DNA of 64,000 nt from a virus. Location: the IMG/VR virus record IMGVR_UViG_3300032020_000845, positions 32,001 through 96,000 of that record, one strand, 5' to 3'. The position numbers were made by a program, and so were the translations under genes. The notes under the pieces were generated by a model, which searched no databases, was not told where the DNA came from, and was given only the letters and a program-made list of their open reading frames with translations. Positions 1 through 64,000 of the stretch are shown here, piece after piece. Every line of letters starts with the position of its first letter. The first letter of the stretch is position 1.

Positions 1-2
1 TG

Positions 3-512
3 CTTAGTGGGTGTGAATTTTTAGTCTATGGAATTAAAGAAGAAGGTGTAGGGAAGAAAAAGAAAATTTTTAACGCTGATTTAAAAGTAGGAAGTATACA
101 AGAAATATTTATTGCTGCAGATAAGGCAGGAACTATTCTTAACAAATATATGCAAAGATTTTATGGGAAAAAATCTCTTTCGGAAATTATACAAATAGCT
201 GAAATAGAAATAAAAGAAAAATTAGATGCTATATTACAAAATGAGATTGTGAGATTGTGCGTCCCAAATATTATTACATATTCTGGAGGTCTTGGTAAAA
301 ATCGAATTCATCCTACTGAAAAGCCTGTAAAAATATTAAAATATTTAATAAGTATTTTTTCTAATGAAGGAGATATAATTTTAGATACATTTGCAGGAAG
401 TGGGAGCACCGGGGAAGCGGCTCTGTCTCTTAATCGTAATATAATTCTTATAGAACGTGATAGAAATCTTTGTGGAAAAATAGAAAATCGTTTGGAAAAA
501 TATAAAAAATAA
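3..512 (+). CDS. DNA N6-adenine/N4-cytosine methyltransferase, C-terminal part (5' end outside window)
   Basis: HPTEKP and ILDTFAGSGST (FxGxG SAM-binding) motifs; the frame is open from position 3, so the ATG at 150 is internal. Confidence 0.85.
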   Translation, partial: LSGCEFLVYGIKEEGVGKKKKIFNADLKVGSIQEIFIAADKAGTILNKYMQRFYGKKSLSEIIQIAEIEIKEKLDAILQNEIVRLCVPNIITYSGGLGKNRIHPTEKPVKILKYLISIFSNEGDIILDTFAGSGSTGEAALSLNRNIILIERDRNLCGKIENRLEKYKK

Positions 513-533
513 ACTAAAAGGAGGTGATAAGAC

Positions 534-722
534 ATGACAAATAATCAAGATCGTGAAATAAAGATAGTGGATTATTCTAATGGTAAAAGTGTAGTTGAGC
601 GTGTTAAAGGGGTGTCCCATGTAAGAAGCGGACAAGAAGTTTCAGAAGAACAAATTGCGAAATGGATAAATGAGGGAATAACTGTAATTCGTCGCAAAGC
701 GTCTGAAACAAGAGTATATTAA
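534..722 (+). CDS. hypothetical protein
   Basis: ORF with AGGAGGTG RBS. Confidence 0.6.
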   Translation: MTNNQDREIKIVDYSNGKSVVERVKGVSHVRSGQEVSEEQIAKWINEGITVIRRKASETRVY

Positions 723-816
723 CATTAGAAATTATAATTTTAAGTTAAGTACTATAACGAAGAAAAGTCAAGTAAAGTGATTAATGTTCAAATCTTTGAG
801 AAGAACTCAAAGAATG

Positions 817-850
817 AGCGGATAACTTTTTTGCGTTATCCGCTTTTTAT
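817..850 (+). terminator. Rho-independent terminator (preceded by a second hairpin at 793-813)
   Basis: perfect 10-bp stem AGCGGATAAC/GTTATCCGCT followed by a T-rich tail. Confidence 0.7.
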
Positions 851-893
851 TTATAAATAAGTATTGAAGATGTAAATAAAATAAGGGCTAAAA

Positions 894-1439
894 ATGCAAA
901 TTGATCCAATAGAATACGATTTACTTCTTTACACCTTAGAAAAGCAGCAGAAGGAAATTAAACGCCTTAGAAACCGAGCTGACTTTGAGGAACCTAAGGT
1001 GTTTACTACAAAGAACCAGAAGCATATAGAGCTGTCTATTCCTACGGACAACTGGACTTGCCAGCACTTCATTCGTTATTTTCTACAGCGATACAGAGCA
1101 GCATATGGTAAAAATTATTCTATGCAACCTTCAGCCTTTAAATTGGAGGCGTTTAAGATCACTCATTTTTGGCAAAGGCATAAAGATTTAACTAAAACAC
1201 AATTTAAAGACATGATTGATTGGTTGTTTGAAACCGTAAACGAGAATTATGAACTTAAAATGGGATTAATGACAAATGACAAACAATTAGAAAATTTTAA
1301 AAAATCTGCAACCAAAAATAAAAAAGATGAGTATAATATAAATGAAGAAGAGTTGAGAGAGGCTATTAAGAAACAGCCAAAGGTAGATATGACCACAAAG
1401 GAAGTAATGGAAAAGTTAAGAAAAGCAATAGACAAATAA
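894..1439 (+). CDS. hypothetical protein, possible replication initiator
   Basis: 181-aa ORF upstream of the DnaC-like loader; function inferred from position only. Confidence 0.4.
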   Translation: MQIDPIEYDLLLYTLEKQQKEIKRLRNRADFEEPKVFTTKNQKHIELSIPTDNWTCQHFIRYFLQRYRAAYGKNYSMQPSAFKLEAFKITHFWQRHKDLTKTQFKDMIDWLFETVNENYELKMGLMTNDKQLENFKKSATKNKKDEYNINEEELREAIKKQPKVDMTTKEVMEKLRKAIDK

Positions 1440-1460
1440 AAAGTAAAGGAAGGAAAAAAA

Positions 1461-1764
1461 ATGGAAAGACTTAAAGCTAAAAAAGGTTTAAAAGGGGGGC
1501 CCTGCGGTAATAATTCCTCTATCAGAAAGTGAGCCGGATAGATTGTTTTTTAATGATGTTGTTGACAAGCTTTATGGTCGTGATGTAAGAACTGAAAAAG
1601 AACTTAGTAAGGCATTTAACATTATGTGTAATTTACAAGACCATATGTTACTAGATGCCAAGTTAAACAAGGCTAAACTTGACCCCAACAATTCTAAAGA
1701 ACTACACACATTTCATGCAAAAGTTATTGCGAAGTATTGGCGTTCAAAAGATAAGGAAAGTTAA
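1461..1764 (+). pseudogene. small gene interrupted by a 1-nt frameshift at a G6C3 tract
   Basis: RBS and ATG at 1461 give MERLKAKKGLKGG; the +1 frame is open from 1492 to 1764 (GPAVIIPLSESEPDRLFF...). Confidence 0.5.
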
Positions 1765-1778
1765 AAGGAGGTGAAATA

Positions 1779-2009
1779 ATGAAAAAGCGAAAAGATAATT
1801 TTCAAGCGATAGGAAAAGCGATTGAAGCTCTTATAAAACAATACAAAGGAGAAGTTTGTTTTGTAGGATCCTTCTTCGTTTTTGATAAGGATGGAGAAGT
1901 TGTGGACGATAGAATGTTTGCTCATGGTACAAAGGATGGTATAAAAATATCTTTAGATTCTCTTAACGAAGAAGTTGCAAAAGAGAAAGATGATTTCATT
2001 AACTGGTAA
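1779..2009 (+). CDS. hypothetical protein
   Basis: ORF with AGGAGGTG RBS. Confidence 0.65.
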   Translation: MKKRKDNFQAIGKAIEALIKQYKGEVCFVGSFFVFDKDGEVVDDRMFAHGTKDGIKISLDSLNEEVAKEKDDFINW

Positions 2010-2022
2010 ATAAAGGAGGAAT

Positions 2023-2397
2023 ATGCCCTCTCAATTTAAAAATCTTGACCAAATTGCTCGAATTACATTTATACACACAACAGATTTTGAATCTGCTTTT
2101 AGTAAAGAAGATTTGCAAAGTGAAGAGTTTTTGGAAGAACAACGGAAAGAATTTCTTGAAGAAGGAAAGGTTTTAACTCTTGATGAAGTTAAGAAACATT
2201 ATGAAGGTCCTTTACGAACAGGTTGGATACTTATTTTATGGGTAGATAGAGAAAGGATAGAAACTTTATTGGATCGGAATTATATAAAACACATTCAAGA
2301 AATGAAACATTTGAATGAACAAGAAAAAAATGCTTTAATTAAAGAAGTGCAGAAAGTACTTGGACTTAATGGAATAAATCCAGATCCAGAAAGTTAA
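2023..2397 (+). CDS. hypothetical protein
   Basis: ORF with GGAGG RBS. Confidence 0.65.
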   Translation: MPSQFKNLDQIARITFIHTTDFESAFSKEDLQSEEFLEEQRKEFLEEGKVLTLDEVKKHYEGPLRTGWILILWVDRERIETLLDRNYIKHIQEMKHLNEQEKNALIKEVQKVLGLNGINPDPES

Positions 2398-2419
2398 AAA
2401 TAATGAATAGAAGGAATTT

Positions 2420-3169
2420 ATGTATTCAATTCAAGACATAGAAAAATTAAAAACAAAAATTTTAGACAACTGCCCAGAGTGTAAAGGTAAAGGCCGTTAT
2501 ATGACTCCAACTGGTTTTGTTTTATGTAAATGTATTGATGAATTCAGACGTTATATCGATATGGTTAACGCGAATATTCCTAAAAGTTTTTGGGATCTTG
2601 AGTTAGATTTCAAATATTTTACGCAGAAATTTAGGGATGAAAATAAACCTTCTTTAAATACTATCTCTGACTATTTAAGTCATTTACCTGATGCAATTAA
2701 AACTGGTGCTGGATTATATATTTATGGTTCTTATGGCGTAGGAAAGAGTTTTATTGGATGCTCCATTTTGAAAAAAGCATTAGAACAAAAGTTTAAAGCA
2801 TATTTTATTTTGCTTTCTGAATTAATTAATTTAGCTCATAGGGCTTTGAGGGATGATGAAATAAGGGCATTTCTTGATTATATGATAATGGAAGTAGATT
2901 TTTTATTAGTTGACGAAATAGATAAAAAATACAAGACGGATCTGATTGATGCTCTTTTAGATGAGGCGTTCAAAAAAAGGTATTATTCGGGCAAGCCTTT
3001 TATTGTTACTTCAAATGATAGTCCTACAAAGGTTTTAGACGGCTTTGGAAGAAGTGTTTGTGAAATTTTTTCAGAAAGAATAATTGAAGTTCCATTAGTT
3101 GGTGAAAGTTTTCGCCCTGAGATTTTAGAAGAAATCAAGAAAGGTTTATTAGGAGGTAAAGATGAATAG
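2420..3169 (+). CDS. DnaC/IstB-like AAA+ helicase loader
   Basis: N-terminal CPEC...CKC zinc site, Walker A GSYGVGKS, Walker B LLVDEID, VTSN sensor. Confidence 0.85.
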   Translation: MYSIQDIEKLKTKILDNCPECKGKGRYMTPTGFVLCKCIDEFRRYIDMVNANIPKSFWDLELDFKYFTQKFRDENKPSLNTISDYLSHLPDAIKTGAGLYIYGSYGVGKSFIGCSILKKALEQKFKAYFILLSELINLAHRALRDDEIRAFLDYMIMEVDFLLVDEIDKKYKTDLIDALLDEAFKKRYYSGKPFIVTSNDSPTKVLDGFGRSVCEIFSERIIEVPLVGESFRPEILEEIKKGLLGGKDE

Positions 3170-3463
3170 CCTTGTAATAAAACCAGAAGGTTGGGAATGT
3201 AATATTGAAGAATGTCCCCCAGGATTTTTTGTGTATAAGGGGGAGTTATGTCTTAAAACGGAATATGGAGATTGTGAGGCATATTGTTGTAGTGGAGAAA
3301 AGTTTGTGGGTGAAGGTGGAGGAAGAGAGACAACAAGAAATAAGTTAATAGTTCAGCCTTGTATTGCAGTTTGGGAAGAAAATAATTAAACAAGGATATG
3401 CAATGAAAGCCATTTCATAGAGATTTTAGAAGAAATTAAGAAAGGTTTATTAGGAGGTAAAGA
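3119..3463 (+). repeat. 44-bp direct repeat (3119-3162 and 3420-3463, one mismatch) flanking ORF 3162..3389
   Basis: GAGATTTTAGAAGAAAT(C/T)AAGAAAGGTTTATTAGGAGGTAAAGA present twice. Confidence 0.9.
3162..3389 (+). CDS. hypothetical Cys-rich protein
   Basis: ORF with RBS inside the first repeat copy. Confidence 0.6.
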   Translation: MNSLVIKPEGWECNIEECPPGFFVYKGELCLKTEYGDCEAYCCSGEKFVGEGGGRETTRNKLIVQPCIAVWEENN

Positions 3464-3898
3464 ATGAATATTTCAATAAAGGATTTTGGAAAAGATCATT
3501 GGTCTACATTTGCTTATATTGAAACTCTTTGCGTTGATAGCCCAAATTCGGAGGGTGTTGGAGTCATTAATGGGAGGAGAATGCGTTGCGATACAGATCG
3601 ACATCCGTTACTTGTTGGAGGACTGTATTCGTTTGCTGATGAGAAATATCCCACTAGACTTCGAGAAGGTAAAGAGTTATCAAATCATGATGATTGGGAT
3701 TGTCTTGAAGATTTAGAAAGAGAAGGTTTACTTGAAATTATTTCCTTAATAAACGGTTTTGTAAAGCTCACTGAAAAGGGCATAAAGATCGCCGGAGAAC
3801 TTAGAGGGCACAAGGCTAGAGGAGGAACATTTTCAACTTTTGTTCCTTCATGTATAGGAGAAAAGAAAGATGATGAAACCTCTGAAGGAAAAGTTTAG
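3464..3898 (+). CDS. hypothetical protein
   Basis: ORF with RBS inside the second repeat copy. Confidence 0.65.
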   Translation: MNISIKDFGKDHWSTFAYIETLCVDSPNSEGVGVINGRRMRCDTDRHPLLVGGLYSFADEKYPTRLREGKELSNHDDWDCLEDLEREGLLEIISLINGFVKLTEKGIKIAGELRGHKARGGTFSTFVPSCIGEKKDDETSEGKV

Positions 3899-4109
3899 GA
3901 CATATTACATCATACATGTTAATTGTGAACATGGTGGATGTGGATGTCACGAAGAAGCAAGGACAAACCTTCCCCATAGTATATTTGGTGGTTTGAGATG
4001 TAGTTATTGTCATAAAATCTTAGGGATATTTGATTGGAGAATATTGGATAAAGTTAAAGCTCGAGGAGATGTAGAAGCTCTTGGTATTTTTTATCGAAAG
4101 GAGAAGTGA
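3870..4109 (+). CDS. hypothetical Cys/His-rich protein
   Basis: ORF with CEH..CGC and CSYC. Confidence 0.5.
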   Translation: MMKPLKEKFRTYYIIHVNCEHGGCGCHEEARTNLPHSIFGGLRCSYCHKILGIFDWRILDKVKARGDVEALGIFYRKEK

Positions 4110-4547
4110 TTGGAAGATAAATTTAAAAAAGAATTTGTGGAAAAGTTAGTGGCTGAAGCATTACTTCCTCTTACTAAGGCTAACAATTGGTTAATGAAAG
4201 CAGAAAGTATAATGTTTAAGCATAGGTGGAACATGGTTGATGGTAAAAGTGATATAAGGAGAACTTTGGAAGAGTTTGAGGATAATTTGGAAAAAGCTTG
4301 GAAAGAGCAATATGAAAAATATGGAGTAGATCATGTTTTTAAATTGCCATTAAATGTTTACAAGGAAGTATGTGAGAAATTTATAAATGAACCTGGACTG
4401 AAAATTATTAAAGATTTTGTTCATAAAGCTACTAAAAACCCGTGGATGTATATTACGGATCCTCGGGATAACCCTTATATTTTAGCTGTTGGGGCATTGA
4501 TTAAAACATATAATATTAAAAATGTGGAATTAGAAAAAAATGTTTGA
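4110..4547 (+). CDS. hypothetical protein
   Basis: 145-aa ORF with AGGAG RBS. Confidence 0.55.
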   Translation: MEDKFKKEFVEKLVAEALLPLTKANNWLMKAESIMFKHRWNMVDGKSDIRRTLEEFEDNLEKAWKEQYEKYGVDHVFKLPLNVYKEVCEKFINEPGLKIIKDFVHKATKNPWMYITDPRDNPYILAVGALIKTYNIKNVELEKNV

Positions 4548-5094
4548 AAAATTATATTCAAAAAAATTTGATGTTATATTAGCAGATCCGCCTTGGGAAT
4601 ATAGTGCTTGGCAAGATGCTCCTAAGAAATGGAGAGGTATTGCAGCGTCAACACATTATGAAACAATGAAATTAGAAGATATTAAAAATCTTCCAGTTCA
4701 AACTCTTTGTAAAGAAGATTGCACTTTATTTTTATGGGCTACTTGTCCCAACATCCCATTTGCTTTAGAAGTAATTAAGGCTTGGGGATTTACTTATAAA
4801 ACTGTTGCTTTTGTATGGATTAAAGAAAATAGGAAGTCTAAAGGGTTATTTTTGGGATGTGGACATTATACAAGAGCAAATGCAGAGTTATGTTTATTAG
4901 CAACAAAAGGACATCCTAAAAAAATGTCTTCGAGTGTTCGTCAAGTAATTATGTCTCCGGTAAGGGAGCATTCTCGGAAACCTGATGAACAATATGACAG
5001 AATTGGTCAATTGTTTAGTGGAGATAAATTAGAATTATTTGCAAGGTATCAACGTGGGGATTGGTTTTCTTGGGGAAAAGAAGTAAAAGGTTAG
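4540..5094 (+). CDS. MT-A70 family adenine methyltransferase
   Basis: ILADPPW, LFLWAT, WGFTYKT, EHSRKPD and ELFAR motifs. Confidence 0.92.
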   Translation: MFEKLYSKKFDVILADPPWEYSAWQDAPKKWRGIAASTHYETMKLEDIKNLPVQTLCKEDCTLFLWATCPNIPFALEVIKAWGFTYKTVAFVWIKENRKSKGLFLGCGHYTRANAELCLLATKGHPKKMSSSVRQVIMSPVREHSRKPDEQYDRIGQLFSGDKLELFARYQRGDWFSWGKEVKG

Positions 5095-5095
5095 T

Positions 5096-6487
5096 ATGAC
5101 AAAATTTAATGATGTTGAAACTGAAAGGATTATTCTTGGTTATTTGTTTAAAGATACTGTTTATATAGAAGAGGCCGTTACTAAAATAGCTGTTTCAACA
5201 TTTTATGACGAAAATCATAAAAAGTTGTTTGATTTAATAAGCAGGTATTTTAGAAAGCACCATAAAGTATTATCTCGAGATATTTTAGAAAGATTTTTAA
5301 AGAAAAATGAAAAAGAGTTTCCTGTAGATTTTCAAATATCTTTGTTGTTATTATATGATGATATTTCAAAAATTCAAATAGATGATTCTGGATTTAGGTT
5401 TTATCTTAATGAATTAAAAGAATTAGAAATTAAACGTGAATTATATAAAACTGCTTCTGATGTTATTGATGACTTGGGTAGTGATAAAGAAGTAGAAGAA
5501 TCATTAGCAAATGTTACAGAAAGAATTTTACATATTAAAACACTTGATTCTTCGGAAGGGGTTACACGTAAATTACTTTATGGAAATACTGATGAACGTT
5601 GGGAAGCATATTTAGATAGAAAAAATCATCCTGAAAAGTATAGAGGAATTCCTTATGGAATGAAAGACCTTGATGAAGTAACTGGAGGTCTTTTTCCTTC
5701 AAAGCTTGGAATGGTCTTCGGGAGAATGAAGCGGGGCAAGTCGCGTTGGTTATTTAATGTTGGATGTAATGTTTCTGATTTAGGATATCGAGTTATGTAT
5801 GTTACCATTGAAATGGAATTGGCAATTCTTCAATTAATGTGGGAAAGTAGATACACAGGGATTACTCTTAATGATTTAAGAGATGCTAAATTAACTGAGT
5901 ATGAAGAAAAAATTTATCAAGATGCTTTAAATCAACTTAAAGAAAAAAAGTGTCCTTTTTCTGTTGTTGATATAGCTCGTGGAACAACTCCGTCGATGGT
6001 TGATTATGAAGTTATGTTGCATCAAAAAGTATTTGGAATCAAACCTGATGTTGTTATAATTGATTATGCGAACTTAATGAGACCAGATGAACGATTTGTT
6101 AAAGATCGATCAGAAAAGTATGATAATGTGTTTCGTGGATTGAAAGAAGTTGCGAGGGCTCATAATGTGTCTATTTTGACAGCAGCTCAACAAAATCGGA
6201 AATCAATAGATGTTCGAAGGGAAGAAGTAGATACTGAACATGTTGCTCTGTCAGATATGGCTGCAGCGCATTGTGATGTTGTGTTTAACATATGGCATGG
6301 AATGACTCCTGCAGAGGAATTTGCAATGCAACTAGCAAAACGAGTATATCTGAAGATTGTTGCAAGTCGTTATAGTGAATCAAAGACTATTGAATTGTTT
6401 GCTGATTTTAGTGTAAATTTTATAGGAGATTTAGAGAAATTGCAAGAAATTTGGAAAAAAGTAAGAAGAAATGATCAAGAATTTTAA
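5096..6487 (+). CDS. dnaB: DnaB-like replicative helicase
   Basis: N-terminal E..ILG domain, Walker A GRMKRGKS, TIEM, IIDYANLM, AAQQNR. Confidence 0.9.
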   Translation: MTKFNDVETERIILGYLFKDTVYIEEAVTKIAVSTFYDENHKKLFDLISRYFRKHHKVLSRDILERFLKKNEKEFPVDFQISLLLLYDDISKIQIDDSGFRFYLNELKELEIKRELYKTASDVIDDLGSDKEVEESLANVTERILHIKTLDSSEGVTRKLLYGNTDERWEAYLDRKNHPEKYRGIPYGMKDLDEVTGGLFPSKLGMVFGRMKRGKSRWLFNVGCNVSDLGYRVMYVTIEMELAILQLMWESRYTGITLNDLRDAKLTEYEEKIYQDALNQLKEKKCPFSVVDIARGTTPSMVDYEVMLHQKVFGIKPDVVIIDYANLMRPDERFVKDRSEKYDNVFRGLKEVARAHNVSILTAAQQNRKSIDVRREEVDTEHVALSDMAAAHCDVVFNIWHGMTPAEEFAMQLAKRVYLKIVASRYSESKTIELFADFSVNFIGDLEKLQEIWKKVRRNDQEF

Positions 6488-6499
6488 AAGGAGGTAGAA

Positions 6500-6838
6500 A
6501 TGAAATTGAAAATTTCTTATGCTACAACGGGTCCTTGGAAGGACGGTTTAGAAAAGAAAGCTTATCCAGAAGGATATAGGTTTTATATTTCTGTAGAAGA
6601 CAAGGGAAATGCTCCTACAAATCTCATTTTTGTTTATGAATATGATAGGGAAATGTTTTTTGGTGGAAATGATTATACGGGAGAATCTTCAATATATAAG
6701 TCTGGGGTTTTTTCAAATTTTGAAGAGTTAGAAATTGCAGAAAAAAGGTTATTGAAAAAAATTGCTTTGTGGTATGAGCAATTTAAGGTTGAAGATTCAA
6801 ATGGAACAGTATTACTTCCAAAATGTGTGCAATTATGA
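6500..6838 (+). CDS. hypothetical protein
   Basis: ORF with AGGAGGT RBS. Confidence 0.6.
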   Translation: MKLKISYATTGPWKDGLEKKAYPEGYRFYISVEDKGNAPTNLIFVYEYDREMFFGGNDYTGESSIYKSGVFSNFEELEIAEKRLLKKIALWYEQFKVEDSNGTVLLPKCVQL

Positions 6839-7097
6839 ATATTTTAATAAAAAGATGACCAAGAATTTTAAGAAGGAAATAAAATGAAAGCAGTTTGTGA
6901 AGCACATATAGCAATTATATATGAATATAATGATGATAGAATTTTATATAGAGAATTAAATGCTTATTGTCCAAAATTTTTAGATGAAATTAAAAGGAGT
7001 GAAAAAATAGAAATGCTAATAAGACTTCCTACTAAAGAAGAGGAGACGAGGTATAAAGACATATATTTAAAAAGAGAAATAAAAAAGGAGAATAAAG

Positions 7098-7298
7098 ATG
7101 TTGTATAGAGCAACAGATTATGAAGCTGCGAACAGGGGAGAAGCGGATGTTGAACATTATTATTGTAGTATGGTATGTGCCGAAGCGGCAGGATTTAAGG
7201 ATGAAGATTGCGAAGAATTATTTACGGAAGATGTAGAACCCGTGGAAATTTATTCGTGTGAAGAATGCGGAGAAGAGGTAGAAGTAGAGGATAAATAA
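7098..7298 (+). CDS. small acidic zinc-binding protein
   Basis: YCSMVC and CEEC motifs; AGGAG RBS. Confidence 0.55.
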   Translation: MLYRATDYEAANRGEADVEHYYCSMVCAEAAGFKDEDCEELFTEDVEPVEIYSCEECGEEVEVEDK

Positions 7299-7530
7299 AA
7301 GGAGGAAGAATGTGTAAAGAAAAAATAATCGATAAATTACTTATAGATCATGATGTCTGGGAATGTGGATATACACGCAGCCAACTGGAAGGTTGTTCTA
7401 AAGATTATCTAAAAAAATGGTTAGAGGATTTAGAGGAGGAGTAAGAATGTTGGAGATTCTTATATTTTGTGTGCTTGTATTTTTAATAATGCGGTGGGGC
7501 AGTCCATCAAGTAAATTATAAGGAGTAAGA

Positions 7531-7992
7531 ATGTTGAGAGTGATTTTAGACGTCAACGGCGACAGGATCGGTGAATTCCACATACTAAACGTTGGCATTC
7601 ACGGTGATGGCAAAAGACAGAAGAGAAAATATAGGGTTCAATACTTCAGAGAACTATTACCTCATGTCAGAGAAGCACTCTCGATAAAAGAGGGAGAGGA
7701 GTTTCAAATTTTAGACTCGAAGTTTTCGGTTATTCATTATAGAGAGGATGGAGCATTAGTTCTAGTTAAAAAAGTGTTAGATGAGTTTTTTAATCCTAAC
7801 AGGTTGATTAAGAAGAGGAACAGTGAAGGGAGTAAGAATGAAAAGAATAAGGGAGTAGAAAATAGAATTTGTGGGAATTGTAATGATTATTATGTTTGTA
7901 AATCAGATAGTAAAGTAAGAGAAGAAAAGTATTTGCCCAAAAATAAGAAAGGTTGTAAAGAGTGGATAAGAAAGGAGGCGCGAAGTGAGTAA
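7531..7992 (+). CDS. hypothetical protein
   Basis: ORF with AGGAG RBS. Confidence 0.55.
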   Translation: MLRVILDVNGDRIGEFHILNVGIHGDGKRQKRKYRVQYFRELLPHVREALSIKEGEEFQILDSKFSVIHYREDGALVLVKKVLDEFFNPNRLIKKRNSEGSKNEKNKGVENRICGNCNDYYVCKSDSKVREEKYLPKNKKGCKEWIRKEARSE

Positions 7993-8150
7993 GAGTATGG
8001 GAGATAGAAAGGTAATGAGTTTTACCGATCTACGAAATCTTTTGTCAAGTATTGCTTTTCTCGATATGTCAGTACTCGACATAGTTGTAGAGGCGGAGAG
8101 AAGATTTGGAAAAAGGGATAAGATCGGAAAACCAGGAAGGAGATAATGAG

Positions 8151-8444
8151 ATGGAAATAAAGGTTGGAACAAAGATAAAATTTCCAGAAGAAAAACAAAG
8201 ATATACTGTTCAATGTTATAATGAAAGGTATGTTATATGCACTAAACCACTTAATTGTTTAAAAACAGTTTTATATACAATAATAGATTTTAAAGAAAAT
8301 ATAAGGGGAGCAGAAGATTTAGTTCTTTGTATGGGTTTTGAAACTAAAGAAGGATGTCAAGAAGCATTGGAAAGATTGATAACAGGAGTATCTGAAGTTT
8401 CTTATAGGAATAGAATACCATTATCTATTGAATCTTTATCGTGA
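8151..8444 (+). CDS. hypothetical protein
   Basis: ORF; start placed after AGGAG near 8138. Confidence 0.55.
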   Translation: MEIKVGTKIKFPEEKQRYTVQCYNERYVICTKPLNCLKTVLYTIIDFKENIRGAEDLVLCMGFETKEGCQEALERLITGVSEVSYRNRIPLSIESLS

Positions 8445-8456
8445 GATAAAACAAAA

Positions 8457-9095
8457 ATGAAAGATTTTTCTAAAAAAATAAATTTAGCAGACCTTATATC
8501 TCAAATTGATATAGTGACTTTGATAGAAGAATATGGAGTGGGTTTAGAGTCTTCGGGAGATAATTTTATAGCTTTATGTCCTTTTCATCCAGATAATAAG
8601 ACAAAAAGTTTCTTTGTCTGTCCTTCTACAAATACTTGGCATTGTTTTGGATGTAAAAAAGGCTCGAGTGTTTTTGATTTTGTGATGGAAATGGAACATA
8701 AACCTTTTTGGGAAGCTGTGCATTTTTTAGCTGAGAAAATAGGATATGTAAATGTTTTTTCTTTAGATACTTTGAAACAAAGATTAGAAAGATTACACTC
8801 TGAAAAAAATAAAAACGGAATATCTGAATTTCGTAAAATTCGTGAGCATATTGAGAACTTAATATATACAAAAATTAAAGAAAATTATACTTTTACAAAG
8901 AATTTGTCTTTTCAAGATTATGATAAAAAGTTAAGAGATTTATGGAAGTGGTATGATGAGGGACAACGTTGGTTTGATTTACAAATATGTCATTATAAAA
9001 GTGGAGAAAATATTGATTTGAGTTTTTTGACTAAAAAATTACAATCTTTTTATTCGAAATTTTTAGAAAAATTTGAATGTCTTCCTTCAAATTAG
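8457..9095 (+). CDS. stand-alone primase zinc-binding (CHC2) domain protein
   Basis: CPFHPDNKTKSF...WHCFGC...VFDFVMEMEHKPFWEAV; no TOPRIM domain follows. Confidence 0.88.
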   Translation: MKDFSKKINLADLISQIDIVTLIEEYGVGLESSGDNFIALCPFHPDNKTKSFFVCPSTNTWHCFGCKKGSSVFDFVMEMEHKPFWEAVHFLAEKIGYVNVFSLDTLKQRLERLHSEKNKNGISEFRKIREHIENLIYTKIKENYTFTKNLSFQDYDKKLRDLWKWYDEGQRWFDLQICHYKSGENIDLSFLTKKLQSFYSKFLEKFECLPSN

Positions 9096-9562
9096 TGTAT
9101 TATAAGAATAGGAGATGTTATGAAAAAAGAAGTAACGGCTTTTTAGTAGATGGGTACAAATTTGTTGTGGATAATAAATGTTCCTCTTTAGGATGTTATT
9201 ATGGGGAAGATGATTGGACTGTTGAAGTTATTGCTGAAGATTTAGAAACTCTTCAAAAGTTAGCGATAGAAGAGATTGTAAAAAGTCGAGTTTGGGAAGA
9301 CGGAAAAAGACTTTATAAAATAACTTATTTAGAGTATAATGGAAGCAAGTATGTTGTAACTGAAGATGCATGTTCTCGAGAAGAAACTCAAAAAGTGTTT
9401 GGAGAAATTATTAAGTCGCAATATTATAAAGGGTTAATGAAATTACGCAAAGAAAACGATAAAGAGGAAGAAAGTAGAAAACAGAAACAATTGGATAAAG
9501 AAAAAGAATTGCAAGAAAAGAAACTTTATAAGGATTTAAAAAAGAAGTATGAAAAAGACTAA
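9077..9562 (+). CDS. hypothetical protein
   Basis: 161-aa ORF. Confidence 0.55.
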   Translation: MSSFKLVYYKNRRCYEKRSNGFLVDGYKFVVDNKCSSLGCYYGEDDWTVEVIAEDLETLQKLAIEEIVKSRVWEDGKRLYKITYLEYNGSKYVVTEDACSREETQKVFGEIIKSQYYKGLMKLRKENDKEEESRKQKQLDKEKELQEKKLYKDLKKKYEKD

Positions 9563-9598
9563 TTTTGAAAGTATTATTAAATTTTGGGGTGAAAAGTT

Positions 9599-10066
9599 AT
9601 GAAATGTTGTTTTGGAGGACTGTGTAGAGAATCTGAATATGTTAGTGTTGGAAAGGGCGTGTGCAGTTTTTTAATATTAGATTTAGGAGTATTACATCGT
9701 ACTGTTAGTATGGAGAAAGATGAATTGGTGTTAGATTTTACATCTCTTCTTTTGTTGTTGGAATTTATATTGTTAAATCCTTATTTATTTAAACATTTTT
9801 ATTCTCTTGAAGTATATGGATCTAATAATGATGTTTTAAAATATCTTAAACAAAATAAAGTTCCTGCGAAAATTAGATCTTTGAAGGAAATGGTGATGTC
9901 TTTTATTAAACAAAACCCATATGTAAAAGTTAGTTTTTTGAAAATTTCTAAAGAAACGAATCCGATATTTTTTAAAGTTGCTAGTTTGCCAATTGATATG
10001 AAAATGTCAGAATATGTTAAAAGTTTGATGGAGGTTATTAGTGATCCAAATAAAAATCAGGAATAA
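9599..10066 (+). CDS. hypothetical protein
   Basis: 155-aa ORF. Confidence 0.55.
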   Translation: MKCCFGGLCRESEYVSVGKGVCSFLILDLGVLHRTVSMEKDELVLDFTSLLLLLEFILLNPYLFKHFYSLEVYGSNNDVLKYLKQNKVPAKIRSLKEMVMSFIKQNPYVKVSFLKISKETNPIFFKVASLPIDMKMSEYVKSLMEVISDPNKNQE

Positions 10067-10652
10067 TTTTTTTGAAATTCCAAAGATACCTCTCCAAAAT
10101 GATTCATTAACTAAGATTGATTGGCTTGCCAATCAATTTTACAAAACAGAAGATAGCTACTATATAAATACACTAATTTGTATTGCTATTCCATATATGC
10201 GAAAGGTTGCAAGTTCTTTTTGTAGAAATACTGAAGATGCTAAAGAGTTATGCCAAGAATTAAAAATAGATTTATTAAGATTACTTCGTAAATGGAAACC
10301 AAAAGAGAAAATGCGTTTTAATTATATAATGCGGCGGCAATTTTATAATTTTTCTTGTAATTTTATTAGAAAATTAAAGAAAGTTTCATTTGTTGATGTT
10401 GAATTATTTCAACAGGAATTGCTAGACACAAATGATTTTATGAAAGATTATGAAATAACAGATTTAGTTAAAAAATTGCTGAGTTTAGTGGATGATAAAA
10501 CAAAACAAATTCTTACTTTATTTTTAAGTGGTGTTACCACTTATGAGCAAATAGGAAAAGAACTTAGTGTCACTGGTGTAACGGTACGTAATAGAATATT
10601 AGGATGTAAACCTTTGATATTAAAAATATTAAGAGAGGGAAAAAATGTATAA
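10041..10652 (+). CDS. sigma70/ECF-like RNA polymerase sigma factor
   Basis: region 2-like EDAKELCQE and region 4 HTH TYEQIGKELSVTGVTVRNRI. Confidence 0.72.
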   Translation: MIQIKIRNNFFEIPKIPLQNDSLTKIDWLANQFYKTEDSYYINTLICIAIPYMRKVASSFCRNTEDAKELCQELKIDLLRLLRKWKPKEKMRFNYIMRRQFYNFSCNFIRKLKKVSFVDVELFQQELLDTNDFMKDYEITDLVKKLLSLVDDKTKQILTLFLSGVTTYEQIGKELSVTGVTVRNRILGCKPLILKILREGKNV

Positions 10653-11055
10653 AGTCGTTAAAGAAGTTAAATGGGACGCCGCTCATAGATTATTAAATTA
10701 TGATGGTCTCTGTTCACATATTCATGGTCATTCTTTCAGAGCTCTTTTTACATATGAGTGTAGTATTCTTAATAAAGATGGGATGGCTATTGATTTTAAT
10801 ACCATAAAAAATAAAATTCAAAAATGGGTTGATGAGTATTGGGATCATGCTTTTATGTTAAATAGTAAAGATCCTCTTGTAAAGATTTTAAGTAAATATG
10901 AGGATAGAATTTGGATTATGCAAGGAAATCCAACGGCTGAAAATATGGCTAATTTTTTATTTATGAAATTTAAGTATACATTTCTAGAAGTTAATTTAAG
11001 GAGTGTTGAAGTTTTTGAAGGGCCGAAATCAAGTGCTATATATGAAGAAGGATAA
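10645..11055 (+). CDS. queD: 6-carboxytetrahydropterin synthase QueD
   Basis: AAHRL, CSHIHGHS, WDH and PTAEN motifs. Confidence 0.93.
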   Translation: MYKVVKEVKWDAAHRLLNYDGLCSHIHGHSFRALFTYECSILNKDGMAIDFNTIKNKIQKWVDEYWDHAFMLNSKDPLVKILSKYEDRIWIMQGNPTAENMANFLFMKFKYTFLEVNLRSVEVFEGPKSSAIYEEG

Positions 11056-11065
11056 GGAGAAAATA

Positions 11066-11866
11066 ATGATCGAAGAACAATTACCTGATATTCAAGCGTC
11101 AAAAGATATTCGTGAAGTGCATTTACATCGAGTTGGAGTTGAAAATGTTAGTTTTCCTATATTAGTAACAAAAAAAGAAAAAAGACAGTATCAAACAACT
11201 CAAGCAACTATTTCAATGTATGGAGATCTTGAAAAAGAAATAAAGGGAATTGATATGAGTCGTTTTCTTGAGGTTCTAATGCAATATCGTTATAAAGTAA
11301 TGAATTCAAAGAAATTAAAAAAGTTTTTAAAAGAATTAAAAAGCAGACTTAAAACAAGAGATGCTTATGTTGTTGTTAGTTTTAAATATTTCATTCCCAA
11401 AGAATCTCCTATAAAAAAAGTGAAAGGAATTCAAGGGTATGATTGTTCTTTTGTTGCTCGTTTGACTTCCGACAAATATGATTTTTATCTTGAGGTAGCT
11501 GTTCCAATAACTACTTTATGCCCTTGTAGTAAAGAAATAAGTAAGTATGGGGCTCATAATCAAAGAGCGGTTGTAATAGCTCGTATAACATTTTCAGAAA
11601 AGCCTTTGTGGATTGAAGATATTGTTTCTTTATTAGGATCAATGGGCAGTTGTGATATTTATCCTGTGTTAAAAAGACCGGATGAAAAATTTGTTACAGA
11701 AAAAGCATTTAAAAATCCAAAGTTTGTGGAGGACGTTGCTCGAGATACTGCTCTTGCGTTGAATAAAATATCTAGTGTTGAAGGATACAGCATTAAGGTA
11801 ATGTCATTTGAAAGTATCCATACACACAATGCTGTTGCATATTTTAAAAAAAATTGGAGTTTTTAG
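11066..11866 (+). CDS. folE2: GTP cyclohydrolase I type B (FolE2)
   Basis: LPDIQ, MSRF, TTLCPCSKEIS, GAHNQR, NPKFVED and ESIH motifs; AAGGAG RBS before ATG 11066. Confidence 0.95.
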   Translation: MIEEQLPDIQASKDIREVHLHRVGVENVSFPILVTKKEKRQYQTTQATISMYGDLEKEIKGIDMSRFLEVLMQYRYKVMNSKKLKKFLKELKSRLKTRDAYVVVSFKYFIPKESPIKKVKGIQGYDCSFVARLTSDKYDFYLEVAVPITTLCPCSKEISKYGAHNQRAVVIARITFSEKPLWIEDIVSLLGSMGSCDIYPVLKRPDEKFVTEKAFKNPKFVEDVARDTALALNKISSVEGYSIKVMSFESIHTHNAVAYFKKNWSF

Positions 11867-12492
11867 TGGAAGTACCTTCTATTTTTTTTGGAGTGGATGA
11901 AGTAGGTGTAGGTTGTTTAGCTGGTCCTGTTGTTGCGGGAGCTGTTGTATGGCAGAATTCTTATGCTTGGAATATAGTGGGTTTAAATGATTCTAAAAAA
12001 TTAACTTTGAAACAGCGCGAAAAAGTTTTTCAGCAATGTAAGGAATTAAATATTGTATTTGCAACAGGATCTGCTGATGTTAATGAAATAGAAAAATTGA
12101 ACATTTATCATGCAACTAGATTAGCAATGAAAAGGGCAATCGATTTAGTGATTCCTCGAAGGCCAACAATTCCAAGTATTGGTTTGATTGATGGCAAGGG
12201 ATATATAGAAGGTTTAGAGATAGAACAAAAATGGATAGTAAAAGGAGATGAAAAAGAGCCCGCGATTATGATGGCCTCTATTGTTGCTAAAGTATTGAGA
12301 GATAGATATATAAAAAGTTTGGTTGATCAGTTTCCTGAATATGAAGTATATGGTTGGAGAACTAATATTGGTTATGGAACAAAAAAACATCTTGAAGCAA
12401 TTAAAAAATATGGTTTAACGCCTTTTCATAGGAAAACTTTTCAACCAATTAAGCAATGGTTGGAGGAGGGAATAATAAATGCCGCAAACTAA
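11854..12492 (+). CDS. rnhB: ribonuclease HII
   Basis: GVDEVGVGCLAGPV, NDSKKL, IDG, KGD, ASIVAKVLRD, GYGT and HRKTF motifs. Confidence 0.95.
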   Translation: MEFLVEVPSIFFGVDEVGVGCLAGPVVAGAVVWQNSYAWNIVGLNDSKKLTLKQREKVFQQCKELNIVFATGSADVNEIEKLNIYHATRLAMKRAIDLVIPRRPTIPSIGLIDGKGYIEGLEIEQKWIVKGDEKEPAIMMASIVAKVLRDRYIKSLVDQFPEYEVYGWRTNIGYGTKKHLEAIKKYGLTPFHRKTFQPIKQWLEEGIINAAN

Positions 12493-13210
12493 AACATTAG
12501 ATATTAGTGAGATTTTTTGTTCGATACAAGGAGAAGGAATTTATACTGGAGTTCCCTCAATTTTTATAAGACTTCAGGGATGTTCTAGTCATTGTATTTG
12601 GTGTGATACTAATTTTGGGCAAAATAAAAACTTAGGGAAAAGAATGACAAATGAAGAAATTTTGAACAAAATTTCTGAATATAAATATATAAATCATATT
12701 GTAATCACAGGAGGAGAACCGACTGAACAAATGGAAGGTTTAAGAGCTTTTTTATCCTTCCTTTCGGCTCATTTTTTTGTAACCGTTGAAACAAATGGAA
12801 CAATAAATCCTTTTGATTTTGACCCTTATGCTTACGTAGATAAATGGGTTAGTTTATGGTCTGTAAGTCCAAAACTTCAATCAGCAAAAGCAAAACGTAA
12901 GTATAATTTTTGTGCTATAGAGGCTATGCTTTTGCATAAAGCTCAGTTGAAGTTTGTAATTAGTGATGAGAAAGATATTGAAGAAATGTTTGAGTTATTA
13001 CAAAGGTTTATGAAGGTTCCCCCTGTAATTATTGTTCAACCAAACGGACAGGAAGAAGGAAAGACATGTTCTCCTGAGGAATATTCAAAACGAGCTGATT
13101 GGTTAGTTAATATTTTGTTGGATAAATATATTGATTATTTTGATAAATATGATATTAGGATAATGCTTCAAACACATAAAGTAATTTGGGGCAATAAAAG
13201 AGGAATGTAA
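12479..13210 (+). CDS. queE: 7-carboxy-7-deazaguanine synthase QueE (radical SAM)
   Basis: SIQGEG, RLQGCSSHCIWCDT, TGGEP, ETNG, SPK and QTHK motifs. Confidence 0.93.
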   Translation: MPQTKTLDISEIFCSIQGEGIYTGVPSIFIRLQGCSSHCIWCDTNFGQNKNLGKRMTNEEILNKISEYKYINHIVITGGEPTEQMEGLRAFLSFLSAHFFVTVETNGTINPFDFDPYAYVDKWVSLWSVSPKLQSAKAKRKYNFCAIEAMLLHKAQLKFVISDEKDIEEMFELLQRFMKVPPVIIVQPNGQEEGKTCSPEEYSKRADWLVNILLDKYIDYFDKYDIRIMLQTHKVIWGNKRGM

Positions 13211-13689
13211 TGAAAACAGAAAAAATATCTTGGAACTATTATTTTCAATTAATTAATAAGCTTATAGAAATAATATCGGTTCATGTGGAAGAAAAGTTTG
13301 ATCTTGTTGTGGGTATTTCGCGTGGAGGTCTTATTCCTGCTATGCTGATGTCTCAAGATTGGAATGTTCCTTTAGATGTAATAGTAACAAGATTTTATGA
13401 CAAAAAGAACCAGCGCTCTATGTTGAAAGTTGGAAATCCTTCATACTTATGTTTTAAAGATATTAATTTTGATAGTAAAATATTAATTGTTGATGACCTT
13501 GTTGATAGTGGAAAGACTATGAAGGCTGTTGTTGATTTATACAAAAAAAAGGGTTTCAAGAACATTAGGACAGCTGTATTGATTTATAAACGAAGTTCTG
13601 AATTTGACCCAAGATATTTTGCCGCTGGTGCAGATGAAGATACTTGGATTGAGTTTCCATATGAACGATTTGAAGGAGATATAAAATGA
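13210..13689 (+). CDS. type I purine phosphoribosyltransferase (Gpt-like)
   Basis: GISRGG, PRPP-binding LIVDDLVDSGKT, C-terminal WIEFPYE. Confidence 0.9.
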   Translation: MKTEKISWNYYFQLINKLIEIISVHVEEKFDLVVGISRGGLIPAMLMSQDWNVPLDVIVTRFYDKKNQRSMLKVGNPSYLCFKDINFDSKILIVDDLVDSGKTMKAVVDLYKKKGFKNIRTAVLIYKRSSEFDPRYFAAGADEDTWIEFPYERFEGDIK

Positions 13690-14372
13690 GTGAGGCAATT
13701 TTTCTTTTAAGTGGTGGTTTAGATTCTACTACATTGTTTGTTTTTATATTAGAAAAAGGTTGGGCGCTTTATCCTTTAAGTATTAATTATGGTCAAAAAC
13801 ATTCTGTTGCAGAAATAGCTTCAGCAACGCGCCTTTGGGCAAGATATCAACATAAATATGGAGAAAAGAAAGTAGGAGACTTAAAAATTTTAAATTTTAA
13901 TTTATCTCAAATAGGACATAGTGCATTAACTGATAAAAATTGGAAAGTTCCAAACAATATGAAAGATCAAATTAAAACTGTAGTTCCTTTTCGAAATACT
14001 ATGTTAATGACATTAGCTGCTGCTTATGGAGAGTCTTTAGGTTTAAGTCCTATAAATATTTTTATGACTCCTGTAAAAGAAGATTTTGCGTCATATAGAG
14101 ATTGTCGTAAACCTTTCTTTACTTGTTTAGAAAAAACATTAAGTTTAGGATCTACTTATGGCGTAGATGTTCACATTTATACACCGTTTGTTGAAAACAC
14201 AAAAGCAGAAATTATTGATATAGGTACTAAATTGGATGTTCCATATCATTTAACTTATTCTTGTTATGAAGGAACTCAACCCTCTTGTGGTAAATGTCCT
14301 GCGTGTATTGAAAGATTAGAAGCATTTAAAGCAAATGGTTTATCTGATCCTTTAGAATATAGAAAGGAGTAA
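13686..14372 (+). CDS. queC: 7-cyano-7-deazaguanine (preQ0) synthase QueC
   Basis: LSGGLDS, YGQKH, VPFRN, YRDC and SCY...CGKCPAC motifs. Confidence 0.93.
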   Translation: MSEAIFLLSGGLDSTTLFVFILEKGWALYPLSINYGQKHSVAEIASATRLWARYQHKYGEKKVGDLKILNFNLSQIGHSALTDKNWKVPNNMKDQIKTVVPFRNTMLMTLAAAYGESLGLSPINIFMTPVKEDFASYRDCRKPFFTCLEKTLSLGSTYGVDVHIYTPFVENTKAEIIDIGTKLDVPYHLTYSCYEGTQPSCGKCPACIERLEAFKANGLSDPLEYRKE

Positions 14373-14376
14373 AGTT

Positions 14377-14940
14377 ATGAAATTTAAATTTTTGGATAAA
14401 GAAATAAAATATGATGGATCTCAATTGCATTCTCATTTTAATTATGAGAATGGTCTTGAAGGGAATAGCATTTCTTGTTTTTTTGGGCCTGCGGAAGTTA
14501 AAGAACATTTGGTAGATTGCGAAGATAAATTAAAAAATGATTTTATTAATAGTGCATATATGATGCATTTTATAATTGAAATTTTTGAGGCTTCTTTGAG
14601 AGAAGCAGTTGTATGGCAAAGATTATTTATTGCTCAAATTGCCGCTTTTTTAAAGAAATGTTGTTTGGTGTCTCATGTTGCTTATCGAGGAGATGATATT
14701 TTTATTGATAATAAAAAATTGTCTGTTTCGATTGCAACAAAATCTCCAGTTTCATGTCTTATTCACGTTGGATTAAATATTGAGGTAGGAGATGAATGTC
14801 CTGTTCTTGCTGTTGGATTTAATGATTTTGATGATTATGGGTATGCTTTAAGAGACGTTGCTCATATGTTGATGGCTGCCTTTGTGGAAGAATTTGAGGA
14901 TATTCAGAAAGCTTGTTATAAGGTGAAAGGAGTACAATGA
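14377..14940 (+). CDS. DUF366-like protein (biotin/lipoate-ligase-like fold)
   Basis: YDGSQL, LVDxED, HFIIE, QRLF, GDDI, KLSVSIAT and HVGLN motifs, recalled as the DUF366 pattern. Confidence 0.75.
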   Translation: MKFKFLDKEIKYDGSQLHSHFNYENGLEGNSISCFFGPAEVKEHLVDCEDKLKNDFINSAYMMHFIIEIFEASLREAVVWQRLFIAQIAAFLKKCCLVSHVAYRGDDIFIDNKKLSVSIATKSPVSCLIHVGLNIEVGDECPVLAVGFNDFDDYGYALRDVAHMLMAAFVEEFEDIQKACYKVKGVQ

Positions 14941-15299
14941 AGCCTTTTATAGTTGCAATAGATTTTGATGGAACAATCGTTGAAGATAAATATCCTAATA
15001 TTGGTCCTTTAAAGGAAAATGCTGTTTCTTGTATTAAATTATTGAAAGAATTGGGGTGTTATATTATAGTAACATCTTGTCGCACAAGTCCAAATAGAAC
15101 TTCAAGTGTAACTGAGAGAAGTTTACAAAGACAAATTATGCAAAAATTTTTAAGAGAAAATGATATTCCTTATGATTGGGTTGATGATGGTACTCAAGGT
15201 AAAGTAGTTGCTGACATTTATGTTGACGATCGTGCTATTAGATTTGAAAATAATTGGGATGAAATTGTTAGAATAATAAATTTAATGTTAGGAGAGTAA
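14937..15299 (+). CDS. HAD-superfamily phosphatase
   Basis: IDFDGT motif I, TSCR, K..ADIYVDDRA. Confidence 0.85.
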   Translation: MKPFIVAIDFDGTIVEDKYPNIGPLKENAVSCIKLLKELGCYIIVTSCRTSPNRTSSVTERSLQRQIMQKFLRENDIPYDWVDDGTQGKVVADIYVDDRAIRFENNWDEIVRIINLMLGE

Positions 15300-15300
15300 A

Positions 15301-15780
15301 ATGTTAAATTGGTTTTTAAATTTTCTTTATAAATTTACATTTCCAAGAAATATAAAATGCTCATTGATTCGTTCAGACGCTAAAATTCCAACTCAAGCGT
15401 ATGAATATGACGCTGGGTGGGATTTATATGCAGTTGAAGATATTATAATTCCTTTTGGTTGGTGTAAAGAAGTACATACTGGGGTATGTTTTGAAATTCC
15501 TCCTGGGTGGGTAGGTATAGTTTCTACTCGTAGTAGTTATGGAAAAAAGGGCAGAGCTGCACACCATGGAATTATTGACCCTGGATATAGGAATGAGGTG
15601 TCTATTTTTATTCGAAATAGTGTTCAGTATACACATAAAGTGGAATCTATTAACATTTTAAAAGGGGATAAGGTTGCCCAAATTCTTTTTTTTAAATTAC
15701 CGAAAGTCAATTTAATTCAAGTTGGGCGGCTTTCGGAAAGTGAAAGAGGAAAGAAAGGACACGGCAGTAGTGGTAGATAA
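15301..15780 (+). CDS. dut: trimeric dUTPase
   Basis: AGWDL, RSS, GIIDPGYR, KVAQ and ERGKKGHGSSG motifs. Confidence 0.93.
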   Translation: MLNWFLNFLYKFTFPRNIKCSLIRSDAKIPTQAYEYDAGWDLYAVEDIIIPFGWCKEVHTGVCFEIPPGWVGIVSTRSSYGKKGRAAHHGIIDPGYRNEVSIFIRNSVQYTHKVESINILKGDKVAQILFFKLPKVNLIQVGRLSESERGKKGHGSSGR

Positions 15781-16142
15781 AACAACTACATTTATTTGTT
15801 TAAAGGAGGGAATATGGTTTTAGATGATCTTATTCCAGAATTAGAATTGGATATTATTCCAGCAGAAGATGGAGAGCTTCAAGTTGAGTTAATGCATAAA
15901 GAATTTTTTAAATATTTGAAGGAAAACGAAATTCTGGATTTAGATATAAATTTTATTACATCGCGAGAGTTGAAGGGGTTTGTTGAAAACCTTTATGAGA
16001 AATATAAACTTTATAAAGTCAATAATTAGATAAGACATTGAGGAGAAACAATGTTAAAAGGTTTTATAGATTATTTGCTTATTGTATTGTGGATTAGTTT
16101 TATTCTTTATTTTTGGTATGAATGGCTTCGAGAGTAAATATT

Positions 16143-16160
16143 TGTGTATAATATATTAAA
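16143..16160 (+). promoter_or_regulatory. putative extended -10 promoter, GTGTATA(A/T)TATATTA motif copy 1
   Basis: same motif upstream of genes at 21924 and 23071. Confidence 0.55.
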
Positions 16161-16184
16161 ATGAATGGGAAAAGAGGTGAAGAA

Positions 16185-16481
16185 ATGAAGAAGTTAATTT
16201 TGTTATTCGTTGGTCTTTTGATTGTATTATTCAGTTTTAGTTGTTCCAAATGTTCCACCTGTCCTGGAGGAGATATGTGTGGAGATGTTAATGGTGATGG
16301 TCAAGTAAACCGGAAGGATTGGATTTCTTTGTCGAATTATCTATTTAATGGCGGTTCTATGGTTTGCCTAACCTGCGCAGATGTCAATTCTGATCATAAG
16401 ATAGACATGGAGGACGCTACTATTTTGTCACATTATTTGCTTGATGGAGAACCCGTACTTAATTGCTCGTTAGAAGAATAA
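16185..16481 (+). CDS. lipoprotein with a dockerin-type (paired EF-hand) domain
   Basis: signal peptide ending FSFSC; GDVNGDGQVNRKD..LSNYLF and ADVNSDHKIDMED..LSHYL. Confidence 0.8.
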   Translation: MKKLILLFVGLLIVLFSFSCSKCSTCPGGDMCGDVNGDGQVNRKDWISLSNYLFNGGSMVCLTCADVNSDHKIDMEDATILSHYLLDGEPVLNCSLEE

Positions 16482-16552
16482 GAAGCTAAAAAAGAAAGTT
16501 ATTAGGATTAGAACAAAGTAGTAATAGAAGAGATATAAAAGGAGGAAGTAAA

Positions 16553-17086
16553 ATGAAGTTCACAAAAATTTTGTTAGCAGTAGTTTTAGTTGGTTTTATG
16601 TGGTTATCAGCCTTTGGATTTGATCCTCCAAAGGGATTGAAATGGAATATGGCATTCGTTGAAGTTGATTCTGTTTTGCAATTAAAATTGAAACCTTTAG
16701 GTGAGTTCCGAGGGTATCATATTTTTTCTTGTGGAAATATGTTATTTGGGTTTTTAAATACAAACAAATTAGCAGTTGTCAGGGCAGATACTTTCTTTTA
16801 CGAAAATTCACTTGAAAATGCAAACAAGTTTATTGATAGTTTAGAAAATGTGTATGGAGATACCGTCCTTGTTTTTGGTGAAATTGGAATAGAAGAAGAT
16901 CTATATTTTAAATTTGATATTGTTAAAAGGTATTTTTTTGTGGATGCGGACACTTCACAACTTTTAGTAGTTAGGTCAGATAAATCTTCAAATACTCTTT
17001 CTTGGATAAGAGTACAATATGAATCTCCTCTTTTTGTACAATTAAAAGAAAAGGATAGAAAAAAAGAAATTAATTTTGGGAGATAA
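16553..17086 (+). CDS. secreted hypothetical protein
   Basis: N-terminal signal peptide MKFTKILLAVVLVGFMWLSAFG. Confidence 0.65.
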   Translation: MKFTKILLAVVLVGFMWLSAFGFDPPKGLKWNMAFVEVDSVLQLKLKPLGEFRGYHIFSCGNMLFGFLNTNKLAVVRADTFFYENSLENANKFIDSLENVYGDTVLVFGEIGIEEDLYFKFDIVKRYFFVDADTSQLLVVRSDKSSNTLSWIRVQYESPLFVQLKEKDRKKEINFGR

Positions 17087-17115
17087 ATATTAAAATGAAA
17101 GAAAAGGAGGATAAA

Positions 17116-18177
17116 ATGTTAAAGTTTAGTTCTCTGGTATTAGTGTTGTTATTGATGTTTATTCCTAATTGTTCTAAAAATCCGGTTATTTCTCAGGTTG
17201 AACCGAAAACAGATATAACAACTTACAGGTTGATTACTGATCCATACATGAGAATCGAAACTGATACTGTTTTTGTTATCGATACTATTTTCACTACAGA
17301 CACTGCTATCGTTGCTATTGATACAATTGCTACAATGAGAGGGGATCTAGATTTAGATGGAGATGTTGATTGGGACGATTGGGGTAGCTTAAGTGAGCTT
17401 TTAACGTATCCCAAAGTACCCTATGGAAAAAACATAGATGTGAATGGAGATGGTAGAATAGATAATGGCGACTTAGTGTATTTGGGAAATTACTTGCAAG
17501 GAACGGTCATGGTCTACATCTATGACACGACTATTATTTTCGACACGGCCTTTGTTCCAGATACTGTATTTCAGTCATACGTTGTTGTTATTGTTGATAC
17601 TATTTTTATAGCTGATACCGCTTTTGTTATTGATACTGTTATTAATACTACTTTGATTGCTACAATGCGTGGAGATTTAGATTTAGATGGAGATGTAGAT
17701 TGGGATGATTACAGTGATTTAAGTGAACTCTTATCTTATCCTAACGTACCTTATATAAAAAGTGCGGATGTAAATGGTGATAATAAAGTAAATAATAACG
17801 ATCTGGTATATCTAGGGAAATATTTACAAGGAACAGGACCAGCACCAATATCGGATACGTCCTTTGTTTATGATACTATTTTTATTCCAGATACGATATT
17901 TGTTTTTGATACTACTTTCATTTCAGATACGTCCTTTGTTTTAGACACTGTTTTTACGATTGACACTGTTATAGTTGTTGATACTGTTTTTAGTGTTATC
18001 GATACTATTATCGTAGAAGGGCAAGCCCCGATCTCTGATATGATTTTTATATACGATACTACCTTTACTCAGAACGTGAGGTTTGTTCTAGACACTCTTT
18101 TTGTCGCAGACACTATTTTTACATATGAGAAGAATGTTCATAGTATAAAGGATAAGAAAGAAAGACTCAGGAGATAA
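17116..18177 (+). CDS. lipoprotein with two dockerin domains and 22 DT-x repeats
   Basis: signal peptide then CSKNP; duplicated RGDLDLDGDVDWDD...DVNGD..DLVYLG.YLQG; DT motif about every 6 residues. Confidence 0.78.
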   Translation: MLKFSSLVLVLLLMFIPNCSKNPVISQVEPKTDITTYRLITDPYMRIETDTVFVIDTIFTTDTAIVAIDTIATMRGDLDLDGDVDWDDWGSLSELLTYPKVPYGKNIDVNGDGRIDNGDLVYLGNYLQGTVMVYIYDTTIIFDTAFVPDTVFQSYVVVIVDTIFIADTAFVIDTVINTTLIATMRGDLDLDGDVDWDDYSDLSELLSYPNVPYIKSADVNGDNKVNNNDLVYLGKYLQGTGPAPISDTSFVYDTIFIPDTIFVFDTTFISDTSFVLDTVFTIDTVIVVDTVFSVIDTIIVEGQAPISDMIFIYDTTFTQNVRFVLDTLFVADTIFTYEKNVHSIKDKKERLRR

Positions 18178-18362
18178 AAAATAAATAGAAAAGACGTAAT
18201 CGGATATATTATCCACATATTAAAAAAGATATTTTCGCGTAAATATCGTCGATATTTACAGTATGTTGACTTGCAAGCAAAGATTGCTAAAATGGAACAT
18301 ATGATAGAGTTGAAGTTAGATCCATTTAAAGCAGTTAAAAAAATTGATGAAAAGAATTGGTG

Positions 18363-19091
18363 ATGATAAAAGATAAGAATTTTATAAATACCATTGAAAC
18401 ATACGAATCTATTAAGAAAATTATTAAGCCTGGTGATGTAATAAATCAATCAAATAGTCCAGAATGGTGGCAATTTTGGTTAGCATTTACTCATTTAGCA
18501 ATTAAATGGTATCAAAGGGAATTATTTGGAAGCAATTCTATTTGGAAAGATACTCATAGTATGTTATATTTAGATGAGAATAATACTTTTTCTGTTGAAT
18601 TTCCAAAAGTTGTGATGAAACCTCTTCGAGATTATTATTTATCAGATTTTACTATTTATAGAATGGACCTGACCAATCTAAACGAAATATGTGTTGAGAT
18701 CTTAAGGGATACTGCTTTGCAAATGATTGGGGAGGATTACGATGTTGGACAACTATTAGATATTGGAATAAACGAGATATTAGGATATCATTTTCAACGG
18801 AAGTTAAGTCTTTTTGATTTTGGAAGAAAAAGAAAGGTCTGTAGTGTGGGGGTTAGAATTTGTTTTGAAAATCTCGGAAATCAAGTTAGGACACCATTTG
18901 GGAAATCAACAAAACCTGGTAAATGGCTGTTCCACGATTTGAATCCAAGCATGTGGACTAAAAGAGAAATTGAGGAATATAGAGGAACAGATGTGGAAGC
19001 AACATCTCCAGCACATTTTGCTAATTCTAATTATTTTTGTAATGAGTTTAGATTAATTGCTAAGTTTAGTAAAGGAAAACAAATACTTTAA
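18363..19091 (+). CDS. permuted papain-like (NlpC/P60, YiiX-like) protein
   Basis: PGDVI, THS, YD and VCS in the permuted His-before-Cys order. Confidence 0.55.
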   Translation: MIKDKNFINTIETYESIKKIIKPGDVINQSNSPEWWQFWLAFTHLAIKWYQRELFGSNSIWKDTHSMLYLDENNTFSVEFPKVVMKPLRDYYLSDFTIYRMDLTNLNEICVEILRDTALQMIGEDYDVGQLLDIGINEILGYHFQRKLSLFDFGRKRKVCSVGVRICFENLGNQVRTPFGKSTKPGKWLFHDLNPSMWTKREIEEYRGTDVEATSPAHFANSNYFCNEFRLIAKFSKGKQIL

Positions 19092-19096
19092 AAATT

Positions 19097-21613
19097 ATGA
19101 GTTGTAATAAGTGTTCTTTATTTAAAAATTGTAAACATCCTTGTGTTCAAGGCGTTGGTTCTATTCCTGCAAATATAATGTTAATTGGAGAGGCCCCGGG
19201 CGAAGAAGAAGACAAGAGAGGCACTCCTTTTATCGGACTTGCAGGTAAACGCCTTGATATTATTTTGAAGGAGGCTGGATTACATAGAAATGATTTATAC
19301 ATAAGTAATTTGGTAAAATGCAGACCTCCTAATAATAGAGACCCAGAACCTGAAGAAATAAAAGCTTGTTCTCCCTATCTCGAAAAAGAAATTAAAGAAG
19401 TAAAACCTAAAATTATTGTTCCTTTGGGAGACCCTGCTCTTCAATATATATTAGGTCTTGAATTAATTACAAAATATGCTGGAACAAGGTATTGGAGTGA
19501 AAAATATAATTGTTGGGTAATGCCTACTTTTCATCCCGCTTATATTTGTAGAATTTTGGGAATGCAGGGAGTAATGGTTGATCATTTAAAGAATGTTTTA
19601 GAATGGTTAAGAAATCCGGTAGAACCAGATCCTCCTAAATATGTTATTGTAAACACAATAGAAAAAGCTAAAACTCTTTTTGAGAGATTAAATAGTGTTG
19701 ATGCTTTTTCTTTTGATTTAGAAACAAGTGGTTTAAATTCTCGAAAGTATAAAATTTTATGTTGCAGTTTTTCTTGGAAGGAAGGAACCGGAGTTGTCCT
19801 TCCTATATTACAACAACATTGTGGAGAGTTTTGGGGATTAGAAGAAAAAAAATGGATAATGGAACAATTAAAAAAAGTATTAGAAAGCAACATTGGTAAA
19901 ATTGGACAGAATTTATCCTTTGATATTCAATTTTTAAAAACTTATGGAATTGAATTAAATAATTTTATGTCTGATACAATGCTCGCCCATCATCTTCTTG
20001 ATGAGAATGTGGGAAGGAAAGGACATGGATTAGACACTATGGTTCTTCGTTATTTTCCCCATATGGGAAAATATGATGAGAGACTATTAAAATATTTACC
20101 TACTAAAAATACTTCTTATGCAGTAATTCCAAATGATGTTCTTTGGAAATATTCTGCAACTGATGCTGACGCTACTTTTCGTTGTTATAAAAAGTTTAAC
20201 CCTGAACTTGAAAATCAAGGCCTTATGCCTTTGTTTACCAAAATTGTTATCCCTTTTCAAAAGGTTTTATTAGAAACTGAATATCATGGTGTAAAACTTG
20301 ATGTTAAACGTCTTAAAGAATTGGAAAAAGAATATTTAAAACGATTGAAAGAAATTGAAAAAGAATTTCGAACAACAAAAGTAGTTGGAATGGTAGAAAA
20401 AATATTATATAGTAAAGCAATAAATAAAATTGAAAAGCGGTATGATCTTTTGAAAACAAAGCCTAAAATGATAACTAAAGAAAAATATATACAAAAATAT
20501 ACAAAGCCTATTACATTTAATTTAAGATCGTCTCCGCATTTACAAATATTGTTATTTGATGTTCTTAAATTTAAACCTGTAAAAAAGACTAAAAAGGGGG
20601 GTCTTTCTACTGATAAAACTGTTTTGGATGAATTGTCAGAGATGTCTCCGGAATTAACTAAATTAAAAGAACATAGAGATTTAAGTAAACTTTATAGTAC
20701 TTATGTAGTAGGAATGCTTGAGAGGGTAGATGAAAATGAAAGAATTCATACGGATTATCATGTGGATGGTACTGTAACGGGTAGACTTTCAAGTACAAAT
20801 CCAAATCTTCAGAATATTCCGCGTGATAGTGATATTAAAGAATGTTTTATTGCTTCTCCTGGGTGTGTGTTAATAGAAATTGATTCAAAACAAGCTGAAT
20901 ATAGATGTTGGGCTCATTATTCTAATGATCCAAAAATGATTGCAACAATTAAGTCTGGAGTAGATGTTCATAACCAGATGGCTTCAGAGTGTTTTGGTAA
21001 GAAAATAGAAGAAGTTACAAAAGAAGAAAGACAAAAAGCGAAGGGGTCCGTTTTTGGGTTAATGTTTGGAAGAGGCTCTAAAAGTCTTGCAGCAGAACAC
21101 GAAATGACTGAAGAAGAAGCAGAACATATTAGGAGTGTGTTTTTTGATCGTTATCCTAAGGCAAAAGATTGGATATATGGAATTAAAAAAGTGGCCCAAA
21201 CCTATGGTAAAGTAACTAATGCTTTTGGACGAATTAGAAGACTTCCTGCAGCTCAAATTCCTTGGAGTGAGGATATGGAAAAACATGACAGAAAGGATAG
21301 AAGCGAAGCAATGCGCCAAGCTGTCAACTCTCCAATCCAATCGATGGCGTCTGATATTACTGCTTTAACTGCTTATCGTATATATAAAAAATTAAAACAA
21401 ATAAATAGTAAAACAAAATTAGTCCTTACTGTACATGATTCTTTAGTTTATGAAGTTCTGAAAGAAGAAAAAGATATTTTTATTCAAATAGTAAAGGAAG
21501 CCGTCTCTCGTAGTTATAATACATTAAGTGGCCCTATCAAAGTTCCAATAGAATTTGATATTACTATCGGAGAAAGATGGAGAAAATTGGTAGAATTAAG
21601 CAAATATGTATAA
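19097..21613 (+). CDS. polA: family A DNA polymerase with N-terminal family-4 uracil-DNA-glycosylase-like domain and 3'-5' exonuclease
   Basis: GEAPG, KCRPPNNRDP and HPAY (UDG4 with Fe-S cysteines); FDLETSG exonuclease I; TGRLSSTNPNLQNIP; VHDS motif C. Confidence 0.95.
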   Translation: MSCNKCSLFKNCKHPCVQGVGSIPANIMLIGEAPGEEEDKRGTPFIGLAGKRLDIILKEAGLHRNDLYISNLVKCRPPNNRDPEPEEIKACSPYLEKEIKEVKPKIIVPLGDPALQYILGLELITKYAGTRYWSEKYNCWVMPTFHPAYICRILGMQGVMVDHLKNVLEWLRNPVEPDPPKYVIVNTIEKAKTLFERLNSVDAFSFDLETSGLNSRKYKILCCSFSWKEGTGVVLPILQQHCGEFWGLEEKKWIMEQLKKVLESNIGKIGQNLSFDIQFLKTYGIELNNFMSDTMLAHHLLDENVGRKGHGLDTMVLRYFPHMGKYDERLLKYLPTKNTSYAVIPNDVLWKYSATDADATFRCYKKFNPELENQGLMPLFTKIVIPFQKVLLETEYHGVKLDVKRLKELEKEYLKRLKEIEKEFRTTKVVGMVEKILYSKAINKIEKRYDLLKTKPKMITKEKYIQKYTKPITFNLRSSPHLQILLFDVLKFKPVKKTKKGGLSTDKTVLDELSEMSPELTKLKEHRDLSKLYSTYVVGMLERVDENERIHTDYHVDGTVTGRLSSTNPNLQNIPRDSDIKECFIASPGCVLIEIDSKQAEYRCWAHYSNDPKMIATIKSGVDVHNQMASECFGKKIEEVTKEERQKAKGSVFGLMFGRGSKSLAAEHEMTEEEAEHIRSVFFDRYPKAKDWIYGIKKVAQTYGKVTNAFGRIRRLPAAQIPWSEDMEKHDRKDRSEAMRQAVNSPIQSMASDITALTAYRIYKKLKQINSKTKLVLTVHDSLVYEVLKEEKDIFIQIVKEAVSRSYNTLSGPIKVPIEFDITIGERWRKLVELSKYV

Positions 21614-21923
21614 CTGGAAAATTTTTGTTTGAATTAATGGAGGTAAAGTGAAATATATACAACATAATCCACAATTTATTAATGGCTACCCAGCTCCTTG
21701 TGAGGTTAATGGCCAAGATGTTATCAGTTCTCCAGTTTCTGTTCCGGTATGGGAGACAGTTTACAGGGACGGGGGGATTATAGATTTACCATCTGATGAG
21801 GTTTTTAAAAATTATCCTCGCACACGAAAGAGGATTAAGGTTTTTGATGGTTATAGATGTTTAGGTTGTGGAATAATTATTAAATAATGTTGGGAAAAAT
21901 TTATTAACATTTTTAAAATTTAA

Positions 21924-21940
21924 GTGTATATTATATTAAA
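21924..21940 (+). promoter_or_regulatory. putative promoter motif copy 2
   Basis: GTGTATATTATATTAAA just upstream of the AGGAGGT RBS. Confidence 0.5.
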
Positions 21941-21963
21941 CGTAAAGTTAAGGAGGTAAAGTT

Positions 21964-23052
21964 ATGTATAACGAGTTAAGTTTTGCCACAGAAAAGGAAC
22001 ATGTAGCTGTAAAAGACATGTCTGAGGCTTTTAAAGCAGTTGAAGAGTTCAAAGCATTCCCTCAAAAAACTTCCCTTTCCGATGTTCAAGTTTCATTAAA
22101 TGGCGGAGCTAATTTAACCGTCGGTAGTGATTCCAGAAAAATGACACAATGGAGTCTTCAGTCTCTTTGTAGGATTTTAGGAATTCCCGATCCCTTTGCT
22201 CGTAAGATTCCAGTTGATTTATTACAGGAAAATATTTCTCGGTTGCTTCGAGAAAAATCGGAGGGAGTTGTCTCTCTTCTTGTTGGAAAAGAAAATGAAG
22301 TTGTTAATATTGTTTGTGCAGCTTATAAACCTTTTTATAATGAAACCTTTTTGAGTAAGATTAGTGAGCTTTTTAAAGACAAGCCGGTTGAATGGGAATC
22401 GATGAGAATTGGTCCTCGTGGTTTTGACCTTAATGTAATTGATCCGTCAATGAAACCATTGGAACCGCAAGTTGGAGATATTACTAAAATTGGTTTTCAA
22501 ATTATGAATTCTGATACTGGATTTCGTGATGCTGTTGCTAATCTTTATCTTTTCAGACTTACTTGTGTAAATGGAGCTACTTTGACTGAGGATTGGGGAG
22601 TTGTGCGAAGGAGAGCAAATAGAAACATTTCTCTTGATAAAGATTTTGGTTATTTTATGGATGGTGTTAAGCATTTAAAAGCTAACTTTGGAAGATTAGG
22701 TAAAGTGTATAATAAGATGCCTGAAACTAATTTGACAGATTTTCAAGTAGAGAGTGTTTGGAAAGCAACCAATCGTATTGCGGGACCAGAACAAGCGGAC
22801 GCAGTTATTGAGAAAGATGAAAATGGAAGGAAAGCTATTATACATTCGGTTACTGCAAAAAGAGCTCATAATAGACAATTGTTTGTTGAAGAACTTAAAG
22901 AACCTTCTCCTACTGATGTAAATTCTTATGGCACTTATAACAGAATAACTGATGCTAGTAAACAATATAAGTGGCAGCAAGCTCTTCAATTACAAAGAAT
23001 TGGTGGTAGAATAATATCGATGCTTACTGAACAATTTATGAGTAATAATTAG
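21964..23052 (+). CDS. DUF932-like protein
   Basis: NSDTG...FRLTCVNGA motif. Confidence 0.6.
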   Translation: MYNELSFATEKEHVAVKDMSEAFKAVEEFKAFPQKTSLSDVQVSLNGGANLTVGSDSRKMTQWSLQSLCRILGIPDPFARKIPVDLLQENISRLLREKSEGVVSLLVGKENEVVNIVCAAYKPFYNETFLSKISELFKDKPVEWESMRIGPRGFDLNVIDPSMKPLEPQVGDITKIGFQIMNSDTGFRDAVANLYLFRLTCVNGATLTEDWGVVRRRANRNISLDKDFGYFMDGVKHLKANFGRLGKVYNKMPETNLTDFQVESVWKATNRIAGPEQADAVIEKDENGRKAIIHSVTAKRAHNRQLFVEELKEPSPTDVNSYGTYNRITDASKQYKWQQALQLQRIGGRIISMLTEQFMSNN

Positions 23053-23070
23053 CACATACCTCCTAAATTT

Positions 23071-23088
23071 TGTGTATAATATATTATA
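23071..23088 (+). promoter_or_regulatory. putative promoter motif copy 3
   Basis: TGTGTATAATATATTA upstream of the GAGGAGGT RBS. Confidence 0.55.
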
Positions 23089-23103
23089 AAGAGGAGGTAT
23101 AGT

Positions 23104-23646
23104 ATGGCAGAAAAGGTTTTAGCTAAAGATGCTGAGATAAATAGTGTCTATTTGACACGCGGAGGTAAACAGGTAGATGCTAAAGGGAAAGAGAGTTTAT
23201 GGGGATTTCATCCTGTGCGTGTCCTTCGCAAAGAATTTCAAAAGGATGAAATTATAAAAGTGGCAGTTCTTACTCCTTGGGATACTGAATTGCCATTAGA
23301 CCCTAATTATCCGTTAGAGGTAACAGATTTGCAAACGTTACCAGCTGAAAGTACTTCTATATTGACAGATCGTAAAGTTTCTTTTGATGATGAAGCTCCT
23401 CCAGAATATATTGAGAAGTTAAAAACTACAAAGAAGGAAGAACAGGTTCGTGAAGATCCACACAAAGACAATAAAAGTATAGTTGTTGAAGAATTGAAAA
23501 AGGGAACGCCTCTGAAACAGATTGTGGAAAAGGTAGAAGGAATGGATTATCACGCTGTTTATAGTTATGTTTCGCAATTGAAAAAGAACGGAGTATACAA
23601 AATTCAAAAAGTTGGAAAGGGAATATTTAAAATAGTGGAGGGATAA
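23104..23646 (+). CDS. hypothetical protein with C-terminal winged-HTH-like segment
   Basis: LKQIVEKVEGMDYHAVYSYVSQLKKNG. Confidence 0.5.
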   Translation: MAEKVLAKDAEINSVYLTRGGKQVDAKGKESLWGFHPVRVLRKEFQKDEIIKVAVLTPWDTELPLDPNYPLEVTDLQTLPAESTSILTDRKVSFDDEAPPEYIEKLKTTKKEEQVREDPHKDNKSIVVEELKKGTPLKQIVEKVEGMDYHAVYSYVSQLKKNGVYKIQKVGKGIFKIVEG

Positions 23647-23766
23647 AGATGACGTGTCCAAAGTGTGGATCTAAAATGACTCAAGGTTCAAGTCACGCCG
23701 ATTATGGACATTCTCAATGGGAATGTCATAATTGTGGATATTGCGAAGTAATTACGGAGGAATAAA

Positions 23767-24078
23767 ATGAGCGTTCTTATTATGAGATATAAAAATCAAA
23801 AGGAAAAGGAATGTATAAAGATTTCTGGAGTAGACTTTGGTAGTTATTTGGAAATAGTGGAAGAAAATCGAAAATTTATTTTGTGTAAGAGATCTGGTTA
23901 CTTGGGTTGGATAGGTATAGGAATGCAACATTATTATCCGCCAAAGTTTTTATTATTTGAGAAAGAGATGGTGCAGGATACTGTGAAAGATTGTTTAGGA
24001 AGAAGTTTCAAATATAATCGAAAAACAAAAAAGCAAGTTATGAAAAAAGCTATGAAAGCTTTGAAAGAAGGAGAATAA
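23767..24078 (+). CDS. hypothetical protein
   Basis: ORF with GGAGG RBS. Confidence 0.55.
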   Translation: MSVLIMRYKNQKEKECIKISGVDFGSYLEIVEENRKFILCKRSGYLGWIGIGMQHYYPPKFLLFEKEMVQDTVKDCLGRSFKYNRKTKKQVMKKAMKALKEGE

Positions 24079-24094
24079 ATTTAGGAGGAAATAC

Positions 24095-24625
24095 ATGAAA
24101 ATTCTATTAGTAGGATCTCACGGAACTGGAAAATCTACTTTAGCAAAAGAAATTCAAAGAGTTTTTCCACCTCCTTTTTATATTATTGATAATATTCATC
24201 GTGATGCAAAAGCGAATGGATTTGAAATAAACAAAACTGATGATGTAATTAGCCAAATAGAAACGGTTCGAAGATATCTGCGAGAAATAGGAGTAAAGGA
24301 TAATTTTGTTTCTGTAGATAGTATAATACGACAAACCGCATATGCAATATGTAATAATTTACCCGAACCTGTTATTGGTTTAATGAAAGAGTTATGCTAT
24401 GTTGAAAGAGCTTATTTTGCAAATATTATTTTCTATTTTCCAATAGATTTTTCTTTAGTGAAAGATGGTATTAGAGATGAAGATATTGAGTTTCAAAAAA
24501 AGATTGATGTTGAGATTGTAAATTTGTTGAACATTTATTATTGGAATATGTGTCATACAGTAACAGGAACAGTTTCACAACGAAGTGATAAAGTTGTTAA
24601 AATACTTGAACTTTGTAAGAGGTAG
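24095..24625 (+). CDS. P-loop nucleotide/nucleoside kinase-like protein (AAA_28/NadR-like)
   Basis: GSHGTGKST Walker A; DGIRDED..FQKKID. Confidence 0.75.
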   Translation: MKILLVGSHGTGKSTLAKEIQRVFPPPFYIIDNIHRDAKANGFEINKTDDVISQIETVRRYLREIGVKDNFVSVDSIIRQTAYAICNNLPEPVIGLMKELCYVERAYFANIIFYFPIDFSLVKDGIRDEDIEFQKKIDVEIVNLLNIYYWNMCHTVTGTVSQRSDKVVKILELCKR

Positions 24626-25444
24626 ATGCAAGTGAAAGTTTGTCATATTGTTCCAACAAGTTATATTGAAGTTTGTAATCGAAACTCCTTTATGCATCTT
24701 TTAATTGCTCAAGAAGTTTTGAACAACGAAAAATATAGAGAAGCATATTTGGATAGAAGTTTGAAAGGGGATTTTCTTATAATGGATAATGGGGCATTTG
24801 AATATGGAGATGCTGCTTCTCTTGGAGATATTATTAAAGCTACAGAATTAGTTCAAGCACGTGAATTAGTTTTACCTGATTGTTATCTTGATGGAGGAGT
24901 AACTACTGTAAGAGTTATCAACGCTTTGAAAGCATTAATGAAATATAAATTATTAGAAAAGTTTAAAGAACCAATTTATTTAATGGCTGTTCCTCAGGGA
25001 AAAACAGAAAAGGAATATATGAAATGTTTTTCGGAAATATTGTCTATTGATGAAATTGCCACTATTGGATTTTCATATGGAGCAATAGGTAAATCATTTG
25101 AAGGATATAATCTCCCTCAATGTCTTTTAAGACCAATGGCGATTAGTTACTTAAATCAACATTTTGATTTAAAAAATTCAGGCAAAGATTTTCATTGTTT
25201 AGGTATTGGAGGACATCCTATTGAGATTAACTTTTTGAAACGTTTTGGATTTATTAGAAGTGTTGATTCTTCAAAAGCATTTGTATGTGCTGTAAAAGGG
25301 ATTGATATTACTAAAGTTTTACCAGCTCATTATATCTCTCCTGAAAGACCTGCAGATTACTTTGATATTCAGGTTTCAGAAAATATTGTAACACTTGCTT
25401 TGAAAAATATAAAAACGATGGAAAAGTATAATAATGAGGAGTAA
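24626..25444 (+). CDS. tRNA-guanine-transglycosylase-fold (DpdA-like) protein
   Basis: IMDNGAFE, LPD, AVPQG, HCLG and RSVDSS in TGT-barrel order; a que cluster is in the same window. Confidence 0.68.
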   Translation: MQVKVCHIVPTSYIEVCNRNSFMHLLIAQEVLNNEKYREAYLDRSLKGDFLIMDNGAFEYGDAASLGDIIKATELVQARELVLPDCYLDGGVTTVRVINALKALMKYKLLEKFKEPIYLMAVPQGKTEKEYMKCFSEILSIDEIATIGFSYGAIGKSFEGYNLPQCLLRPMAISYLNQHFDLKNSGKDFHCLGIGGHPIEINFLKRFGFIRSVDSSKAFVCAVKGIDITKVLPAHYISPERPADYFDIQVSENIVTLALKNIKTMEKYNNEE

Positions 25445-25671
25445 AAATGAGTAAAGTACAAATAGAAGCAAAACATAGACCAGCTTGTATTTATTGTGGT
25501 AAAAGAACAGATTTATTAATGTCAGCACATCGGAATGAAGTTGGTAATATGGTTGGGTGGATATTTGTGTGTGAAGAAGATTTCGAAAAGGTAGCTGGTC
25601 AAGATATAGTTATTGAATTTAATAAAGATAAGGGAACAAGAGTAGTGTAAAGTAAATATTAGGAGATAAAA

Positions 25672-26706
25672 ATGACAAAAAAAGGGAAAAGTGAAATTCC
25701 TACTGATCCAAATGAATTTAAGGAATATATCAGAAAAAAGTATAAAGATAAAATAAGAAACTTAGAATCTACTAGTAAAACGGAAAAAGCTTATTCTACT
25801 GGAATTATTACTGTTGACATTGCTTCTGGTATTGGAGGATTTCCTCGGGGTAATATGATTGAAATTTTTGGTCCTGAAAGTAGTGGTAAAAGTCTTTTAG
25901 TTTTACAAGCAATGGGACACGCCCAAAAGAAATATAATAAACCTTCAGTTTATTTTGACCTTGAATATGGAACTCCGAAAGAGTGGATGAAAATTTATGG
26001 TATAAATACAGATATGATTGAAGCAGTTGGTCAAGTAAGCGCTGAAGAAGCTTTTGATATGGCGTTAGACTTCGTTTGTAGCGGCTTGTATGCCTATGTA
26101 GTCATTGATTCTGTTGTAGGATTAGTTCCCCAAGCAGAAATTGAAGGGACAATGGAAGATCAACAAATGGCTGCTCTTGCTCGTATAATGGGTAAAGGGT
26201 TACGGAAAATTGCTCCAGAATTGAATAAGACAGAAACTTGTTTAATTTTTGTGAATCAAGTAAGAGATGCTGTTGGAGTTATGTGGGGAGATCCAGAAAA
26301 AACTCCTGGTGGCAGAGCTTTAAAATTTTATGCTGCTCAACGATATAAAGTCAAAAAGATTTTGAAGTCGGATGTGAAAACTGGAGATTTACTTATTGGA
26401 CATAGTATTGATGTATGTGTTGTTAAAAATAAATTAGCTCCTCCAAAAAGACGTGGACAGTTTCCTATTCTTTATGAAAAAGGAGTTGACTTTGAATTAT
26501 TGCTTTTCGAAGAGGGTATTGGTAAAGGAGTAATACGTAGAGCCGGAAATAAGTATTCTCTTGTTGCAGATGAAAAGGTTAATGCAAATAGTAAAGATGC
26601 TTTTATTGAATTATTAAAGGATCCGGTGATGTATGATTTGGTGTATAATAAGATCTGGGAAAAGAGAAACGATATATTACAACAAAAGGATGTGGAGGAT
26701 TTTTAA
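25672..26706 (+). CDS. recA: RecA recombinase
   Basis: GIGGFPRG, GPESSGKS, VIDSV, FVNQVR, TPGGRALKFYA and VKNK motifs. Confidence 0.97.
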   Translation: MTKKGKSEIPTDPNEFKEYIRKKYKDKIRNLESTSKTEKAYSTGIITVDIASGIGGFPRGNMIEIFGPESSGKSLLVLQAMGHAQKKYNKPSVYFDLEYGTPKEWMKIYGINTDMIEAVGQVSAEEAFDMALDFVCSGLYAYVVIDSVVGLVPQAEIEGTMEDQQMAALARIMGKGLRKIAPELNKTETCLIFVNQVRDAVGVMWGDPEKTPGGRALKFYAAQRYKVKKILKSDVKTGDLLIGHSIDVCVVKNKLAPPKRRGQFPILYEKGVDFELLLFEEGIGKGVIRRAGNKYSLVADEKVNANSKDAFIELLKDPVMYDLVYNKIWEKRNDILQQKDVEDF

Positions 26707-27134
26707 ATATGAATAATTCAGTTCCTAATACTCAGGAATTAGAAAAAATTAGTTTTAGTGGATTTGTTTTTGTGGTGAGTGTTAATATGTGGGTTGTTAG
26801 ATTTTCTTCTGAAGATGAATGGACAGCAATTCCTCGAGATGTTTTAGAACCTAACAAATACTTAGAACAAATTATATCTTTTGAGACATTGATTGGAAGA
26901 CTTTTTATATCAGGATATAGAGGAACGGCGGAAATACTTTTGAAACAAATAGAAGATAGTAAAGAAAGAGATCATTACAAAGGTTAAAGGAGAAAGTAAA
27001 ATGAATTGGCCAAAAGCTTGTGCAAATATGGTTCTCATTGGTGGAGTAGTACTTGTTACTTTATTATTACATAATCCAAAATGTTTGTGGGCTCTTCTAT
27101 TTCTTATTATATGGAATTGATAAAGGAGGAACAA

Positions 27135-27524
27135 ATGTTTATTAAGAAGGATGTTACTCTTGAAAGATTAAAAGTAACTGTTCAAAAGGTGTTAACAGGA
27201 CACGTTTTAATGACTACAGAATTGGAATCATGTAGAAACGAAGTTATTAATGATTTGGTTTTTCGGTTAAAAGCAGAACTTATGGCAGAGAAATTAGAAG
27301 ATAGAAAGCAAACGGTTACTTTTGAGTTTCCGAAATCGTGGTGGCAACATTTTAAACAAGAATACTTTCCAAAATGGTTATTAAACAGATTTCCGGTTAA
27401 GCTCACATCTTGTGAGAAAACAGTTATATTTAAACGTTATGCAACTTATCCAGAACTTCCCGTAGTTTTTCCAGAGACTGGGAGAGTTGTTTTTAAAGAA
27501 TATGTAATTAAGAAGGAACAATAA
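27135..27524 (+). CDS. hypothetical protein
   Basis: ORF; start placed after AGGAGG. Confidence 0.55.
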   Translation: MFIKKDVTLERLKVTVQKVLTGHVLMTTELESCRNEVINDLVFRLKAELMAEKLEDRKQTVTFEFPKSWWQHFKQEYFPKWLLNRFPVKLTSCEKTVIFKRYATYPELPVVFPETGRVVFKEYVIKKEQ

Positions 27525-27818
27525 ATGTCTTTAAAAATTGTTAAAATTACTAAAGGATATGGACGTAGAATTGGAAGTACTTTTGCTTACCAATGTTTTT
27601 GGGATTTTCTCCCAACTATATTAGAGGCGGAAATTGAAATTGATTTGGATAAAGAAGAAGATAAAGAGAAACTAAAAAAAATTAGTGCTCAATTATTTCA
27701 GGCGGCAAGAGCTCTCACAAACGCTGATATAAAAGCAACTAAAGAGAAAGATATTGAGTTTGCTAAATCTTTGGAAAAAATATTAGAAAAGGTGAATAAT
27801 GATCAAAGCACAAGTTGA
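27525..27818 (+). CDS. hypothetical protein
   Basis: ORF abutting the upstream stop. Confidence 0.55.
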   Translation: MSLKIVKITKGYGRRIGSTFAYQCFWDFLPTILEAEIEIDLDKEEDKEKLKKISAQLFQAARALTNADIKATKEKDIEFAKSLEKILEKVNNDQSTS

Positions 27819-28374
27819 AAATATTCCTTGGCTTGCAGAATTAGAAGAATTGCAAGAAAGATTTGAAAAGATATCTCCTTTAAACTATTCTGAAATAAAA
27901 GAAGAATTGGATGGTTATGTTGTTAAATTAGACCCTGATCCAAGTTCAAAAGGTTTAGACAGTTTAAATAAAAAAATAGCTGATGTTGATAGTTTTATAA
28001 GTAGGGTTGTTACTATTTTAACTAATGCAATAGCTAATGAAAATAAATTTGAATCTTTTTTTAGTGATGTAGTTGTATTTTATAATAAACATTTGAGAAT
28101 TCAGTTAAGACAAAAAGAAGTTGCAGATCTTTCGAATCAAAAGTTGCAACAAGCGGCTGCTGAAGAAAGAATAGAAGATATTGGAAGACTTAAATATGCT
28201 GTTGAGAAAACTTTAAATGATGCAAAAACACACACGAAGATATGTAAAGAGAAATTGGATAATTTAGATAAAACAAATAAAAATATTTCACGTCAAATAA
28301 CTGTGATACAAACGCAGTTAGAGGTGGGAGAAATTCAAAGAAAAGTAAGTGGAAGATTTAAAGATAGTTTTTAG
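27799..28374 (+). CDS. coiled-coil hypothetical protein
   Basis: 191-aa helical ORF. Confidence 0.6.
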   Translation: MIKAQVENIPWLAELEELQERFEKISPLNYSEIKEELDGYVVKLDPDPSSKGLDSLNKKIADVDSFISRVVTILTNAIANENKFESFFSDVVVFYNKHLRIQLRQKEVADLSNQKLQQAAAEERIEDIGRLKYAVEKTLNDAKTHTKICKEKLDNLDKTNKNISRQITVIQTQLEVGEIQRKVSGRFKDSF

Positions 28375-28387
28375 AAAGGAGAAAAAG

Positions 28388-28726
28388 ATGGCAGTGAAGA
28401 GTAAGAAAGAAATTAAGGAATGTATTAAGAAGTTGAAATTACTCAGAACGGGTATTCCTCATCATGATATCTTTGGAGGTGATAATTGGAAGGACATCGA
28501 TATTAAAATTGGTGTTCTTGAAAAATGTATAGAAGTCTGTTGTGATTACGATGGGATTGAAGATAAACTTCATGATAAATTAGATGAAATCGATATGGAA
28601 GGCGGAGATTGTTTTGATAGTCCGTATGTAAAAGCTTACGATTGGATCCTCGGGAATACAGATGACGAGTTAGTTTCTGATGATGATATAAAGATATTTT
28701 GTAAGAATAAGAAGAAAAAGAAATAA
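28388..28726 (+). CDS. hypothetical protein
   Basis: ORF; start placed after AAGGAG. Confidence 0.55.
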   Translation: MAVKSKKEIKECIKKLKLLRTGIPHHDIFGGDNWKDIDIKIGVLEKCIEVCCDYDGIEDKLHDKLDEIDMEGGDCFDSPYVKAYDWILGNTDDELVSDDDIKIFCKNKKKKK

Positions 28727-28738
28727 GGAGGTAATGAA

Positions 28739-28954
28739 GTGAGAAAACAAAATGGTATAGTTTATTTAATTACTTTTATAATGGGAATATTGGGACAAGT
28801 AGTATTAAGATTTGTTTCAATTTGGGTATTTTGGAATTTAGTAGTAACTAAATTGTTTAAAGTTCCCTCTTTAAACATTCTTAATATTATATTAATACTC
28901 TTTGCTTGGTTTTTAGTTTCAATAAAATTAAATATTAACTTTAAGAAAAATTAA
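28739..28954 (+). CDS. small membrane protein
   Basis: two hydrophobic segments; AGGAGGT RBS. Confidence 0.55.
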   Translation: MRKQNGIVYLITFIMGILGQVVLRFVSIWVFWNLVVTKLFKVPSLNILNIILILFAWFLVSIKLNINFKKN

Positions 28955-28967
28955 AGGAGGTGTAATA

Positions 28968-29438
28968 ATGGTTATTAAGGGTGAAGTAGAGAAAAATGTC
29001 TGGTTAGATACCGACGGATCATTCACTGCTAAACTGATTAATGTAGAAGAAAAACAGTTTGCATTTGACCCTGCTCTTCAATTTACTTTTGAAATACTTG
29101 TTGATTCTACTAATGAAGGGAAACAAGTTACAGGGCTCACCAGTAAAAGAGTAACGCCAGACAATAAAACAGCAAAATGGATTAAGGCTCTTGATCCGAA
29201 CTTTGATCCTGAGATTGGAAGGACTTTTGATTTTGATTATCTTAAGGAAAAGGTTTGTCGCATTTTGGTTGAACAGAACAAAGAGTATTTCAATGTGGTA
29301 AAGTGTAGAGCTCTAAAGCCGGAAGAGTTAGTCATTTTAGAAAAAGTAAAGAAACCAACTCCAGCGCCTGTAGAAAAGAAAGAAGAGAAAAAGGAAAAGC
29401 CTAAAACTACTCCAGCTGATGCTGACATTGATTTTTAA
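28968..29438 (+). CDS. probable single-stranded DNA-binding protein
   Basis: beta-rich core, flexible linker and acidic-aromatic tail DADIDF; lies in the recombination module. Confidence 0.65.
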   Translation: MVIKGEVEKNVWLDTDGSFTAKLINVEEKQFAFDPALQFTFEILVDSTNEGKQVTGLTSKRVTPDNKTAKWIKALDPNFDPEIGRTFDFDYLKEKVCRILVEQNKEYFNVVKCRALKPEELVILEKVKKPTPAPVEKKEEKKEKPKTTPADADIDF

Positions 29439-29448
29439 TAATGAATTT

Positions 29449-29482
29449 GGAGAGAGTAGTAATCCTACTCTCTCCTTGTTTT
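29449..29482 (+). terminator. Rho-independent terminator
   Basis: perfect 11-bp stem GGAGAGAGTAG/CTACTCTCTCC followed by TTGTTTT. Confidence 0.8.
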
Positions 29483-29486
29483 GATT

Positions 29487-30620
29487 ATGAAAATTAAAAA
29501 ATTACAAATTAAGAATTTTCAATCTCATAAAGACACAACTTTAGCATTTGATGAGGGATTGAATGTTATAGTTGGATCTACCAATACTGGAAAATCTGCT
29601 ATTTTAAGGGCTTTGAAAAAGGTGATAAGAGACACTCCAAGTGGAAATAATTTTGTGAATGTAGATGAGAAAGAATGTGTTATTAATGTTACAACCGAAA
29701 ATGATACTATAACACGTAGGATCGCCGTGTCTTCTAATGGAGATACTAAGACAAATGAGTATATTTTGAATGGTGTGCTGTTTGCTAAGTTTGGAAAAGA
29801 AGTTCCTATTGAGATTATAAATGCATTAAGAATGTCTGAAATTGATTTTGATACAATTAAATTGGATTTAAATTTTGCAGATCAACTCGAAGGTCCTTTT
29901 TTATTGACATCTCCTCCTTCTTTAAAAGCAAAAGTTTTAGGAAAGTTAACTGGCGTTGACGTTTTAGACCGTTCTATTATTCAGACAAATAAATATTTGA
30001 GACAATTGTCTGGAGAAATTAAAAATTATACTGGAGAAATACAAAAATTAGAAAAAGAGTTGTCTGAGTTTATTGATATACAAAAATGTGATGAAGAGTT
30101 AAATAATTTAAAACAGTTACTAAATAAAGTTGAACAAGATATTTTGTTGTTAGAAAAATTGCAAATTCTAAAGCTTAATTTAGATGCTGTAGTAACACAA
30201 GGTAAACGAGTTAAAAAAGATGTTGAAAAACTTGGAATAGTTGATACGATTACTTTTGATGATATTGAAAAGACTTTTGTTTTATTTCAAAAAACAAATG
30301 ATTTAAATGTTCAGATAAAGGATATTGATATTAAAGAAAAACGATTACAAATTGAGTTAGAACGTTTTCAGAGTATTCAAGAAATTGATTTTAGTGTTGT
30401 TGAATCTGTTGTGGTTCAGTTAGAAAGAACTGTTAGTTTAGAAAATGAGTTAGTAATTTTTGATGAAATAAAAACTTGTGAGAAGGGCATTGAAAATTTA
30501 AATATGCTTATCGGAACAAAAGTTAAAGAATTAAAAATGTTTTTAGAAATACTAAAAGTTTGTCCAACTTGTGGGCAAGAGTTATCCAATAATGTTATAA
30601 ATGAAATAGTAAAGGAGTAA
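29487..30620 (+). CDS. SbcC/Rad50-like ATPase, N-terminal half
   Basis: IKNFQSH, Walker A GSTNTGKS, Q-loop, coiled coil ending in the CPTC zinc hook. Confidence 0.88.
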   Translation: MKIKKLQIKNFQSHKDTTLAFDEGLNVIVGSTNTGKSAILRALKKVIRDTPSGNNFVNVDEKECVINVTTENDTITRRIAVSSNGDTKTNEYILNGVLFAKFGKEVPIEIINALRMSEIDFDTIKLDLNFADQLEGPFLLTSPPSLKAKVLGKLTGVDVLDRSIIQTNKYLRQLSGEIKNYTGEIQKLEKELSEFIDIQKCDEELNNLKQLLNKVEQDILLLEKLQILKLNLDAVVTQGKRVKKDVEKLGIVDTITFDDIEKTFVLFQKTNDLNVQIKDIDIKEKRLQIELERFQSIQEIDFSVVESVVVQLERTVSLENELVIFDEIKTCEKGIENLNMLIGTKVKELKMFLEILKVCPTCGQELSNNVINEIVKE

Positions 30621-30621
30621 A

Positions 30622-30993
30622 ATGAGATTCAAAAAATTATTAATTCATGAAGTTTATACTGTAGGTGCTTTGGAAAGTAGTAATTTTGAGGTGAGAACTA
30701 TTATAGGAAGAAAAAGTTTTGCAAAAAATCATTATGTTAAATATGTAAATATTATTGGAGAGTCTAAAATAATAAAATGGAAAAGTTTTCAAAAATGGAT
30801 TCATAGAAAATCAGTTAAGTGGCTAGGATTTTATAATTCTAAAAAGAAAATATTTATAACTTTAACAAAACTTGCTGAACTTATGGTAAAACCTATAACT
30901 AGATCCTTTGATTATTATAGTATGTGTAAAAATTTAGTAATAGTAATTCCTATGGAAAATCAAGAAAATGAGGTAAAAAATGAGAGAAGATAA
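30622..30993 (+). CDS. hypothetical protein
   Basis: ORF with AAGGAG RBS. Confidence 0.5.
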   Translation: MRFKKLLIHEVYTVGALESSNFEVRTIIGRKSFAKNHYVKYVNIIGESKIIKWKSFQKWIHRKSVKWLGFYNSKKKIFITLTKLAELMVKPITRSFDYYSMCKNLVIVIPMENQENEVKNERR

Positions 30994-31204
30994 GAAAAGA
31001 AAACCAAAAAAGACTTTTACAAAGAAACGAGGATTACTTTGCATGGTTTGTAGAAGTGTAATTTGTTCTTGGGAACGTCATGATTTTCGTGCTTGTGTGT
31101 GCGGTGCAATTTTTGTTGATGGTGGCGATGACTATTTTCGGTGTGGAGGGACTGGAATAGAAAATCGTGAATATAAGGACGTAATTGTTCAATTTTTAAA
31201 GTAA
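30980..31204 (+). CDS. small zinc-finger protein
   Basis: CMVC...RHDFRACVCG..VDGG. Confidence 0.65.
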   Translation: MREDKKRKPKKTFTKKRGLLCMVCRSVICSWERHDFRACVCGAIFVDGGDDYFRCGGTGIENREYKDVIVQFLK

Positions 31205-31222
31205 AATATAAAAGGAGTAAAA

Positions 31223-31549
31223 ATGAGAATTGAATTAAAAGAATCTGAAAAATTATATCCTTTAGGAACTGAGGATTTAGATACTACTCTTCACTTAACT
31301 ACTTGGATAGGAACCGGGACAATGAAATGGTTTTTTGCAGTTATGGTAGGAGATGCATTTTCTCGTCCTTATTGGGACGATTCTAAACGTTCAAATACAA
31401 CCCCTGTCCATAAGGTTTTAGCAATTTTTGATAATAAAGAAGAAGCAAGAAGTTTTATGTTGAATAATATACAACCAGATATTTATTTGAGTTTTGGATG
31501 GATAATAACAGACGAAAAAGAAAATGCAAATACTGTCGAAAAAAAGTAA
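31223..31549 (+). CDS. hypothetical protein
   Basis: ORF with AAGGAG RBS. Confidence 0.55.
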   Translation: MRIELKESEKLYPLGTEDLDTTLHLTTWIGTGTMKWFFAVMVGDAFSRPYWDDSKRSNTTPVHKVLAIFDNKEEARSFMLNNIQPDIYLSFGWIITDEKENANTVEKK

Positions 31550-32132
31550 AGAAAACGTTTTTGAAAAAGCTTTGTCTTTAATTCAAGATAAAGAAAAACG
31601 AAATTGGGTTAAAAAGGTATTAACTACTTTTCCTGAGTATTTTTGGACTCAAGCAGCTAGTACTACTGGAAAATATCATCCCAATTGTGTTAATGTTAAA
31701 AGCGGTTTATTAATTCATACAAAAAGGGTAACGTGGTTTGCTCTTATATTTATTCGGGCATTTGGTCTTGAATCCTTAGATCAAGATGATATTATTGCTG
31801 CTTGCATTTTACACGATGGATGGAAAGGAGGAAAAGGATGTGGAGAAAGAACTACAAGTTATCAAAATTATTTAGATCATCCAATATTAGTTGAAAAATT
31901 TTATAGGCAATCTTTTCCGGAAGAAAAACTAGAAAATTGGCAACAAAGAATTTTTGATTTAATAAAATATCATATGGGACCTTGGACGCCAGATTTAGTA
32001 AAGAAACCTTTAGAAAAATATTCGATTCTAGAACTTAGTATATATTTAGCTGACTATTTTGCTTCGCGAAAAGAATTGAGAACAAAAGTGGATAGTTTTG
32101 GGGATTTAAAATTAGAATATGAGGATGTTTAA
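31524..32132 (+). CDS. HD-domain phosphohydrolase
   Basis: ASTTGKYHP, GLLIHT, LHDGWK, HMG and LADY motifs. Confidence 0.85.
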   Translation: MQILSKKSKENVFEKALSLIQDKEKRNWVKKVLTTFPEYFWTQAASTTGKYHPNCVNVKSGLLIHTKRVTWFALIFIRAFGLESLDQDDIIAACILHDGWKGGKGCGERTTSYQNYLDHPILVEKFYRQSFPEEKLENWQQRIFDLIKYHMGPWTPDLVKKPLEKYSILELSIYLADYFASRKELRTKVDSFGDLKLEYEDV

Positions 32133-32444
32133 ATGAATATAATTTGGTTATTGTTCGCACACTATATTGGAGACATAGCATTACAAAGCGATTGGCAGGC
32201 GCAGAATAAGGGTAAGTATTGGTATGTAATGTTGTCCCACTGCATGATTTGGACTGCTTGTATTTCGGTTGCCCTCCAATATTTTGGGATTTTTGCTTTT
32301 TGGAAAGTGATATTTCTTTTAGCGGGACATTGGATTTCTGATTCTTGGAAATCTAAAAAACCAAAAACACCAGATTGTTGGTGGTATATTTATCCAGATC
32401 AACTATTCCATATAATTCAATGCATTATAGTTTATTTATTTTGA
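32133..32444 (+). CDS. DUF3307-like membrane protein
   Basis: AHYIGDIALQ, H...H..D and DQLFH motifs. Confidence 0.75.
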   Translation: MNIIWLLFAHYIGDIALQSDWQAQNKGKYWYVMLSHCMIWTACISVALQYFGIFAFWKVIFLLAGHWISDSWKSKKPKTPDCWWYIYPDQLFHIIQCIIVYLF

Positions 32445-32457
32445 AAGGTAATTTAAA

Positions 32458-33171
32458 ATGATAACAAGAGTATTTGCTATTTCTGATTTGCATTTATCAT
32501 TTGGATGTCATAATGCAAAACCTATGACTCGATTCGGACCTCTTTGGGAAGGGCATCCTGATATTATAAGAGAACATTGGGAAAGAACTGTTGGTAAAGA
32601 TGATTTAGTATTATTGCCAGGAGATATATCTTGGGCAAATAAAATAAGGGATGCAATGCCAGATTTATTGTGGTTAGATAGTTTACCTGGACAAAAACTT
32701 TTAATAAAAGGAAATCACGATTATTGGCTTAAAGATAATATTGAACATAATAATGAATTGCCTCCAAGTATTCATATTTTGAGAACTTCGTTTATGTATG
32801 GCGGTGTTTATGTATTTGGAACTAGAGGATGGAAATCTTTTGAAGAATTGGAATCTGATAAAGATAAAAAAGTTTGGGAAAGAGAGTTGTATAAACTTTT
32901 ATTTTCCTTTACAGAAGTTAGTAAAATGGCAACTTCTGGTATCTTGATGTTACACTTTCCTCCTTTTACAAAAAATAAAATGGGAACACTTTGGTGGGAT
33001 TTAATAAAAGAAAGAATGATACCTTCTTTTAATATAACAGATTGTGTTTATGGGCACTTTCACCAAGAAGACCAATTACAGGCTTTTGAAGGAGAAAGAG
33101 AAGGAATAAATTTTCACTTTGTTAGTTGTGATTTTCTTAAATTTTGCCCTAAGTTAATTTTGGAGAGATAA
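32458..33171 (+). CDS. calcineurin-like metallophosphoesterase
   Basis: SDLH, PGDISWA, GNHDYW, HFPP and YGHFH motifs. Confidence 0.9.
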   Translation: MITRVFAISDLHLSFGCHNAKPMTRFGPLWEGHPDIIREHWERTVGKDDLVLLPGDISWANKIRDAMPDLLWLDSLPGQKLLIKGNHDYWLKDNIEHNNELPPSIHILRTSFMYGGVYVFGTRGWKSFEELESDKDKKVWERELYKLLFSFTEVSKMATSGILMLHFPPFTKNKMGTLWWDLIKERMIPSFNITDCVYGHFHQEDQLQAFEGEREGINFHFVSCDFLKFCPKLILER

Positions 33172-34130
33172 TGACAAAAATTCTTTATTTTGGAGATTCT
33201 CATATAAGAGGCAATAACCCTTGTAGCCGTAAAGACGATTATCCGAATGCTTTAAAGGCAAAATTTTGTGAAATAACTAATTTAATTAAGGATAAAAAAA
33301 TTGATTGTGTTTTGTGTGGTGGAGATTTATTTAATTCTCCAGATGTTTCAAAAGCAATTATTTCTGAGTATATAAAAATATTTAAACAATGGAAAGTTCC
33401 ATTTTTAACTGTAATAGGATCGCATGATTATCTGGGTTACCAACTAAATACAATTTTGAGATCTGCATTAGGTGTTTTGGACGCGGCAGAGATTGTGTAT
33501 ATTCTTGATAAAGAAAGGGGATATAGATTGACTGACAAGGTTACTATAAAGGGAATACATCATTCATATAATCTTGACTTAAACCCTAAAAATTACTTTG
33601 TGAAAAAAGATACAAATGGTATTTTAATAGAAGTGGTACATGGAATGGTTGTTGACAAACCTTTTTTTGATGAATATACTTTGATAAAGGATATTAAAAC
33701 TGAAGCAGATGTGATGCTTTGTGCTCATTATCATCCAGGATGGGAATCACAAAAGGTAAATAATGCTTTGTTTATAAATCCAGGATCTTTGGGGCGTGTT
33801 GAGAATATTGAAAGAGTTTTTCCTCCGTCTGTTGTTATTTTGGATGTAGGAGAACAAATAGATTATGAAATTATTCCTTTGAAGTGTGCCTCTCCTTCTG
33901 AAACTATTTTTAAAAATGTTACTAAATTAGGTTCAGAAATGTCAGAAAAGATTTTAGAATTTATGAAAACTCTTTCAAACAGAACTGGAGATTTGGAAAG
34001 ACAAGATGCTAAAAGTTTAGTATTAAAAATAGCAAAAGAAGAAAAAGTTGATGAAAAAGTTATAGAGGAAGCAATTAATATAATTGATGGAGTTATGTTT
34101 GATGAATCAGGAATTAGAACATTTAATTGA
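33171..34130 (+). CDS. SbcD/Mre11-like nuclease
   Basis: GDSH, GGDLF, GSHD, HG, AHYH and NPGSLGR motifs. Confidence 0.88.
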   Translation: MTKILYFGDSHIRGNNPCSRKDDYPNALKAKFCEITNLIKDKKIDCVLCGGDLFNSPDVSKAIISEYIKIFKQWKVPFLTVIGSHDYLGYQLNTILRSALGVLDAAEIVYILDKERGYRLTDKVTIKGIHHSYNLDLNPKNYFVKKDTNGILIEVVHGMVVDKPFFDEYTLIKDIKTEADVMLCAHYHPGWESQKVNNALFINPGSLGRVENIERVFPPSVVILDVGEQIDYEIIPLKCASPSETIFKNVTKLGSEMSEKILEFMKTLSNRTGDLERQDAKSLVLKIAKEEKVDEKVIEEAINIIDGVMFDESGIRTFN

Positions 34131-34776
34131 AACTAATAAAATTGCTATGGATTACTTTCAACAACAGTTGAAGGACTCTATGGAGGCATTAGAATATCTT
34201 CAAAAGCGAAATATTAATGAAGAAATGATTGATCTTTTTAAATTAGGATATGCTCCTTTAGAATCTCGATATGAATGGTTTTTGAGTAATCGTTTAGTTT
34301 TTCCATTTTTTGATATTTATGGTGATCCTGTAGGTTTTGTTGGAAGAACTTTTTCTGGAGAAGACCCAAAATATATAAATTCAAAAGAATCGCCAATTTT
34401 TCAAAAAAGTAGAATGTTATATGGATTATTTCAAACTCAAGAGTCAATAGAAAGATTAGGATATGTTATTTTGGTTGAAGGACAATTTGATGTTTTGAGG
34501 CTATTTCAGGAAGGTATTATTAATGTTGCAGGTTTGGGAGGATCCTCTTTTACTATAGATCAAGCAAGATTAGTGTGTCGTTATATAAATAAGGTAGTTA
34601 CTGTTTTTGATTCTGATACTGCTGGAAAAAAAGTAGCAAAAAAAGCAGTTATTAATTTACAAGGAATAGGTGTAAATGTTAAAAACGTTGAGTTGCCTGA
34701 AGGAGAAGATCCTGATAGTTTTGTATTGAAATATGGTAAAGAAAAGTTTTTAAGTTTAGTTAAGGAGGAAAAATAA
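34102..34776 (+). CDS. dnaG: DnaG primase catalytic core (TOPRIM) lacking the zinc-binding domain
   Basis: YLQKR, RLVFP, GFVGR, PKYINS, VEGQFD, FDSDTAG and DPD motifs. Confidence 0.9.
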   Translation: MNQELEHLIETNKIAMDYFQQQLKDSMEALEYLQKRNINEEMIDLFKLGYAPLESRYEWFLSNRLVFPFFDIYGDPVGFVGRTFSGEDPKYINSKESPIFQKSRMLYGLFQTQESIERLGYVILVEGQFDVLRLFQEGIINVAGLGGSSFTIDQARLVCRYINKVVTVFDSDTAGKKVAKKAVINLQGIGVNVKNVELPEGEDPDSFVLKYGKEKFLSLVKEEK

Positions 34777-34777
34777 A

Positions 34778-35011
34778 ATGACATATTTATTATTTCAGAT
34801 TTACGATGATACTGGAAAAACCAAAGCTTGGAATGTTATTAATAATGAAAGTGGTGATTGTTTAGGTTTTATCAGATGGTATGGGGCTTGGAGAAAATAT
34901 TGCTTTTTCCCGCATGAAGATACAGTTTTTTGTTCAAAATGTTTATCGGAAATAGTAAGTTTTATGCAAGACCAAATGAAATTAAGGAATAGAGAAAGGA
35001 GTAAAAAATAA
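34778..35011 (+). CDS. hypothetical protein
   Basis: ORF with AGGAGG RBS. Confidence 0.6.
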   Translation: MTYLLFQIYDDTGKTKAWNVINNESGDCLGFIRWYGAWRKYCFFPHEDTVFCSKCLSEIVSFMQDQMKLRNRERSKK

Positions 35012-35259
35012 TGAATAGTGAAGAAAAGTTAAAAAAATTAAAAACAGAAGTTGAGAAATTAAAAACTGATAAAATACGCAAAGAAGAGCAATTAAAGAAT
35101 TTAAGACAGAAGCGTGATGAGATAGTTACAGAGATTACGACATTAGGTTATACCCCAGAAAATTTACCGGATGAAAGTGAAAAACTTAAAAATTCAATAA
35201 AGTCTCAACTATCTGAAATTGAATCTAAAATATTACAAGGACTTGTAAATGAAGAATAA
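35011..35259 (+). CDS. coiled-coil protein, possible SbcC accessory piece
   Basis: heptad-rich; coupled to the SbcC C-terminal gene. Confidence 0.55.
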   Translation: MNSEEKLKKLKTEVEKLKTDKIRKEEQLKNLRQKRDEIVTEITTLGYTPENLPDESEKLKNSIKSQLSEIESKILQGLVNEE

Positions 35260-35893
35260 ATTTGGACAATTAAAAAGTTCTTTTGATGTTGAAGTTTTAA
35301 AATTGGAACGTATCAAAGGACGTTACGAAGAAAAAAAGAAAACTCTTGAAAATATTACTTCTAAACTTAAAGAAGATGAAGAAAGAGTAGAGATTTATAA
35401 AAATGTTCTTCTTTTGTTTGAAAAAGCAAGTGTTGTCGCTCGTAGAAAAATTAAAGATGAAATAGAACTATTAATTACGCATGGCCTTCAGTCCGTGTTC
35501 GAAGATCCAGGTATTGCGTTTAAAGTTGAGTTTGTGAGTCGTCGAAACCAAATAGAAGCAGATTTTTATTTGGAGTGGATTGAACAGGAAAAAAAGATTC
35601 GAGGTAATATTGTAGATTCATTCGGGGGAGGTATTGTAGATATAATTTCTTTAGTTTTAAGACTTGTAGTATTAGAACTCTCTGGAACTCTAGGCCCTTT
35701 GTTCTTAGATGAACCTGGTAAAATGCTGTCAGAACAGTATATTCCAAATTTTGGTAATTTCTTAGTTGAACTAAGTAAAACATTTGGTAGACAAATAATT
35801 TTAATTACTCATGATGAATTGCTTTCTGCATATGCCTCGAAGACGTTTGTTGTTAGTTTAGATGAAAAAGGGGAGAGTGTTGTAAATGGCTAA
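35249..35893 (+). CDS. SbcC/Rad50-like ATPase, C-terminal half
   Basis: coiled coil, ABC signature SFGGG, Walker B FLDEP, H-loop ITH; no Walker A. Confidence 0.85.
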   Translation: MKNKFGQLKSSFDVEVLKLERIKGRYEEKKKTLENITSKLKEDEERVEIYKNVLLLFEKASVVARRKIKDEIELLITHGLQSVFEDPGIAFKVEFVSRRNQIEADFYLEWIEQEKKIRGNIVDSFGGGIVDIISLVLRLVVLELSGTLGPLFLDEPGKMLSEQYIPNFGNFLVELSKTFGRQIILITHDELLSAYASKTFVVSLDEKGESVVNG

Positions 35894-36308
35894 AAGGAAT
35901 ACAATTTTTAAGCAGTTCGAAGAACAAGTGGGTCAGTGGTTTGGCGTTCACAGAAATCCATTGTCTGGGCAAAATAATAGAGACGATAGTGGTAAAAAAC
36001 GTTTGGGAGATATCCTTTACAAGTTTGTAGCAGTAGAAGGAAAAACAAGACGTAAAAATTCTGTTATTAGTAGAGCATATGAAACTAAAAAATTAGCAGA
36101 AAAACATAATAAACAATGGTTACATTTTGAACGTTTAGTTGGTGATACTAAGACTATTATTACTGTTTGTGATGAATCGTTAGTGATTAAGTTTGTAAAA
36201 TTGCTAAATCTTCTATTTCAAGACGAAAAATTTGCAAGTGAAGTTATTGATTTAATAGAACAAAGATTGGAGGAGATAAAGAAAAATGAGGATTCCAATA
36301 ATAAGTAA
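35886..36308 (+). CDS. PD-(D/E)xK nuclease, possible Holliday junction resolvase
   Basis: FE..V, PLSG and GDI...VEGK motifs. Confidence 0.55.
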   Translation: MAKRNTIFKQFEEQVGQWFGVHRNPLSGQNNRDDSGKKRLGDILYKFVAVEGKTRRKNSVISRAYETKKLAEKHNKQWLHFERLVGDTKTIITVCDESLVIKFVKLLNLLFQDEKFASEVIDLIEQRLEEIKKNEDSNNK

Positions 36309-36699
36309 TTGGATTGACAAACAAATAGAACAAAAAATAAAAGAGCAAAAGGATTTGTTAACTAGCTTTTCTGAGCAGTCGCGTGATATTATTTTACAAG
36401 ATGACGAATTATTGAGTGCAATGGCAAAACAAAGAGTTCTTTTATTAAGACAGAATAGGAAACCAATTGCAATTTTTATTAGTGAAAAAACCTTTGATAT
36501 GATTATATCGAAGATAGCTATTCCTATTATTTATGATAAAATTTATAGTTCAATAGAAAAGATAAAGGAAGGCAGGATTCCAGTGACCGATATTGCAAAA
36601 ATACCTGTTTATGTTAATCCTTTATTGAAAGATGCTATGTTATTTGTTGTAGGCGCAATAGTTTGGAAAAGTTTTAATAATGGAGAAGAAAATGGATAA
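36286..36699 (+). CDS. hypothetical protein
   Basis: ORF with GGAGG RBS. Confidence 0.55.
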   Translation: MRIPIISNWIDKQIEQKIKEQKDLLTSFSEQSRDIILQDDELLSAMAKQRVLLLRQNRKPIAIFISEKTFDMIISKIAIPIIYDKIYSSIEKIKEGRIPVTDIAKIPVYVNPLLKDAMLFVVGAIVWKSFNNGEENG

Positions 36700-38095
36700 C
36701 AGTAGGAAAGACAGAAAGCTTGTAGATTCTTTTTTAATTGAGTATGAAGAAGTACTTAAAAGAGTAAAGAATGAAGATAATATAGAAAGGGAAGTAGCTA
36801 AGTTTTTGGGTATTTCTGTTGAAAAACTTTTTCAAATAAGTCAGAACTATCCAAAATTTAAATTGCCTTTTATATGTTCTTCCCTTCCAAAAATATTACA
36901 AGAAAAAGGTTTTGAAATTGCCTCTGTAGTTTTTTGTACTTATCATGGTATTAGAAGTGCTACACGGCAATTGGTTGAAATCGATCTTGATAAAACTGTT
37001 GAAGTCGTTACTTTGGGTCAATACTTCGTAACAAAAAAAGATGAAAAGTTTGTTGTTTCAGTAGATTTTGAAAGCAATATGTTTGTGGGTTGGATTTATG
37101 TTTATTCAAATGAAAAAAATAAGGAAGGGGCTTCTCAAGTTATTACCGATTTGGATTTATGGCTCCAACAGAACAATTTTCTAAAAGGAAAAAAAATTAC
37201 TTCTTTTGGGAAATTTTTGAAATTAAAAAAATATAGTTGGGAAGATATAATTTTTTCGGAACAATTAGAGACAGAAATAAAACGAAATATTGAGAAATAT
37301 TTATTAAATTTTAAAATATATTGTGAGAATGGTCTCCCAACGAAACGGGGAATTTTATTAGCGGGTCCTCCAGGTATAGGTAAAACTCTTTTAGGAAAAG
37401 TTTTAGCATCTACAATTAAGAACACTACTTTTATTTGGGTTACTCCTAAAAGTTATAATCCTAATCACGATTATATTAATATGTTATTTGACTTGGCAAT
37501 AGAAACCGCTCCTACTATATTATTTATGGAAGATGTTGATTTTTATGGTACAAGCAGATCTAATGGAAATAATTCATTTGTTCTTGGGGAATTTTTAAAT
37601 AAAGTTGATGGTCTTGTAGAAAATGAGGGTGTTTTAATTATAATGACTACAAATTATCCAGAACTGCTTGACAAAGCTATAAAAGAGAGGCCAGGAAGAT
37701 TTGATAGATTAATAACAATCCCTTTTCCTGAAAGTAAGGAACGTTTGAAAATGCTTAAACGTTTTTGTAAAGATTTAAGGGTCTTTCCTAATGTAGATTG
37801 GGAAAGTATTGTAGTTTCCACTGATAGATTTACTGGAGCCTTTTTGAAAGAGCTTGTTATAACGGCAGCGGGCCTTGCTATCGATGAAGGTTCTTTAAAT
37901 AAAGATGGAAAAGTTATTTTGAAACAAGAGTATTTTGATTCTGCTATTAAAATTTTGAAAGAATATAGTGAAATGCAAACAAAAAAGACTGTAGGATTTG
38001 GGAATACTCAAGATTCTGAAGAACTTTGTGAAGAAGCCGTATACCCAACTGAAAAGGGTGATTTTTATAAAATGGATACTGGAGAAATAGAATGA
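36692..38095 (+). CDS. AAA+ ATPase (FtsH/CDC48-type module, no protease domain)
   Basis: GPPGIGKT, FMEDVD, TTNYPELLDKAIKERPGRFD. Confidence 0.9.
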   Translation: MDNSRKDRKLVDSFLIEYEEVLKRVKNEDNIEREVAKFLGISVEKLFQISQNYPKFKLPFICSSLPKILQEKGFEIASVVFCTYHGIRSATRQLVEIDLDKTVEVVTLGQYFVTKKDEKFVVSVDFESNMFVGWIYVYSNEKNKEGASQVITDLDLWLQQNNFLKGKKITSFGKFLKLKKYSWEDIIFSEQLETEIKRNIEKYLLNFKIYCENGLPTKRGILLAGPPGIGKTLLGKVLASTIKNTTFIWVTPKSYNPNHDYINMLFDLAIETAPTILFMEDVDFYGTSRSNGNNSFVLGEFLNKVDGLVENEGVLIIMTTNYPELLDKAIKERPGRFDRLITIPFPESKERLKMLKRFCKDLRVFPNVDWESIVVSTDRFTGAFLKELVITAAGLAIDEGSLNKDGKVILKQEYFDSAIKILKEYSEMQTKKTVGFGNTQDSEELCEEAVYPTEKGDFYKMDTGEIE

Positions 38096-38361
38096 CAAAA
38101 AGAATAAAAGATAAATTTGATGGTTGGAAAGTGCTTGACAATGAAAAGCTTAAAGAACGTAGACAACAAATGAAACCTCCCTATAACATTAAGAGACGTA
38201 TGGCAAAAGAGTTAGGGATAGACCCAAATCTTCTCAAAAAATACGAAGAGTTACAAATATTTCCTTCATTAGACACTTTTAAAAAATTGTGTCTATTTCT
38301 TCAATTATCCGCCGATGAACTGCTTGGGCTTGAAATAATAGATGACGACTCTGTAGACTAA
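38092..38361 (+). CDS. XRE-family HTH regulator
   Basis: LKERR...MAKELGID...YE...PSLDTFKKLC..LQLSADELLG. Confidence 0.75.
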   Translation: MTKRIKDKFDGWKVLDNEKLKERRQQMKPPYNIKRRMAKELGIDPNLLKKYEELQIFPSLDTFKKLCLFLQLSADELLGLEIIDDDSVD

Positions 38362-38423
38362 AGTCTATTTTGCTTTCAATTTTTTTGTCAATCTCTATAA
38401 TAGTAATAGAAGTAATGATTTAG

Positions 38424-38452
38424 TAGGCTTGGAAACAGGTCTATTTTTGTAT
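38424..38452 (+). terminator. hairpin with GAAA tetraloop and T tract at the boundary of the replication and packaging modules
   Basis: TAGGCTTG-GAAA-CAGGTCTA (two G-U pairs) followed by TTTTTGT. Confidence 0.55.
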
Positions 38453-38465
38453 TTTTGGAGGAAAG

Positions 38466-38600
38466 ATGTTAAAAAAGAGAGCAAAAGGTACTCGAACTTT
38501 ACTGAAATGTGAAAAGTGTGGGAAAAAAGTTTCTACTCTTTATGATGGTAACGATGGGAAAAAAGTTTGTGCCCAATGTCTTGAAAATAGTGGAAAATAA
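38466..38600 (+). CDS. 44-aa zinc-ribbon protein (below the ORF-track cutoff)
   Basis: GGAGG RBS; MLKKRA...CEKC...CAQC. Confidence 0.55.
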   Translation: MLKKRAKGTRTLLKCEKCGKKVSTLYDGNDGKKVCAQCLENSGK

Positions 38601-38626
38601 TTTTATTGAAATAACGGAGGTAAGAT

Positions 38627-41530
38627 ATGTCACTTAATAGTGTTCGAAAATTATGCGGTGGAGAGATTCCAAGTTTTATGAAAAAAGCTTTAGTTACCTT
38701 AGCGTATAGAGAAAAAGTTACTTTTTTGAAAGAAAAAGGGGCTATGTTATTCACTGACAAGGGATTTACAAAAATCGGTTGGAATCTTTTTCGTAAAACG
38801 CAGGATCCTGACGCTGGGTCGATCTGGACTGTTACAGCTATTAAAAATGATAAAGGTGAAGAGGAAAAATGGCTCGTGGCTTATGTTGATGAAGATAATA
38901 ATGTGTTGCGAAAAGTGAAAGCTTCTATAAAGAAAACTGCACAAGAAGAACCTTTGAGATTTAGGCCAAGCAAAACATATTTTCTAACAAATGAAGATTT
39001 AGAAGAAATGGAAATAGAACCAAGAAAAGGAGTTAGATTTGAGACTGATAGACTTGAATTTATTTGGGGGACATATGAATTAGTAAGACAGAGTATTTCT
39101 CAGGATGGGTGGTGGGTAAAAGAAGTAAAACTTGGTCCTCCTTATGGAGAAACAGAAAAAGGTGCTTCCACAAAAATCTCTCACACTCCAGGAACAATTG
39201 TTCAAATAACTGTTCCTCACGGAAACCTTTATGAAAAATATAATGGTAAAATAGGAGAAGTAGTTGCTGCAGTTCCAGACCGTTCTAAAGTTAGTTTTAA
39301 AGATATGCCTCCTTTTTGGTTTGAAGATAATGTAATTAATCCAATTGTTCCTTGCCCTCTTTGTAATGCAAATGTTTCTTTACAAATGTTAAAAAAGGTT
39401 GGGAAAGTTAAGTGTAAATGTAATGCTTTTTATACTTGGAGACAATTAGAAAAGATTGCAAATAATGATAGAATAAATAAAGTTGCTGCTGAAAAAATAA
39501 AGAAAATTGCTGATACTACTACAATAGAGGAAATAGATTTAGGTGGAGGTAAAAAAATTACTGTCGATTATAATAATTTTGATAACATGTATAGAGCATT
39601 TCTTACAAATGAACAAGGAATAACTGAGTCTGCCGCTACTAGAAATACTAAAGATGAAATTTATGAATGGGTTGAAGAAAAGAAAACAGAACTTAAAAAA
39701 ACCTCTACAAAAACCGCTCGAATTGAAGAAAGAAAAGGTGAATATTGTGTAATAGCAGAATCTGGTAGAAGTATGGGATGTTACTCTACAAAACCAGAAG
39801 CTGAGAAAAGATTAGACCAAGTAGAAATGTTTAAACATATGAAAGGTAAGAAAGCTCAGTTAACTGAACAAGATCCTGATTATATTCCTGGATGTCCAGC
39901 ATGTGAAGAAGCTGTAAAATGTGGTCTCGATTTTGAAGAAACTCATTCAACAGGATTTCCTGGTTTTTTGCAATTAGAAGATCCAGATACAGGTAAAGAA
40001 AGACTTATTCCTAGTCCTCATTATACATATGAAGAAAGAAAAAGATTAAGAGGTAAGAAAGCATGGAAAGATTCTAAAGGGGAAGAGATCAGTGCTGGAG
40101 ATTTTGTTCTTTACGCCAGAGATCAAGGATATGACATAGACGCAATAGTTAGGGCAATCAACCAGAGTGGGAATGCCACACTAGAGTTTGACGATGGGAG
40201 AGTTATCTATGATGTTCCTGTGACAGGACTGGTTAAATCAGGATCGAAGAAGAAAGCACAAGAGGAACATAAATTATCGACGGAAGAAATTATGCAACTT
40301 TTAGAGAGTACTAATACAGGGGGTTATTTTTATGCAGATAATTGCCGAATAAATTATTCAAGTGTTTCTGGTTGGTATTGTAAAGATTTTATTGGTGGTG
40401 AAATGGATACTTATAATATTACGGAGGATGAAGCAAGAAGAAAAATAGAAGAAAGTCTAGGAGATGGGAAGTTTGCTTCTAAAACTGCTCAAAATGTTAT
40501 TATGTGGTTTGATAGTCCAAATGTTTTAAAAAGTTTAAAGCATTTACAAGGACCTCCAACAAGTCCTGCTACAGAAAAGCCTTTTGAAAAACCTGAAGAA
40601 GAAGGTGATGAGGATGAATTAGAACCTGAAGAAGAGGTTGAAAAAGAAGCTTCGAGGAAAACTGTAGCGGATCCTTTTACGAACAAAAGATTTAGAATAG
40701 TTAACTTAGATAAATTTAGTATGGGTGATTTTGATATAGAAGATGAAGAAGAATATGAAGAACTTTTAAGACATAATAATAAATATGCTCTTGTTACAGG
40801 TATTGCTATTTTAGGGTGGACTTTAGAAGAATATTATGTTGATGTACGCTTTGATGACGATTATATAATAACAGGCTTAAGTGTGTATCATTTAGAAGGA
40901 ATAAAAGAAGCATCAACAAAAACAGCTCAAACTAAATTTGAATTAGAAGAATTAGTAAAAAAATATCAAAAAGGTTTTCCAGATATTCCTGAAAGTGATA
41001 TTAGGGTAGGTATAAAATATGTATTAAAACAACACCCAAACAAAAATCCTGAAGATTTAGATGCGGAAATTGATGGAGAATTACAAGCTATCTATGAGGA
41101 TTTTTATAAACCAAGATTAGCTTCAATAGAAATAGTTGGTAAAAAAATTGAAAGTATTGTAAAAGAAGCAGATGGAATGGAAAGTTTAAGGGGTGGAGGA
41201 CAGGGAGGAGGTTCAAGTAAATTGGAACCAATGCAATGGAATGTGCAGGAATCAAAATATCCTCCTCTGCCTAAAGAAGAAGAAGAGGAAGGTAAAGAAG
41301 TTCCTGAAACGGAAGAAGTTGAAAAAATTATAGTAGAAATTGACCCGGAAAGTAAATCTGTTCACGTGAATTTTAAGGGAGAAAAAGAGGGAGAAAAAGA
41401 GGGAGAAGAAGAAGTAAAAACTAAAGAACCAACAGAAATTCCTAAAGGAGCTGAAGTTCCTCCTGAAACAAAAGAAAAAGAAACAGAAGAGGGAGAGGAA
41501 GTTACGCCGGAGTCGCCAGTCGTTTTTTGA
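38627..41530 (+). CDS. giant modular protein 1 with recurring AS..KTA/KKA linkers
   Basis: 967 aa, acidic; repeated basic linker motifs between small domains. Confidence 0.8.
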   Translation: MSLNSVRKLCGGEIPSFMKKALVTLAYREKVTFLKEKGAMLFTDKGFTKIGWNLFRKTQDPDAGSIWTVTAIKNDKGEEEKWLVAYVDEDNNVLRKVKASIKKTAQEEPLRFRPSKTYFLTNEDLEEMEIEPRKGVRFETDRLEFIWGTYELVRQSISQDGWWVKEVKLGPPYGETEKGASTKISHTPGTIVQITVPHGNLYEKYNGKIGEVVAAVPDRSKVSFKDMPPFWFEDNVINPIVPCPLCNANVSLQMLKKVGKVKCKCNAFYTWRQLEKIANNDRINKVAAEKIKKIADTTTIEEIDLGGGKKITVDYNNFDNMYRAFLTNEQGITESAATRNTKDEIYEWVEEKKTELKKTSTKTARIEERKGEYCVIAESGRSMGCYSTKPEAEKRLDQVEMFKHMKGKKAQLTEQDPDYIPGCPACEEAVKCGLDFEETHSTGFPGFLQLEDPDTGKERLIPSPHYTYEERKRLRGKKAWKDSKGEEISAGDFVLYARDQGYDIDAIVRAINQSGNATLEFDDGRVIYDVPVTGLVKSGSKKKAQEEHKLSTEEIMQLLESTNTGGYFYADNCRINYSSVSGWYCKDFIGGEMDTYNITEDEARRKIEESLGDGKFASKTAQNVIMWFDSPNVLKSLKHLQGPPTSPATEKPFEKPEEEGDEDELEPEEEVEKEASRKTVADPFTNKRFRIVNLDKFSMGDFDIEDEEEYEELLRHNNKYALVTGIAILGWTLEEYYVDVRFDDDYIITGLSVYHLEGIKEASTKTAQTKFELEELVKKYQKGFPDIPESDIRVGIKYVLKQHPNKNPEDLDAEIDGELQAIYEDFYKPRLASIEIVGKKIESIVKEADGMESLRGGGQGGGSSKLEPMQWNVQESKYPPLPKEEEEEGKEVPETEEVEKIIVEIDPESKSVHVNFKGEKEGEKEGEEEVKTKEPTEIPKGAEVPPETKEKETEEGEEVTPESPVVF

Positions 41531-41567
41531 AAATAATTAGAAAATAAAATTTAATTGGAGGTAAACA

Positions 41568-44500
41568 ATGTTAATTCCAAAAGAACCAGAAAAAAATAAA
41601 AAAACACACAAAAAGTGGTTTAAGGCAGAGAAGCTAAAAAAAGTTGCTAAGAAAGAATCGTTGCCTCAAGAAAAGGAAGACTTAATAAGAAAACATGGAC
41701 AATCAAATATGAAAGAAACTGTTCTTTCATACGCTTGCACAAATTGTAAACATTCCTTTAGTGCTAATAGTTTAAGAAAAGAAATTATTGAGTCTGCAAA
41801 AAAAGGAAGCACTCTTGTTTATTGCCCAAAATGTGGTCTATTTCTTGTTGCAGATCGTAAAACAAAGATTCCTTCTAAACTTGGTTCAAAAATAAACAGG
41901 AACGCTGATCTAACTGCTATATATCCCAATCAAGGAATAGTTCCAGGCTATGTGCCTAATACTTGGGTTGATCGTGCTTTACTTGAAAAAATTTGTCACG
42001 AACTAGGAAAATATGCCGAATCAGTAGGTATGTTTAATCCTCAATTAAAATTTCAAAGAGGCATTCGAGGAAAAGTTCGTGAAGGTTCTCCTCAAAATGT
42101 GAAATACGCGGAGTATACAATAGAGTCTGTGGATAATTATGATGTTAGATTTCGTGTTATTGCTACTGCTGGAATTACTCCTATCGGAAAAGTAATAATT
42201 TCTAATGTGTTTAGAACCTTGGACGGTAGAGAAATATCGTTCACACAAGAAGGAGTTGAAGGTTTTGTATCAGGTAAAGTTTATGGTTCTCCAGACGTTA
42301 AACCTGTTGTTCCTCAAATTTATTACAAAGAGCGTGATCCTTCGAGGTTTAGAGAAATAGTTGCTTCAAAGAAAACCGCTTTTGTGAAAGGTATTGATGA
42401 TATTCCTAATATGGAGTTTTCAGAAATGAAAAGAAAAGTTATGGAAAGGTTAAAACGAAAGTATCCAGAATTCAAAATTTCAGATCTTGATGCTTATTCA
42501 GATAATACTATTGACGGGATGAGAGATCATTGGACTGATTTTGGCAATCCTCGTATGACTGTTCAAGATTGGTTTGAAAATGTTGTGGATACGATCGATG
42601 CTGATTTAGAGGAGGAGGCTAGTCAGTTTATTACTAGAAAAAAAACAGCAGCAGGTGTTCCTATTCCTGGTCAACAAATTGAATATCAAGGAAAGATATA
42701 TACAGTTGATACTGTTGTTGGAGATACTTCTATATTAAAAGATGAAACAGGATTACAAACAGCTCCGGTTCCTAATTTAGAGTTAAATATTCAACAAGGA
42801 GGTTCTGGTTTAGCAGCTCCTGCTGCTCCTATTACAGCTCCAGTTGCTAAAAAGATTGAAGAAATTGTTAAAAGAGGATTAAGGGATGAAAAAACTTTAG
42901 TTCCATTTACTGAATCGGATCCTGATTATAGTGTTGCAAAACAAACTGATGTTGATCCAGATTTTAGTACTCCTTATGAGAAATCTGACCAAGGGATTCT
43001 TGAGGAAAAGGATAGAGCTGTTCAGCAAATGTTTAGAGGAGGAACTTCAGTAAGACCTACTAAATCTGCTGCAGAGATAAGATGGCAAAGAGTGAAGGAT
43101 GAGTTTTATGATACAGTAGAACAAGATACTGGTCCTTGGGTTTTGAAAACCCTTTCTCTTGAATCATATGTGGATGTACCAAAACATTGGCTAGATGCTT
43201 TGAGAAAAGATCCAGAAGGCCTTTCTCAAAATTTTGTTTCACATTGGGCTGAGAAACATAGTTATACGTTGCGAGACGATGAAAAACGAGAACTTCAAAA
43301 ATTATTTGTAGATTGGGTGTTTGAATTTGAGACTGAAAAAGAAGCTTCTCTAACCAAAACTGCTCCTGAAAAAGCTGACCTTGAAAGTATGGTTCAAAAA
43401 TGTATGAGAGACAAAGGATGGGAACATGCTAAGTGTATGAATTATGTTGCTGGAGGTGTTTGGCATAGAAAAGGGAAAGTAGATGGACTACATCCCGGAA
43501 TGCATGGCCACACAAAAGATGGCTATAAATTTGTTATTCTTGATGTTCAGGGAAATGAAATTCAAGTTGACCAAGAAAATATAAGTGGTTCTTTTTGGAC
43601 TGACCGAAATGAATGGGAAGGAAAAGAAAGTCCTCAATATGTTGAAAAATCATTGGAACCAGGAATGTATGGAAATACAAAAGATGGTTATAAATTTGTT
43701 ATTCTTGATGTTGAAGGAGATACAATTCAAGTTGACCAAGAAAATATAAGTGGTTCTTTTTGGATTGGTAGAAACGAGTGGGAGAAAAAAGAAGCTCCTC
43801 ACTATCTCCAATATGTTGGAAAACCATTGGAGGAGGAAGAGGGAGAAAAGGAAGCTTCAATAAAGAAAATAGCTGAACCAACAGGTTATCACGAAACGGA
43901 TGAAACAGGAAAACAAATTGAACTTTCTCGTTTAAGAACACTTGTTGAGGATTATTATAGAGCAGGACAATTTCCCCCAGATTTTGATTATACTAAAGTA
44001 ATGTCAGAGGTTTCTCGAATGACAAGAAAACAACTATTAGATATTCTTGACAAAAAACTTAAAGATACTCATTATCCTGTTGTTCATGCGAAGAAGAAAA
44101 CAGCTGTTAGAACAAATATGTTATGTGTTGATAGTGAAGGAGAAAAGATTCAGTTTAAAAAATTGGAAGATGTTTTTAATGATTTAGATGATAGATTTTT
44201 ATCAAATATATACGATGAATTGGAGTGGCTTCCTTTGGATTCGAGAAAACTTAAAGAGGTATTAAAACTACTTGGATATTCTCGTATTACTAATAATGAT
44301 ATACAACAGTTATTACAATGGATAAAAGAAGAATCTCCAGAATGGTTTATGACTCTTGAAGAATATAAAAAAGTAGCGGAAGGATTTATTCAAGAAAGTC
44401 TGAAAAAAGTTGCTTCAACAAAAACAGCAGCTACAGTAGATGAGATTAATGAGATTCTTCAAAAAAACTATGGAATAACTTTTTCTATATATAGTAGAAG

Positions 44501-45749
44501 GATGAAATCCCTTCTAGACAGAATCCTCAAAGATAAAGGTTTTCCAATAGAAGAGTCGATAGATTCTTGGATGAAAGAAACTGATGGAGGAAAGCTAATT
44601 GTTGGATCAAAAGGTAAATCATCTAACCAAATAGTTCAAGAAATTCGAAAAGCAGATCTTACTGAAAAGGATATTAAAAAACAAATTAAAGATGAAGAAG
44701 AAGGCGAAGAAACTTATAATGAAATGGCAACGGAAGTTGTATGTCCAAAAGCAGAAAAAGCTTTAGAAGATATGGCTGATGATGAAGCGGCTCACGCAGA
44801 AAAGTTAGAGGAAATTGTTTTACCTGCTGTTGAAGAAGAAGAAGAGGATACTGAGAAAGAAGCTTCAATAAAAACAGCAGTTGAGTATGATAGTTGGGAT
44901 AGTGAGGAATTAGATAATGGATGGACAGTTATTGGTGATCAAAGAAGTGATGATTCTGACTATAAACTTGTACGAGTTAGGGATACGGAAACTGCAAGTC
45001 ATTATAAAACTCTTGCTAAAGGGTATAATGTTCTAGATTTTGAAGAGTATGTAGAAGAAGTTAAAAAGTGGCCTCCACCTTCATTTACAAAAAAGAAAAC
45101 AGCTCAAGAAGAAGTAGAAGAAGAAAAACCAAAAACAGAATATAAAGAATTAAAAACAAAACCACACAAACCAGAGTTGGAAGTAGAAGAAGAAGCTATT
45201 GTTGCAACTCCAGAAATGCAAAAAACTTTTCACGAAATACAGAACCATAAGCAAAGGTTGACAGAAATTAAAGCTCTTATAGAGGAATCTCGACGTAAGG
45301 TGGAAGAGGAAATTCGTAAAATTCAGGAGGAACACGGAGCGATTAAGGAAGCGTCAGATGTGCAGGAGGGGATCGAAAAGTTAGCTGCTCTTGTTGAACA
45401 AGCTGAAACTCAAATAGTTGACCTTGGAGAATTTTTTGCACATTTAGATACATCTATAAAGGAGAAAAAATTTAAGCCTTCAGATGCGTGGAGAGTCCAA
45501 AAGTTATTGGAAAAATTTGGAAAGGAGGCGGAAACTTATTTAGATAAGGCTGAAAAGGGATCTAATTCTTTAAATACTGAAGTGAAACAACGTATTCTTA
45601 CAGTATTTCCAAAACGTGAAGGATCTATTGAAAAGGAAGCTACTGTTTTTGATGCTATAAGAGAACTTGGAGAAAATCTTTGGTCATATGTTAAGTCTTT
45701 AAGTGAAATTTCAGCAGAAGGAGAACAATTGGAATTAGTTCTGGAATAA
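41568..45749 (+). CDS. giant modular protein 2 with recurring EKEAS..KTA linkers
   Basis: 1393 aa; zinc ribbon, 55-aa tandem duplication, ferritin-like ExxH segment, coiled coil. Confidence 0.8.
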   Translation: MLIPKEPEKNKKTHKKWFKAEKLKKVAKKESLPQEKEDLIRKHGQSNMKETVLSYACTNCKHSFSANSLRKEIIESAKKGSTLVYCPKCGLFLVADRKTKIPSKLGSKINRNADLTAIYPNQGIVPGYVPNTWVDRALLEKICHELGKYAESVGMFNPQLKFQRGIRGKVREGSPQNVKYAEYTIESVDNYDVRFRVIATAGITPIGKVIISNVFRTLDGREISFTQEGVEGFVSGKVYGSPDVKPVVPQIYYKERDPSRFREIVASKKTAFVKGIDDIPNMEFSEMKRKVMERLKRKYPEFKISDLDAYSDNTIDGMRDHWTDFGNPRMTVQDWFENVVDTIDADLEEEASQFITRKKTAAGVPIPGQQIEYQGKIYTVDTVVGDTSILKDETGLQTAPVPNLELNIQQGGSGLAAPAAPITAPVAKKIEEIVKRGLRDEKTLVPFTESDPDYSVAKQTDVDPDFSTPYEKSDQGILEEKDRAVQQMFRGGTSVRPTKSAAEIRWQRVKDEFYDTVEQDTGPWVLKTLSLESYVDVPKHWLDALRKDPEGLSQNFVSHWAEKHSYTLRDDEKRELQKLFVDWVFEFETEKEASLTKTAPEKADLESMVQKCMRDKGWEHAKCMNYVAGGVWHRKGKVDGLHPGMHGHTKDGYKFVILDVQGNEIQVDQENISGSFWTDRNEWEGKESPQYVEKSLEPGMYGNTKDGYKFVILDVEGDTIQVDQENISGSFWIGRNEWEKKEAPHYLQYVGKPLEEEEGEKEASIKKIAEPTGYHETDETGKQIELSRLRTLVEDYYRAGQFPPDFDYTKVMSEVSRMTRKQLLDILDKKLKDTHYPVVHAKKKTAVRTNMLCVDSEGEKIQFKKLEDVFNDLDDRFLSNIYDELEWLPLDSRKLKEVLKLLGYSRITNNDIQQLLQWIKEESPEWFMTLEEYKKVAEGFIQESLKKVASTKTAATVDEINEILQKNYGITFSIYSRRMKSLLDRILKDKGFPIEESIDSWMKETDGGKLIVGSKGKSSNQIVQEIRKADLTEKDIKKQIKDEEEGEETYNEMATEVVCPKAEKALEDMADDEAAHAEKLEEIVLPAVEEEEEDTEKEASIKTAVEYDSWDSEELDNGWTVIGDQRSDDSDYKLVRVRDTETASHYKTLAKGYNVLDFEEYVEEVKKWPPPSFTKKKTAQEEVEEEKPKTEYKELKTKPHKPELEVEEEAIVATPEMQKTFHEIQNHKQRLTEIKALIEESRRKVEEEIRKIQEEHGAIKEASDVQEGIEKLAALVEQAETQIVDLGEFFAHLDTSIKEKKFKPSDAWRVQKLLEKFGKEAETYLDKAEKGSNSLNTEVKQRILTVFPKREGSIEKEATVFDAIRELGENLWSYVKSLSEISAEGEQLELVLE
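43488..43830 (+). repeat. 165-bp (55-aa) tandem duplication within giant protein 2
   Basis: PGMxGxTKDGYKFVILDVxGxxIQVDQENISGSFW twice, starting at 43488 and 43653. Confidence 0.9.
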
Positions 45750-45764
45750 ATAAGAGGAAAAATT

Positions 45765-45911
45765 ATGAAATGTCCAAAGTGTAATGTAGAACTACAGCAA
45801 TGTAAAAATGGAATTGTGGTAGGATCTTTAAAAGATGGTATAAAAATATCTCTTTGGGAATGCCTCAAGTGTGGTTATTTAAAGACCTTAAAAGAGAAGG
45901 TTAAGTTTTAA
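45765..45911 (+). CDS. 48-aa zinc-ribbon protein
   Basis: MKCPKC...WECLKCG; GAGG RBS. Confidence 0.55.
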   Translation: MKCPKCNVELQQCKNGIVVGSLKDGIKISLWECLKCGYLKTLKEKVKF

Positions 45912-45927
45912 TAACTTAGGAGACTAA

Positions 45928-46704
45928 ATGGAACAACATTCGAGTGGCAGTTCTATCCCCAAACCTAAAACACCCGGATTACTCAGAGTGTCTAAGAGGT
46001 GTAAGATATGTCAAAATCTTCCTTACCTTAATGAAATTACTACGGTTCTTTTAGAAGGACAAATGACTTATAGGGAAATCATTGAAAAGTGGGGAGATAA
46101 ATTTACTCCTCCTTTGACTCCTACTAATATTAACAGTCACAAAAACCATTGTAATCCTAAAAAGGCGGCTGAGATTGATGCTAAGAAGCGGGAACTTTCT
46201 TTAGTAGATCTTGATCCTGCTGTTGTTGAATTATACAAACAGAAATATGACGAAACTTTAAACAAAATAAAAACAGTTAGTTTATTATATGAAGCTCGGG
46301 TTAAAAATCTTTGGGAGCTATTAGCATACAAAAAGAGTATAGAAAATATAAATGCTTCAGAGAGATCTGTTGCTGACAGAAAGACTTTAAAAGATTTGAC
46401 AATTTCGATTGACGAAATTATGAGAGGCCTTACGAAGGATTTGTTGACACACGTTAAAATAGAACAAGGTCCTGGAACTGTTAATGTTAATATTGCAATG
46501 GTCCAGAACTTTAAGGAAGGAGTAACAAAGTTTATTGAGGATTTTGTGGAAGTGTTGATTGAAGAAATTGACGATCCTCTTATTCAAAATAGAATAAAAG
46601 AACGTTTTGTAGAAAAGCTTGATGAAAGAATATTACCTTTGTTAGATCCAAAAAAAGCAATTATTGTTGATGCAAAAATTGTATATGATGAAAATGAAGA
46701 ATAA
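45928..46704 (+). CDS. probable terminase small subunit
   Basis: CKIC..HTH..HKNH N-terminus, helical body; two genes upstream of TerL. Confidence 0.5.
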   Translation: MEQHSSGSSIPKPKTPGLLRVSKRCKICQNLPYLNEITTVLLEGQMTYREIIEKWGDKFTPPLTPTNINSHKNHCNPKKAAEIDAKKRELSLVDLDPAVVELYKQKYDETLNKIKTVSLLYEARVKNLWELLAYKKSIENINASERSVADRKTLKDLTISIDEIMRGLTKDLLTHVKIEQGPGTVNVNIAMVQNFKEGVTKFIEDFVEVLIEEIDDPLIQNRIKERFVEKLDERILPLLDPKKAIIVDAKIVYDENEE

Positions 46705-46715
46705 AAGAGGAAAAA

Positions 46716-46946
46716 ATGGCTTTAATTATACCTCAAGGTAGAAATAAAGGATTGAGAAAAGAAGCGGTTATTATTGTCACTTCATTAGAAGATCCTTTTA
46801 ATTATGTTAAAATGAACGGCAAAACACCTCATTATTTTATGGAAGATCCTAAGGATACAGAAGTTCTTTATGTGAGTACAGAACCTTTTACATTATCTCA
46901 AGCGCGAAAAGCATATGAGGTAGAGTTTGGTGAAATTGGCGAATAA
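46716..46946 (+). CDS. hypothetical protein
   Basis: ORF with GAGG RBS. Confidence 0.55.
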   Translation: MALIIPQGRNKGLRKEAVIIVTSLEDPFNYVKMNGKTPHYFMEDPKDTEVLYVSTEPFTLSQARKAYEVEFGEIGE

Positions 46947-46949
46947 AGT

Positions 46950-49900
46950 ATGTCCTTTAAAGAAATCGTAGACGAAAAATATAAAGAAAAGTCAGAACTG
47001 ATTGCTCCTATGGAATCAGTTGATGCTTTAACTTTTGTTACCTCTCACAAATGGTTAGGAGAAAAACCATTTCCGTCTCAAAGTCTTATTTTAAAATTGT
47101 TATATGGATTGTGGAAAAAATACCCTATTATTGAGGAAGAACAGAAATTAATTGATACTTTAAAGACTGCGTGGAATATTAACATTGATTTAGAAAACAG
47201 AGATATAAATCAAGTTATTGAAGTTTTAATTCTTGTAATTGGCCGTAGAGGAAGTAAAAGTTCAGTTGTTTCTTGGATTGCATCATTTGAGGCTTATAAA
47301 CTTTTATGTAAAGGAAATCCACAAAAGTATTACAAAATAAGAGAAAGACACCCTATACATATTCTTAATTGTGCTTCTGATGGAGATCAAGCTAAAGAAA
47401 CGTTTAATCTTATAAAAGACAATATTAAGAAAATTGATTTTTTCCAAAAATATATAGATTTTGACAAAGACAACGAAACAGAAATGCGTTTATTCTCTCC
47501 ATATGATTTATTTTTAAATTCTCAAATACGTAGATATAATGAAACTCGGGGAAAAGGATCAATGAAAAAGAACCTATTGCGGGGTTCTATTTGTATTGAG
47601 TCTGTTACTACATCTGCTGCAACTAAAAGAGGAAAAGCAATCATTGGGTTAATTTTTGACGAATTTGCTCATTTTGGAAGATCTAAATATAGAAAAAGAA
47701 CTTTGGAAGTTATGGAAGCACCTCAAACTGATCATGCAATGTGGGTTGCTCTTACCCCTTCTGTAAAAGATTTTGGAAAAGACGGATTAATTATTGCAAT
47801 TAGTAGCCCTGCAGAAAAAGCTGGAGAATTTTATACTTTGTATTGTTTAGCTGGGGGAATGGAACAAAATGAAAGTGAAAAACTTCCACCGAATCCAAAA
47901 TATTTATTGTTACAGCTTTCGACTTGGCAAGCAAATCCAAGGTTTGTAAAAGAAGATTTTGTAGATGATTATAGTAAAGATCCTGTAAATGCTTCAATGG
48001 AATATGGAGCACATTTTGCAGAACCAGCAGCTTCATTTTTAAATCCTCAAAGAATTGACGATATGGTAGTTGAAGGAGCCCCAATTTTGTTACGGGGTAG
48101 GTCAGGACAATTGTATATTATTGTAGTTGATCCAGCGAGTACTAGTGATACTTATGCAATTGCTTGGGGGCATAGAGAAGATAGACCAACTGAAAAGTAT
48201 TGGATTGATGGTTTGAAGGGATTCGAACCTACAACGAAAAGATTAGGGGATGGAAGGATTATTATAGAACCAATTGACTCTGACATTGTAATGGATTTTC
48301 TTTTAACTTTAATTAGAAATTTAAATGTGATGGGAAAGCAGGTTATGGAAATTTGTTATGATCAATGGAATTGTAAGATAGGATCAGCTAAACTTTTTAC
48401 AAATGAAGGAATGAAAACAATTGAAGAATTGTGTAAAGAAAACAAGCCTATTTTAGTTGCAACAAAAGATGGTTTTGCAAAGGCTGAAAAATTTTATGAT
48501 AATGGTGTAAGATCTGTTGTAAAAATTCGAACTAAATTTGGTTATGAAGATGTGGGCACTAAAAATCATCCTTTTTGGACTAAAAAGGAATGGCAGTGTA
48601 TTGGAGATTTAAAAGTAGGAGATGAAGTAGCAATACAACCTTCTGCACTTTTTAATAAGTGCTCAACAATTTCTGTAAACAGAGCTATTATTTATGGGTA
48701 TTTAACATCTGAGGGGCAATGTTCTGGAAATAACACTATAATTGGATTTTCTAATATTGAAAAAGATATTCTTGATGATTATTGCTTTTTATTTGAACAA
48801 GAATTTGGAAAAGTTCCTCATAGAAGGCTTATTAATAAAAAATTTTATAAGACGAGGAAAGATTCAAGAGGGAACATTGTATTGGAGGATACTGCAGCCT
48901 TATGGTCAAAAGAGATTACTGAAGAATTACGAAAGCATGAAGTATTAGGGACGTCATTTACAAAACATGTGCCCAAACCTATTCGCGAAGGGTCAAAAGA
49001 AGTGTGTTGTGCTTATCTTTCTGCATTATTCGAAGGAGATGGAACAATTGGATTTTATCCACAAAAAAATACAAAATATGGACAAACAGATACTTATATT
49101 TGTTATGATTCTCGTTCTGAAGACCTTGTTAAAGATGTGCATTTAATTCTATTAAATTTGGGAATAATATCTTCGAGAATGACCGGCATACAAGTAGGAA
49201 AACCTGTACATAGAATAACAATTAGAGGAAAGAATATTGATAGATTTGCAGTTCTTATAGGTTTTCGTGGTAAACGAAAAAAAGCACGTTTAGAAAAAGT
49301 TTTAGATCATCGTAGGCCATTGAAGAAATTTAGAGTTAAATCTTATTTGGATAATGATAATATTTTTTGGGATAAGATTATCTCAATTGAAGAAATGCCT
49401 CCAGAAAGAGTATATGATATTACTGTTCCAGGAAAGCATTCTTTTGTTGTTAATGGATTTATTACTCATAATAGTATTGATAGTATTCGTACATTGAGAA
49501 AAATGAAATTACCCGCATTTGAAACAACTTTTACGAACCCATATAAAGGTGTTATATATGGGACCTTTTTAGAAAAATTAAATCAAGGACAAATGTGTTG
49601 CTATGAAATAGATCCTGATCCTGCTGAGAACTGGGTTGCTAAGTTAAAATTAGAATTAAAATATTTACAAAAGATAATAAGTGGGGGAACTACATATTAT
49701 GCAGCTCCAACAAGTGGTCCAGTTACCACAGATGATTTTGCAGATTGTTGTGCTAATTTAGTATACCGATTATCATCTCGTAAAGAAATGTCAAGCAAAA
49801 CTATTAGAGAATTACATAAGCAACTTGGATCTCCAATTCCATTAGGAAGAGTTATTAATCCTCAAAAAGGGGGCCCAATATGGGGGGGTAAGAAAAAAGA

Positions 49901-49952
49901 GGATATAAGAGACAGACTTCGAGGAATAGATTCAAAAAGAAGTTGGAGATAA
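46950..49952 (+). CDS. terL: terminase large subunit containing an intein
   Basis: Walker A GRRGSKS, Walker B LIFDEFAH, ISSP motif, nuclease motifs VVDPAS, YDQWN(S) and DDFAD. Confidence 0.9.
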   Translation: MSFKEIVDEKYKEKSELIAPMESVDALTFVTSHKWLGEKPFPSQSLILKLLYGLWKKYPIIEEEQKLIDTLKTAWNINIDLENRDINQVIEVLILVIGRRGSKSSVVSWIASFEAYKLLCKGNPQKYYKIRERHPIHILNCASDGDQAKETFNLIKDNIKKIDFFQKYIDFDKDNETEMRLFSPYDLFLNSQIRRYNETRGKGSMKKNLLRGSICIESVTTSAATKRGKAIIGLIFDEFAHFGRSKYRKRTLEVMEAPQTDHAMWVALTPSVKDFGKDGLIIAISSPAEKAGEFYTLYCLAGGMEQNESEKLPPNPKYLLLQLSTWQANPRFVKEDFVDDYSKDPVNASMEYGAHFAEPAASFLNPQRIDDMVVEGAPILLRGRSGQLYIIVVDPASTSDTYAIAWGHREDRPTEKYWIDGLKGFEPTTKRLGDGRIIIEPIDSDIVMDFLLTLIRNLNVMGKQVMEICYDQWNCKIGSAKLFTNEGMKTIEELCKENKPILVATKDGFAKAEKFYDNGVRSVVKIRTKFGYEDVGTKNHPFWTKKEWQCIGDLKVGDEVAIQPSALFNKCSTISVNRAIIYGYLTSEGQCSGNNTIIGFSNIEKDILDDYCFLFEQEFGKVPHRRLINKKFYKTRKDSRGNIVLEDTAALWSKEITEELRKHEVLGTSFTKHVPKPIREGSKEVCCAYLSALFEGDGTIGFYPQKNTKYGQTDTYICYDSRSEDLVKDVHLILLNLGIISSRMTGIQVGKPVHRITIRGKNIDRFAVLIGFRGKRKKARLEKVLDHRRPLKKFRVKSYLDNDNIFWDKIISIEEMPPERVYDITVPGKHSFVVNGFITHNSIDSIRTLRKMKLPAFETTFTNPYKGVIYGTFLEKLNQGQMCCYEIDPDPAENWVAKLKLELKYLQKIISGGTTYYAAPTSGPVTTDDFADCCANLVYRLSSRKEMSSKTIRELHKQLGSPIPLGRVINPQKGGPIWGGKKKEDIRDRLRGIDSKRSWR
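48372..49472 (+). mobile_element. 367-aa intein with LAGLIDADG homing endonuclease
   Basis: starts at Cys (CKIGSA), block B TKNHPF, GYLTSEG and SALFEGDG, ends VYDITV...NGFITHN followed by Ser. Confidence 0.95.
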
Positions 49953-49970
49953 AAATTGGAGAAATTATAA

Positions 49971-50153
49971 ATGGCAACAAAAATTGATTATGATAAGGAA
50001 GCAGATGTTTTGTATATTACTTTGGGAACTAAAGAACCTTCTTATTGTGAAGAAGTTGATGATATATTGTTAATAGAAAAAGGTTTTACTACTAATAAAA
50101 TTACTGGATTTCGTGTTTTAGATTTTAAACATCATTTAAAAAGGAAATTATAA
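49971..50153 (+). CDS. DUF2283-like small protein
   Basis: IDYDKEADVLYI...ITGFRVLDF. Confidence 0.75.
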   Translation: MATKIDYDKEADVLYITLGTKEPSYCEEVDDILLIEKGFTTNKITGFRVLDFKHHLKRKL

Positions 50154-50384
50154 ATGCCAATGGAAGATATTCCGTTTGCAATACAAGAACATATAATGTT
50201 AGAAATTACTTATATGAATCAAAAGGGAGAAACATCTACAAGAACTGTGGAACCCTACGAAATAAAGGACGGATATTTTTTCGCTTGGGATATTGCCAAA
50301 GATGGTATCCGATGCTTCTTTCTATCTCCAAGCGTTCTTTTGGATGTCAAATTATTAGAGACGCGTTTTATTCCAAGATTTTAA
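50154..50384 (+). CDS. stand-alone WYL-domain protein
   Basis: ITY....GETSTRTVEPY....YFFAWD......RCF. Confidence 0.8.
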   Translation: MPMEDIPFAIQEHIMLEITYMNQKGETSTRTVEPYEIKDGYFFAWDIAKDGIRCFFLSPSVLLDVKLLETRFIPRF

Positions 50385-50416
50385 AAAAAACCTTTTAACG
50401 AAGTAAGGAGGAAGTC

Positions 50417-51106
50417 ATGCCGAAAGATAAGAAGAAACAAACAGATCCAACAGCTTTAGTTGAGAAGCAGGAAAGTAAAGATTTAAAGGAAAATACTATT
50501 GTTATCATCAATGGTCAAAAACTTGATCCAAAAGAATTACAGTCGCTTACAATTCAGTATTTAGATGGCACGTTGGTAGTGGAACTTACTACTATTACTG
50601 AAATGCAAAAAACGTTTACTTCTGCTCCAGATTCCCATACCCAAAGCGTAGATTCACATACATTATTAAAGTCATTGGTTCCACTTAATTTAAAGGTTGA
50701 AAAGGCCCCTTCAACTAAAGGCATTAGTATTACAAAAACTAAAGGTCCAGAAGTATATCCATTAGATGAAGATGGTCTTTTGAAGCTTAGTGCTATGAGT
50801 ACTCTTAGAACTAATAAGAAGGATGATAGCAACAATCCAGTTTCAAAACTTAAACTTGTGTTGACTAAAAAGGCATTACAAAATTATGATATTGTGGAAA
50901 ACCTACAACTAACTACAGACGATTTCAATATAACAGATGTTACTAGTATTTCTTCTGCTTTAAATGATTTGGCAGTGCTAGAACAAAAAGTCCAACGAGA
51001 TCCGATGGTTGTAAAGGTTGTGGAAGTTTCAAGTCCAAAAATTGTTATTACAGAAAATATATTTCACTTAACTGAAAAATTTAAATTATATAAGGTGAAA
51101 GAATAA
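50417..51106 (+). CDS. hypothetical protein
   Basis: ORF with AAGGAGG RBS. Confidence 0.65.
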   Translation: MPKDKKKQTDPTALVEKQESKDLKENTIVIINGQKLDPKELQSLTIQYLDGTLVVELTTITEMQKTFTSAPDSHTQSVDSHTLLKSLVPLNLKVEKAPSTKGISITKTKGPEVYPLDEDGLLKLSAMSTLRTNKKDDSNNPVSKLKLVLTKKALQNYDIVENLQLTTDDFNITDVTSISSALNDLAVLEQKVQRDPMVVKVVEVSSPKIVITENIFHLTEKFKLYKVKE

Positions 51107-51313
51107 ATGACAAAAAATGATAAAATAGCCGAAATCAATGCTATTTTACAGCAGTTGGATGAAGAAGAGGTTTGCAACATTAAAGATATTTTAAAAGATA
51201 TGTATAGTTTTCCGTATGGACATATGTCTATTGATGTTCATAGTGGTCAAATAATAAATTGTAAATATACAAAGGAGAAGAGATTTTCTTTAAAGAAAAA
51301 GAAGGAGAACTAA
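51107..51313 (+). CDS. small DUF2292/YezD-like protein
   Basis: YGHMSIDVHSGQII. Confidence 0.45.
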   Translation: MTKNDKIAEINAILQQLDEEEVCNIKDILKDMYSFPYGHMSIDVHSGQIINCKYTKEKRFSLKKKKEN

Positions 51314-51317
51314 ATAA

Positions 51318-54300
51318 ATGATAAAATTAGGTAGTGAACCGAATTGGGTTTTTGCAGATCTTGATTTGATTTCTGAATTACTGGTTGAAAATAATATTCC
51401 TATTGAACATCCAAATTACGAAAAATACAAAGATTATATATTAGGCAAGTTTGAAGGAACGTGGTTTGTTTCTCCAGAGGAAATGGAAAAGGCAGTTCTT
51501 CAATATATTCCAAAAACAGCTTCTTTAAATTTTCGAAAAACAGCTGAACCTGAAACCCTTCAAGAAAATTTCTACGAACCAGGAAAGTCCGATGAATATC
51601 CAAAAGGACCTAAAAAACCTCGCTTACGCTTTCCATTTTATAATTATCCAGATGATCAAGGAAATATAATTAACATAAAACCTGATATTTCTAATCCAAT
51701 GGAATATGATACAACTCCAGGACCTCATCCTCAAGGACCTGGAATATGTGGAAGTTTAAGTATGAAAAAGAGAGCACAATCTAAAGGTCTTCTTACCTAT
51801 AAAAAGCTTACGGATATTATGATGGTAGTGAAAGATCTTCAGCAGGTTGACTCTTTAGACTCTGACGAGGTTGAAGACCTTGCTGAAAATCTATATAATA
51901 TTTTTGGAAATGATATATTGTCGGGAGCAATCTTAGCGGCGCATGAAGATAAAGCTTCTAGGTTTATACAAATGATAGGAGAGTATTTAGCTTTATCAAC
52001 GAAAATAGGGTTGAAACCTTTAACTAAAGAGCTTTTAGAGAGTTTGATTAAGGTTTGCCAAGATCCAAGTAACCCAAAACATCAGATAAAGAAAGTTCCT
52101 TTGGAAGATGTTTTTGAACCTAAGAAAGAAGAAGATGAATTTGAGGAAACTGAAGAAGAGATAGGTGAAAGATGGAAAGAAAAAGAAAAACAGATTCTAC
52201 CTGAAAAAAAAGAACTCTCTCCAGAAACAATGGAAGTTCCCTATACCTTTCTACGAGACAAATACACTGAAGATGAAATATGGGATATAGCTAGAGGTAG
52301 AAAAACTGATGTATCTCCAGAAGAAATAGAAATGGCTAAATTTGTAATTGAGAGAGGTATTGTAGCCGGTAGATTGGGAATGAGAAAAACTTCAACAACT
52401 GTTTCTGAACCAACTCCTGATGAATCATTACATGAACAACAAGGAGAACATCCAGGGCATACTTATTTTCAAGGAAGAGATGAATGGGAAGATAAAGAAC
52501 CTGATCAGGGGTTTGATATATTATTTCCAGAGAAGGTAAGAATAAAAAGGGATCCTTGGCTTTTTGAAGATAATCCAGTATCTGAAATGACTGCAAGTAG
52601 ATTAAATATGAGAAAGAAAGCTTATATTAATTTAGATAATTTAAAAAGATTATATGAAGGACAATTAAAACATCTTGGAGTTTATGATAGAGAATTAATG
52701 GAAGAAGTTAGAACAGATTTATTAGTAAATTTAGAGAATTTGATAAAAAGTACATTTAAAAAGTATAAAGGTTGGGAAGAAGAAGATATTCCAGCGGATC
52801 TTGAAGTTATTCAAGAATATGTTGATGGTTTAAAACAATCGCTAAAAAAAGATTCAGATTTAATGGTAATGATTGATTCGACAGTGAATGTTATACATCA
52901 TTTTTTTGAGGATCATGGAGAACATTATTTGCTTTCTGAGATAGTTAATCCTAGACAAATTGAAAGGGCAGAAGAATTACTTGCTACTATTTTTTCGCAA
53001 GTTAGTGAAAAATTGGAAGAAAAAGAAGAAAAACCAAAACCTTCCATACCTAAAAAAGTTCCTTTTGTTGATAAACGAGGTAATCCTCTTAAAATAAATG
53101 ATATTGTATTTGCAAAAGATGAAGGATATTTTGGTAAATATGGAAGAATTGTATCCGTTGATCCTGAACCAATATATCTTTCTGATTTAGAAAAGTGGAC
53201 TTATTCTATGTATGTAGAAACTACAGTAACAGAAGAAATGTTGGCAACTGAAGTAGTGTTAAGTAATGATATTGATAAGGATTCTATTGCGGTTGAGGCT
53301 ACTAATCATATTCTTCAATTGGTAAAGAAAAAAGCATTTGATGTGAACAGTGCTTTTGATGTAATATTAGATGAATTGTATATTGTTCTTGATCAAGAAA
53401 TGATTCAGAAAATTAAAAATAATTTATATGATGAAGGGATAGATATAGAAAAAGAAGCTAAAAAATTATTGAGTGTAAGAAAAAATAATTCAACTTTTCA
53501 ATTAAGTATACGAAAGAAAGCAATTATTTCTCCATTGCAACTAAAAAAGTTGTATGAATTAGAATTGTTATATAGAAAAGGAAATTTTGGTATTGAAGAG
53601 CAACTCGACAAATTATCAGAATATATAGTAAAAGAATTAATAGAGTTTTTAAATGATTGGTTACAATTTTATATTGCTGAGGAAGGACTAAATGAAGAAG
53701 CAAAAGCAGCAACAAATAGATTAGAATCTTGTAAACAAGAACTCGAGAATGCTTTTGATATCGATTCAAAAATAGTTGCAATAGATACTACTATAAATAC
53801 AATGCATGTTGATTATGATGTCTTTGAACATTTAATTATGACATTTGAAGAATATGCAGAAAGGGAATTTAGATCAAATAGAAAAGAGATACAAAAACAC
53901 TATCAAGTATGGGATTCTTTGAAGACTTTTCTTCAGGAACAGGGTAAACTTACTGAAAGAATTTTTGAAAATAGATTAAATATGAGAAAAATAGCTCTTG
54001 ATCCTTTAACTCAAAGAGAATTATTACAAACTGGAATATTATTTCCATCTCCGGAATTTATAGAAAAAATGAACCTAAAAAAGGAAAAAGATAAAGAAGA
54101 ACAAAAAGATAAATATAGAAGTTTTCAAAAACCTTTTGAACTAAAACATGAAAAAGGTTTAAAAGAAACTATACGAAAGAATATTGAGGAACAATTTATT
54201 ATACCTCAACAACTAAAACTTCGATTTGACAAATTTGCGCAGGAATCCCCTAGAACCTTGGGGCCTCAAATAACAAAACAAAAAATAAGAAGATTATATG

Positions 54301-55757
54301 AACAAGAAGCTAAAGGTATTTATGATGAAGAATTACTGGATGAAATTATTTCAGGATTTTTAGTAACTTTAGAAAGTTGGGTTAATTTTGAAGAATACAA
54401 AATAAAGTATCTTTTGCAATATGTAACTGATGATAGTTATGATCTAATTAGAGAAGCAGAAGATTTAATTCAACCTTTACACTCAGCAACAACTCCACAA
54501 GAGAAAATGATTGCAATAGATACTGTAATAAATATTGTTCATCAAACGGGAAAATATGGAGAGTATTTGATAAAAGGAATAGACCCTGGAGATTTATCCT
54601 TTTTTGATGACCTAAGTAATTTGAAAGTTAGTAGTTTAAGTTTAAAAAGAATTGCTCAAATTACAGAAGTTAACATTGGAGATGAAGTAGAATTTGACAC
54701 TACTCGTTATTTTCGAGTTGGTAGAAGTAAACAAGGAGGAGTTTTAAAAGGTAAAGGAATTGTTAGAACGAAGAATGAGGATGGTTCATATGATATTGAG
54801 ATAACAGAAATAACTAATGCTCATATAGATATTGCTCATATATTTAAACCTGGGCGTACTACTCCCTTTTTGGTAGATGAAATAAAAGCATTTGTAAAAC
54901 CAAAATTTGAGCCTAAAAAAGAAATTCCAACTCCTGTCGAGGAGCCTAAAATTGAAAAACCTAAAGAAGTAAAAGTTGAACCAGAGAAAGTTCCTGTTGA
55001 AAAGCCTATTATTTTTGAGTTAGCAGAACCAGAAGAAGAAGAAATTCCAATACCTGTTGAAGAGTTTGGAGAACCTGAACCAAAAAAACTAAAGAAAAAA
55101 TTTCCAACTTGGAAAGAATTGGGGCAAATTGTTTGGGAGTCTTTTAAAAGACCTGTGACAAGACCTTTTGGTAGTATATTAAATATGAGAAAAGCTAATA
55201 AAATATCAGGCCGAAAACTCCTGTCTGTAGGCTTATGGGCTATTTATAATGGAGAGATATATAGTAAATTAGAAGATGTGAATAAATACGAGGGACATGA
55301 AAATTGGTTTGTAGAATTAGGTTTACCTGTGAAAGGAACAGAATACGATTATATTACTCGTGGTATTTATAGACCAGATAGAATAGTATGGTATGAAGGT
55401 ACTGGAACTTTTGAAGAATTTTCTGATAATATTGAAGAGTTAAGAAAAAAGTTAGAATTACCGGAGAATGTTAAAATTGAATCTGCCCCGGGTTTCTCAG
55501 AAATAAAAAAAGCTGAATTAGATATGAGAAAATCAGATATACAAAAAGATGTTCCTATTGAAAGTGCTTCTCCTATATTTAAACCTGAAGATACAATTAA
55601 GAATAAATCAATGGAAGAAGCTACATACAAAGTAATGGAATATGATCCAAAGGTTGATGAATATTTAATTGTTGGTGGTGTTAAAGATAGAATAATAAGA
55701 GTAGATCGAAAAACATTGGAAAATATTTGTGACTTAGTTGAGGGGGAGGGGAAATGA
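51318..55757 (+). CDS. giant modular protein 3 with recurring L-x-M-R-K-x-A linkers
   Basis: 1479 aa; about 11 linker motifs; repeated helical and WAIYNG modules. Confidence 0.82.
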   Translation: MIKLGSEPNWVFADLDLISELLVENNIPIEHPNYEKYKDYILGKFEGTWFVSPEEMEKAVLQYIPKTASLNFRKTAEPETLQENFYEPGKSDEYPKGPKKPRLRFPFYNYPDDQGNIINIKPDISNPMEYDTTPGPHPQGPGICGSLSMKKRAQSKGLLTYKKLTDIMMVVKDLQQVDSLDSDEVEDLAENLYNIFGNDILSGAILAAHEDKASRFIQMIGEYLALSTKIGLKPLTKELLESLIKVCQDPSNPKHQIKKVPLEDVFEPKKEEDEFEETEEEIGERWKEKEKQILPEKKELSPETMEVPYTFLRDKYTEDEIWDIARGRKTDVSPEEIEMAKFVIERGIVAGRLGMRKTSTTVSEPTPDESLHEQQGEHPGHTYFQGRDEWEDKEPDQGFDILFPEKVRIKRDPWLFEDNPVSEMTASRLNMRKKAYINLDNLKRLYEGQLKHLGVYDRELMEEVRTDLLVNLENLIKSTFKKYKGWEEEDIPADLEVIQEYVDGLKQSLKKDSDLMVMIDSTVNVIHHFFEDHGEHYLLSEIVNPRQIERAEELLATIFSQVSEKLEEKEEKPKPSIPKKVPFVDKRGNPLKINDIVFAKDEGYFGKYGRIVSVDPEPIYLSDLEKWTYSMYVETTVTEEMLATEVVLSNDIDKDSIAVEATNHILQLVKKKAFDVNSAFDVILDELYIVLDQEMIQKIKNNLYDEGIDIEKEAKKLLSVRKNNSTFQLSIRKKAIISPLQLKKLYELELLYRKGNFGIEEQLDKLSEYIVKELIEFLNDWLQFYIAEEGLNEEAKAATNRLESCKQELENAFDIDSKIVAIDTTINTMHVDYDVFEHLIMTFEEYAEREFRSNRKEIQKHYQVWDSLKTFLQEQGKLTERIFENRLNMRKIALDPLTQRELLQTGILFPSPEFIEKMNLKKEKDKEEQKDKYRSFQKPFELKHEKGLKETIRKNIEEQFIIPQQLKLRFDKFAQESPRTLGPQITKQKIRRLYEQEAKGIYDEELLDEIISGFLVTLESWVNFEEYKIKYLLQYVTDDSYDLIREAEDLIQPLHSATTPQEKMIAIDTVINIVHQTGKYGEYLIKGIDPGDLSFFDDLSNLKVSSLSLKRIAQITEVNIGDEVEFDTTRYFRVGRSKQGGVLKGKGIVRTKNEDGSYDIEITEITNAHIDIAHIFKPGRTTPFLVDEIKAFVKPKFEPKKEIPTPVEEPKIEKPKEVKVEPEKVPVEKPIIFELAEPEEEEIPIPVEEFGEPEPKKLKKKFPTWKELGQIVWESFKRPVTRPFGSILNMRKANKISGRKLLSVGLWAIYNGEIYSKLEDVNKYEGHENWFVELGLPVKGTEYDYITRGIYRPDRIVWYEGTGTFEEFSDNIEELRKKLELPENVKIESAPGFSEIKKAELDMRKSDIQKDVPIESASPIFKPEDTIKNKSMEEATYKVMEYDPKVDEYLIVGGVKDRIIRVDRKTLENICDLVEGEGK

Positions 55758-58700
55758 CTTTATTTATGAGAAAGAAAGCAGGGATTGAAACTCATGAATA
55801 TAGATTTAAACAATTTCACAACCATAAAATTCCAGCATATACTTTTATTGGATATCAAGAAATTCCTTCTGGTGGGAAAATGTTGATGTTTAATTGTAAT
55901 ATTTGTGAGAGTACCTTAATGTTATTTCCAGAAGAAGTTAAAGCTAATATAGATAGAATTTCTGGTTTGCTAGATGATTGGGAACAAGTTGTTAGTAACA
56001 TAAAAAAGGCTAATGAATTTACATCCATAGAAAAAGAATTTGTATTAAAATTTGTAAAAGAATTTGAAAGGATGAATGACGCTAAAGAAATTTATGAGGA
56101 ATTAGTTAGTGATACATTTATGTTTGAACTGACAAATCATTTGGAAGAGGATTTAGGCATTTCAAAAGAGGATAGCAATGATTTTGCTCTTGCTATTTAT
56201 AATCGATTATATTCGGATTATCGTGTATTTACAGAAGTTCCTTTTCAAAGTGTTGGAAGTTTAAGGTTTGAGAATATAAAGAAAAATATAGATAAAGTAA
56301 AAATTTCCACAAAATATAGAGGTCCTGTTGTATCAATTTTAGAAAGTATTGCTCCGGCAGTTTGGAGTGCTTCTGGTTTAAAAGAGGCAAAAGATATAAT
56401 TATAAGTACAGTTTCAGGTTCTCATATTGATGAAGATGATAAACAAAAGATTTTAAATAATGTTGATAAAATTAACAATTTATTAGAATTGCAAAAGTAT
56501 ATTGCAAACTCAATTTTGTTTTATGAAGGAATGGGGACAAAGTTAAGTATGCGAAAGAGATCTCAAATAGATAAACAACTATTTTTTGACTTTTATGGAG
56601 TATCTTTACTGTCAGATAATTACTTAGAACAAAATCCTTACGCAAAACAATATAGAAATATGATTGTACAAAGTATAAAAGATGTTTATGTTCCTCTGAT
56701 TACTAAAATGGTTTATAGTGAACTTAGAAAACATACTGATCGCATGTATAATTGGGAGGATTGGATAGAAGAATTTAATCTTAAAAATGTCAATAGTCTT
56801 ACTTTAGAACAACTAGCTCAAATATATAATGAAGGAGTCTGGGTAACAGAATATGGTGGTCCCTCTTGGGGGTCTATTGTTGAATCTCTAATTCAACTTA
56901 AAAATACTTCTGATACTAATCAACTCATAACTGTTATAGATCATATCAATGATATTGAACACAATACTGGTTTAATGTTTCACGATTTTCCGAAAGTCAA
57001 AAAGTGGTTTTCTGATGCTTTAGAAACTAAAGCTCAAGCAACTCCTGAACAACTTATACCTTATCTTTCTTCTGATTTACAAAAATTAGTTATAGAAGAT
57101 TTAAGATTAAAAGGAAAAGAAATTATATCTCCCGAAAAATATATTACAAGAGATGAAAAATTTGAACTTGCCCAAAATCCATCAACTCCTCCAGAAATCT
57201 TAGCTGAATTAGCAAAAGATAAAGATGAATTTGTTCGTATAAATGTTGCAGGAAATCCAGAAACACCTCCAGAAATCTTAGTAGAATTAGCGAAAGATAT
57301 AGATAAGTATGTTCGTATACGGGTGGCTTATAATCCCAATACCCCTCCCGAATCATTAGTGGAATTAGCTAAAGATGAAGATGAAGAGGTTCGTTTGTAT
57401 ATTAAAAGAAATCCTTCTACTCCTCCTGAAACTTTAGCAGAATTATCAAAAAATACATTAGAGTGGGAGCGTCCTGAAATAAAAGAAGAAGAAAGCTTTA
57501 ACTTAAGTATGAGAAAAACATCAATTTCGGACCAAGAAATTATTAACAATACTATTTTCTATTTCACAAAAGAAAGAATAGATTTACCGAAAACTGAAAC
57601 ATATATTTATGATTATCTTCTAAATCAACATCCAGAATTAAGTTCTTGGGAAATAGAAAGACTTACACAAAAAGTATTAAATATTTTACCCAAACCAGTT
57701 TTAACAAAAGTTCATAAAACAGCAAAAGTGTTTACTATGGGAACTCCAGATACTTTTGAATCTGGGTGGGCAATATATCAAGGAAACATTTATATAAATT
57801 ATGGTAGGGAGGAACACCATTCTCAATGGTTTGAAAAATTTGGTCTTCCTACTTCAGGAAAGGCTTTTGACGAGTTAGTTCGAGGGTATTCTGAAGGCGG
57901 AAGAATTGTTTGGTATGGAACTGGAGATTATAATGAGTTTGCAGATTATTTACCAGAATTAGTAAATGCTTTAGGAATATCAGATCCTACTATACAAATG
58001 ATTGATTATACAACACAAGAATTTAAAACTTTAGCAATGAAAAAGGAAACATCTATCCTCGATTACCCACATAAATATTTAGATTCTGAAATATGGGATT
58101 TGTCAACTGATCCTCCAAAACTAAAAAAAGATATTAAAAGTTTTATTATGAATCGTTTTATTGATTACTTGGTAAAAGAAGGATTAAATAGTCCAGAATT
58201 GTGGTGTAAGGAATTTTACTATACAGGGTCAACTGCTACACATCAATATCAAAAATCTTCTGATATAGATATTCATATAAGAGTCGATTGGGAAGCATAT
58301 AAAAAAACTAATCTAGATAAAGCAAAAGAAGATGCTGAAGAAATGCGTAAAGATTTGTTAAAAGTGTTTTGGAATACTTTAAACAAAGAATATCTACCTG
58401 GAACTTCACACCTTCTTACATATTATATATTGTCTGAATGGGAAGATGTAATGACACAAACGGAAGAAGCATATGATATACAAAAAGATGTTTGGATTGT
58501 TCCTCCTCAAAAAATACCTGAAACATATGACACAGAACAAAAAATAGATTTACTACAAGAACAAGCAAACTACATTATGGAAAAATTAGATGTGGAATTA
58601 GGTAAAACAAAAAGAGATTTTGTTGACTATAAGGTTTTAAAAGAGCTATTAGGTTCTTACGAAGGAAACAAAGCAGATATTCAAAGATTAGTAGAAGAAA

Positions 58701-61375
58701 AGTTAAAGAAAGTTGAACAAGATTTAAAACAATTACAAGAAGAGAATATAAAAATTCATGAAGAAAGGAACAAGGCTTTTTATGACGGTCAAGAACCGAT
58801 TGAAGAAGGATTAAGTAAAAACTGGACTCCGGGAAATATTATTTTTAAGTTAATTGAGAGATACAAATATATAGACATATTGAGAAAAATTAAGCAAATA
58901 ATTAAGGATGAAAAAATTACTGGGGAGGAAGAAAAAGAATTAGAAGATATTTTGGAACCGAAATTAAGTGCTGAATTATCAACACTTTGGGCAATTTATA
59001 ATGGTACTATTTATATTGGGAAACAACTTGGGCTTCTAACACATTCAACTTGGTTTGAAGAAATAGGTCTTCCAAGTAGTGGTTATGAATTTGATAAAGC
59101 TGCTCGCGGTTATTATCTTCCTGATCCAAATATTATTTATTGTTATGAAAATATTGAATCTTGGAATGAATTAATTGATAATTTACCTAAATTAGTAGAA
59201 AAATTGCAAGCAGATTTAAATACTTTAAAAATTTATTTTGCTAAAGAAAATGATATTCCAAGAGTACTTAAATACAAAGACCTTTTTGTAAATGCTTCAA
59301 AATTAAGTATGAAGAAAGCTAAAATTTTTCCAGGAGGTTTATGGGCTATTTATAATGGAAAGATATATACTACTGACGAAGAAGATGAGCATGATAAATG
59401 GTTCGAAGATATAGGGTTGCCTTCATATGGTGAAGAATATGATAGTATTACTCGGGGTGATTATGATTCAACAGGGATATTATGGAATTTTGATACTGGT
59501 ACTTTTGAAGAATTTTCAGATAATCTTCCGAAATTATTAAAAATATTGGGGTTACCTAGTACCACTAATGTTATGGTTCCAAAATTAAGTATGAGAAAAG
59601 AGACTTCAGTTCCAAATCTAATTCTTGAACAATTAGATTATCCTCATTCTTGGCCTCAAAAAAAGAGAGACGATAAAAAGGAGAAAGATGAATCTATTGG
59701 TTTTGGTATATTTCAAGGGGACTATGATGAACTTTATGATGTTCTTGATTCTATTAGGGAAGAAATTGCAAACAACTTATGTATGAGAAAGACAGCACAA
59801 GATATTTCTGATCCTAATAAATTATCAATACAAGAACTTAAACAATTCTATGAATTAGAATTACAAGGATTACTTACTAATGAATTTGTGGATAATGTTC
59901 TTACTAAACTAATTTATGGACTGCAAATAGAAAAAGAAAGAGTATCAAAAGATCCTGAAATTACGGGATATGTAAAAAAAGATTTTATAGCAATAGCGGA
60001 TTTTTATATTAATGAGTTAGAAAAGGTTGCTACAAAAAGTTTAAACAAAAAAATTATTGAAATTGATCAAACAATACAAGCATTACACTTATCTTATGGG
60101 TTTGGAGTATTTCAAGGCGATCCAGATGAAATTTGGGAAACCCTTGATTTTATTGGAGAAACAGTTTGGACTAAATCTAAACCTTTAGAGTCAAATATTA
60201 GTTTGAATATGAAAAAGACAGCTGATCTTTCTGCTGCTCCTGCAATTTCTGATATGGAAGTTCCTGAAAATTGGGGAGTGCAAGATAAAACAAATATAAA
60301 ATTAAGACGAAAGAATCCTCCGAGACATGACAAGAATGATTCAATTGTGGAACAGAATATAGTTGATCCTCATATTGATATGGCTTCATTAAATATGAGA
60401 AAGAAAATAGGTCAGGAAAAGGAAGAAGGAATTCTGCCAAAACCTCAAGTTACAAAACAAGACTTAATAAAATTATATACTCAAGAAGCAAAAGGTATTT
60501 ACGACGAAGAACTAATGAATGAAGTTATTTCAAAATTTATACAAACTTTAGAAGAATGTGAAGAATTTTGGGGTGCTTGGATGCAAAAATTCGGAAAGAC
60601 TTTAATTTTAACATTACTACAAGCAAGAACTCCTCAAGAAAAAATGATTGCAATAGATAGAGTAATAAGTACCGTTCATGTCGATGGTGTATTTGGAGAA
60701 TATTTAATAATAGATGTAATTGGTGATAATTCCTTTTTTGATGAATTGCATAATTTAAAAATTAGTTCTTTGAATTTTAGAAAAAAAGCAAAAGAAACTA
60801 ATCTTGACAAAATTGACGAATATCTTTTTGAATTACTTGATGAAGTAAGTGATGGAACAGGTAAAGAAGAAATTACAATTGACGGAGAAACTTACTTAAT
60901 TCATTATGAAGGATGGAGTTCAGGATGTTTTCCTGAAAATTTGCCAGAAAAAGAATGGGAAGATTATGCTGCTGAACAATCAAACAAAGTTATTGACGAG
61001 TGGAAAGAAGAAGAAAAAAATAGATGGGACATAATTCCAGAATTGTCTGGGTACATTAGTGGAGGATTATATGGAAGGACATATACAGTTTTTCATTTGA
61101 AAAATAAAAAAGCAAATGTATTTTATAATAGAGAGAAAAAGGGATTTGAAGGACAACCAACAGACAAAAATTATTACAGCCCTTCTTTACTTTTACGAGA
61201 AGATTATGGAACTCCTGGACTTCCTTCAGAACCGGCAAAAGCAGAAGTAGCTGATTTAGGAGAAGACCAATGGGGAGAAAGTAATAAACTAAAGAAGAAA
61301 AAACTTAAAGAGTTAGAATTTCCAGATTTTAATATTCCTTACGGAGTGGAAGGTGGCGACATAAAACAAATTTAG
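55754..61375 (+). CDS. giant modular protein 4 with L-x-M-R-K linkers, LRV/HEAT-like repeats and a Pol-beta-type nucleotidyltransferase domain
   Basis: 1873 aa; about 10 linkers; NPxTPPExLxELAKD repeats; YTGSTA...SDIDIH. Confidence 0.82.
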   Translation: MTLFMRKKAGIETHEYRFKQFHNHKIPAYTFIGYQEIPSGGKMLMFNCNICESTLMLFPEEVKANIDRISGLLDDWEQVVSNIKKANEFTSIEKEFVLKFVKEFERMNDAKEIYEELVSDTFMFELTNHLEEDLGISKEDSNDFALAIYNRLYSDYRVFTEVPFQSVGSLRFENIKKNIDKVKISTKYRGPVVSILESIAPAVWSASGLKEAKDIIISTVSGSHIDEDDKQKILNNVDKINNLLELQKYIANSILFYEGMGTKLSMRKRSQIDKQLFFDFYGVSLLSDNYLEQNPYAKQYRNMIVQSIKDVYVPLITKMVYSELRKHTDRMYNWEDWIEEFNLKNVNSLTLEQLAQIYNEGVWVTEYGGPSWGSIVESLIQLKNTSDTNQLITVIDHINDIEHNTGLMFHDFPKVKKWFSDALETKAQATPEQLIPYLSSDLQKLVIEDLRLKGKEIISPEKYITRDEKFELAQNPSTPPEILAELAKDKDEFVRINVAGNPETPPEILVELAKDIDKYVRIRVAYNPNTPPESLVELAKDEDEEVRLYIKRNPSTPPETLAELSKNTLEWERPEIKEEESFNLSMRKTSISDQEIINNTIFYFTKERIDLPKTETYIYDYLLNQHPELSSWEIERLTQKVLNILPKPVLTKVHKTAKVFTMGTPDTFESGWAIYQGNIYINYGREEHHSQWFEKFGLPTSGKAFDELVRGYSEGGRIVWYGTGDYNEFADYLPELVNALGISDPTIQMIDYTTQEFKTLAMKKETSILDYPHKYLDSEIWDLSTDPPKLKKDIKSFIMNRFIDYLVKEGLNSPELWCKEFYYTGSTATHQYQKSSDIDIHIRVDWEAYKKTNLDKAKEDAEEMRKDLLKVFWNTLNKEYLPGTSHLLTYYILSEWEDVMTQTEEAYDIQKDVWIVPPQKIPETYDTEQKIDLLQEQANYIMEKLDVELGKTKRDFVDYKVLKELLGSYEGNKADIQRLVEEKLKKVEQDLKQLQEENIKIHEERNKAFYDGQEPIEEGLSKNWTPGNIIFKLIERYKYIDILRKIKQIIKDEKITGEEEKELEDILEPKLSAELSTLWAIYNGTIYIGKQLGLLTHSTWFEEIGLPSSGYEFDKAARGYYLPDPNIIYCYENIESWNELIDNLPKLVEKLQADLNTLKIYFAKENDIPRVLKYKDLFVNASKLSMKKAKIFPGGLWAIYNGKIYTTDEEDEHDKWFEDIGLPSYGEEYDSITRGDYDSTGILWNFDTGTFEEFSDNLPKLLKILGLPSTTNVMVPKLSMRKETSVPNLILEQLDYPHSWPQKKRDDKKEKDESIGFGIFQGDYDELYDVLDSIREEIANNLCMRKTAQDISDPNKLSIQELKQFYELELQGLLTNEFVDNVLTKLIYGLQIEKERVSKDPEITGYVKKDFIAIADFYINELEKVATKSLNKKIIEIDQTIQALHLSYGFGVFQGDPDEIWETLDFIGETVWTKSKPLESNISLNMKKTADLSAAPAISDMEVPENWGVQDKTNIKLRRKNPPRHDKNDSIVEQNIVDPHIDMASLNMRKKIGQEKEEGILPKPQVTKQDLIKLYTQEAKGIYDEELMNEVISKFIQTLEECEEFWGAWMQKFGKTLILTLLQARTPQEKMIAIDRVISTVHVDGVFGEYLIIDVIGDNSFFDELHNLKISSLNFRKKAKETNLDKIDEYLFELLDEVSDGTGKEEITIDGETYLIHYEGWSSGCFPENLPEKEWEDYAAEQSNKVIDEWKEEEKNRWDIIPELSGYISGGLYGRTYTVFHLKNKKANVFYNREKKGFEGQPTDKNYYSPSLLLREDYGTPGLPSEPAKAEVADLGEDQWGESNKLKKKKLKELEFPDFNIPYGVEGGDIKQI
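57160..57450 (+). repeat. four ~24-aa LRV/HEAT-like repeats
   Basis: NPSTPPEILAELAKD, NPETPPEILVELAKD, NPNTPPESLVELAKD, NPSTPPETLAELSK. Confidence 0.88.
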
Positions 61376-61421
61376 TTTTTATTGTAATTAGTGTATTTTA
61401 AAATAGATAGGAGGGATTAAA

Positions 61422-61682
61422 GTGATTACTTTTGTAGGGTTGAGTGGTATTATTTCTTCGTTATTGTTTTTAATTTATGGAATTCCGCAAATTGTAAAGT
61501 TATATAAGGTAAAGGATGCGAAGCAGTTTTCTGTATTGGCGTGGTTGTTGTTATCTGTGGCGATGTTTTTGGTGTGGATAAATATGTTATTTACGAAGGC
61601 AAATTTAGGTGTTATTTTACCATATACTGTTAATGCGATAGAAGTATTTTGGATCACTATATTGGTAATAAAATTTAGGTAA
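61422..61682 (+). CDS. PQ-loop/SemiSWEET-family membrane protein
   Basis: three hydrophobic helices; IPQIVKLYKVKDAKQFS. Confidence 0.78.
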   Translation: MITFVGLSGIISSLLFLIYGIPQIVKLYKVKDAKQFSVLAWLLLSVAMFLVWINMLFTKANLGVILPYTVNAIEVFWITILVIKFR

Positions 61683-61708
61683 GTATTTTAAAATAGGAAG
61701 GAGGATTA

Positions 61709-63073
61709 ATGATCAAATCTATTGAATGGACTGAAAAAGAAATTGTATTTGTAAAACAAAAAATTAAAGAAGAAGTCCACCCCATAGATTTTGTTGATGA
61801 TTTAAATAAGGAATTTAAAAATAATCGAACGGTAATTTCAATCACCATAAAGTTAGGTCGATTAGGTCTTTCCTATTCTCATTGTGAATCAAAGAAATCA
61901 AAATTATCTCGTGAAGAATTACAAAGTATAATTGAAAACGAAACTTCTGATATCCCCCCACAAAAAGTTGATCAGCTTGTTGAAAAGGATAGAGAAATAC
62001 AAAGATTAACAACACAATTAGCAATTGTTAATAGGAAATATCGCGTCGCTAACATAGCTTCAAATCTTCAAGAAAGTATCCTTAAAGTTCTTAGAGAAAC
62101 AGTTCCTGCATTGCCTATTGTTAGAGTTCCTCCGATTAAAAAATCCTTTAAAGTTGAAAGAACAAAAGAAACGGCTTTATTGCTTTTATCAGATTTACAC
62201 GGATGGGAAGTTGTTCGAGGTGTAGAAACCGGAGGAATAAATTCTTACAATTTTGAAGAAATGAAAAATAGATTAAAATATCTTGCAAACTCTATTATTG
62301 ATATAGCTCATAATAAGCTTCGTGGATATGTTTTTCCAAAGTTAGTTGTTGGTGGTTTGGGAGATTTTGTGTGTGGTACTATACATGAAGAATTGGTTGA
62401 ATCTGCTGAAAATACTCCAATTGAGTGGGCTGAAGGAACTGCTTTGATTGTTGCTCAATTTTTATTAGAATTAGCTCAAGTATTTCCAGAAATTGAATTT
62501 ACTGGGATTGTTGGTAATCATGGAAGAATGTCTAAAGAGATACGTTTTAAAAGAAGATATGTTAATTGGGATTATATAACTTACACTTTATTGGCTTTAT
62601 TATTAAGAAACCAAAAAAATATTAAGTTTAATTTACCCCGAAGTTTTTGGGCAATTCAGGAAATTGAAGGAAAGAATTTTTTGTTTTTACATGGTGACAA
62701 CATTAATAGTTGGGCAGGAATACCGTGGTATGGAATTCAAAGAATGGTATATAGACTCAGATCTTTACTTGCCTCGAAAGGAACTAAAATTGATTATGTA
62801 TGTTTGGGACATTTCCATAATGCGGGAACGTTAGACGATATTGATGGTGAAATTATTATAAATGGAAGTGTTATTGGAGCTAGCGAATATTCAATTGGTA
62901 AATTATTTCTTGGTACAAAAGCTAGACAATTTTTTGCTGGTGTTCATGAACATCATGGCTTGAGTTTTCGTTATAATCTTAAGTTGCAAGATATCCCAAA
63001 ATTAGAAAATTTGTATGTATATAATGATAATATATCCATAGTGGATCAGGCTGACGAAATTTTAGAGAAATAA
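61709..63073 (+). CDS. calcineurin-like metallophosphoesterase with N-terminal HTH and coiled coil
   Basis: LSDLH, LGD, GNHG, HGD and GHFH motifs. Confidence 0.85.
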   Translation: MIKSIEWTEKEIVFVKQKIKEEVHPIDFVDDLNKEFKNNRTVISITIKLGRLGLSYSHCESKKSKLSREELQSIIENETSDIPPQKVDQLVEKDREIQRLTTQLAIVNRKYRVANIASNLQESILKVLRETVPALPIVRVPPIKKSFKVERTKETALLLLSDLHGWEVVRGVETGGINSYNFEEMKNRLKYLANSIIDIAHNKLRGYVFPKLVVGGLGDFVCGTIHEELVESAENTPIEWAEGTALIVAQFLLELAQVFPEIEFTGIVGNHGRMSKEIRFKRRYVNWDYITYTLLALLLRNQKNIKFNLPRSFWAIQEIEGKNFLFLHGDNINSWAGIPWYGIQRMVYRLRSLLASKGTKIDYVCLGHFHNAGTLDDIDGEIIINGSVIGASEYSIGKLFLGTKARQFFAGVHEHHGLSFRYNLKLQDIPKLENLYVYNDNISIVDQADEILEK

Positions 63074-63088
63074 GTTTAGGAGGATACT

Positions 63089-63997
63089 ATGGCAAATAAA
63101 CATATTGAAATAAAACACAAAGAAATTTTATATCCTTCTGTGCTTGTTAAAACTTCAAAGGCGGGAGGAAGCGGAACTGTAGTTTATTCCAAACCTATTA
63201 GTAAAGGTTCAGAAGAGTATGAAACTTATGTTTTAACAAATTGGCATGTGGTGGAGGCTGCTATTGCTGTAAAACGAGAATGGGATCCATTACTTTCGAA
63301 AGATGTTAAAAAGGAAACGAGAGCAACTGTTACCGTAGAGTTTTATAGGTATAAAAATCTTAGCTGTAACATTGGAAGAACTGCAGTAGAAGCGGATATT
63401 GTTGCCTATGATAAAGATCAAGACATTGCTTTAGTTAAACTAAGATCCGCGGAACCTGTAAAATATGTAGCACGATTACATCCAAAAGATGTTAAAAATA
63501 TTCACATTTTTGATACTGTATATATTTGTGGGTGCAGTTTAGGGCATTCTCCTATTCCTACTAATGGAGAAATTACTTCAATGGATGATGAAATTGATAA
63601 TTACAAATATTGGATGAGTAATGGACAAATTATATACGGTAATTCAGGTGGAGGAGTTTACCTTGTTAAAACTATTATAGTTGACGCCCAAAAAGAAAAA
63701 GAAGAAGAGTTTTTCGAATTCATAGGGATTCCAAGTAGAATTGAAGTTATTGGTTGGGGAGATAGTATAACGCACATGGGGTATTTTATTCCAATTGGTA
63801 GAATTTATGATTGGCTGGAGGAGGAGATGTTTCAGTTCATTTTTGACTCTAAATTTACTTCAACGCAATGCGAAAAAATGAGAGATAAAAGAAAAGAGGA
63901 GGCCCGTAAAGCATTTGAAAGGCGTGAAAGAAAAGCTGAAGAAGATTCTGGTTTAGATGAAATAGAAAATAAAGAAGAAGATGAAAATGAAGAATAA
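63089..63997 (+). CDS. trypsin-like (S1) serine protease
   Basis: GSG, LTNWHVV (His), DIALV (Asp), GNSGGG (Ser); no signal peptide; acidic C-terminal tail. Confidence 0.9.
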   Translation: MANKHIEIKHKEILYPSVLVKTSKAGGSGTVVYSKPISKGSEEYETYVLTNWHVVEAAIAVKREWDPLLSKDVKKETRATVTVEFYRYKNLSCNIGRTAVEADIVAYDKDQDIALVKLRSAEPVKYVARLHPKDVKNIHIFDTVYICGCSLGHSPIPTNGEITSMDDEIDNYKYWMSNGQIIYGNSGGGVYLVKTIIVDAQKEKEEEFFEFIGIPSRIEVIGWGDSITHMGYFIPIGRIYDWLEEEMFQFIFDSKFTSTQCEKMRDKRKEEARKAFERRERKAEEDSGLDEIENKEEDENEE

Positions 63998-64000
63998 TTT

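Follow-up and report, generated by a model that had tools for sequence, protein, structure and literature searches.

In bacteriophage T4, the internal proteins are packaged into the prohead and are trimmed before their injection, and a short N-terminal peptide with a P3-x-P1 cleavage motif is common to the core proteins, the scaffold and the capsid protein. The internal proteins of this phage, gpAlt, the prohead protease gp21 and the capsid targeting sequence have been reviewed (PMC9026906). In phiKZ, 201phi2-1 and SPN3US, inner-body or ejection proteins are cut by gp175/gp245 at a short consensus; a propeptide of these phages can have several cut sites, and cleavage extends to the portal and the capsid protein (PMC10052503, PMC5694885). 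The SPN3US protease gp245 cuts after A-X-E, and nearly all of its 14 mapped sites, which are distributed over nine proteins, correspond to the removal of an N-terminal propeptide (PMC10052503). Furthermore, polyvalent proteins have been described as giant multi-domain proteins encoded beside portal and terminase genes; packaging and delivery have been proposed for them, and their domains are rapidly shuffled (Iyer et al. 2017, PMC5512222).

The DNA analysed here (the window) is a stretch of 64,000 nucleotides from a large uncultured phage, positions 32,001 to 96,000 of the IMG/VR virus record IMGVR_UViG_3300032020_000845, and all coordinates below refer to it. The initial annotation had described four giant ORFs of 967, 1393, 1479 and 1873 aa around the terminase gene, and their coordinates confirmed this, all of them being on the plus strand. 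G1 (P0001, 38627..41530, 967 aa) and G2 (P0002, 41568..45749, 1393 aa) are located directly upstream of the terminase gene, and G3 (P0003, 51318..55757, 1479 aa) and G4 (P0004, 55754..61375, 1873 aa) downstream, which places the giants among head and packaging genes. The start of G4 shares 4 bases with the stop of G3. The large terminase subunit (46950..49952, plus strand) was recognized by the PHROG terminase families and carries an intein with a LAGLIDADG endonuclease (Pfam Intein_splicing and LAGLIDADG_3). Just 5' of it, a 76-aa ORF (46716..46946, plus strand) presents a linker-like L-R-K-E-A near its N-terminus, at residues 13-17. Beyond G4, a candidate alternative processing enzyme is encoded, the 302-aa trypsin-like serine protease P0043 (63089..63997, plus strand; Pfam Trypsin_2, E 6.9e-13).

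Concerning their composition, the four giants take up 17% of the coding capacity of the contig, and their net charge ranges from -47 (G1) to -96, the remaining proteome being approximately neutral. The giants had been described as chains of unrelated acidic domains. Their acidity was evident, but "unrelated" is only partly right, since several modules are paralogues that recur within and between G3 and G4. Scans with Pfam, PHROG and NCBIfam recognized only LRV repeats and a nucleotidyltransferase (NTP_transf_2) domain, both in G4, and a rubrerythrin-like segment at residues 1038-1102 of G2, so effector-like modules are few among the families scanned in the four giants. The giants of relatives include a sigma-factor-like module.

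The modules are separated by a linker with the core hydrophobic-[RK]-K-x-[AS], in which the [RK]-K pair is nearly invariant, and two dialects can be distinguished. Dialect A, present in G1 and G2, reads [E]-A-S-x-K-[KT]-A, and dialect B, present in G3 and G4, reads L-[NS]-[MF]-[RK]-K-x-[AS], with a full form of about eight residues, [S]-L-[NS]-[MF]-[RK]-K-x-[AS]. Taking the small residue of K-x-[AS] as the position of each site, G1 has nine sites of the K-[KT]-A type (residues 105, 295, 364, 410, 479, 544, 621, 681 and 767), and the sites of G2 are at residues 271, 361, 501 (weak), 599, 769, 846, 954, 1104 and 1179. Nine sites are found in G3 (76, 153, 359, 435, 735, 893, 1113, 1294 and 1407) and ten in G4 (9, 270, 590, 766, 1190, 1284, 1348, 1490, 1552 and 1679). 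About 37 were therefore counted across the four giants, in agreement with the roughly 40 of the initial annotation. A single ORF holds up to 10 sites here and 16 or more in relatives. The motif is also present at protein ends (start or end) in G4, whose first linker occupies residues 3-9 at the very start, and in P0016 and P0017. By analogy, these terminal copies fit an N-terminal targeting and cleavage peptide like the capsid targeting sequence of T4.

The comparison with the rest of the proteome made the observation stronger than first described. The giants (5712 aa) contain 18 copies of the pattern L-x-[MFIL]-[RK]-[KR], versus 3 in the other 28134 aa, and K-E-A-[ST] occurs 7 times versus none in the rest of the proteome, the overall enrichment of the linker motif being about 27-fold. 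The same specificity was found in the relative G001, of 168 kb. A matrix built from G3 and G4 gave 26 matches of at least 12 bits in this phage, all of them in the orthologous giants and four other proteins, with 0 in the approximately 190 remaining G001 proteins. In the distant members P0024 and P0034, the amino-acid motif is kept, the nucleotides have diverged and the dialects are mixed. Two further distant members, P0030 and P0033, likewise have variant linkers.

The linkers had been noted to fall at domain edges, and the comparison with relatives showed that modules are duplicated, shuffled, split and replaced with breakpoints on these sites. In an alignment of nine G2 orthologues, conserved blocks alternate with hypervariable cassettes, and the median distance between a block breakpoint and a linker is 7 aa (p about 1e-4). 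Half of the homology-block ends (50%) are within 12 aa of a linker, versus 17% (maximum 32%) for random sites; some domain boundaries have no linker. In G1, the regions conserved with the G001 orthologue are residues 3-295, which end at the linker at 295, and residues 839-916, with the middle replaced, and two of the G1 cassettes (357-421 and 773-835) are found again within the G2 orthologues of other phages. The modules of G3 match modules of P0005, P0018 and P0019 over their whole length, but not in the same order. Moreover, G3 and G4 form a single ORF in relatives (2405, 2830 and 3263 aa), and residues 1-80 of G4 align to internal parts of P0018 and P0019, which indicates that the gene split lies at a linker. 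A two-module piece of G4 is in turn a separate 518-aa gene in G001. These events of fusion, fission, shuffling and cassette exchange at linkers support the modules as the units of evolution, independent of each other as far as can be read from the alignments. An AlphaFold model of residues 1-1200 of G2 was poor (mean pLDDT 45) and usable solely as a confidence profile, in which each linker coincides with or adjoins a segment of pLDDT under 50, some linkers being drawn as helix.

The contig of this phage is about 55% complete and ends before the portal, protease-scaffold and capsid genes. For this reason, the evidence from head proteins was taken from G001, whose G2 orthologue is about 50% identical. 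The gene order in G001 is portal, P0016 (a giant of 1185 aa with linkers), a 297-aa protein, the protease-scaffold fusion P0015, a decoration-like protein and the capsid protein. The latter was detected through PHROGs, as the HK97 capsid Pfam family gave no match in the relatives. P0015, encoded at 6833-11167 of G001, in which the protease domain (the first 300 residues) is fused to a scaffold-like region, matched the PHROG head maturation protease (E 1e-10) and, by BLASTP, gp19 of phage G (E 6e-27); the AlphaFold model of its protease domain (pLDDT 42) was too poor to confirm the fold. Its orthologues present K-x-A sites flanking variable inserts.

When a combined matrix was run over approximately 70,000 sequence positions outside the motif-rich proteins of G001, the top three matches were a small protein adjacent to the terminase, the 297-aa head-region protein and the C-terminus of the portal. 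The best of these background matches is a 117-aa protein (G001:63490-63843) in a position equivalent to that of the 76-aa ORF described above. In the 297-aa protein, encoded upstream of the protease, residue 52 marks a strong site. The capsid protein carries F-R-K-E-A near its N-terminus, at residues 13-17, a modest match that is in the top 0.03% of positions and has about a 1% chance of arising in one protein; in relatives it is F-S-K-K-A or F-Q-K-T-A, and in a more distant relative it is missing. In G001, one short motif is thus restricted to the giants, the portal C-terminus, the 297-aa protein, the small protein adjacent to the terminase and the capsid N-terminus. The motif in the portal, a small head protein and the capsid N-terminus, together with the K-x-A sites of the protease-scaffold, has the signature of the prohead-protease substrates of T4 and phiKZ/SPN3US, as judged by comparing sequences.

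Regarding these data, the giants are most likely polyproteins, predicted to be cut by a phage protease. That they are head-internal and putatively cut at K-x-[AS] inside the prohead is a tentative reading, which we regard as plausible but somewhat short of probable. Under this reading, each giant would be a string of independently folding modules, each preceded by a signal of about eight residues, and would be co-assembled with the scaffold during prohead assembly. The head maturation protease, scaffold-fused in relatives and homologous to gp19 of phage G, would then cut at the linkers, the scissile bond most likely following the small residue of K-x-[AS] (P3-x-P1), and release dozens of acidic proteins of 6-40 kDa. 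Some of these products could leave the head, and others could stay and enter the host with the DNA. If the final units are the modules, the order of the genes, their fusion or fission and the replacement of cassettes at linkers would be nearly neutral, and this is proposed as the origin of the hypervariability of these loci.

The initial annotation had already proposed polyproteins that are loaded into the prohead and cut to deliver effectors. The polyprotein part of that proposal gained from the finding of one specific, conserved linker that bounds exchanged modules and marks the head proteins of a relative; the effector role of the modules did not, given the few effector-like matches, and proteins as acidic as these might just as well serve as disposable filler of the core. 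A more ambitious version, in which the linker is a joint capsid-targeting and cleavage signal, so that any domain between two linkers would be carried into the prohead, freed and injected with the DNA in a plug-and-play manner, is possible but doubtful. If it were true, about one sixth of the coding capacity of this clade would be devoted to an ever-changing set of dozens of pre-made early proteins, and new cassettes would be gained by recombination at linkers.

Cleavage could also take place elsewhere. The giants may be true polyproteins cut in the cytoplasm by P0043 or a host enzyme at the dibasic [RK]-K pair, which would suit a trypsin-like enzyme; head packaging would not be required, and the cutting would allow few transcripts to supply many small proteins in fixed amounts. 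This is the main rival reading, which we consider unlikely. The Trypsin_2 protease is encoded two genes past G4, and the order of giant, exonuclease (454 aa) and a gene of similar size (292 aa, a candidate protease orthologue by position) recurs in G001, but P0043 sits among DNA-metabolism genes and its specificity pocket is unreadable from its sequence. The complex predicted for residues 1-255 of P0043 with residues 408-452 of G3 gave a weak pass (median score 0.37, with 0.00 for the best of three controls; contact agreement of at least 83% and partner pLDDT of at least 42 across the runs). In the calibration of this tool, 51 of 78 solved complexes and 2 of 108 mismatched pairs attained the mark; with scores of 0.60 or under, this was the case for only 5 of the 78 solved complexes and for all 4 passing mismatches, so a pass of this kind is more often wrong than right. 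Moreover, cytoplasmic cutting leaves unexplained why the best matches outside the giants are the portal, the head-region protein and the capsid N-terminus, and why the giants are placed among head and packaging genes. On the other hand, the giants may not be cut at all. They could be beads on a string, in the virion or not, whose modules work tethered and whose basic linker binds DNA, the scaffold or the portal, or acts as a repeated targeting signal. A basic linker between acidic modules would suit this, as would the copies at the extreme N- and C-termini, which separate nothing, and large unprocessed virion proteins are known, such as the virion RNA polymerase of N4 (PMC5512222). Nevertheless, a binding role does not predict such free fusion, fission and reordering at linkers, nor single copies near the N-terminus of the capsid and small head proteins, a layout typical of removed propeptides. 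We consider the uncut state slightly less likely than cytoplasmic cutting.

The cassette exchange exactly at linkers could also be taken to mean that the linker is mainly a recombination joint at the DNA level, or a remnant of cassette capture, without function in the protein. The codons are informative here: in dialect B, Ser is AGT in 7/7 cases and Leu is TTR in 19/19, a uniformity greater than that predicted from the codon usage of the genome, whereas the K, R and A codons vary freely, which points to selection mainly at the protein level. The AGT bias can be attributed to the interchange of Asn and Ser by single transitions, and this counts against a DNA joint. The motif also outlasts nucleotide divergence in P0024 and P0034, where the dialects are mixed, which makes this reading improbable; a short joint may help shuffling and still be compatible with a function in the protein. 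As for the host, Staphylococcus phage 80alpha offers a precedent in the Prp cysteine protease, which recognizes MLxx(D/N)LQ(F/L)F'A(S/H)KK (PMC9405229), and the linkers could mimic the N-terminal extension of ribosomal protein L27 to be cut by this enzyme. The likeness is loose, consisting of L-N followed by a hydrophobic residue and of the A-S-K-K of dialect A; none of the linkers has the Q-[FL]-F core, and no Prp gene is present in either phage record. In addition, the bin of a Cloacimonadota MAG includes a relative, which hints only weakly at the host; in this MAG, which is incomplete, L27 has no N-terminal extension and no Prp was found. Host cleavage of this type is thus very improbable.

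Three other candidates were rejected. Translation starting internally, at the Met of dialect B, does not account for dialect A, which has no Met, nor for the replacement of Met by F, I or L, and there is no ribosome-binding pattern before the sites. Fused genes with leftover stop-start junctions would require a frameshift at every junction, as the TAA in TTA-AAT-ATG is out of frame, and the upstream residues are conserved as protein. An altered genetic code was discarded because the ORFs are open under table 11, also in independent metagenomes. Concerning the searches for similar proteins, tblastn of G3 against GenBank phages and G4 alone against IMG/VR gave no close relatives, although the G2 alignment and the capsid protein did retrieve loci. 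Neither the protease domain nor G2 or G4 retrieved anything of use from the sequences of the Protein Data Bank, and in the ESM Atlas the first G2 module led nowhere, with scores below 0.8. No account of such a system was found in a literature search on phage polyproteins with repeated linkers.

Should the linkers act as signals for cleavage and targeting, tailed phages would have their first case of true multi-product polyproteins, and with it a natural, modular way of loading many different proteins into a capsid. The signal would be compact and readable, and could be adopted to package foreign proteins in phage heads. For the uncharacterised head maturation protease of the phage G type, the specificity would then be K-x-[AS], unlike that of the Glu-specific enzymes of T4 and phiKZ, and the hypervariable cassettes would provide a list of candidates for phage proteins that act early. 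Even without delivery, breakpoints that coincide exactly with a motif of 7-8 residues are a clear example of how giant phage proteins are constructed.

Outside the phages, the structural polyproteins pp220 and pp62 of African swine fever virus are cut at G-G-X by pS273R, and nematode polyprotein allergens are made as precursors of tandem modules. These allergen precursors are cut at basic linkers (PMC3079579). Both cases resemble the locus in that one ORF would give several mature proteins (of the particle interior in the viral case) through a repeated short protease site. However, they have been proven by experiment, their modules are fixed and they have no sequence or evolutionary relation with the giants, whose modules are hypervariable. 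Closer in sequence is Bacillus phage G, whose capsid protein gp27 is 40% identical to that of G001 and whose gp19 is homologous to the protease domain, and in which gp20 and gp21 present K-K-T-A near an end. In that phage, the protease is a separate gene of 300 aa and gp27 has no N-terminal extension; the 40 kb examined contained no linker-rich giant ORFs, and the accessible phage G literature reports no cleavage sites. The polyvalent proteins share with the giants the many domains per polypeptide, the position beside terminase genes (beside the portal gene in the relative) and the mosaic evolution. Their hallmark domains (MuF, ParB, methylases, ARTs and zincin-like MPTase) were not found in the four giants with Pfam, PHROG and NCBIfam. 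Moreover, no repeated linker has been described in polyvalent proteins (the word "linker" does not appear in PMC5512222), and their processing is thought to occur via embedded peptidases.

The proposed cut at K-x-[AS] would have the same P3-x-P1 geometry as [LI]-x-E in T4 and A-x-E in SPN3US. In T4, the substrates are single proteins with one signal each, whereas up to 10 signals are found here in one ORF and the motif is basic; the protease of G001 also differs from gp21, being of the phage G gp19 type and fused to the scaffold. Like the present one, phiKZ and SPN3US are large phages, and their many head-internal proteins are cut at a short consensus, as is proposed for the giants. Compared with SPN3US, approximately 37 sites are concentrated here in only four proteins, spread along their full length between modules, with turnover of cassettes at the sites themselves.

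The four giant ORFs of the initial annotation were all found on the + strand with the sizes already reported: G1 (38627-41530, 967 aa), G2 (41568-45749, 1393 aa), G3 (51318-55757, 1479 aa) and G4 (55754-61375, 1873 aa). G1/G2 and G3/G4 flank the large terminase gene, whose coding sequence is interrupted by an intein that contains a LAGLIDADG homing endonuclease (46950-49952). The giants sum to 5712 of the ~33,850 contig residues (17%) and are strongly acidic (net charge -47 to -96), the remaining proteome being near neutral. In family searches of G1-G4, the only matches were a rubrerythrin-like stretch of G2 and, within G4, LRV repeats plus a nucleotidyltransferase domain. The contig (106,979 bp, completeness ~55% by CheckV, all genes on the + strand) starts at a baseplate wedge gene, so most virion genes must lie off it. 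Just upstream of G1, a 471-aa AAA+ ATPase (36680-38095; Pfam AAA plus lid domain) could be an unfoldase or assembly chaperone, although nothing tying it to the giants was found. Elsewhere, a family A DNA polymerase with an N-terminally fused uracil-DNA-glycosylase-superfamily domain was found at 19097-21613, and a run of ~20 ORFs of 300-420 aa each precedes the window (G000:C1:5650-28045); the two that were scanned (5650-6900 and 7657-8817) are glycosyltransferases.

The repeated linker was borne out by reading the translations and by pattern counts, with ~37 sites where roughly 40 had been claimed. For L-x-[MFIL]-[RK]-[KR], 18 copies fall in the giants and 3 in the other 28,134 residues (3.15 vs 0.11 per 1000 aa), and for K-E-A-[ST] 7 copies fall in the giants and none elsewhere in the proteome; the motif is thus enriched over the other proteins of the genome. 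Its dialect in G3 and G4 (dialect B) is L-[NS]-[MF]-[RK]-K-x-[AS], and that in G1 and G2 (dialect A) is [E]-A-S-x-K-[KT]-A or a bare [KR]-K-K-T-A. Aligned, they share a core of a hydrophobic residue, [RK], K, x and a small residue, and distant family members such as P0034 mix both within a single protein. Codon choice at the linker K, R and A varies, which indicates that conservation acts on the protein. The Ser codon is AGT in 7 of 7 cases and the Leu codon TTA or TTG in 19 of 19, a uniformity mostly attributable to Asn/Ser interchange by single transitions and codon bias.

Searches of 5.8 billion proteins gave one relative for G3 (P0005, 2405 aa) and nine for G2. A profile-free scan of G3 residues 1-1200 against 1.84 billion cluster representatives gave just 28 matches, which points to a small clade. 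For one relative the whole genome record was available, the IMG/VR record G001 (168,267 bp, completeness ~90%). A position matrix built from the G3/G4 sites of the window only was scanned against all G001 proteins, with 26 matches of at least 12 bits: 15 in a 3263-aa protein equivalent to G3 and G4 fused, 5 in a 1185-aa giant beside the portal gene (P0016), 3 in a 518-aa protein, and a single match in each of the G2 orthologue, a 297-aa protein and a 117-aa protein. None reached this threshold in the ~190 other G001 proteins. With the dialect-A matrix, matches were confined to the portal and the orthologues of G1 and G2.

Judged from the alignments, the modules between linkers are units of evolution. 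When G3, G4 and P0005 are split at linkers, many pieces align end to end in a changed order, with duplications and, in places, linker loss that fuses two pieces. The alignment of ten G2 sequences shows hypervariable cassettes between five conserved blocks, whose breakpoints lie 1, 4, 3, 7, 1, 12 and 1 residues from a linker; over all G2 breakpoints the median distance is 7 residues, reached by random placement in 1 of 10,000 trials. Similarly, 50% of the homology-block ends between G3/G4 and three relatives fall within 12 residues of a linker or protein end, against 17% for random sites (maximum 32% over 2000 trials). Module gain and loss in orthologues coincide with linkers beyond random expectation. 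Between G1 and its G001 orthologue, similarity is confined to the region preceding the linker at residue 295 and to a C-terminal piece, and two G1 cassettes reappear within G2 orthologues of other phages. G3 and G4 form a single ORF in three relatives, and their split in the window genome falls at a linker. Moreover, a two-module stretch of G4 is the separate 518-aa gene of G001, which begins with a short leader and the motif. The claim that linkers mark domain edges is supported by these breakpoints and block ends, but some internal domain boundaries carry no linker. A repeated helical module ends just before many dialect-B linkers; in the distant proteins P0039 and P0042 it is followed, without a linker, by ~200 further residues.

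The predicted structure agreed in part. In the AlphaFold model of G2 residues 1-1200 (eleven sequences), 9 of 9 linkers lie within or at the edge of segments with pLDDT below 50, and two short dips, at 589-599 and 952-955, fall exactly on linkers within helical regions that otherwise score better. However, the model is poor (mean pLDDT 45, 63% of residues below 50), so the profile is mild support only. The protease-domain model (pLDDT 42) was unusable.

The link to head assembly comes from G001 rather than from the window. Its head genes follow the order portal (with a putative intein), P0016, a sigma factor, a peptide deformylase (L007:13184-13696), the 297-aa protein (strong linker at residue 52), a 1444-aa protein, a 168-aa protein and the major capsid protein. 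At its N-terminus, the 1444-aa protein matches a PHROG head maturation protease family and shows homology to gp19 of phage G (BLASTP E 6e-27), annotated as head maturation protease in a 2025 paper; the rest is coiled-coil-like, suggesting a protease-scaffold fusion. K-x-A type sites are found in this protein and in its four orthologues at a density of 7-10 per 1000 residues, and several of the sites flank variable inserts. Furthermore, a combined 7-residue matrix was scored on ~70,000 windows drawn from both genomes with their motif-rich proteins left out. Its three top matches in this background were the 117-aa protein by the terminase, the 297-aa protein of the head region and the C-terminus of the portal. 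The capsid N-terminus (F-R-K-E-A, residues 13-17) falls in the top 0.03% of this background. Relatives have F-S-K-K-A and F-Q-K-T-A there, and the site is absent from a more distant capsid protein, whose N-terminus is also shorter. In the window, a 76-aa ORF just upstream of the terminase has L-R-K-E-A at residues 13-17.

Other features of the G001 head region were also observed. The intein matches of the portal gene (18996-22196) are weak (Intein_splicing E 1.6e-4, below the Pfam cutoff), several HNH endonuclease genes lie among the head genes, and the gene at 24950-25699 resembles, by eye, a methionine aminopeptidase. The modules of P0016 (L007:15322-18879, - strand) include LRV repeats and, at residues ~735-945, a linker-bounded segment weakly like an ECF/SigY-type sigma factor (NCBIfam E 4.5e-5, below cutoff), also present in P0027. 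Its release would yield a pre-made sigma factor.

As to the enzyme, the main rival to the prohead protease is P0043, the trypsin-like (Trypsin_2) protease encoded two genes after G4 (63089-63997, + strand). G001 repeats the order giant, exonuclease and gene of similar size, and the [RK]-K pair would be a fitting target for a protease of this type. It was kept as main rival because one complex prediction, of its residues 1-255 with G3 residues 408-452, gave weak support: the median score was 0.37 (best of three controls 0.00). In the calibration, 51 of 78 solved complexes attained the mark, as did 2 of 108 mismatched pairs; passing scores of 0.60 or below came from only 5 of these solved complexes and from all 4 mismatches that passed. 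The runs shared at least 83% of contacts, with a partner pLDDT of at least 42. Cleavage by host Prp is unlikely, since the published L27 site (PMC9405229) is unmatched by the linkers and no Prp gene is present in either phage record. A G2 orthologue (54% identity) lies on contig JAGMCF010000133.1, binned in a Candidatus Cloacimonadota MAG; this MAG, the sole and weak hint of a host, has a short L27 and no detected Prp.

The linker-punctuated giants are thus confirmed and extend to relatives, and a polyprotein with cleavage is their best explanation. From the sequences analyzed, it is fairly likely that they are cut in some way; that the prohead protease does so within the head is proposed tentatively, and delivery of the pieces as putative effectors is a plausible hypothesis. 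In T4, phiKZ and SPN3US, the hallmark of the prohead protease is a motif common to internal proteins, scaffold, portal and capsid protein. SPN3US gp245 cleaves after A-X-E (P3-P2-P1; 14 sites mapped in nine proteins, PMC10052503), and the K-x-[AS] linker has the same geometry. The G001 capsid protein and gp27 of phage G share 40% identity. In Bacillus phage G (NC_023719.1, 16840-19728), R-L-K-K-T-A lies at residues 7-12 of gp20 and I-K-K-T-A near the C-terminal third of gp21, beside the gp19 protease, and this K-K-T-A may be the ancestral cleavage motif of the gp19-type protease family. A linker-punctuated system of this kind was not found described in the literature search; the giants are best classed as putative prohead-protease-processed internal proteins, their novelty with respect to these known systems being the polyprotein scale and the cassette turnover.

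Follow-up and report, generated by a model that had tools for sequence, protein, structure and literature searches.

Why do two adjacent giant proteins of an uncultured phage carry the same short basic peptide again and again? The window analyzed here, 64,000 nt of IMGVR_UViG_3300032020_000845 (positions 32,001–96,000 of that record), encodes both of them on its plus strand, as it does every other feature located below: polyprotein B1 (giant protein 3, P0001, 1479 aa; window positions 51318–55757), with 11 copies of the peptide and ~12 modules, and polyprotein B2 (giant protein 4, P0002, 1873 aa; 55754–61375), with 10 copies. Together they form ~20–22 small, mostly unrelated modules of 60–420 aa, with flexible spacers between them. 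We somewhat favor the view that B1 and B2 are "beads-on-a-string" polyproteins of a large uncultured myophage with phage-G-like head genes, the latter seen in a relative, G001 (IMGVR_UViG_3300032046_005540, 168 kb), which was reached via P0006. The whole contig, scanned over 107 kb, begins inside a baseplate gene and is incomplete, and the head module, including the head-protease gene, is absent from it. Two further chains, A1 (giant protein 1, P0003, 967 aa; 38627–41530) and A2 (giant protein 2, P0004, 1393 aa; 41568–45749), lie upstream of the terminase gene, and B1 and B2 lie downstream of it. A1 and A2 share a sister linker, [EV]-A-S-x-K-K-T-A, and A2 contains a rubrerythrin-like stretch. 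A classic-clade AAA+ ATPase (36680–38095; Pfam AAA plus AAA_lid_3) stands at the upstream edge of this polyprotein block.

Results

The Linker in B1 and B2

All 21 copies that a sequence-only reading of the window had listed lie where it placed them, in the frame of the ORF at 51318–55757 or of that at 55754–61375. The linker has eight consensus residues, Ser/Lys-Leu-Ser/Asn-Met-Arg-Lys-Lys/Thr-Ala, and in a logo of 86 sites the conserved stretch reads [SK]-L-[SN]-[M>LFI]-[RK]-K-[KTE]-[AS]-(Q), slightly longer than the form L-[SN]-M-R-K-x-[AS] proposed by that reading, with information content only at positions −1 to +7. The strict form L-x-M-[RK]-K accounts for 15 of the 21 copies (6 in P0001 and 9 in P0002), against an expectation of ~0.04 per protein (~0.08 for both) and a maximum of 2 in 2000 shuffles of each protein, and has 0 copies on the minus strand in any frame.

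Trained on P0005, P0007, and P0008 alone, all of them from other contigs, a position matrix gives 18 of the 21 linkers a score at or above the cut-off of 9 bits. Outside B1 and B2, it has just two weak matches on the 107-kb contig, and these fall in giant proteins 1 and 2. In B1, the copies above this cut-off are LNFRKTA (51525–51545, 17.7 bits), LSMKKRA (51756–51776, 26.0 bits), LGMRKTS (52374–52394, 18.1 bits), LNMRKKA (52602–52622, 25.8 bits), LSIRKKA (53502–53522, 11.6 bits), LNMRKIA (53976–53996, 20.0 bits), LSLKRIA (54636–54656, 16.2 bits), and LNMRKAN (55179–55199, 13.6 bits). The three degenerate copies, which score below 9 bits, are LSVRKNN (53469–53489), 11 residues ahead of the next copy; LRFDKFA (54219–54239), which is decayed and matches in position the linker before the helical module of B2; and LDMRKSD (55518–55538), which has the strict form. 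B2 contains LFMRKKA (55760–55780, 18.1 bits), LSMRKRS (56543–56563, 24.2 bits), LSMRKTS (57503–57523, 15.9 bits), LAMKKET (58031–58051, 12.4 bits), LSMKKAK (59303–59323, 13.2 bits), LSMRKET (59585–59605, 22.5 bits), LCMRKTA (59777–59797, 22.4 bits), LNMKKTA (60203–60223, 16.8 bits), LNMRKKI (60389–60409, 20.3 bits), and LNFRKKA (60770–60790, 26.4 bits). The four giant proteins contain 22 occurrences of the core [RKIST]-K-[TK]-A, and the other 24.9 thousand residues contain 3. The earlier reading was right to place the motif in proteins 3 and 4 and drew its scope too narrowly, the sister form being present in giant proteins 1 and 2 and the motif itself in virion-module proteins of relatives.

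Linkers Lie at Module Borders

An alignment of eight copies of one module places the linkers at module borders, in spacers of variable length. In an AlphaFold model, the module core has a pLDDT of ~90, and both flanking linkers (LSMKKAK at 59303 and LSMRKET at 59585) fall below 50. The module repertoire includes LRV repeats, a nucleotidyltransferase domain, a new alpha/beta module present in four copies, and several helical modules. Pfam recognizes in P0002 only the LRV repeats (residues 470–560) and the nucleotidyltransferase domain (818–867), P0001 has no match in Pfam, PHROG, NCBIfam, or a PDB sequence search, and the four giants together return from Pfam, PHROGs, NCBIfam, PDB sequences, and the ESM Atlas only LRV, nucleotidyltransferase, and the rubrerythrin-like stretch. 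The four-copy alpha/beta module bears a weak gelsolin/ADF-like resemblance (Foldseek E ≥6e-3, VIA Z ≤5.1) and has no match in BFVD at E ≤0.001. Annotated phage genomes yielded nothing at the DNA level and, among proteins, only three short matches of single-domain scale, and the polyprotein family is rare, with 28 matches in 1.84 billion representative proteins.

The linker peptide is more likely than not to be cleaved. The alternative is an uncut docking or sorting peptide, in which basic tags flanking the modules would bind one common partner and the chain would stay intact; candidate partners are the prohead interior or scaffold, the portal, the LRV/HEAT modules of the same chains, and the upstream AAA+ ATPase. 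A conserved 8-mer in a disordered segment is indeed reminiscent of short linear binding motifs, LRV/HEAT repeat modules occur in the very same chains, and these chains are without an embedded protease (no HExxH or HxxEH in 8 polyproteins, and no peptidase match in Pfam, PHROGs, or NCBIfam). On the other hand, unrelated and freely shuffled modules suit units that are released and independent, intact chains of 160–370 kDa would make awkward cargo, and the phage precedents for short motifs repeated in head proteins are cut sites (PMC10052503). We consider docking unlikely.

Homologs and Gene Boundaries

A search of viral contigs with P0002 as the query gave no related loci. The related proteins P0005, P0006, P0007, P0008, P0136, P0138, and P0143 have 4–22 linker copies each and a different module order, and the linker is conserved in every close homolog despite the shuffled modules. 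Among 195 alignment ends, 81 fall at linkers (25 expected); for instance, alignments to P0005 and P0006 begin exactly at LGMRKTS (52374), and alignments to P0006 and P0007 begin at LNMRKIA (53976). Module-plus-linker units are gained and lost as wholes, as in P0005 and P0006, which have an extra module between P0001 modules 1 and 2. G001 and the present phage share the same peptide, module families, and gene order. In G001, B1 and B2 are fused as one 3263-aa ORF, whereas in the present phage, whose head module is off the contig, the chain is divided into two genes and the split falls at a linker.

At this split, the B2 start overlaps the B1 stop (ATGA) and is preceded by a strong GGGGGAGGGG ribosome-binding site, and the B2 N-terminus reads M-T-LFMRKKA, so that the linker stands two residues past the start codon; the same copy aligns with an internal linker of P0006 (residue 1788). 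Gene boundaries elsewhere in the family are similar: genes start 2–5 residues before a linker (MT-, MKK-, MKNK-, MKKNK-, or MLYS-, then the linker) and end 3–5 residues after one (the linker, then EGSRE or KGK). Boundaries that hug the linker in this way are expected if each module requires identical processed ends. They also suit the docking alternative, since the linker is kept at the extreme N- and C-termini, where cutting would free only 2–5 residues, and a copy 3–5 residues from the C-terminus, as in some of the proteins, suits a docking tag and a cut site equally.

Conservation of DNA and Peptide

The similarity that the sequence-only reading had also noted at the DNA level is present: the DNA word TTAARTATGAGAAA occurs 6 times exactly and 4 times with one mismatch, against 0.68 expected and always in frame in B1/B2, and there are identical 14-mers. 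The conserved entity might therefore be the DNA word, as microhomology promoting module shuffling, with the peptide as a by-product. Consistent with this, besides the exact and near-exact 14-mers, Ser at motif position 1 is always encoded by AGT (8 of 8 here and 14 of 14 in G001, versus 31–33% in these genes), the linker Leu is mostly TTA, module-plus-linker units come and go, and alignments break at linkers. However, the Arg, Lys, and Ala codons of the linker vary synonymously at or above the background rate, so that only the first six bases are unusually uniform and the 3′ half is no more conserved than the peptide requires. AAG is enriched at the second Lys (10 of 20 versus 18%), AGT and AAT are one transition apart, and Ser/Asn toggling under peptide selection explains the absent TCN codons. 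Furthermore, replacements stay within chemical classes (M/L/F/I, R/K, A/S), and the sister linker of A1 and A2 keeps the same peptide core with different DNA. That the DNA word came first is thus very unlikely. The narrower suggestion that the linker supplies microhomology for shuffling fits the gain and loss of module-plus-linker units, the 81 of 195 alignment breaks, and the identical 14-mers, a pattern indistinguishable from the simple survival of recombinants within linkers.

The same reading took the exchange of the Met as a sign that selection acts on the peptide and not on a start codon, and the data support both parts: Met is replaced in about a third of the copies (F in 3; I, L, and V in 1 each), and Shine-Dalgarno counts and the synonymous variation of the Arg, Lys, and Ala codons agree. 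M-R-K-K does resemble a typical N-terminus, ATG is found in two thirds of the copies, and some genes begin just ahead of a linker, as would suit internal translation starts (M-R-K...) or N-terminal relics without function, left over from genes that used to be separate. Yet a Shine-Dalgarno-like sequence accompanies 1 of 14 linker ATGs, compared with 70% of gene starts (n = 103) and 7% of ordinary in-frame ATGs, and conserved residues reach upstream of the Met ([SK]-L-[SN]). Moreover, genes with an initial linker do not start at its Met codon but 2–5 codons ahead of the conserved Leu, and a relic would not remain conserved at ~100 sites in several genomes. On the Shine-Dalgarno counts and the Met replacements, we reject internal initiation at linker ATGs, and starts and relics taken together are extremely improbable.

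Linker Copies in the Head Module of Relatives

Because the head module is absent from the present contig, the argument for a head protease rests on relatives. In G001, the matrix matches a 1185-aa protein adjoining the portal gene. It also matches a 297-aa protein encoded two genes upstream of the head protease, with a single HNH gene between them. The contigs L016, L017, and L019 have the linker at residue 52–56 of a protein upstream of a 1300–1440-aa protease fusion, whose gene the linker protein directly adjoins in L017 and L019, and the full motif is found at residue 52–56 in G001 too, in the small protein upstream of the protease gene. The capsid protein of relatives has a conserved N-terminal P-P-G-F-[RSQ]-K-[EKT]-A-P, and in one relative the capsid protein begins just past it. 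A junction within the head-protease protein, W-V-K-V-(K)-K-[TK]-A-A, is likewise conserved, and there the G001 protein carries a 90-aa insert with a copy on each side. Both are matches to the core only (4–5 residues), in the form basic-K-[TKE]-A. A motif scan that took in head genes, as had been proposed, thus reaches head-module proteins of relatives with the full linker and their capsid and protease genes with the core alone. The vicinity of the capsid N-terminus and a junction within the protease protein are classic places for maturation cuts, which speaks against an uncut docking tag.

The G001 head protease matches phrog_18299 at 1e-10 and is similar to gp19 of phage G; phage G itself shows no more than two weak matches resembling the core, close to the gp19 and gp20 N-termini. 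One motif protein, P0011 (518 aa, G001), is encoded in the tail module, and this counts against a prohead protease, which is not expected to act there. Assuming that the linker is cleaved, the head protease would be the more probable enzyme; the neighboring HtrA-like protease would be a possible though doubtful candidate, and some other enzyme, perhaps of the host, a still weaker one.

A Neighboring HtrA-like Protease

Downstream of B2 lies a gene for a 302-aa serine protease that is HtrA/DegP-like but has no PDZ domain (63089–63997; Pfam Trypsin_2, 7e-13) and might cut the linker in the cytoplasm, perhaps aided by the AAA+ ATPase (36680–38095), in place of the head protease. Its His-Asp-Ser triad is intact, with H53, D112, and S186 (in G-N-S-G-G) invariant in 25 homologs, and its fold is predicted with confidence (AlphaFold pLDDT 89), the top Foldseek matches being DegQ, DegP, and DegS at E 1e-11 to 1e-10. 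Its bit score is far below the NCBIfam DegP cut-off, no PDZ domain is found by Pfam, and a long C-terminal helix leads into an acidic tail. Three genomes have the gene in the same place, behind polyprotein B and an exonuclease, namely the present one, G001, and L023, which is probably the contig of a P0007-like protein. Here the AAA+ ATPase and the protease bracket the polyprotein block, and they are paired in relatives without polyproteins. P0011, the protein of the tail module, would also be accessible to a soluble protease. HtrA-type enzymes prefer aliphatic P1 residues, not lysine, and the hydrophobic third residue of the linker (M/L/F/I) would suit such a preference.

The distribution of the two families tells against this assignment. 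The protease belongs to a large family (799 database matches, at least 272 viral loci), and among the best 80 of these viral loci only 2 have linker proteins within 10 kb; in the nearest relatives, L022, L024, and L025, the protease and the AAA+ ATPase occur with neither a polyprotein nor a linker. Since most of these 80 loci are without linker proteins within 10 kb and the polyprotein family is rare, the protease is not specifically coupled to the linker, and its candidacy as a dedicated partner is weakened by the 78 loci without a linker in that range. Cytoplasmic cutting by this enzyme instead of the head protease is accordingly improbable.

Discussion

On balance, we lean toward the linker being the recognition and cleavage site of virion-cargo polyproteins, probably for a head protease of the phage-G type. 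That the peptide marks processing sites had been suggested from the window alone, and of the readings weighed here it is the best supported, by the disordered linkers, the shuffled homologs, the gene termini, and the head proteins of relatives; we infer it from these features of sequence and predicted structure. By analogy with T4, phiKZ, and SPN3US, the polyprotein chains would be loaded into the prohead, where cuts at all the linkers would free the individual small proteins. The scissile bond probably lies at the R-K pair or directly behind it, which would make the ends uniform, and the released pieces would enter the host along with the DNA, as internal or ejection cargo. The likeliest enzyme would be the head-maturation protease, whose gene is present in G001, with the HtrA-like protease as the second candidate.

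If the linkers are cut, four genes would deliver ~40 small proteins, almost all of unknown function. This would amount to modular cargo for host takeover or anti-defense that gene-by-gene annotation has missed as "hypothetical giant proteins". The linker would then offer a simple rule for dividing the giants into testable units and a handle on the responsible protease and its specificity. A more speculative extension, which we hold only tentatively, is a private "cleavage code": the two linker forms would string ~40 interchangeable effector modules into four polyproteins that are loaded, cut, and injected, the modules would be swapped by recombination in the linkers, and each linker form would mark one of two cargo classes, which might differ in protease, timing, or location. 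In the literature searched, we found no phage polyprotein linker or cleavage motif of this kind described, and no report of the specificity of a head protease of the phage-G type.

The closest processing systems are those of T4 gp21 (IPI–III, Alt, and the capsid-targeting sequence), phiKZ gp175, and SPN3US gp245 (PMC10052503, PMC5694885). In SPN3US, the prohead protease gp245 cuts at A-x-E in the capsid protein, the portal protein, and abundant ejection proteins, and a propeptide receives several such cuts (PMC10052503). As in these phages, a short motif may be common to the capsid protein, the protease, and abundant internal or ejected proteins; in relatives, the capsid protein and the protease have the core only. 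Also shared are several sites per protein and genes in or beside the head and packaging module, and the linker of relatives, which follows the first ~50 residues of a small protein of the head module, recalls a propeptide. The differences are equally clear. The known sites end in Glu (L/I-x-E, S/A/G-x-E, and A-x-E), whereas the present motif is basic (L-S-M-R-K-K-A), and a basic site would be new among phage head proteases. There, one N-terminal propeptide is removed per protein; here, ~20 unrelated modules follow one another in a chain with a site at every joint, an arrangement closer to that of a viral polyprotein. The head protease of G001, moreover, is of the phage-G and mycobacteriophage type.

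Polyvalent proteins of phages and conjugative elements are giant multi-domain proteins with domain shuffling; they are believed to enter the host along with the DNA, and their division into functional units by cutting has been proposed (Iyer et al. 2017, PMC5512222). The present chains likewise combine unrelated domains in a shuffled order, here with ~22 modules whose order differs in P0005, P0006, and P0007. Polyvalent proteins usually have an embedded zincin-like (MPTase) peptidase, and none was found here; the paper that describes them reports no repeated conserved linker peptide, and the word "linker" is absent from it (PMC5512222). Conflict domains (ArdC-N, DdrB-ParB, methylases, SNF2, and N4-type RNA polymerase) were likewise not found in Pfam searches at E ≤0.1 for B1 and B2 and E ≤0.01 for A1 and A2.

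The enzyme Prp removes a short N-terminal leader with the conserved terminal motif L-N-L-Q-F-F-A / S-K-K from ribosomal protein L27 and from capsid and scaffold proteins of Firmicutes phages such as 80alpha. Its site superficially resembles L-N-L-R-K-K-A and the sister form A-S-K-K-T-A, which is a lead only: the two central residues differ, and the present sites are internal and repeated. Flavivirus NS3 sites consist of two basic residues followed by a small residue and are read in trans by the viral protease. With polyproteins of this kind from eukaryotic RNA viruses, B1 and B2 share the arrangement of many units in one chain with a short dibasic-plus-small-residue site between units. Unlike them, the present chains have no embedded protease and belong to a DNA phage with ordinary separate genes elsewhere, and the likely purpose of joining the units would be virion loading rather than economy of expression.

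Repeated Peptide Motif in Two Adjacent Polyproteins

Polyproteins B1 (51318–55757, plus strand, 1479 aa) and B2 (55754–61375, plus strand, 1873 aa) are encoded by adjacent ORFs overlapping by ATGA, downstream of a large terminase gene (46950–49952, plus strand, 1000 aa) whose intein contains a LAGLIDADG homing endonuclease (Pfam Intein_splicing, 9e-18; LAGLIDADG_3, 7e-15). The sequence-only reading had listed 21 copies of the motif L-[SN]-M-R-K-x-[AS] in these two proteins, and all 21 were found in frame where it had placed them. B1 has six copies of the strict form L-x-M-[RK]-K and B2 has nine, compared with about 0.04 expected per protein and a maximum of 2 in shuffles. The genome-wide profile scan it had proposed was run on the contig: a position matrix trained only on three homologous polyproteins from other contigs (P0005, P0007 and P0008) and applied to all plus-strand ORFs of at least 60 aa recovered 18 of the 21 copies at a threshold of 9 bits, the only matches beyond B1 and B2 being two weak sites in giant proteins 1 and 2. 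In a logo of 86 non-identical sites from 11 proteins, information is confined to positions −1 to +7, with the consensus [SK]-L-[SN]-[M>L,F,I]-[RK]-K-[K,T,E]-[A,S]-(Q).

The repeat is also visible in the DNA, where the word TTAARTATGAGAAA has six exact and four one-mismatch copies against 0.68 expected. The codons for the motif Arg, Lys and Ala vary synonymously about as much as in the remainder of the genes, in support of the peptide as the selected level, and the second Lys is enriched in AAG (10/20 versus an 18% background), which interrupts A runs. Ser at position 1 departs from this pattern and is always encoded by AGT (8/8 sites here and 14/14 in a 168-kb relative, against a background of 31%–33%), while Ser codons at position −1 are mixed. 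Ser and Asn alternate at position 1, and AGT and AAT are one transition apart; toggling between these residues under peptide-level selection thus explains the absence of TCN codons there, and a DNA-level function is not needed. Internal initiation at the motif ATGs is not supported, since a Shine-Dalgarno-like sequence precedes just one of 14 of them; the corresponding figures are 72 of 103 for gene starts and 7% for ordinary in-frame ATGs. Met is also missing altogether in one third of the copies, and the earlier proposal of selection on the peptide rather than on a start codon is supported on both counts.

Motif as a Linker between Shuffled Modules

The motif is a linker that joins independent modules. 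Self-comparison revealed several copies of a helical module and four diverged copies of an α/β module of about 80 residues (55170–55517, 57731–58030, 58949–59302 and 59303–59584) with the signature W-A-I-Y-x-G ... H-x-x-W-F ... G-L-P ... R-G. Across eight copies from this phage and the 168-kb relative, the core is conserved and the spacers between core and motif differ in length. AlphaFold, given this shallow alignment of eight rows as input, predicts the α/β fold with confidence (pLDDT about 90 in the core), and both flanking motifs fall below 50. The module matched no sequence family, and its fold likeness, gelsolin/ADF-like, is only weak.

Homologues of the polyproteins are scarce (12 in an index of 5.8 billion proteins and 28 among 1.84 billion representative proteins). 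One of them, P0005 (2830 aa), is deposited in a “Candidatus Cloacimonetes bacterium” metagenome-assembled genome, possibly a host lead or a binning artefact. The sequence-only reading had named absence of the motif from homologues that keep the flanking domains as a refutation; instead, every close homologue with a complete protein carries it, in 2–22 copies and with the module order changed. Alignments end at motifs in 81 of 195 cases versus 25 expected, the ends not being independent counts, and module-plus-motif units are present in some genomes and absent from others as wholes. The motif is absent from P0153, P0154 and P0157, stand-alone proteins distantly homologous to the helical module; it therefore belongs to the chain architecture and not to a domain fold.

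The motif is also found at gene ends. B2 starts with M-T-LFMRKKA, in other family members the motif comes after an initial MKK-, MKNK-, MKKNK- or MLYS-, and in two lineages the C terminus lies 3–5 residues past it (-LSMRK-EGSRE and -LSMRK-KGK). Furthermore, in the 168-kb relative (IMGVR_UViG_3300032046_005540, about 90% complete; hereafter G001), B1 and B2 correspond to one ORF of 3263 aa, which is split in our phage exactly at a linker.

Related Linkers and Cores in Head Proteins

Giant proteins 1 (38627–41530) and 2 (41568–45749), both on the plus strand, carry about 18 copies of a sister linker, [EV]-A-S-x-K-K-T-A, which is retained in the matching G001 genes. The four giants together have 22 copies of the common core [RKIST]-K-[TK]-A, against three among the contig's remaining 24.9 thousand residues. 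The window covers bases 32,001–96,000 of this single virus contig (106,979 bases, G+C about 31%, all long ORFs on the plus strand). The contig begins within a baseplate-wedge gene and encodes tail-fibre-region proteins, glycosyltransferases, a DnaB-like helicase, a family-A DNA polymerase, ThyX and an endolysin. It lacks genes for the portal protein, the capsid protein and the head protease and is therefore an incomplete phage genome.

G001 has head genes akin to those of Bacillus phage G (capsid protein 40% identical to gp27; protease resembling gp19). There the B-type matrix matches five further proteins: an 1185-aa protein adjoining the portal gene, a protein of 297 aa encoded two genes ahead of the head protease with an HNH gene in between, a 518-aa tail-module protein, a 117-aa ORF that precedes the terminase gene and, weakly, the portal protein. 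The portal gene (1066 aa) itself looks as if it has an intein-like insert too, and the head and tail genes (loci L005 and L012) are interspersed with six or more free-standing genes for HNH or homing endonucleases, which fits a very mosaic, recombination-prone genome.

In three relatives (L016, L017 and L019), a small protein upstream of a 1300–1440-aa protease fusion has a strong motif at residue 52–56; it adjoins the fusion in L017 and L019 and lies one gene further up in L016. The capsid protein of relatives has a conserved N-terminal P-P-G-F-[RSQ]-K-[EKT]-A-P, directly after which the capsid protein of one more distant relative starts. Within the protease protein, the junction W-V-K-V-(K)-K-[TK]-A-A is conserved, and G001 has a 90-residue insert there with one copy at each side. 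In phage G (NC_023719; locus L014, 11902–13315), the head protease gp19 contains S-L-G-L-V-K-T-A-A at residues 38–46 (Leu 39), and gp20, encoded by the next gene, begins M-S-K-K-I-S-R-L-K-K-T-A-L. Both are similar to the core, a hint that a site of the K-T-A type may be the ancestral one in this protease family.

Several genomes together conserve a specific 8-mer at about 100 joints. Its place in disordered spacers that separate unrelated, shuffled modules, its retention at gene ends and the core it shares with capsid and protease proteins are best explained if a single trans-acting factor, most likely a protease, recognises it. A docking tag that stays uncut, in place of a cleavage site, is a serious rival. 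As for the earlier suggestion of processing sites, linker position, conservation, gene ends and the head-protein core favour it, and from these we infer cleavage itself. A protease would then cut the linkers, with the scissile bond and the enzyme both putative.

Candidate Proteases

An HtrA-like serine protease is encoded at 63089–63997 (plus strand), with invariant His53, Asp112 and Ser186 and a confident model whose nearest solved folds are DegQ, DegP and DegS; no PDZ domain was found in it. A gene for an SbcD-like metallophosphoesterase exonuclease (61709–63073) lies between it and B2, and G001 and L023 retain the protease gene in this position after polyprotein B and the exonuclease. Genes for an MgtC-family membrane protein and ThyX (locus L001, 3018–4166) follow it on the 3′ side, and in G001 an S49 peptidase sits beside it that is absent at that place in our contig. 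The protease family is large (799 database matches; at least 272 viral loci), and motif proteins lie within 10 kb in only two of the best 80 of these viral loci. In our phage, the protease and a classic-clade AAA+ ATPase (36680–38095, plus strand) flank the entire polyprotein/terminase block. The two may form a conserved ATPase-protease pair: in the nearest relatives without polyproteins, the protease is still paired with a homologue of the ATPase, at a distance of only about 5 kb in the more distant phages L022 and L024. This pairing argues that the HtrA-like protease is not specifically coupled to the motif. Of the candidate enzymes, the head-maturation protease is a better fit to the head-module evidence.

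Comparison with Known Systems

Our literature search found no paper describing phage polyprotein linkers of this kind. In T4, phiKZ and SPN3US, capsid, portal, protease and ejection proteins are all cut at a single short motif, which ends in Glu (PMC10052503). By analogy, the four giants would be processed virion cargo, packaged and ejected as counterparts of the internal and ejection proteins of those phages, although the motif here is basic and the layout is that of a true polyprotein. The chains also differ from the polyvalent proteins of Iyer et al. (PMC5512222) in having neither an embedded peptidase nor the characteristic polyvalent-protein domains.
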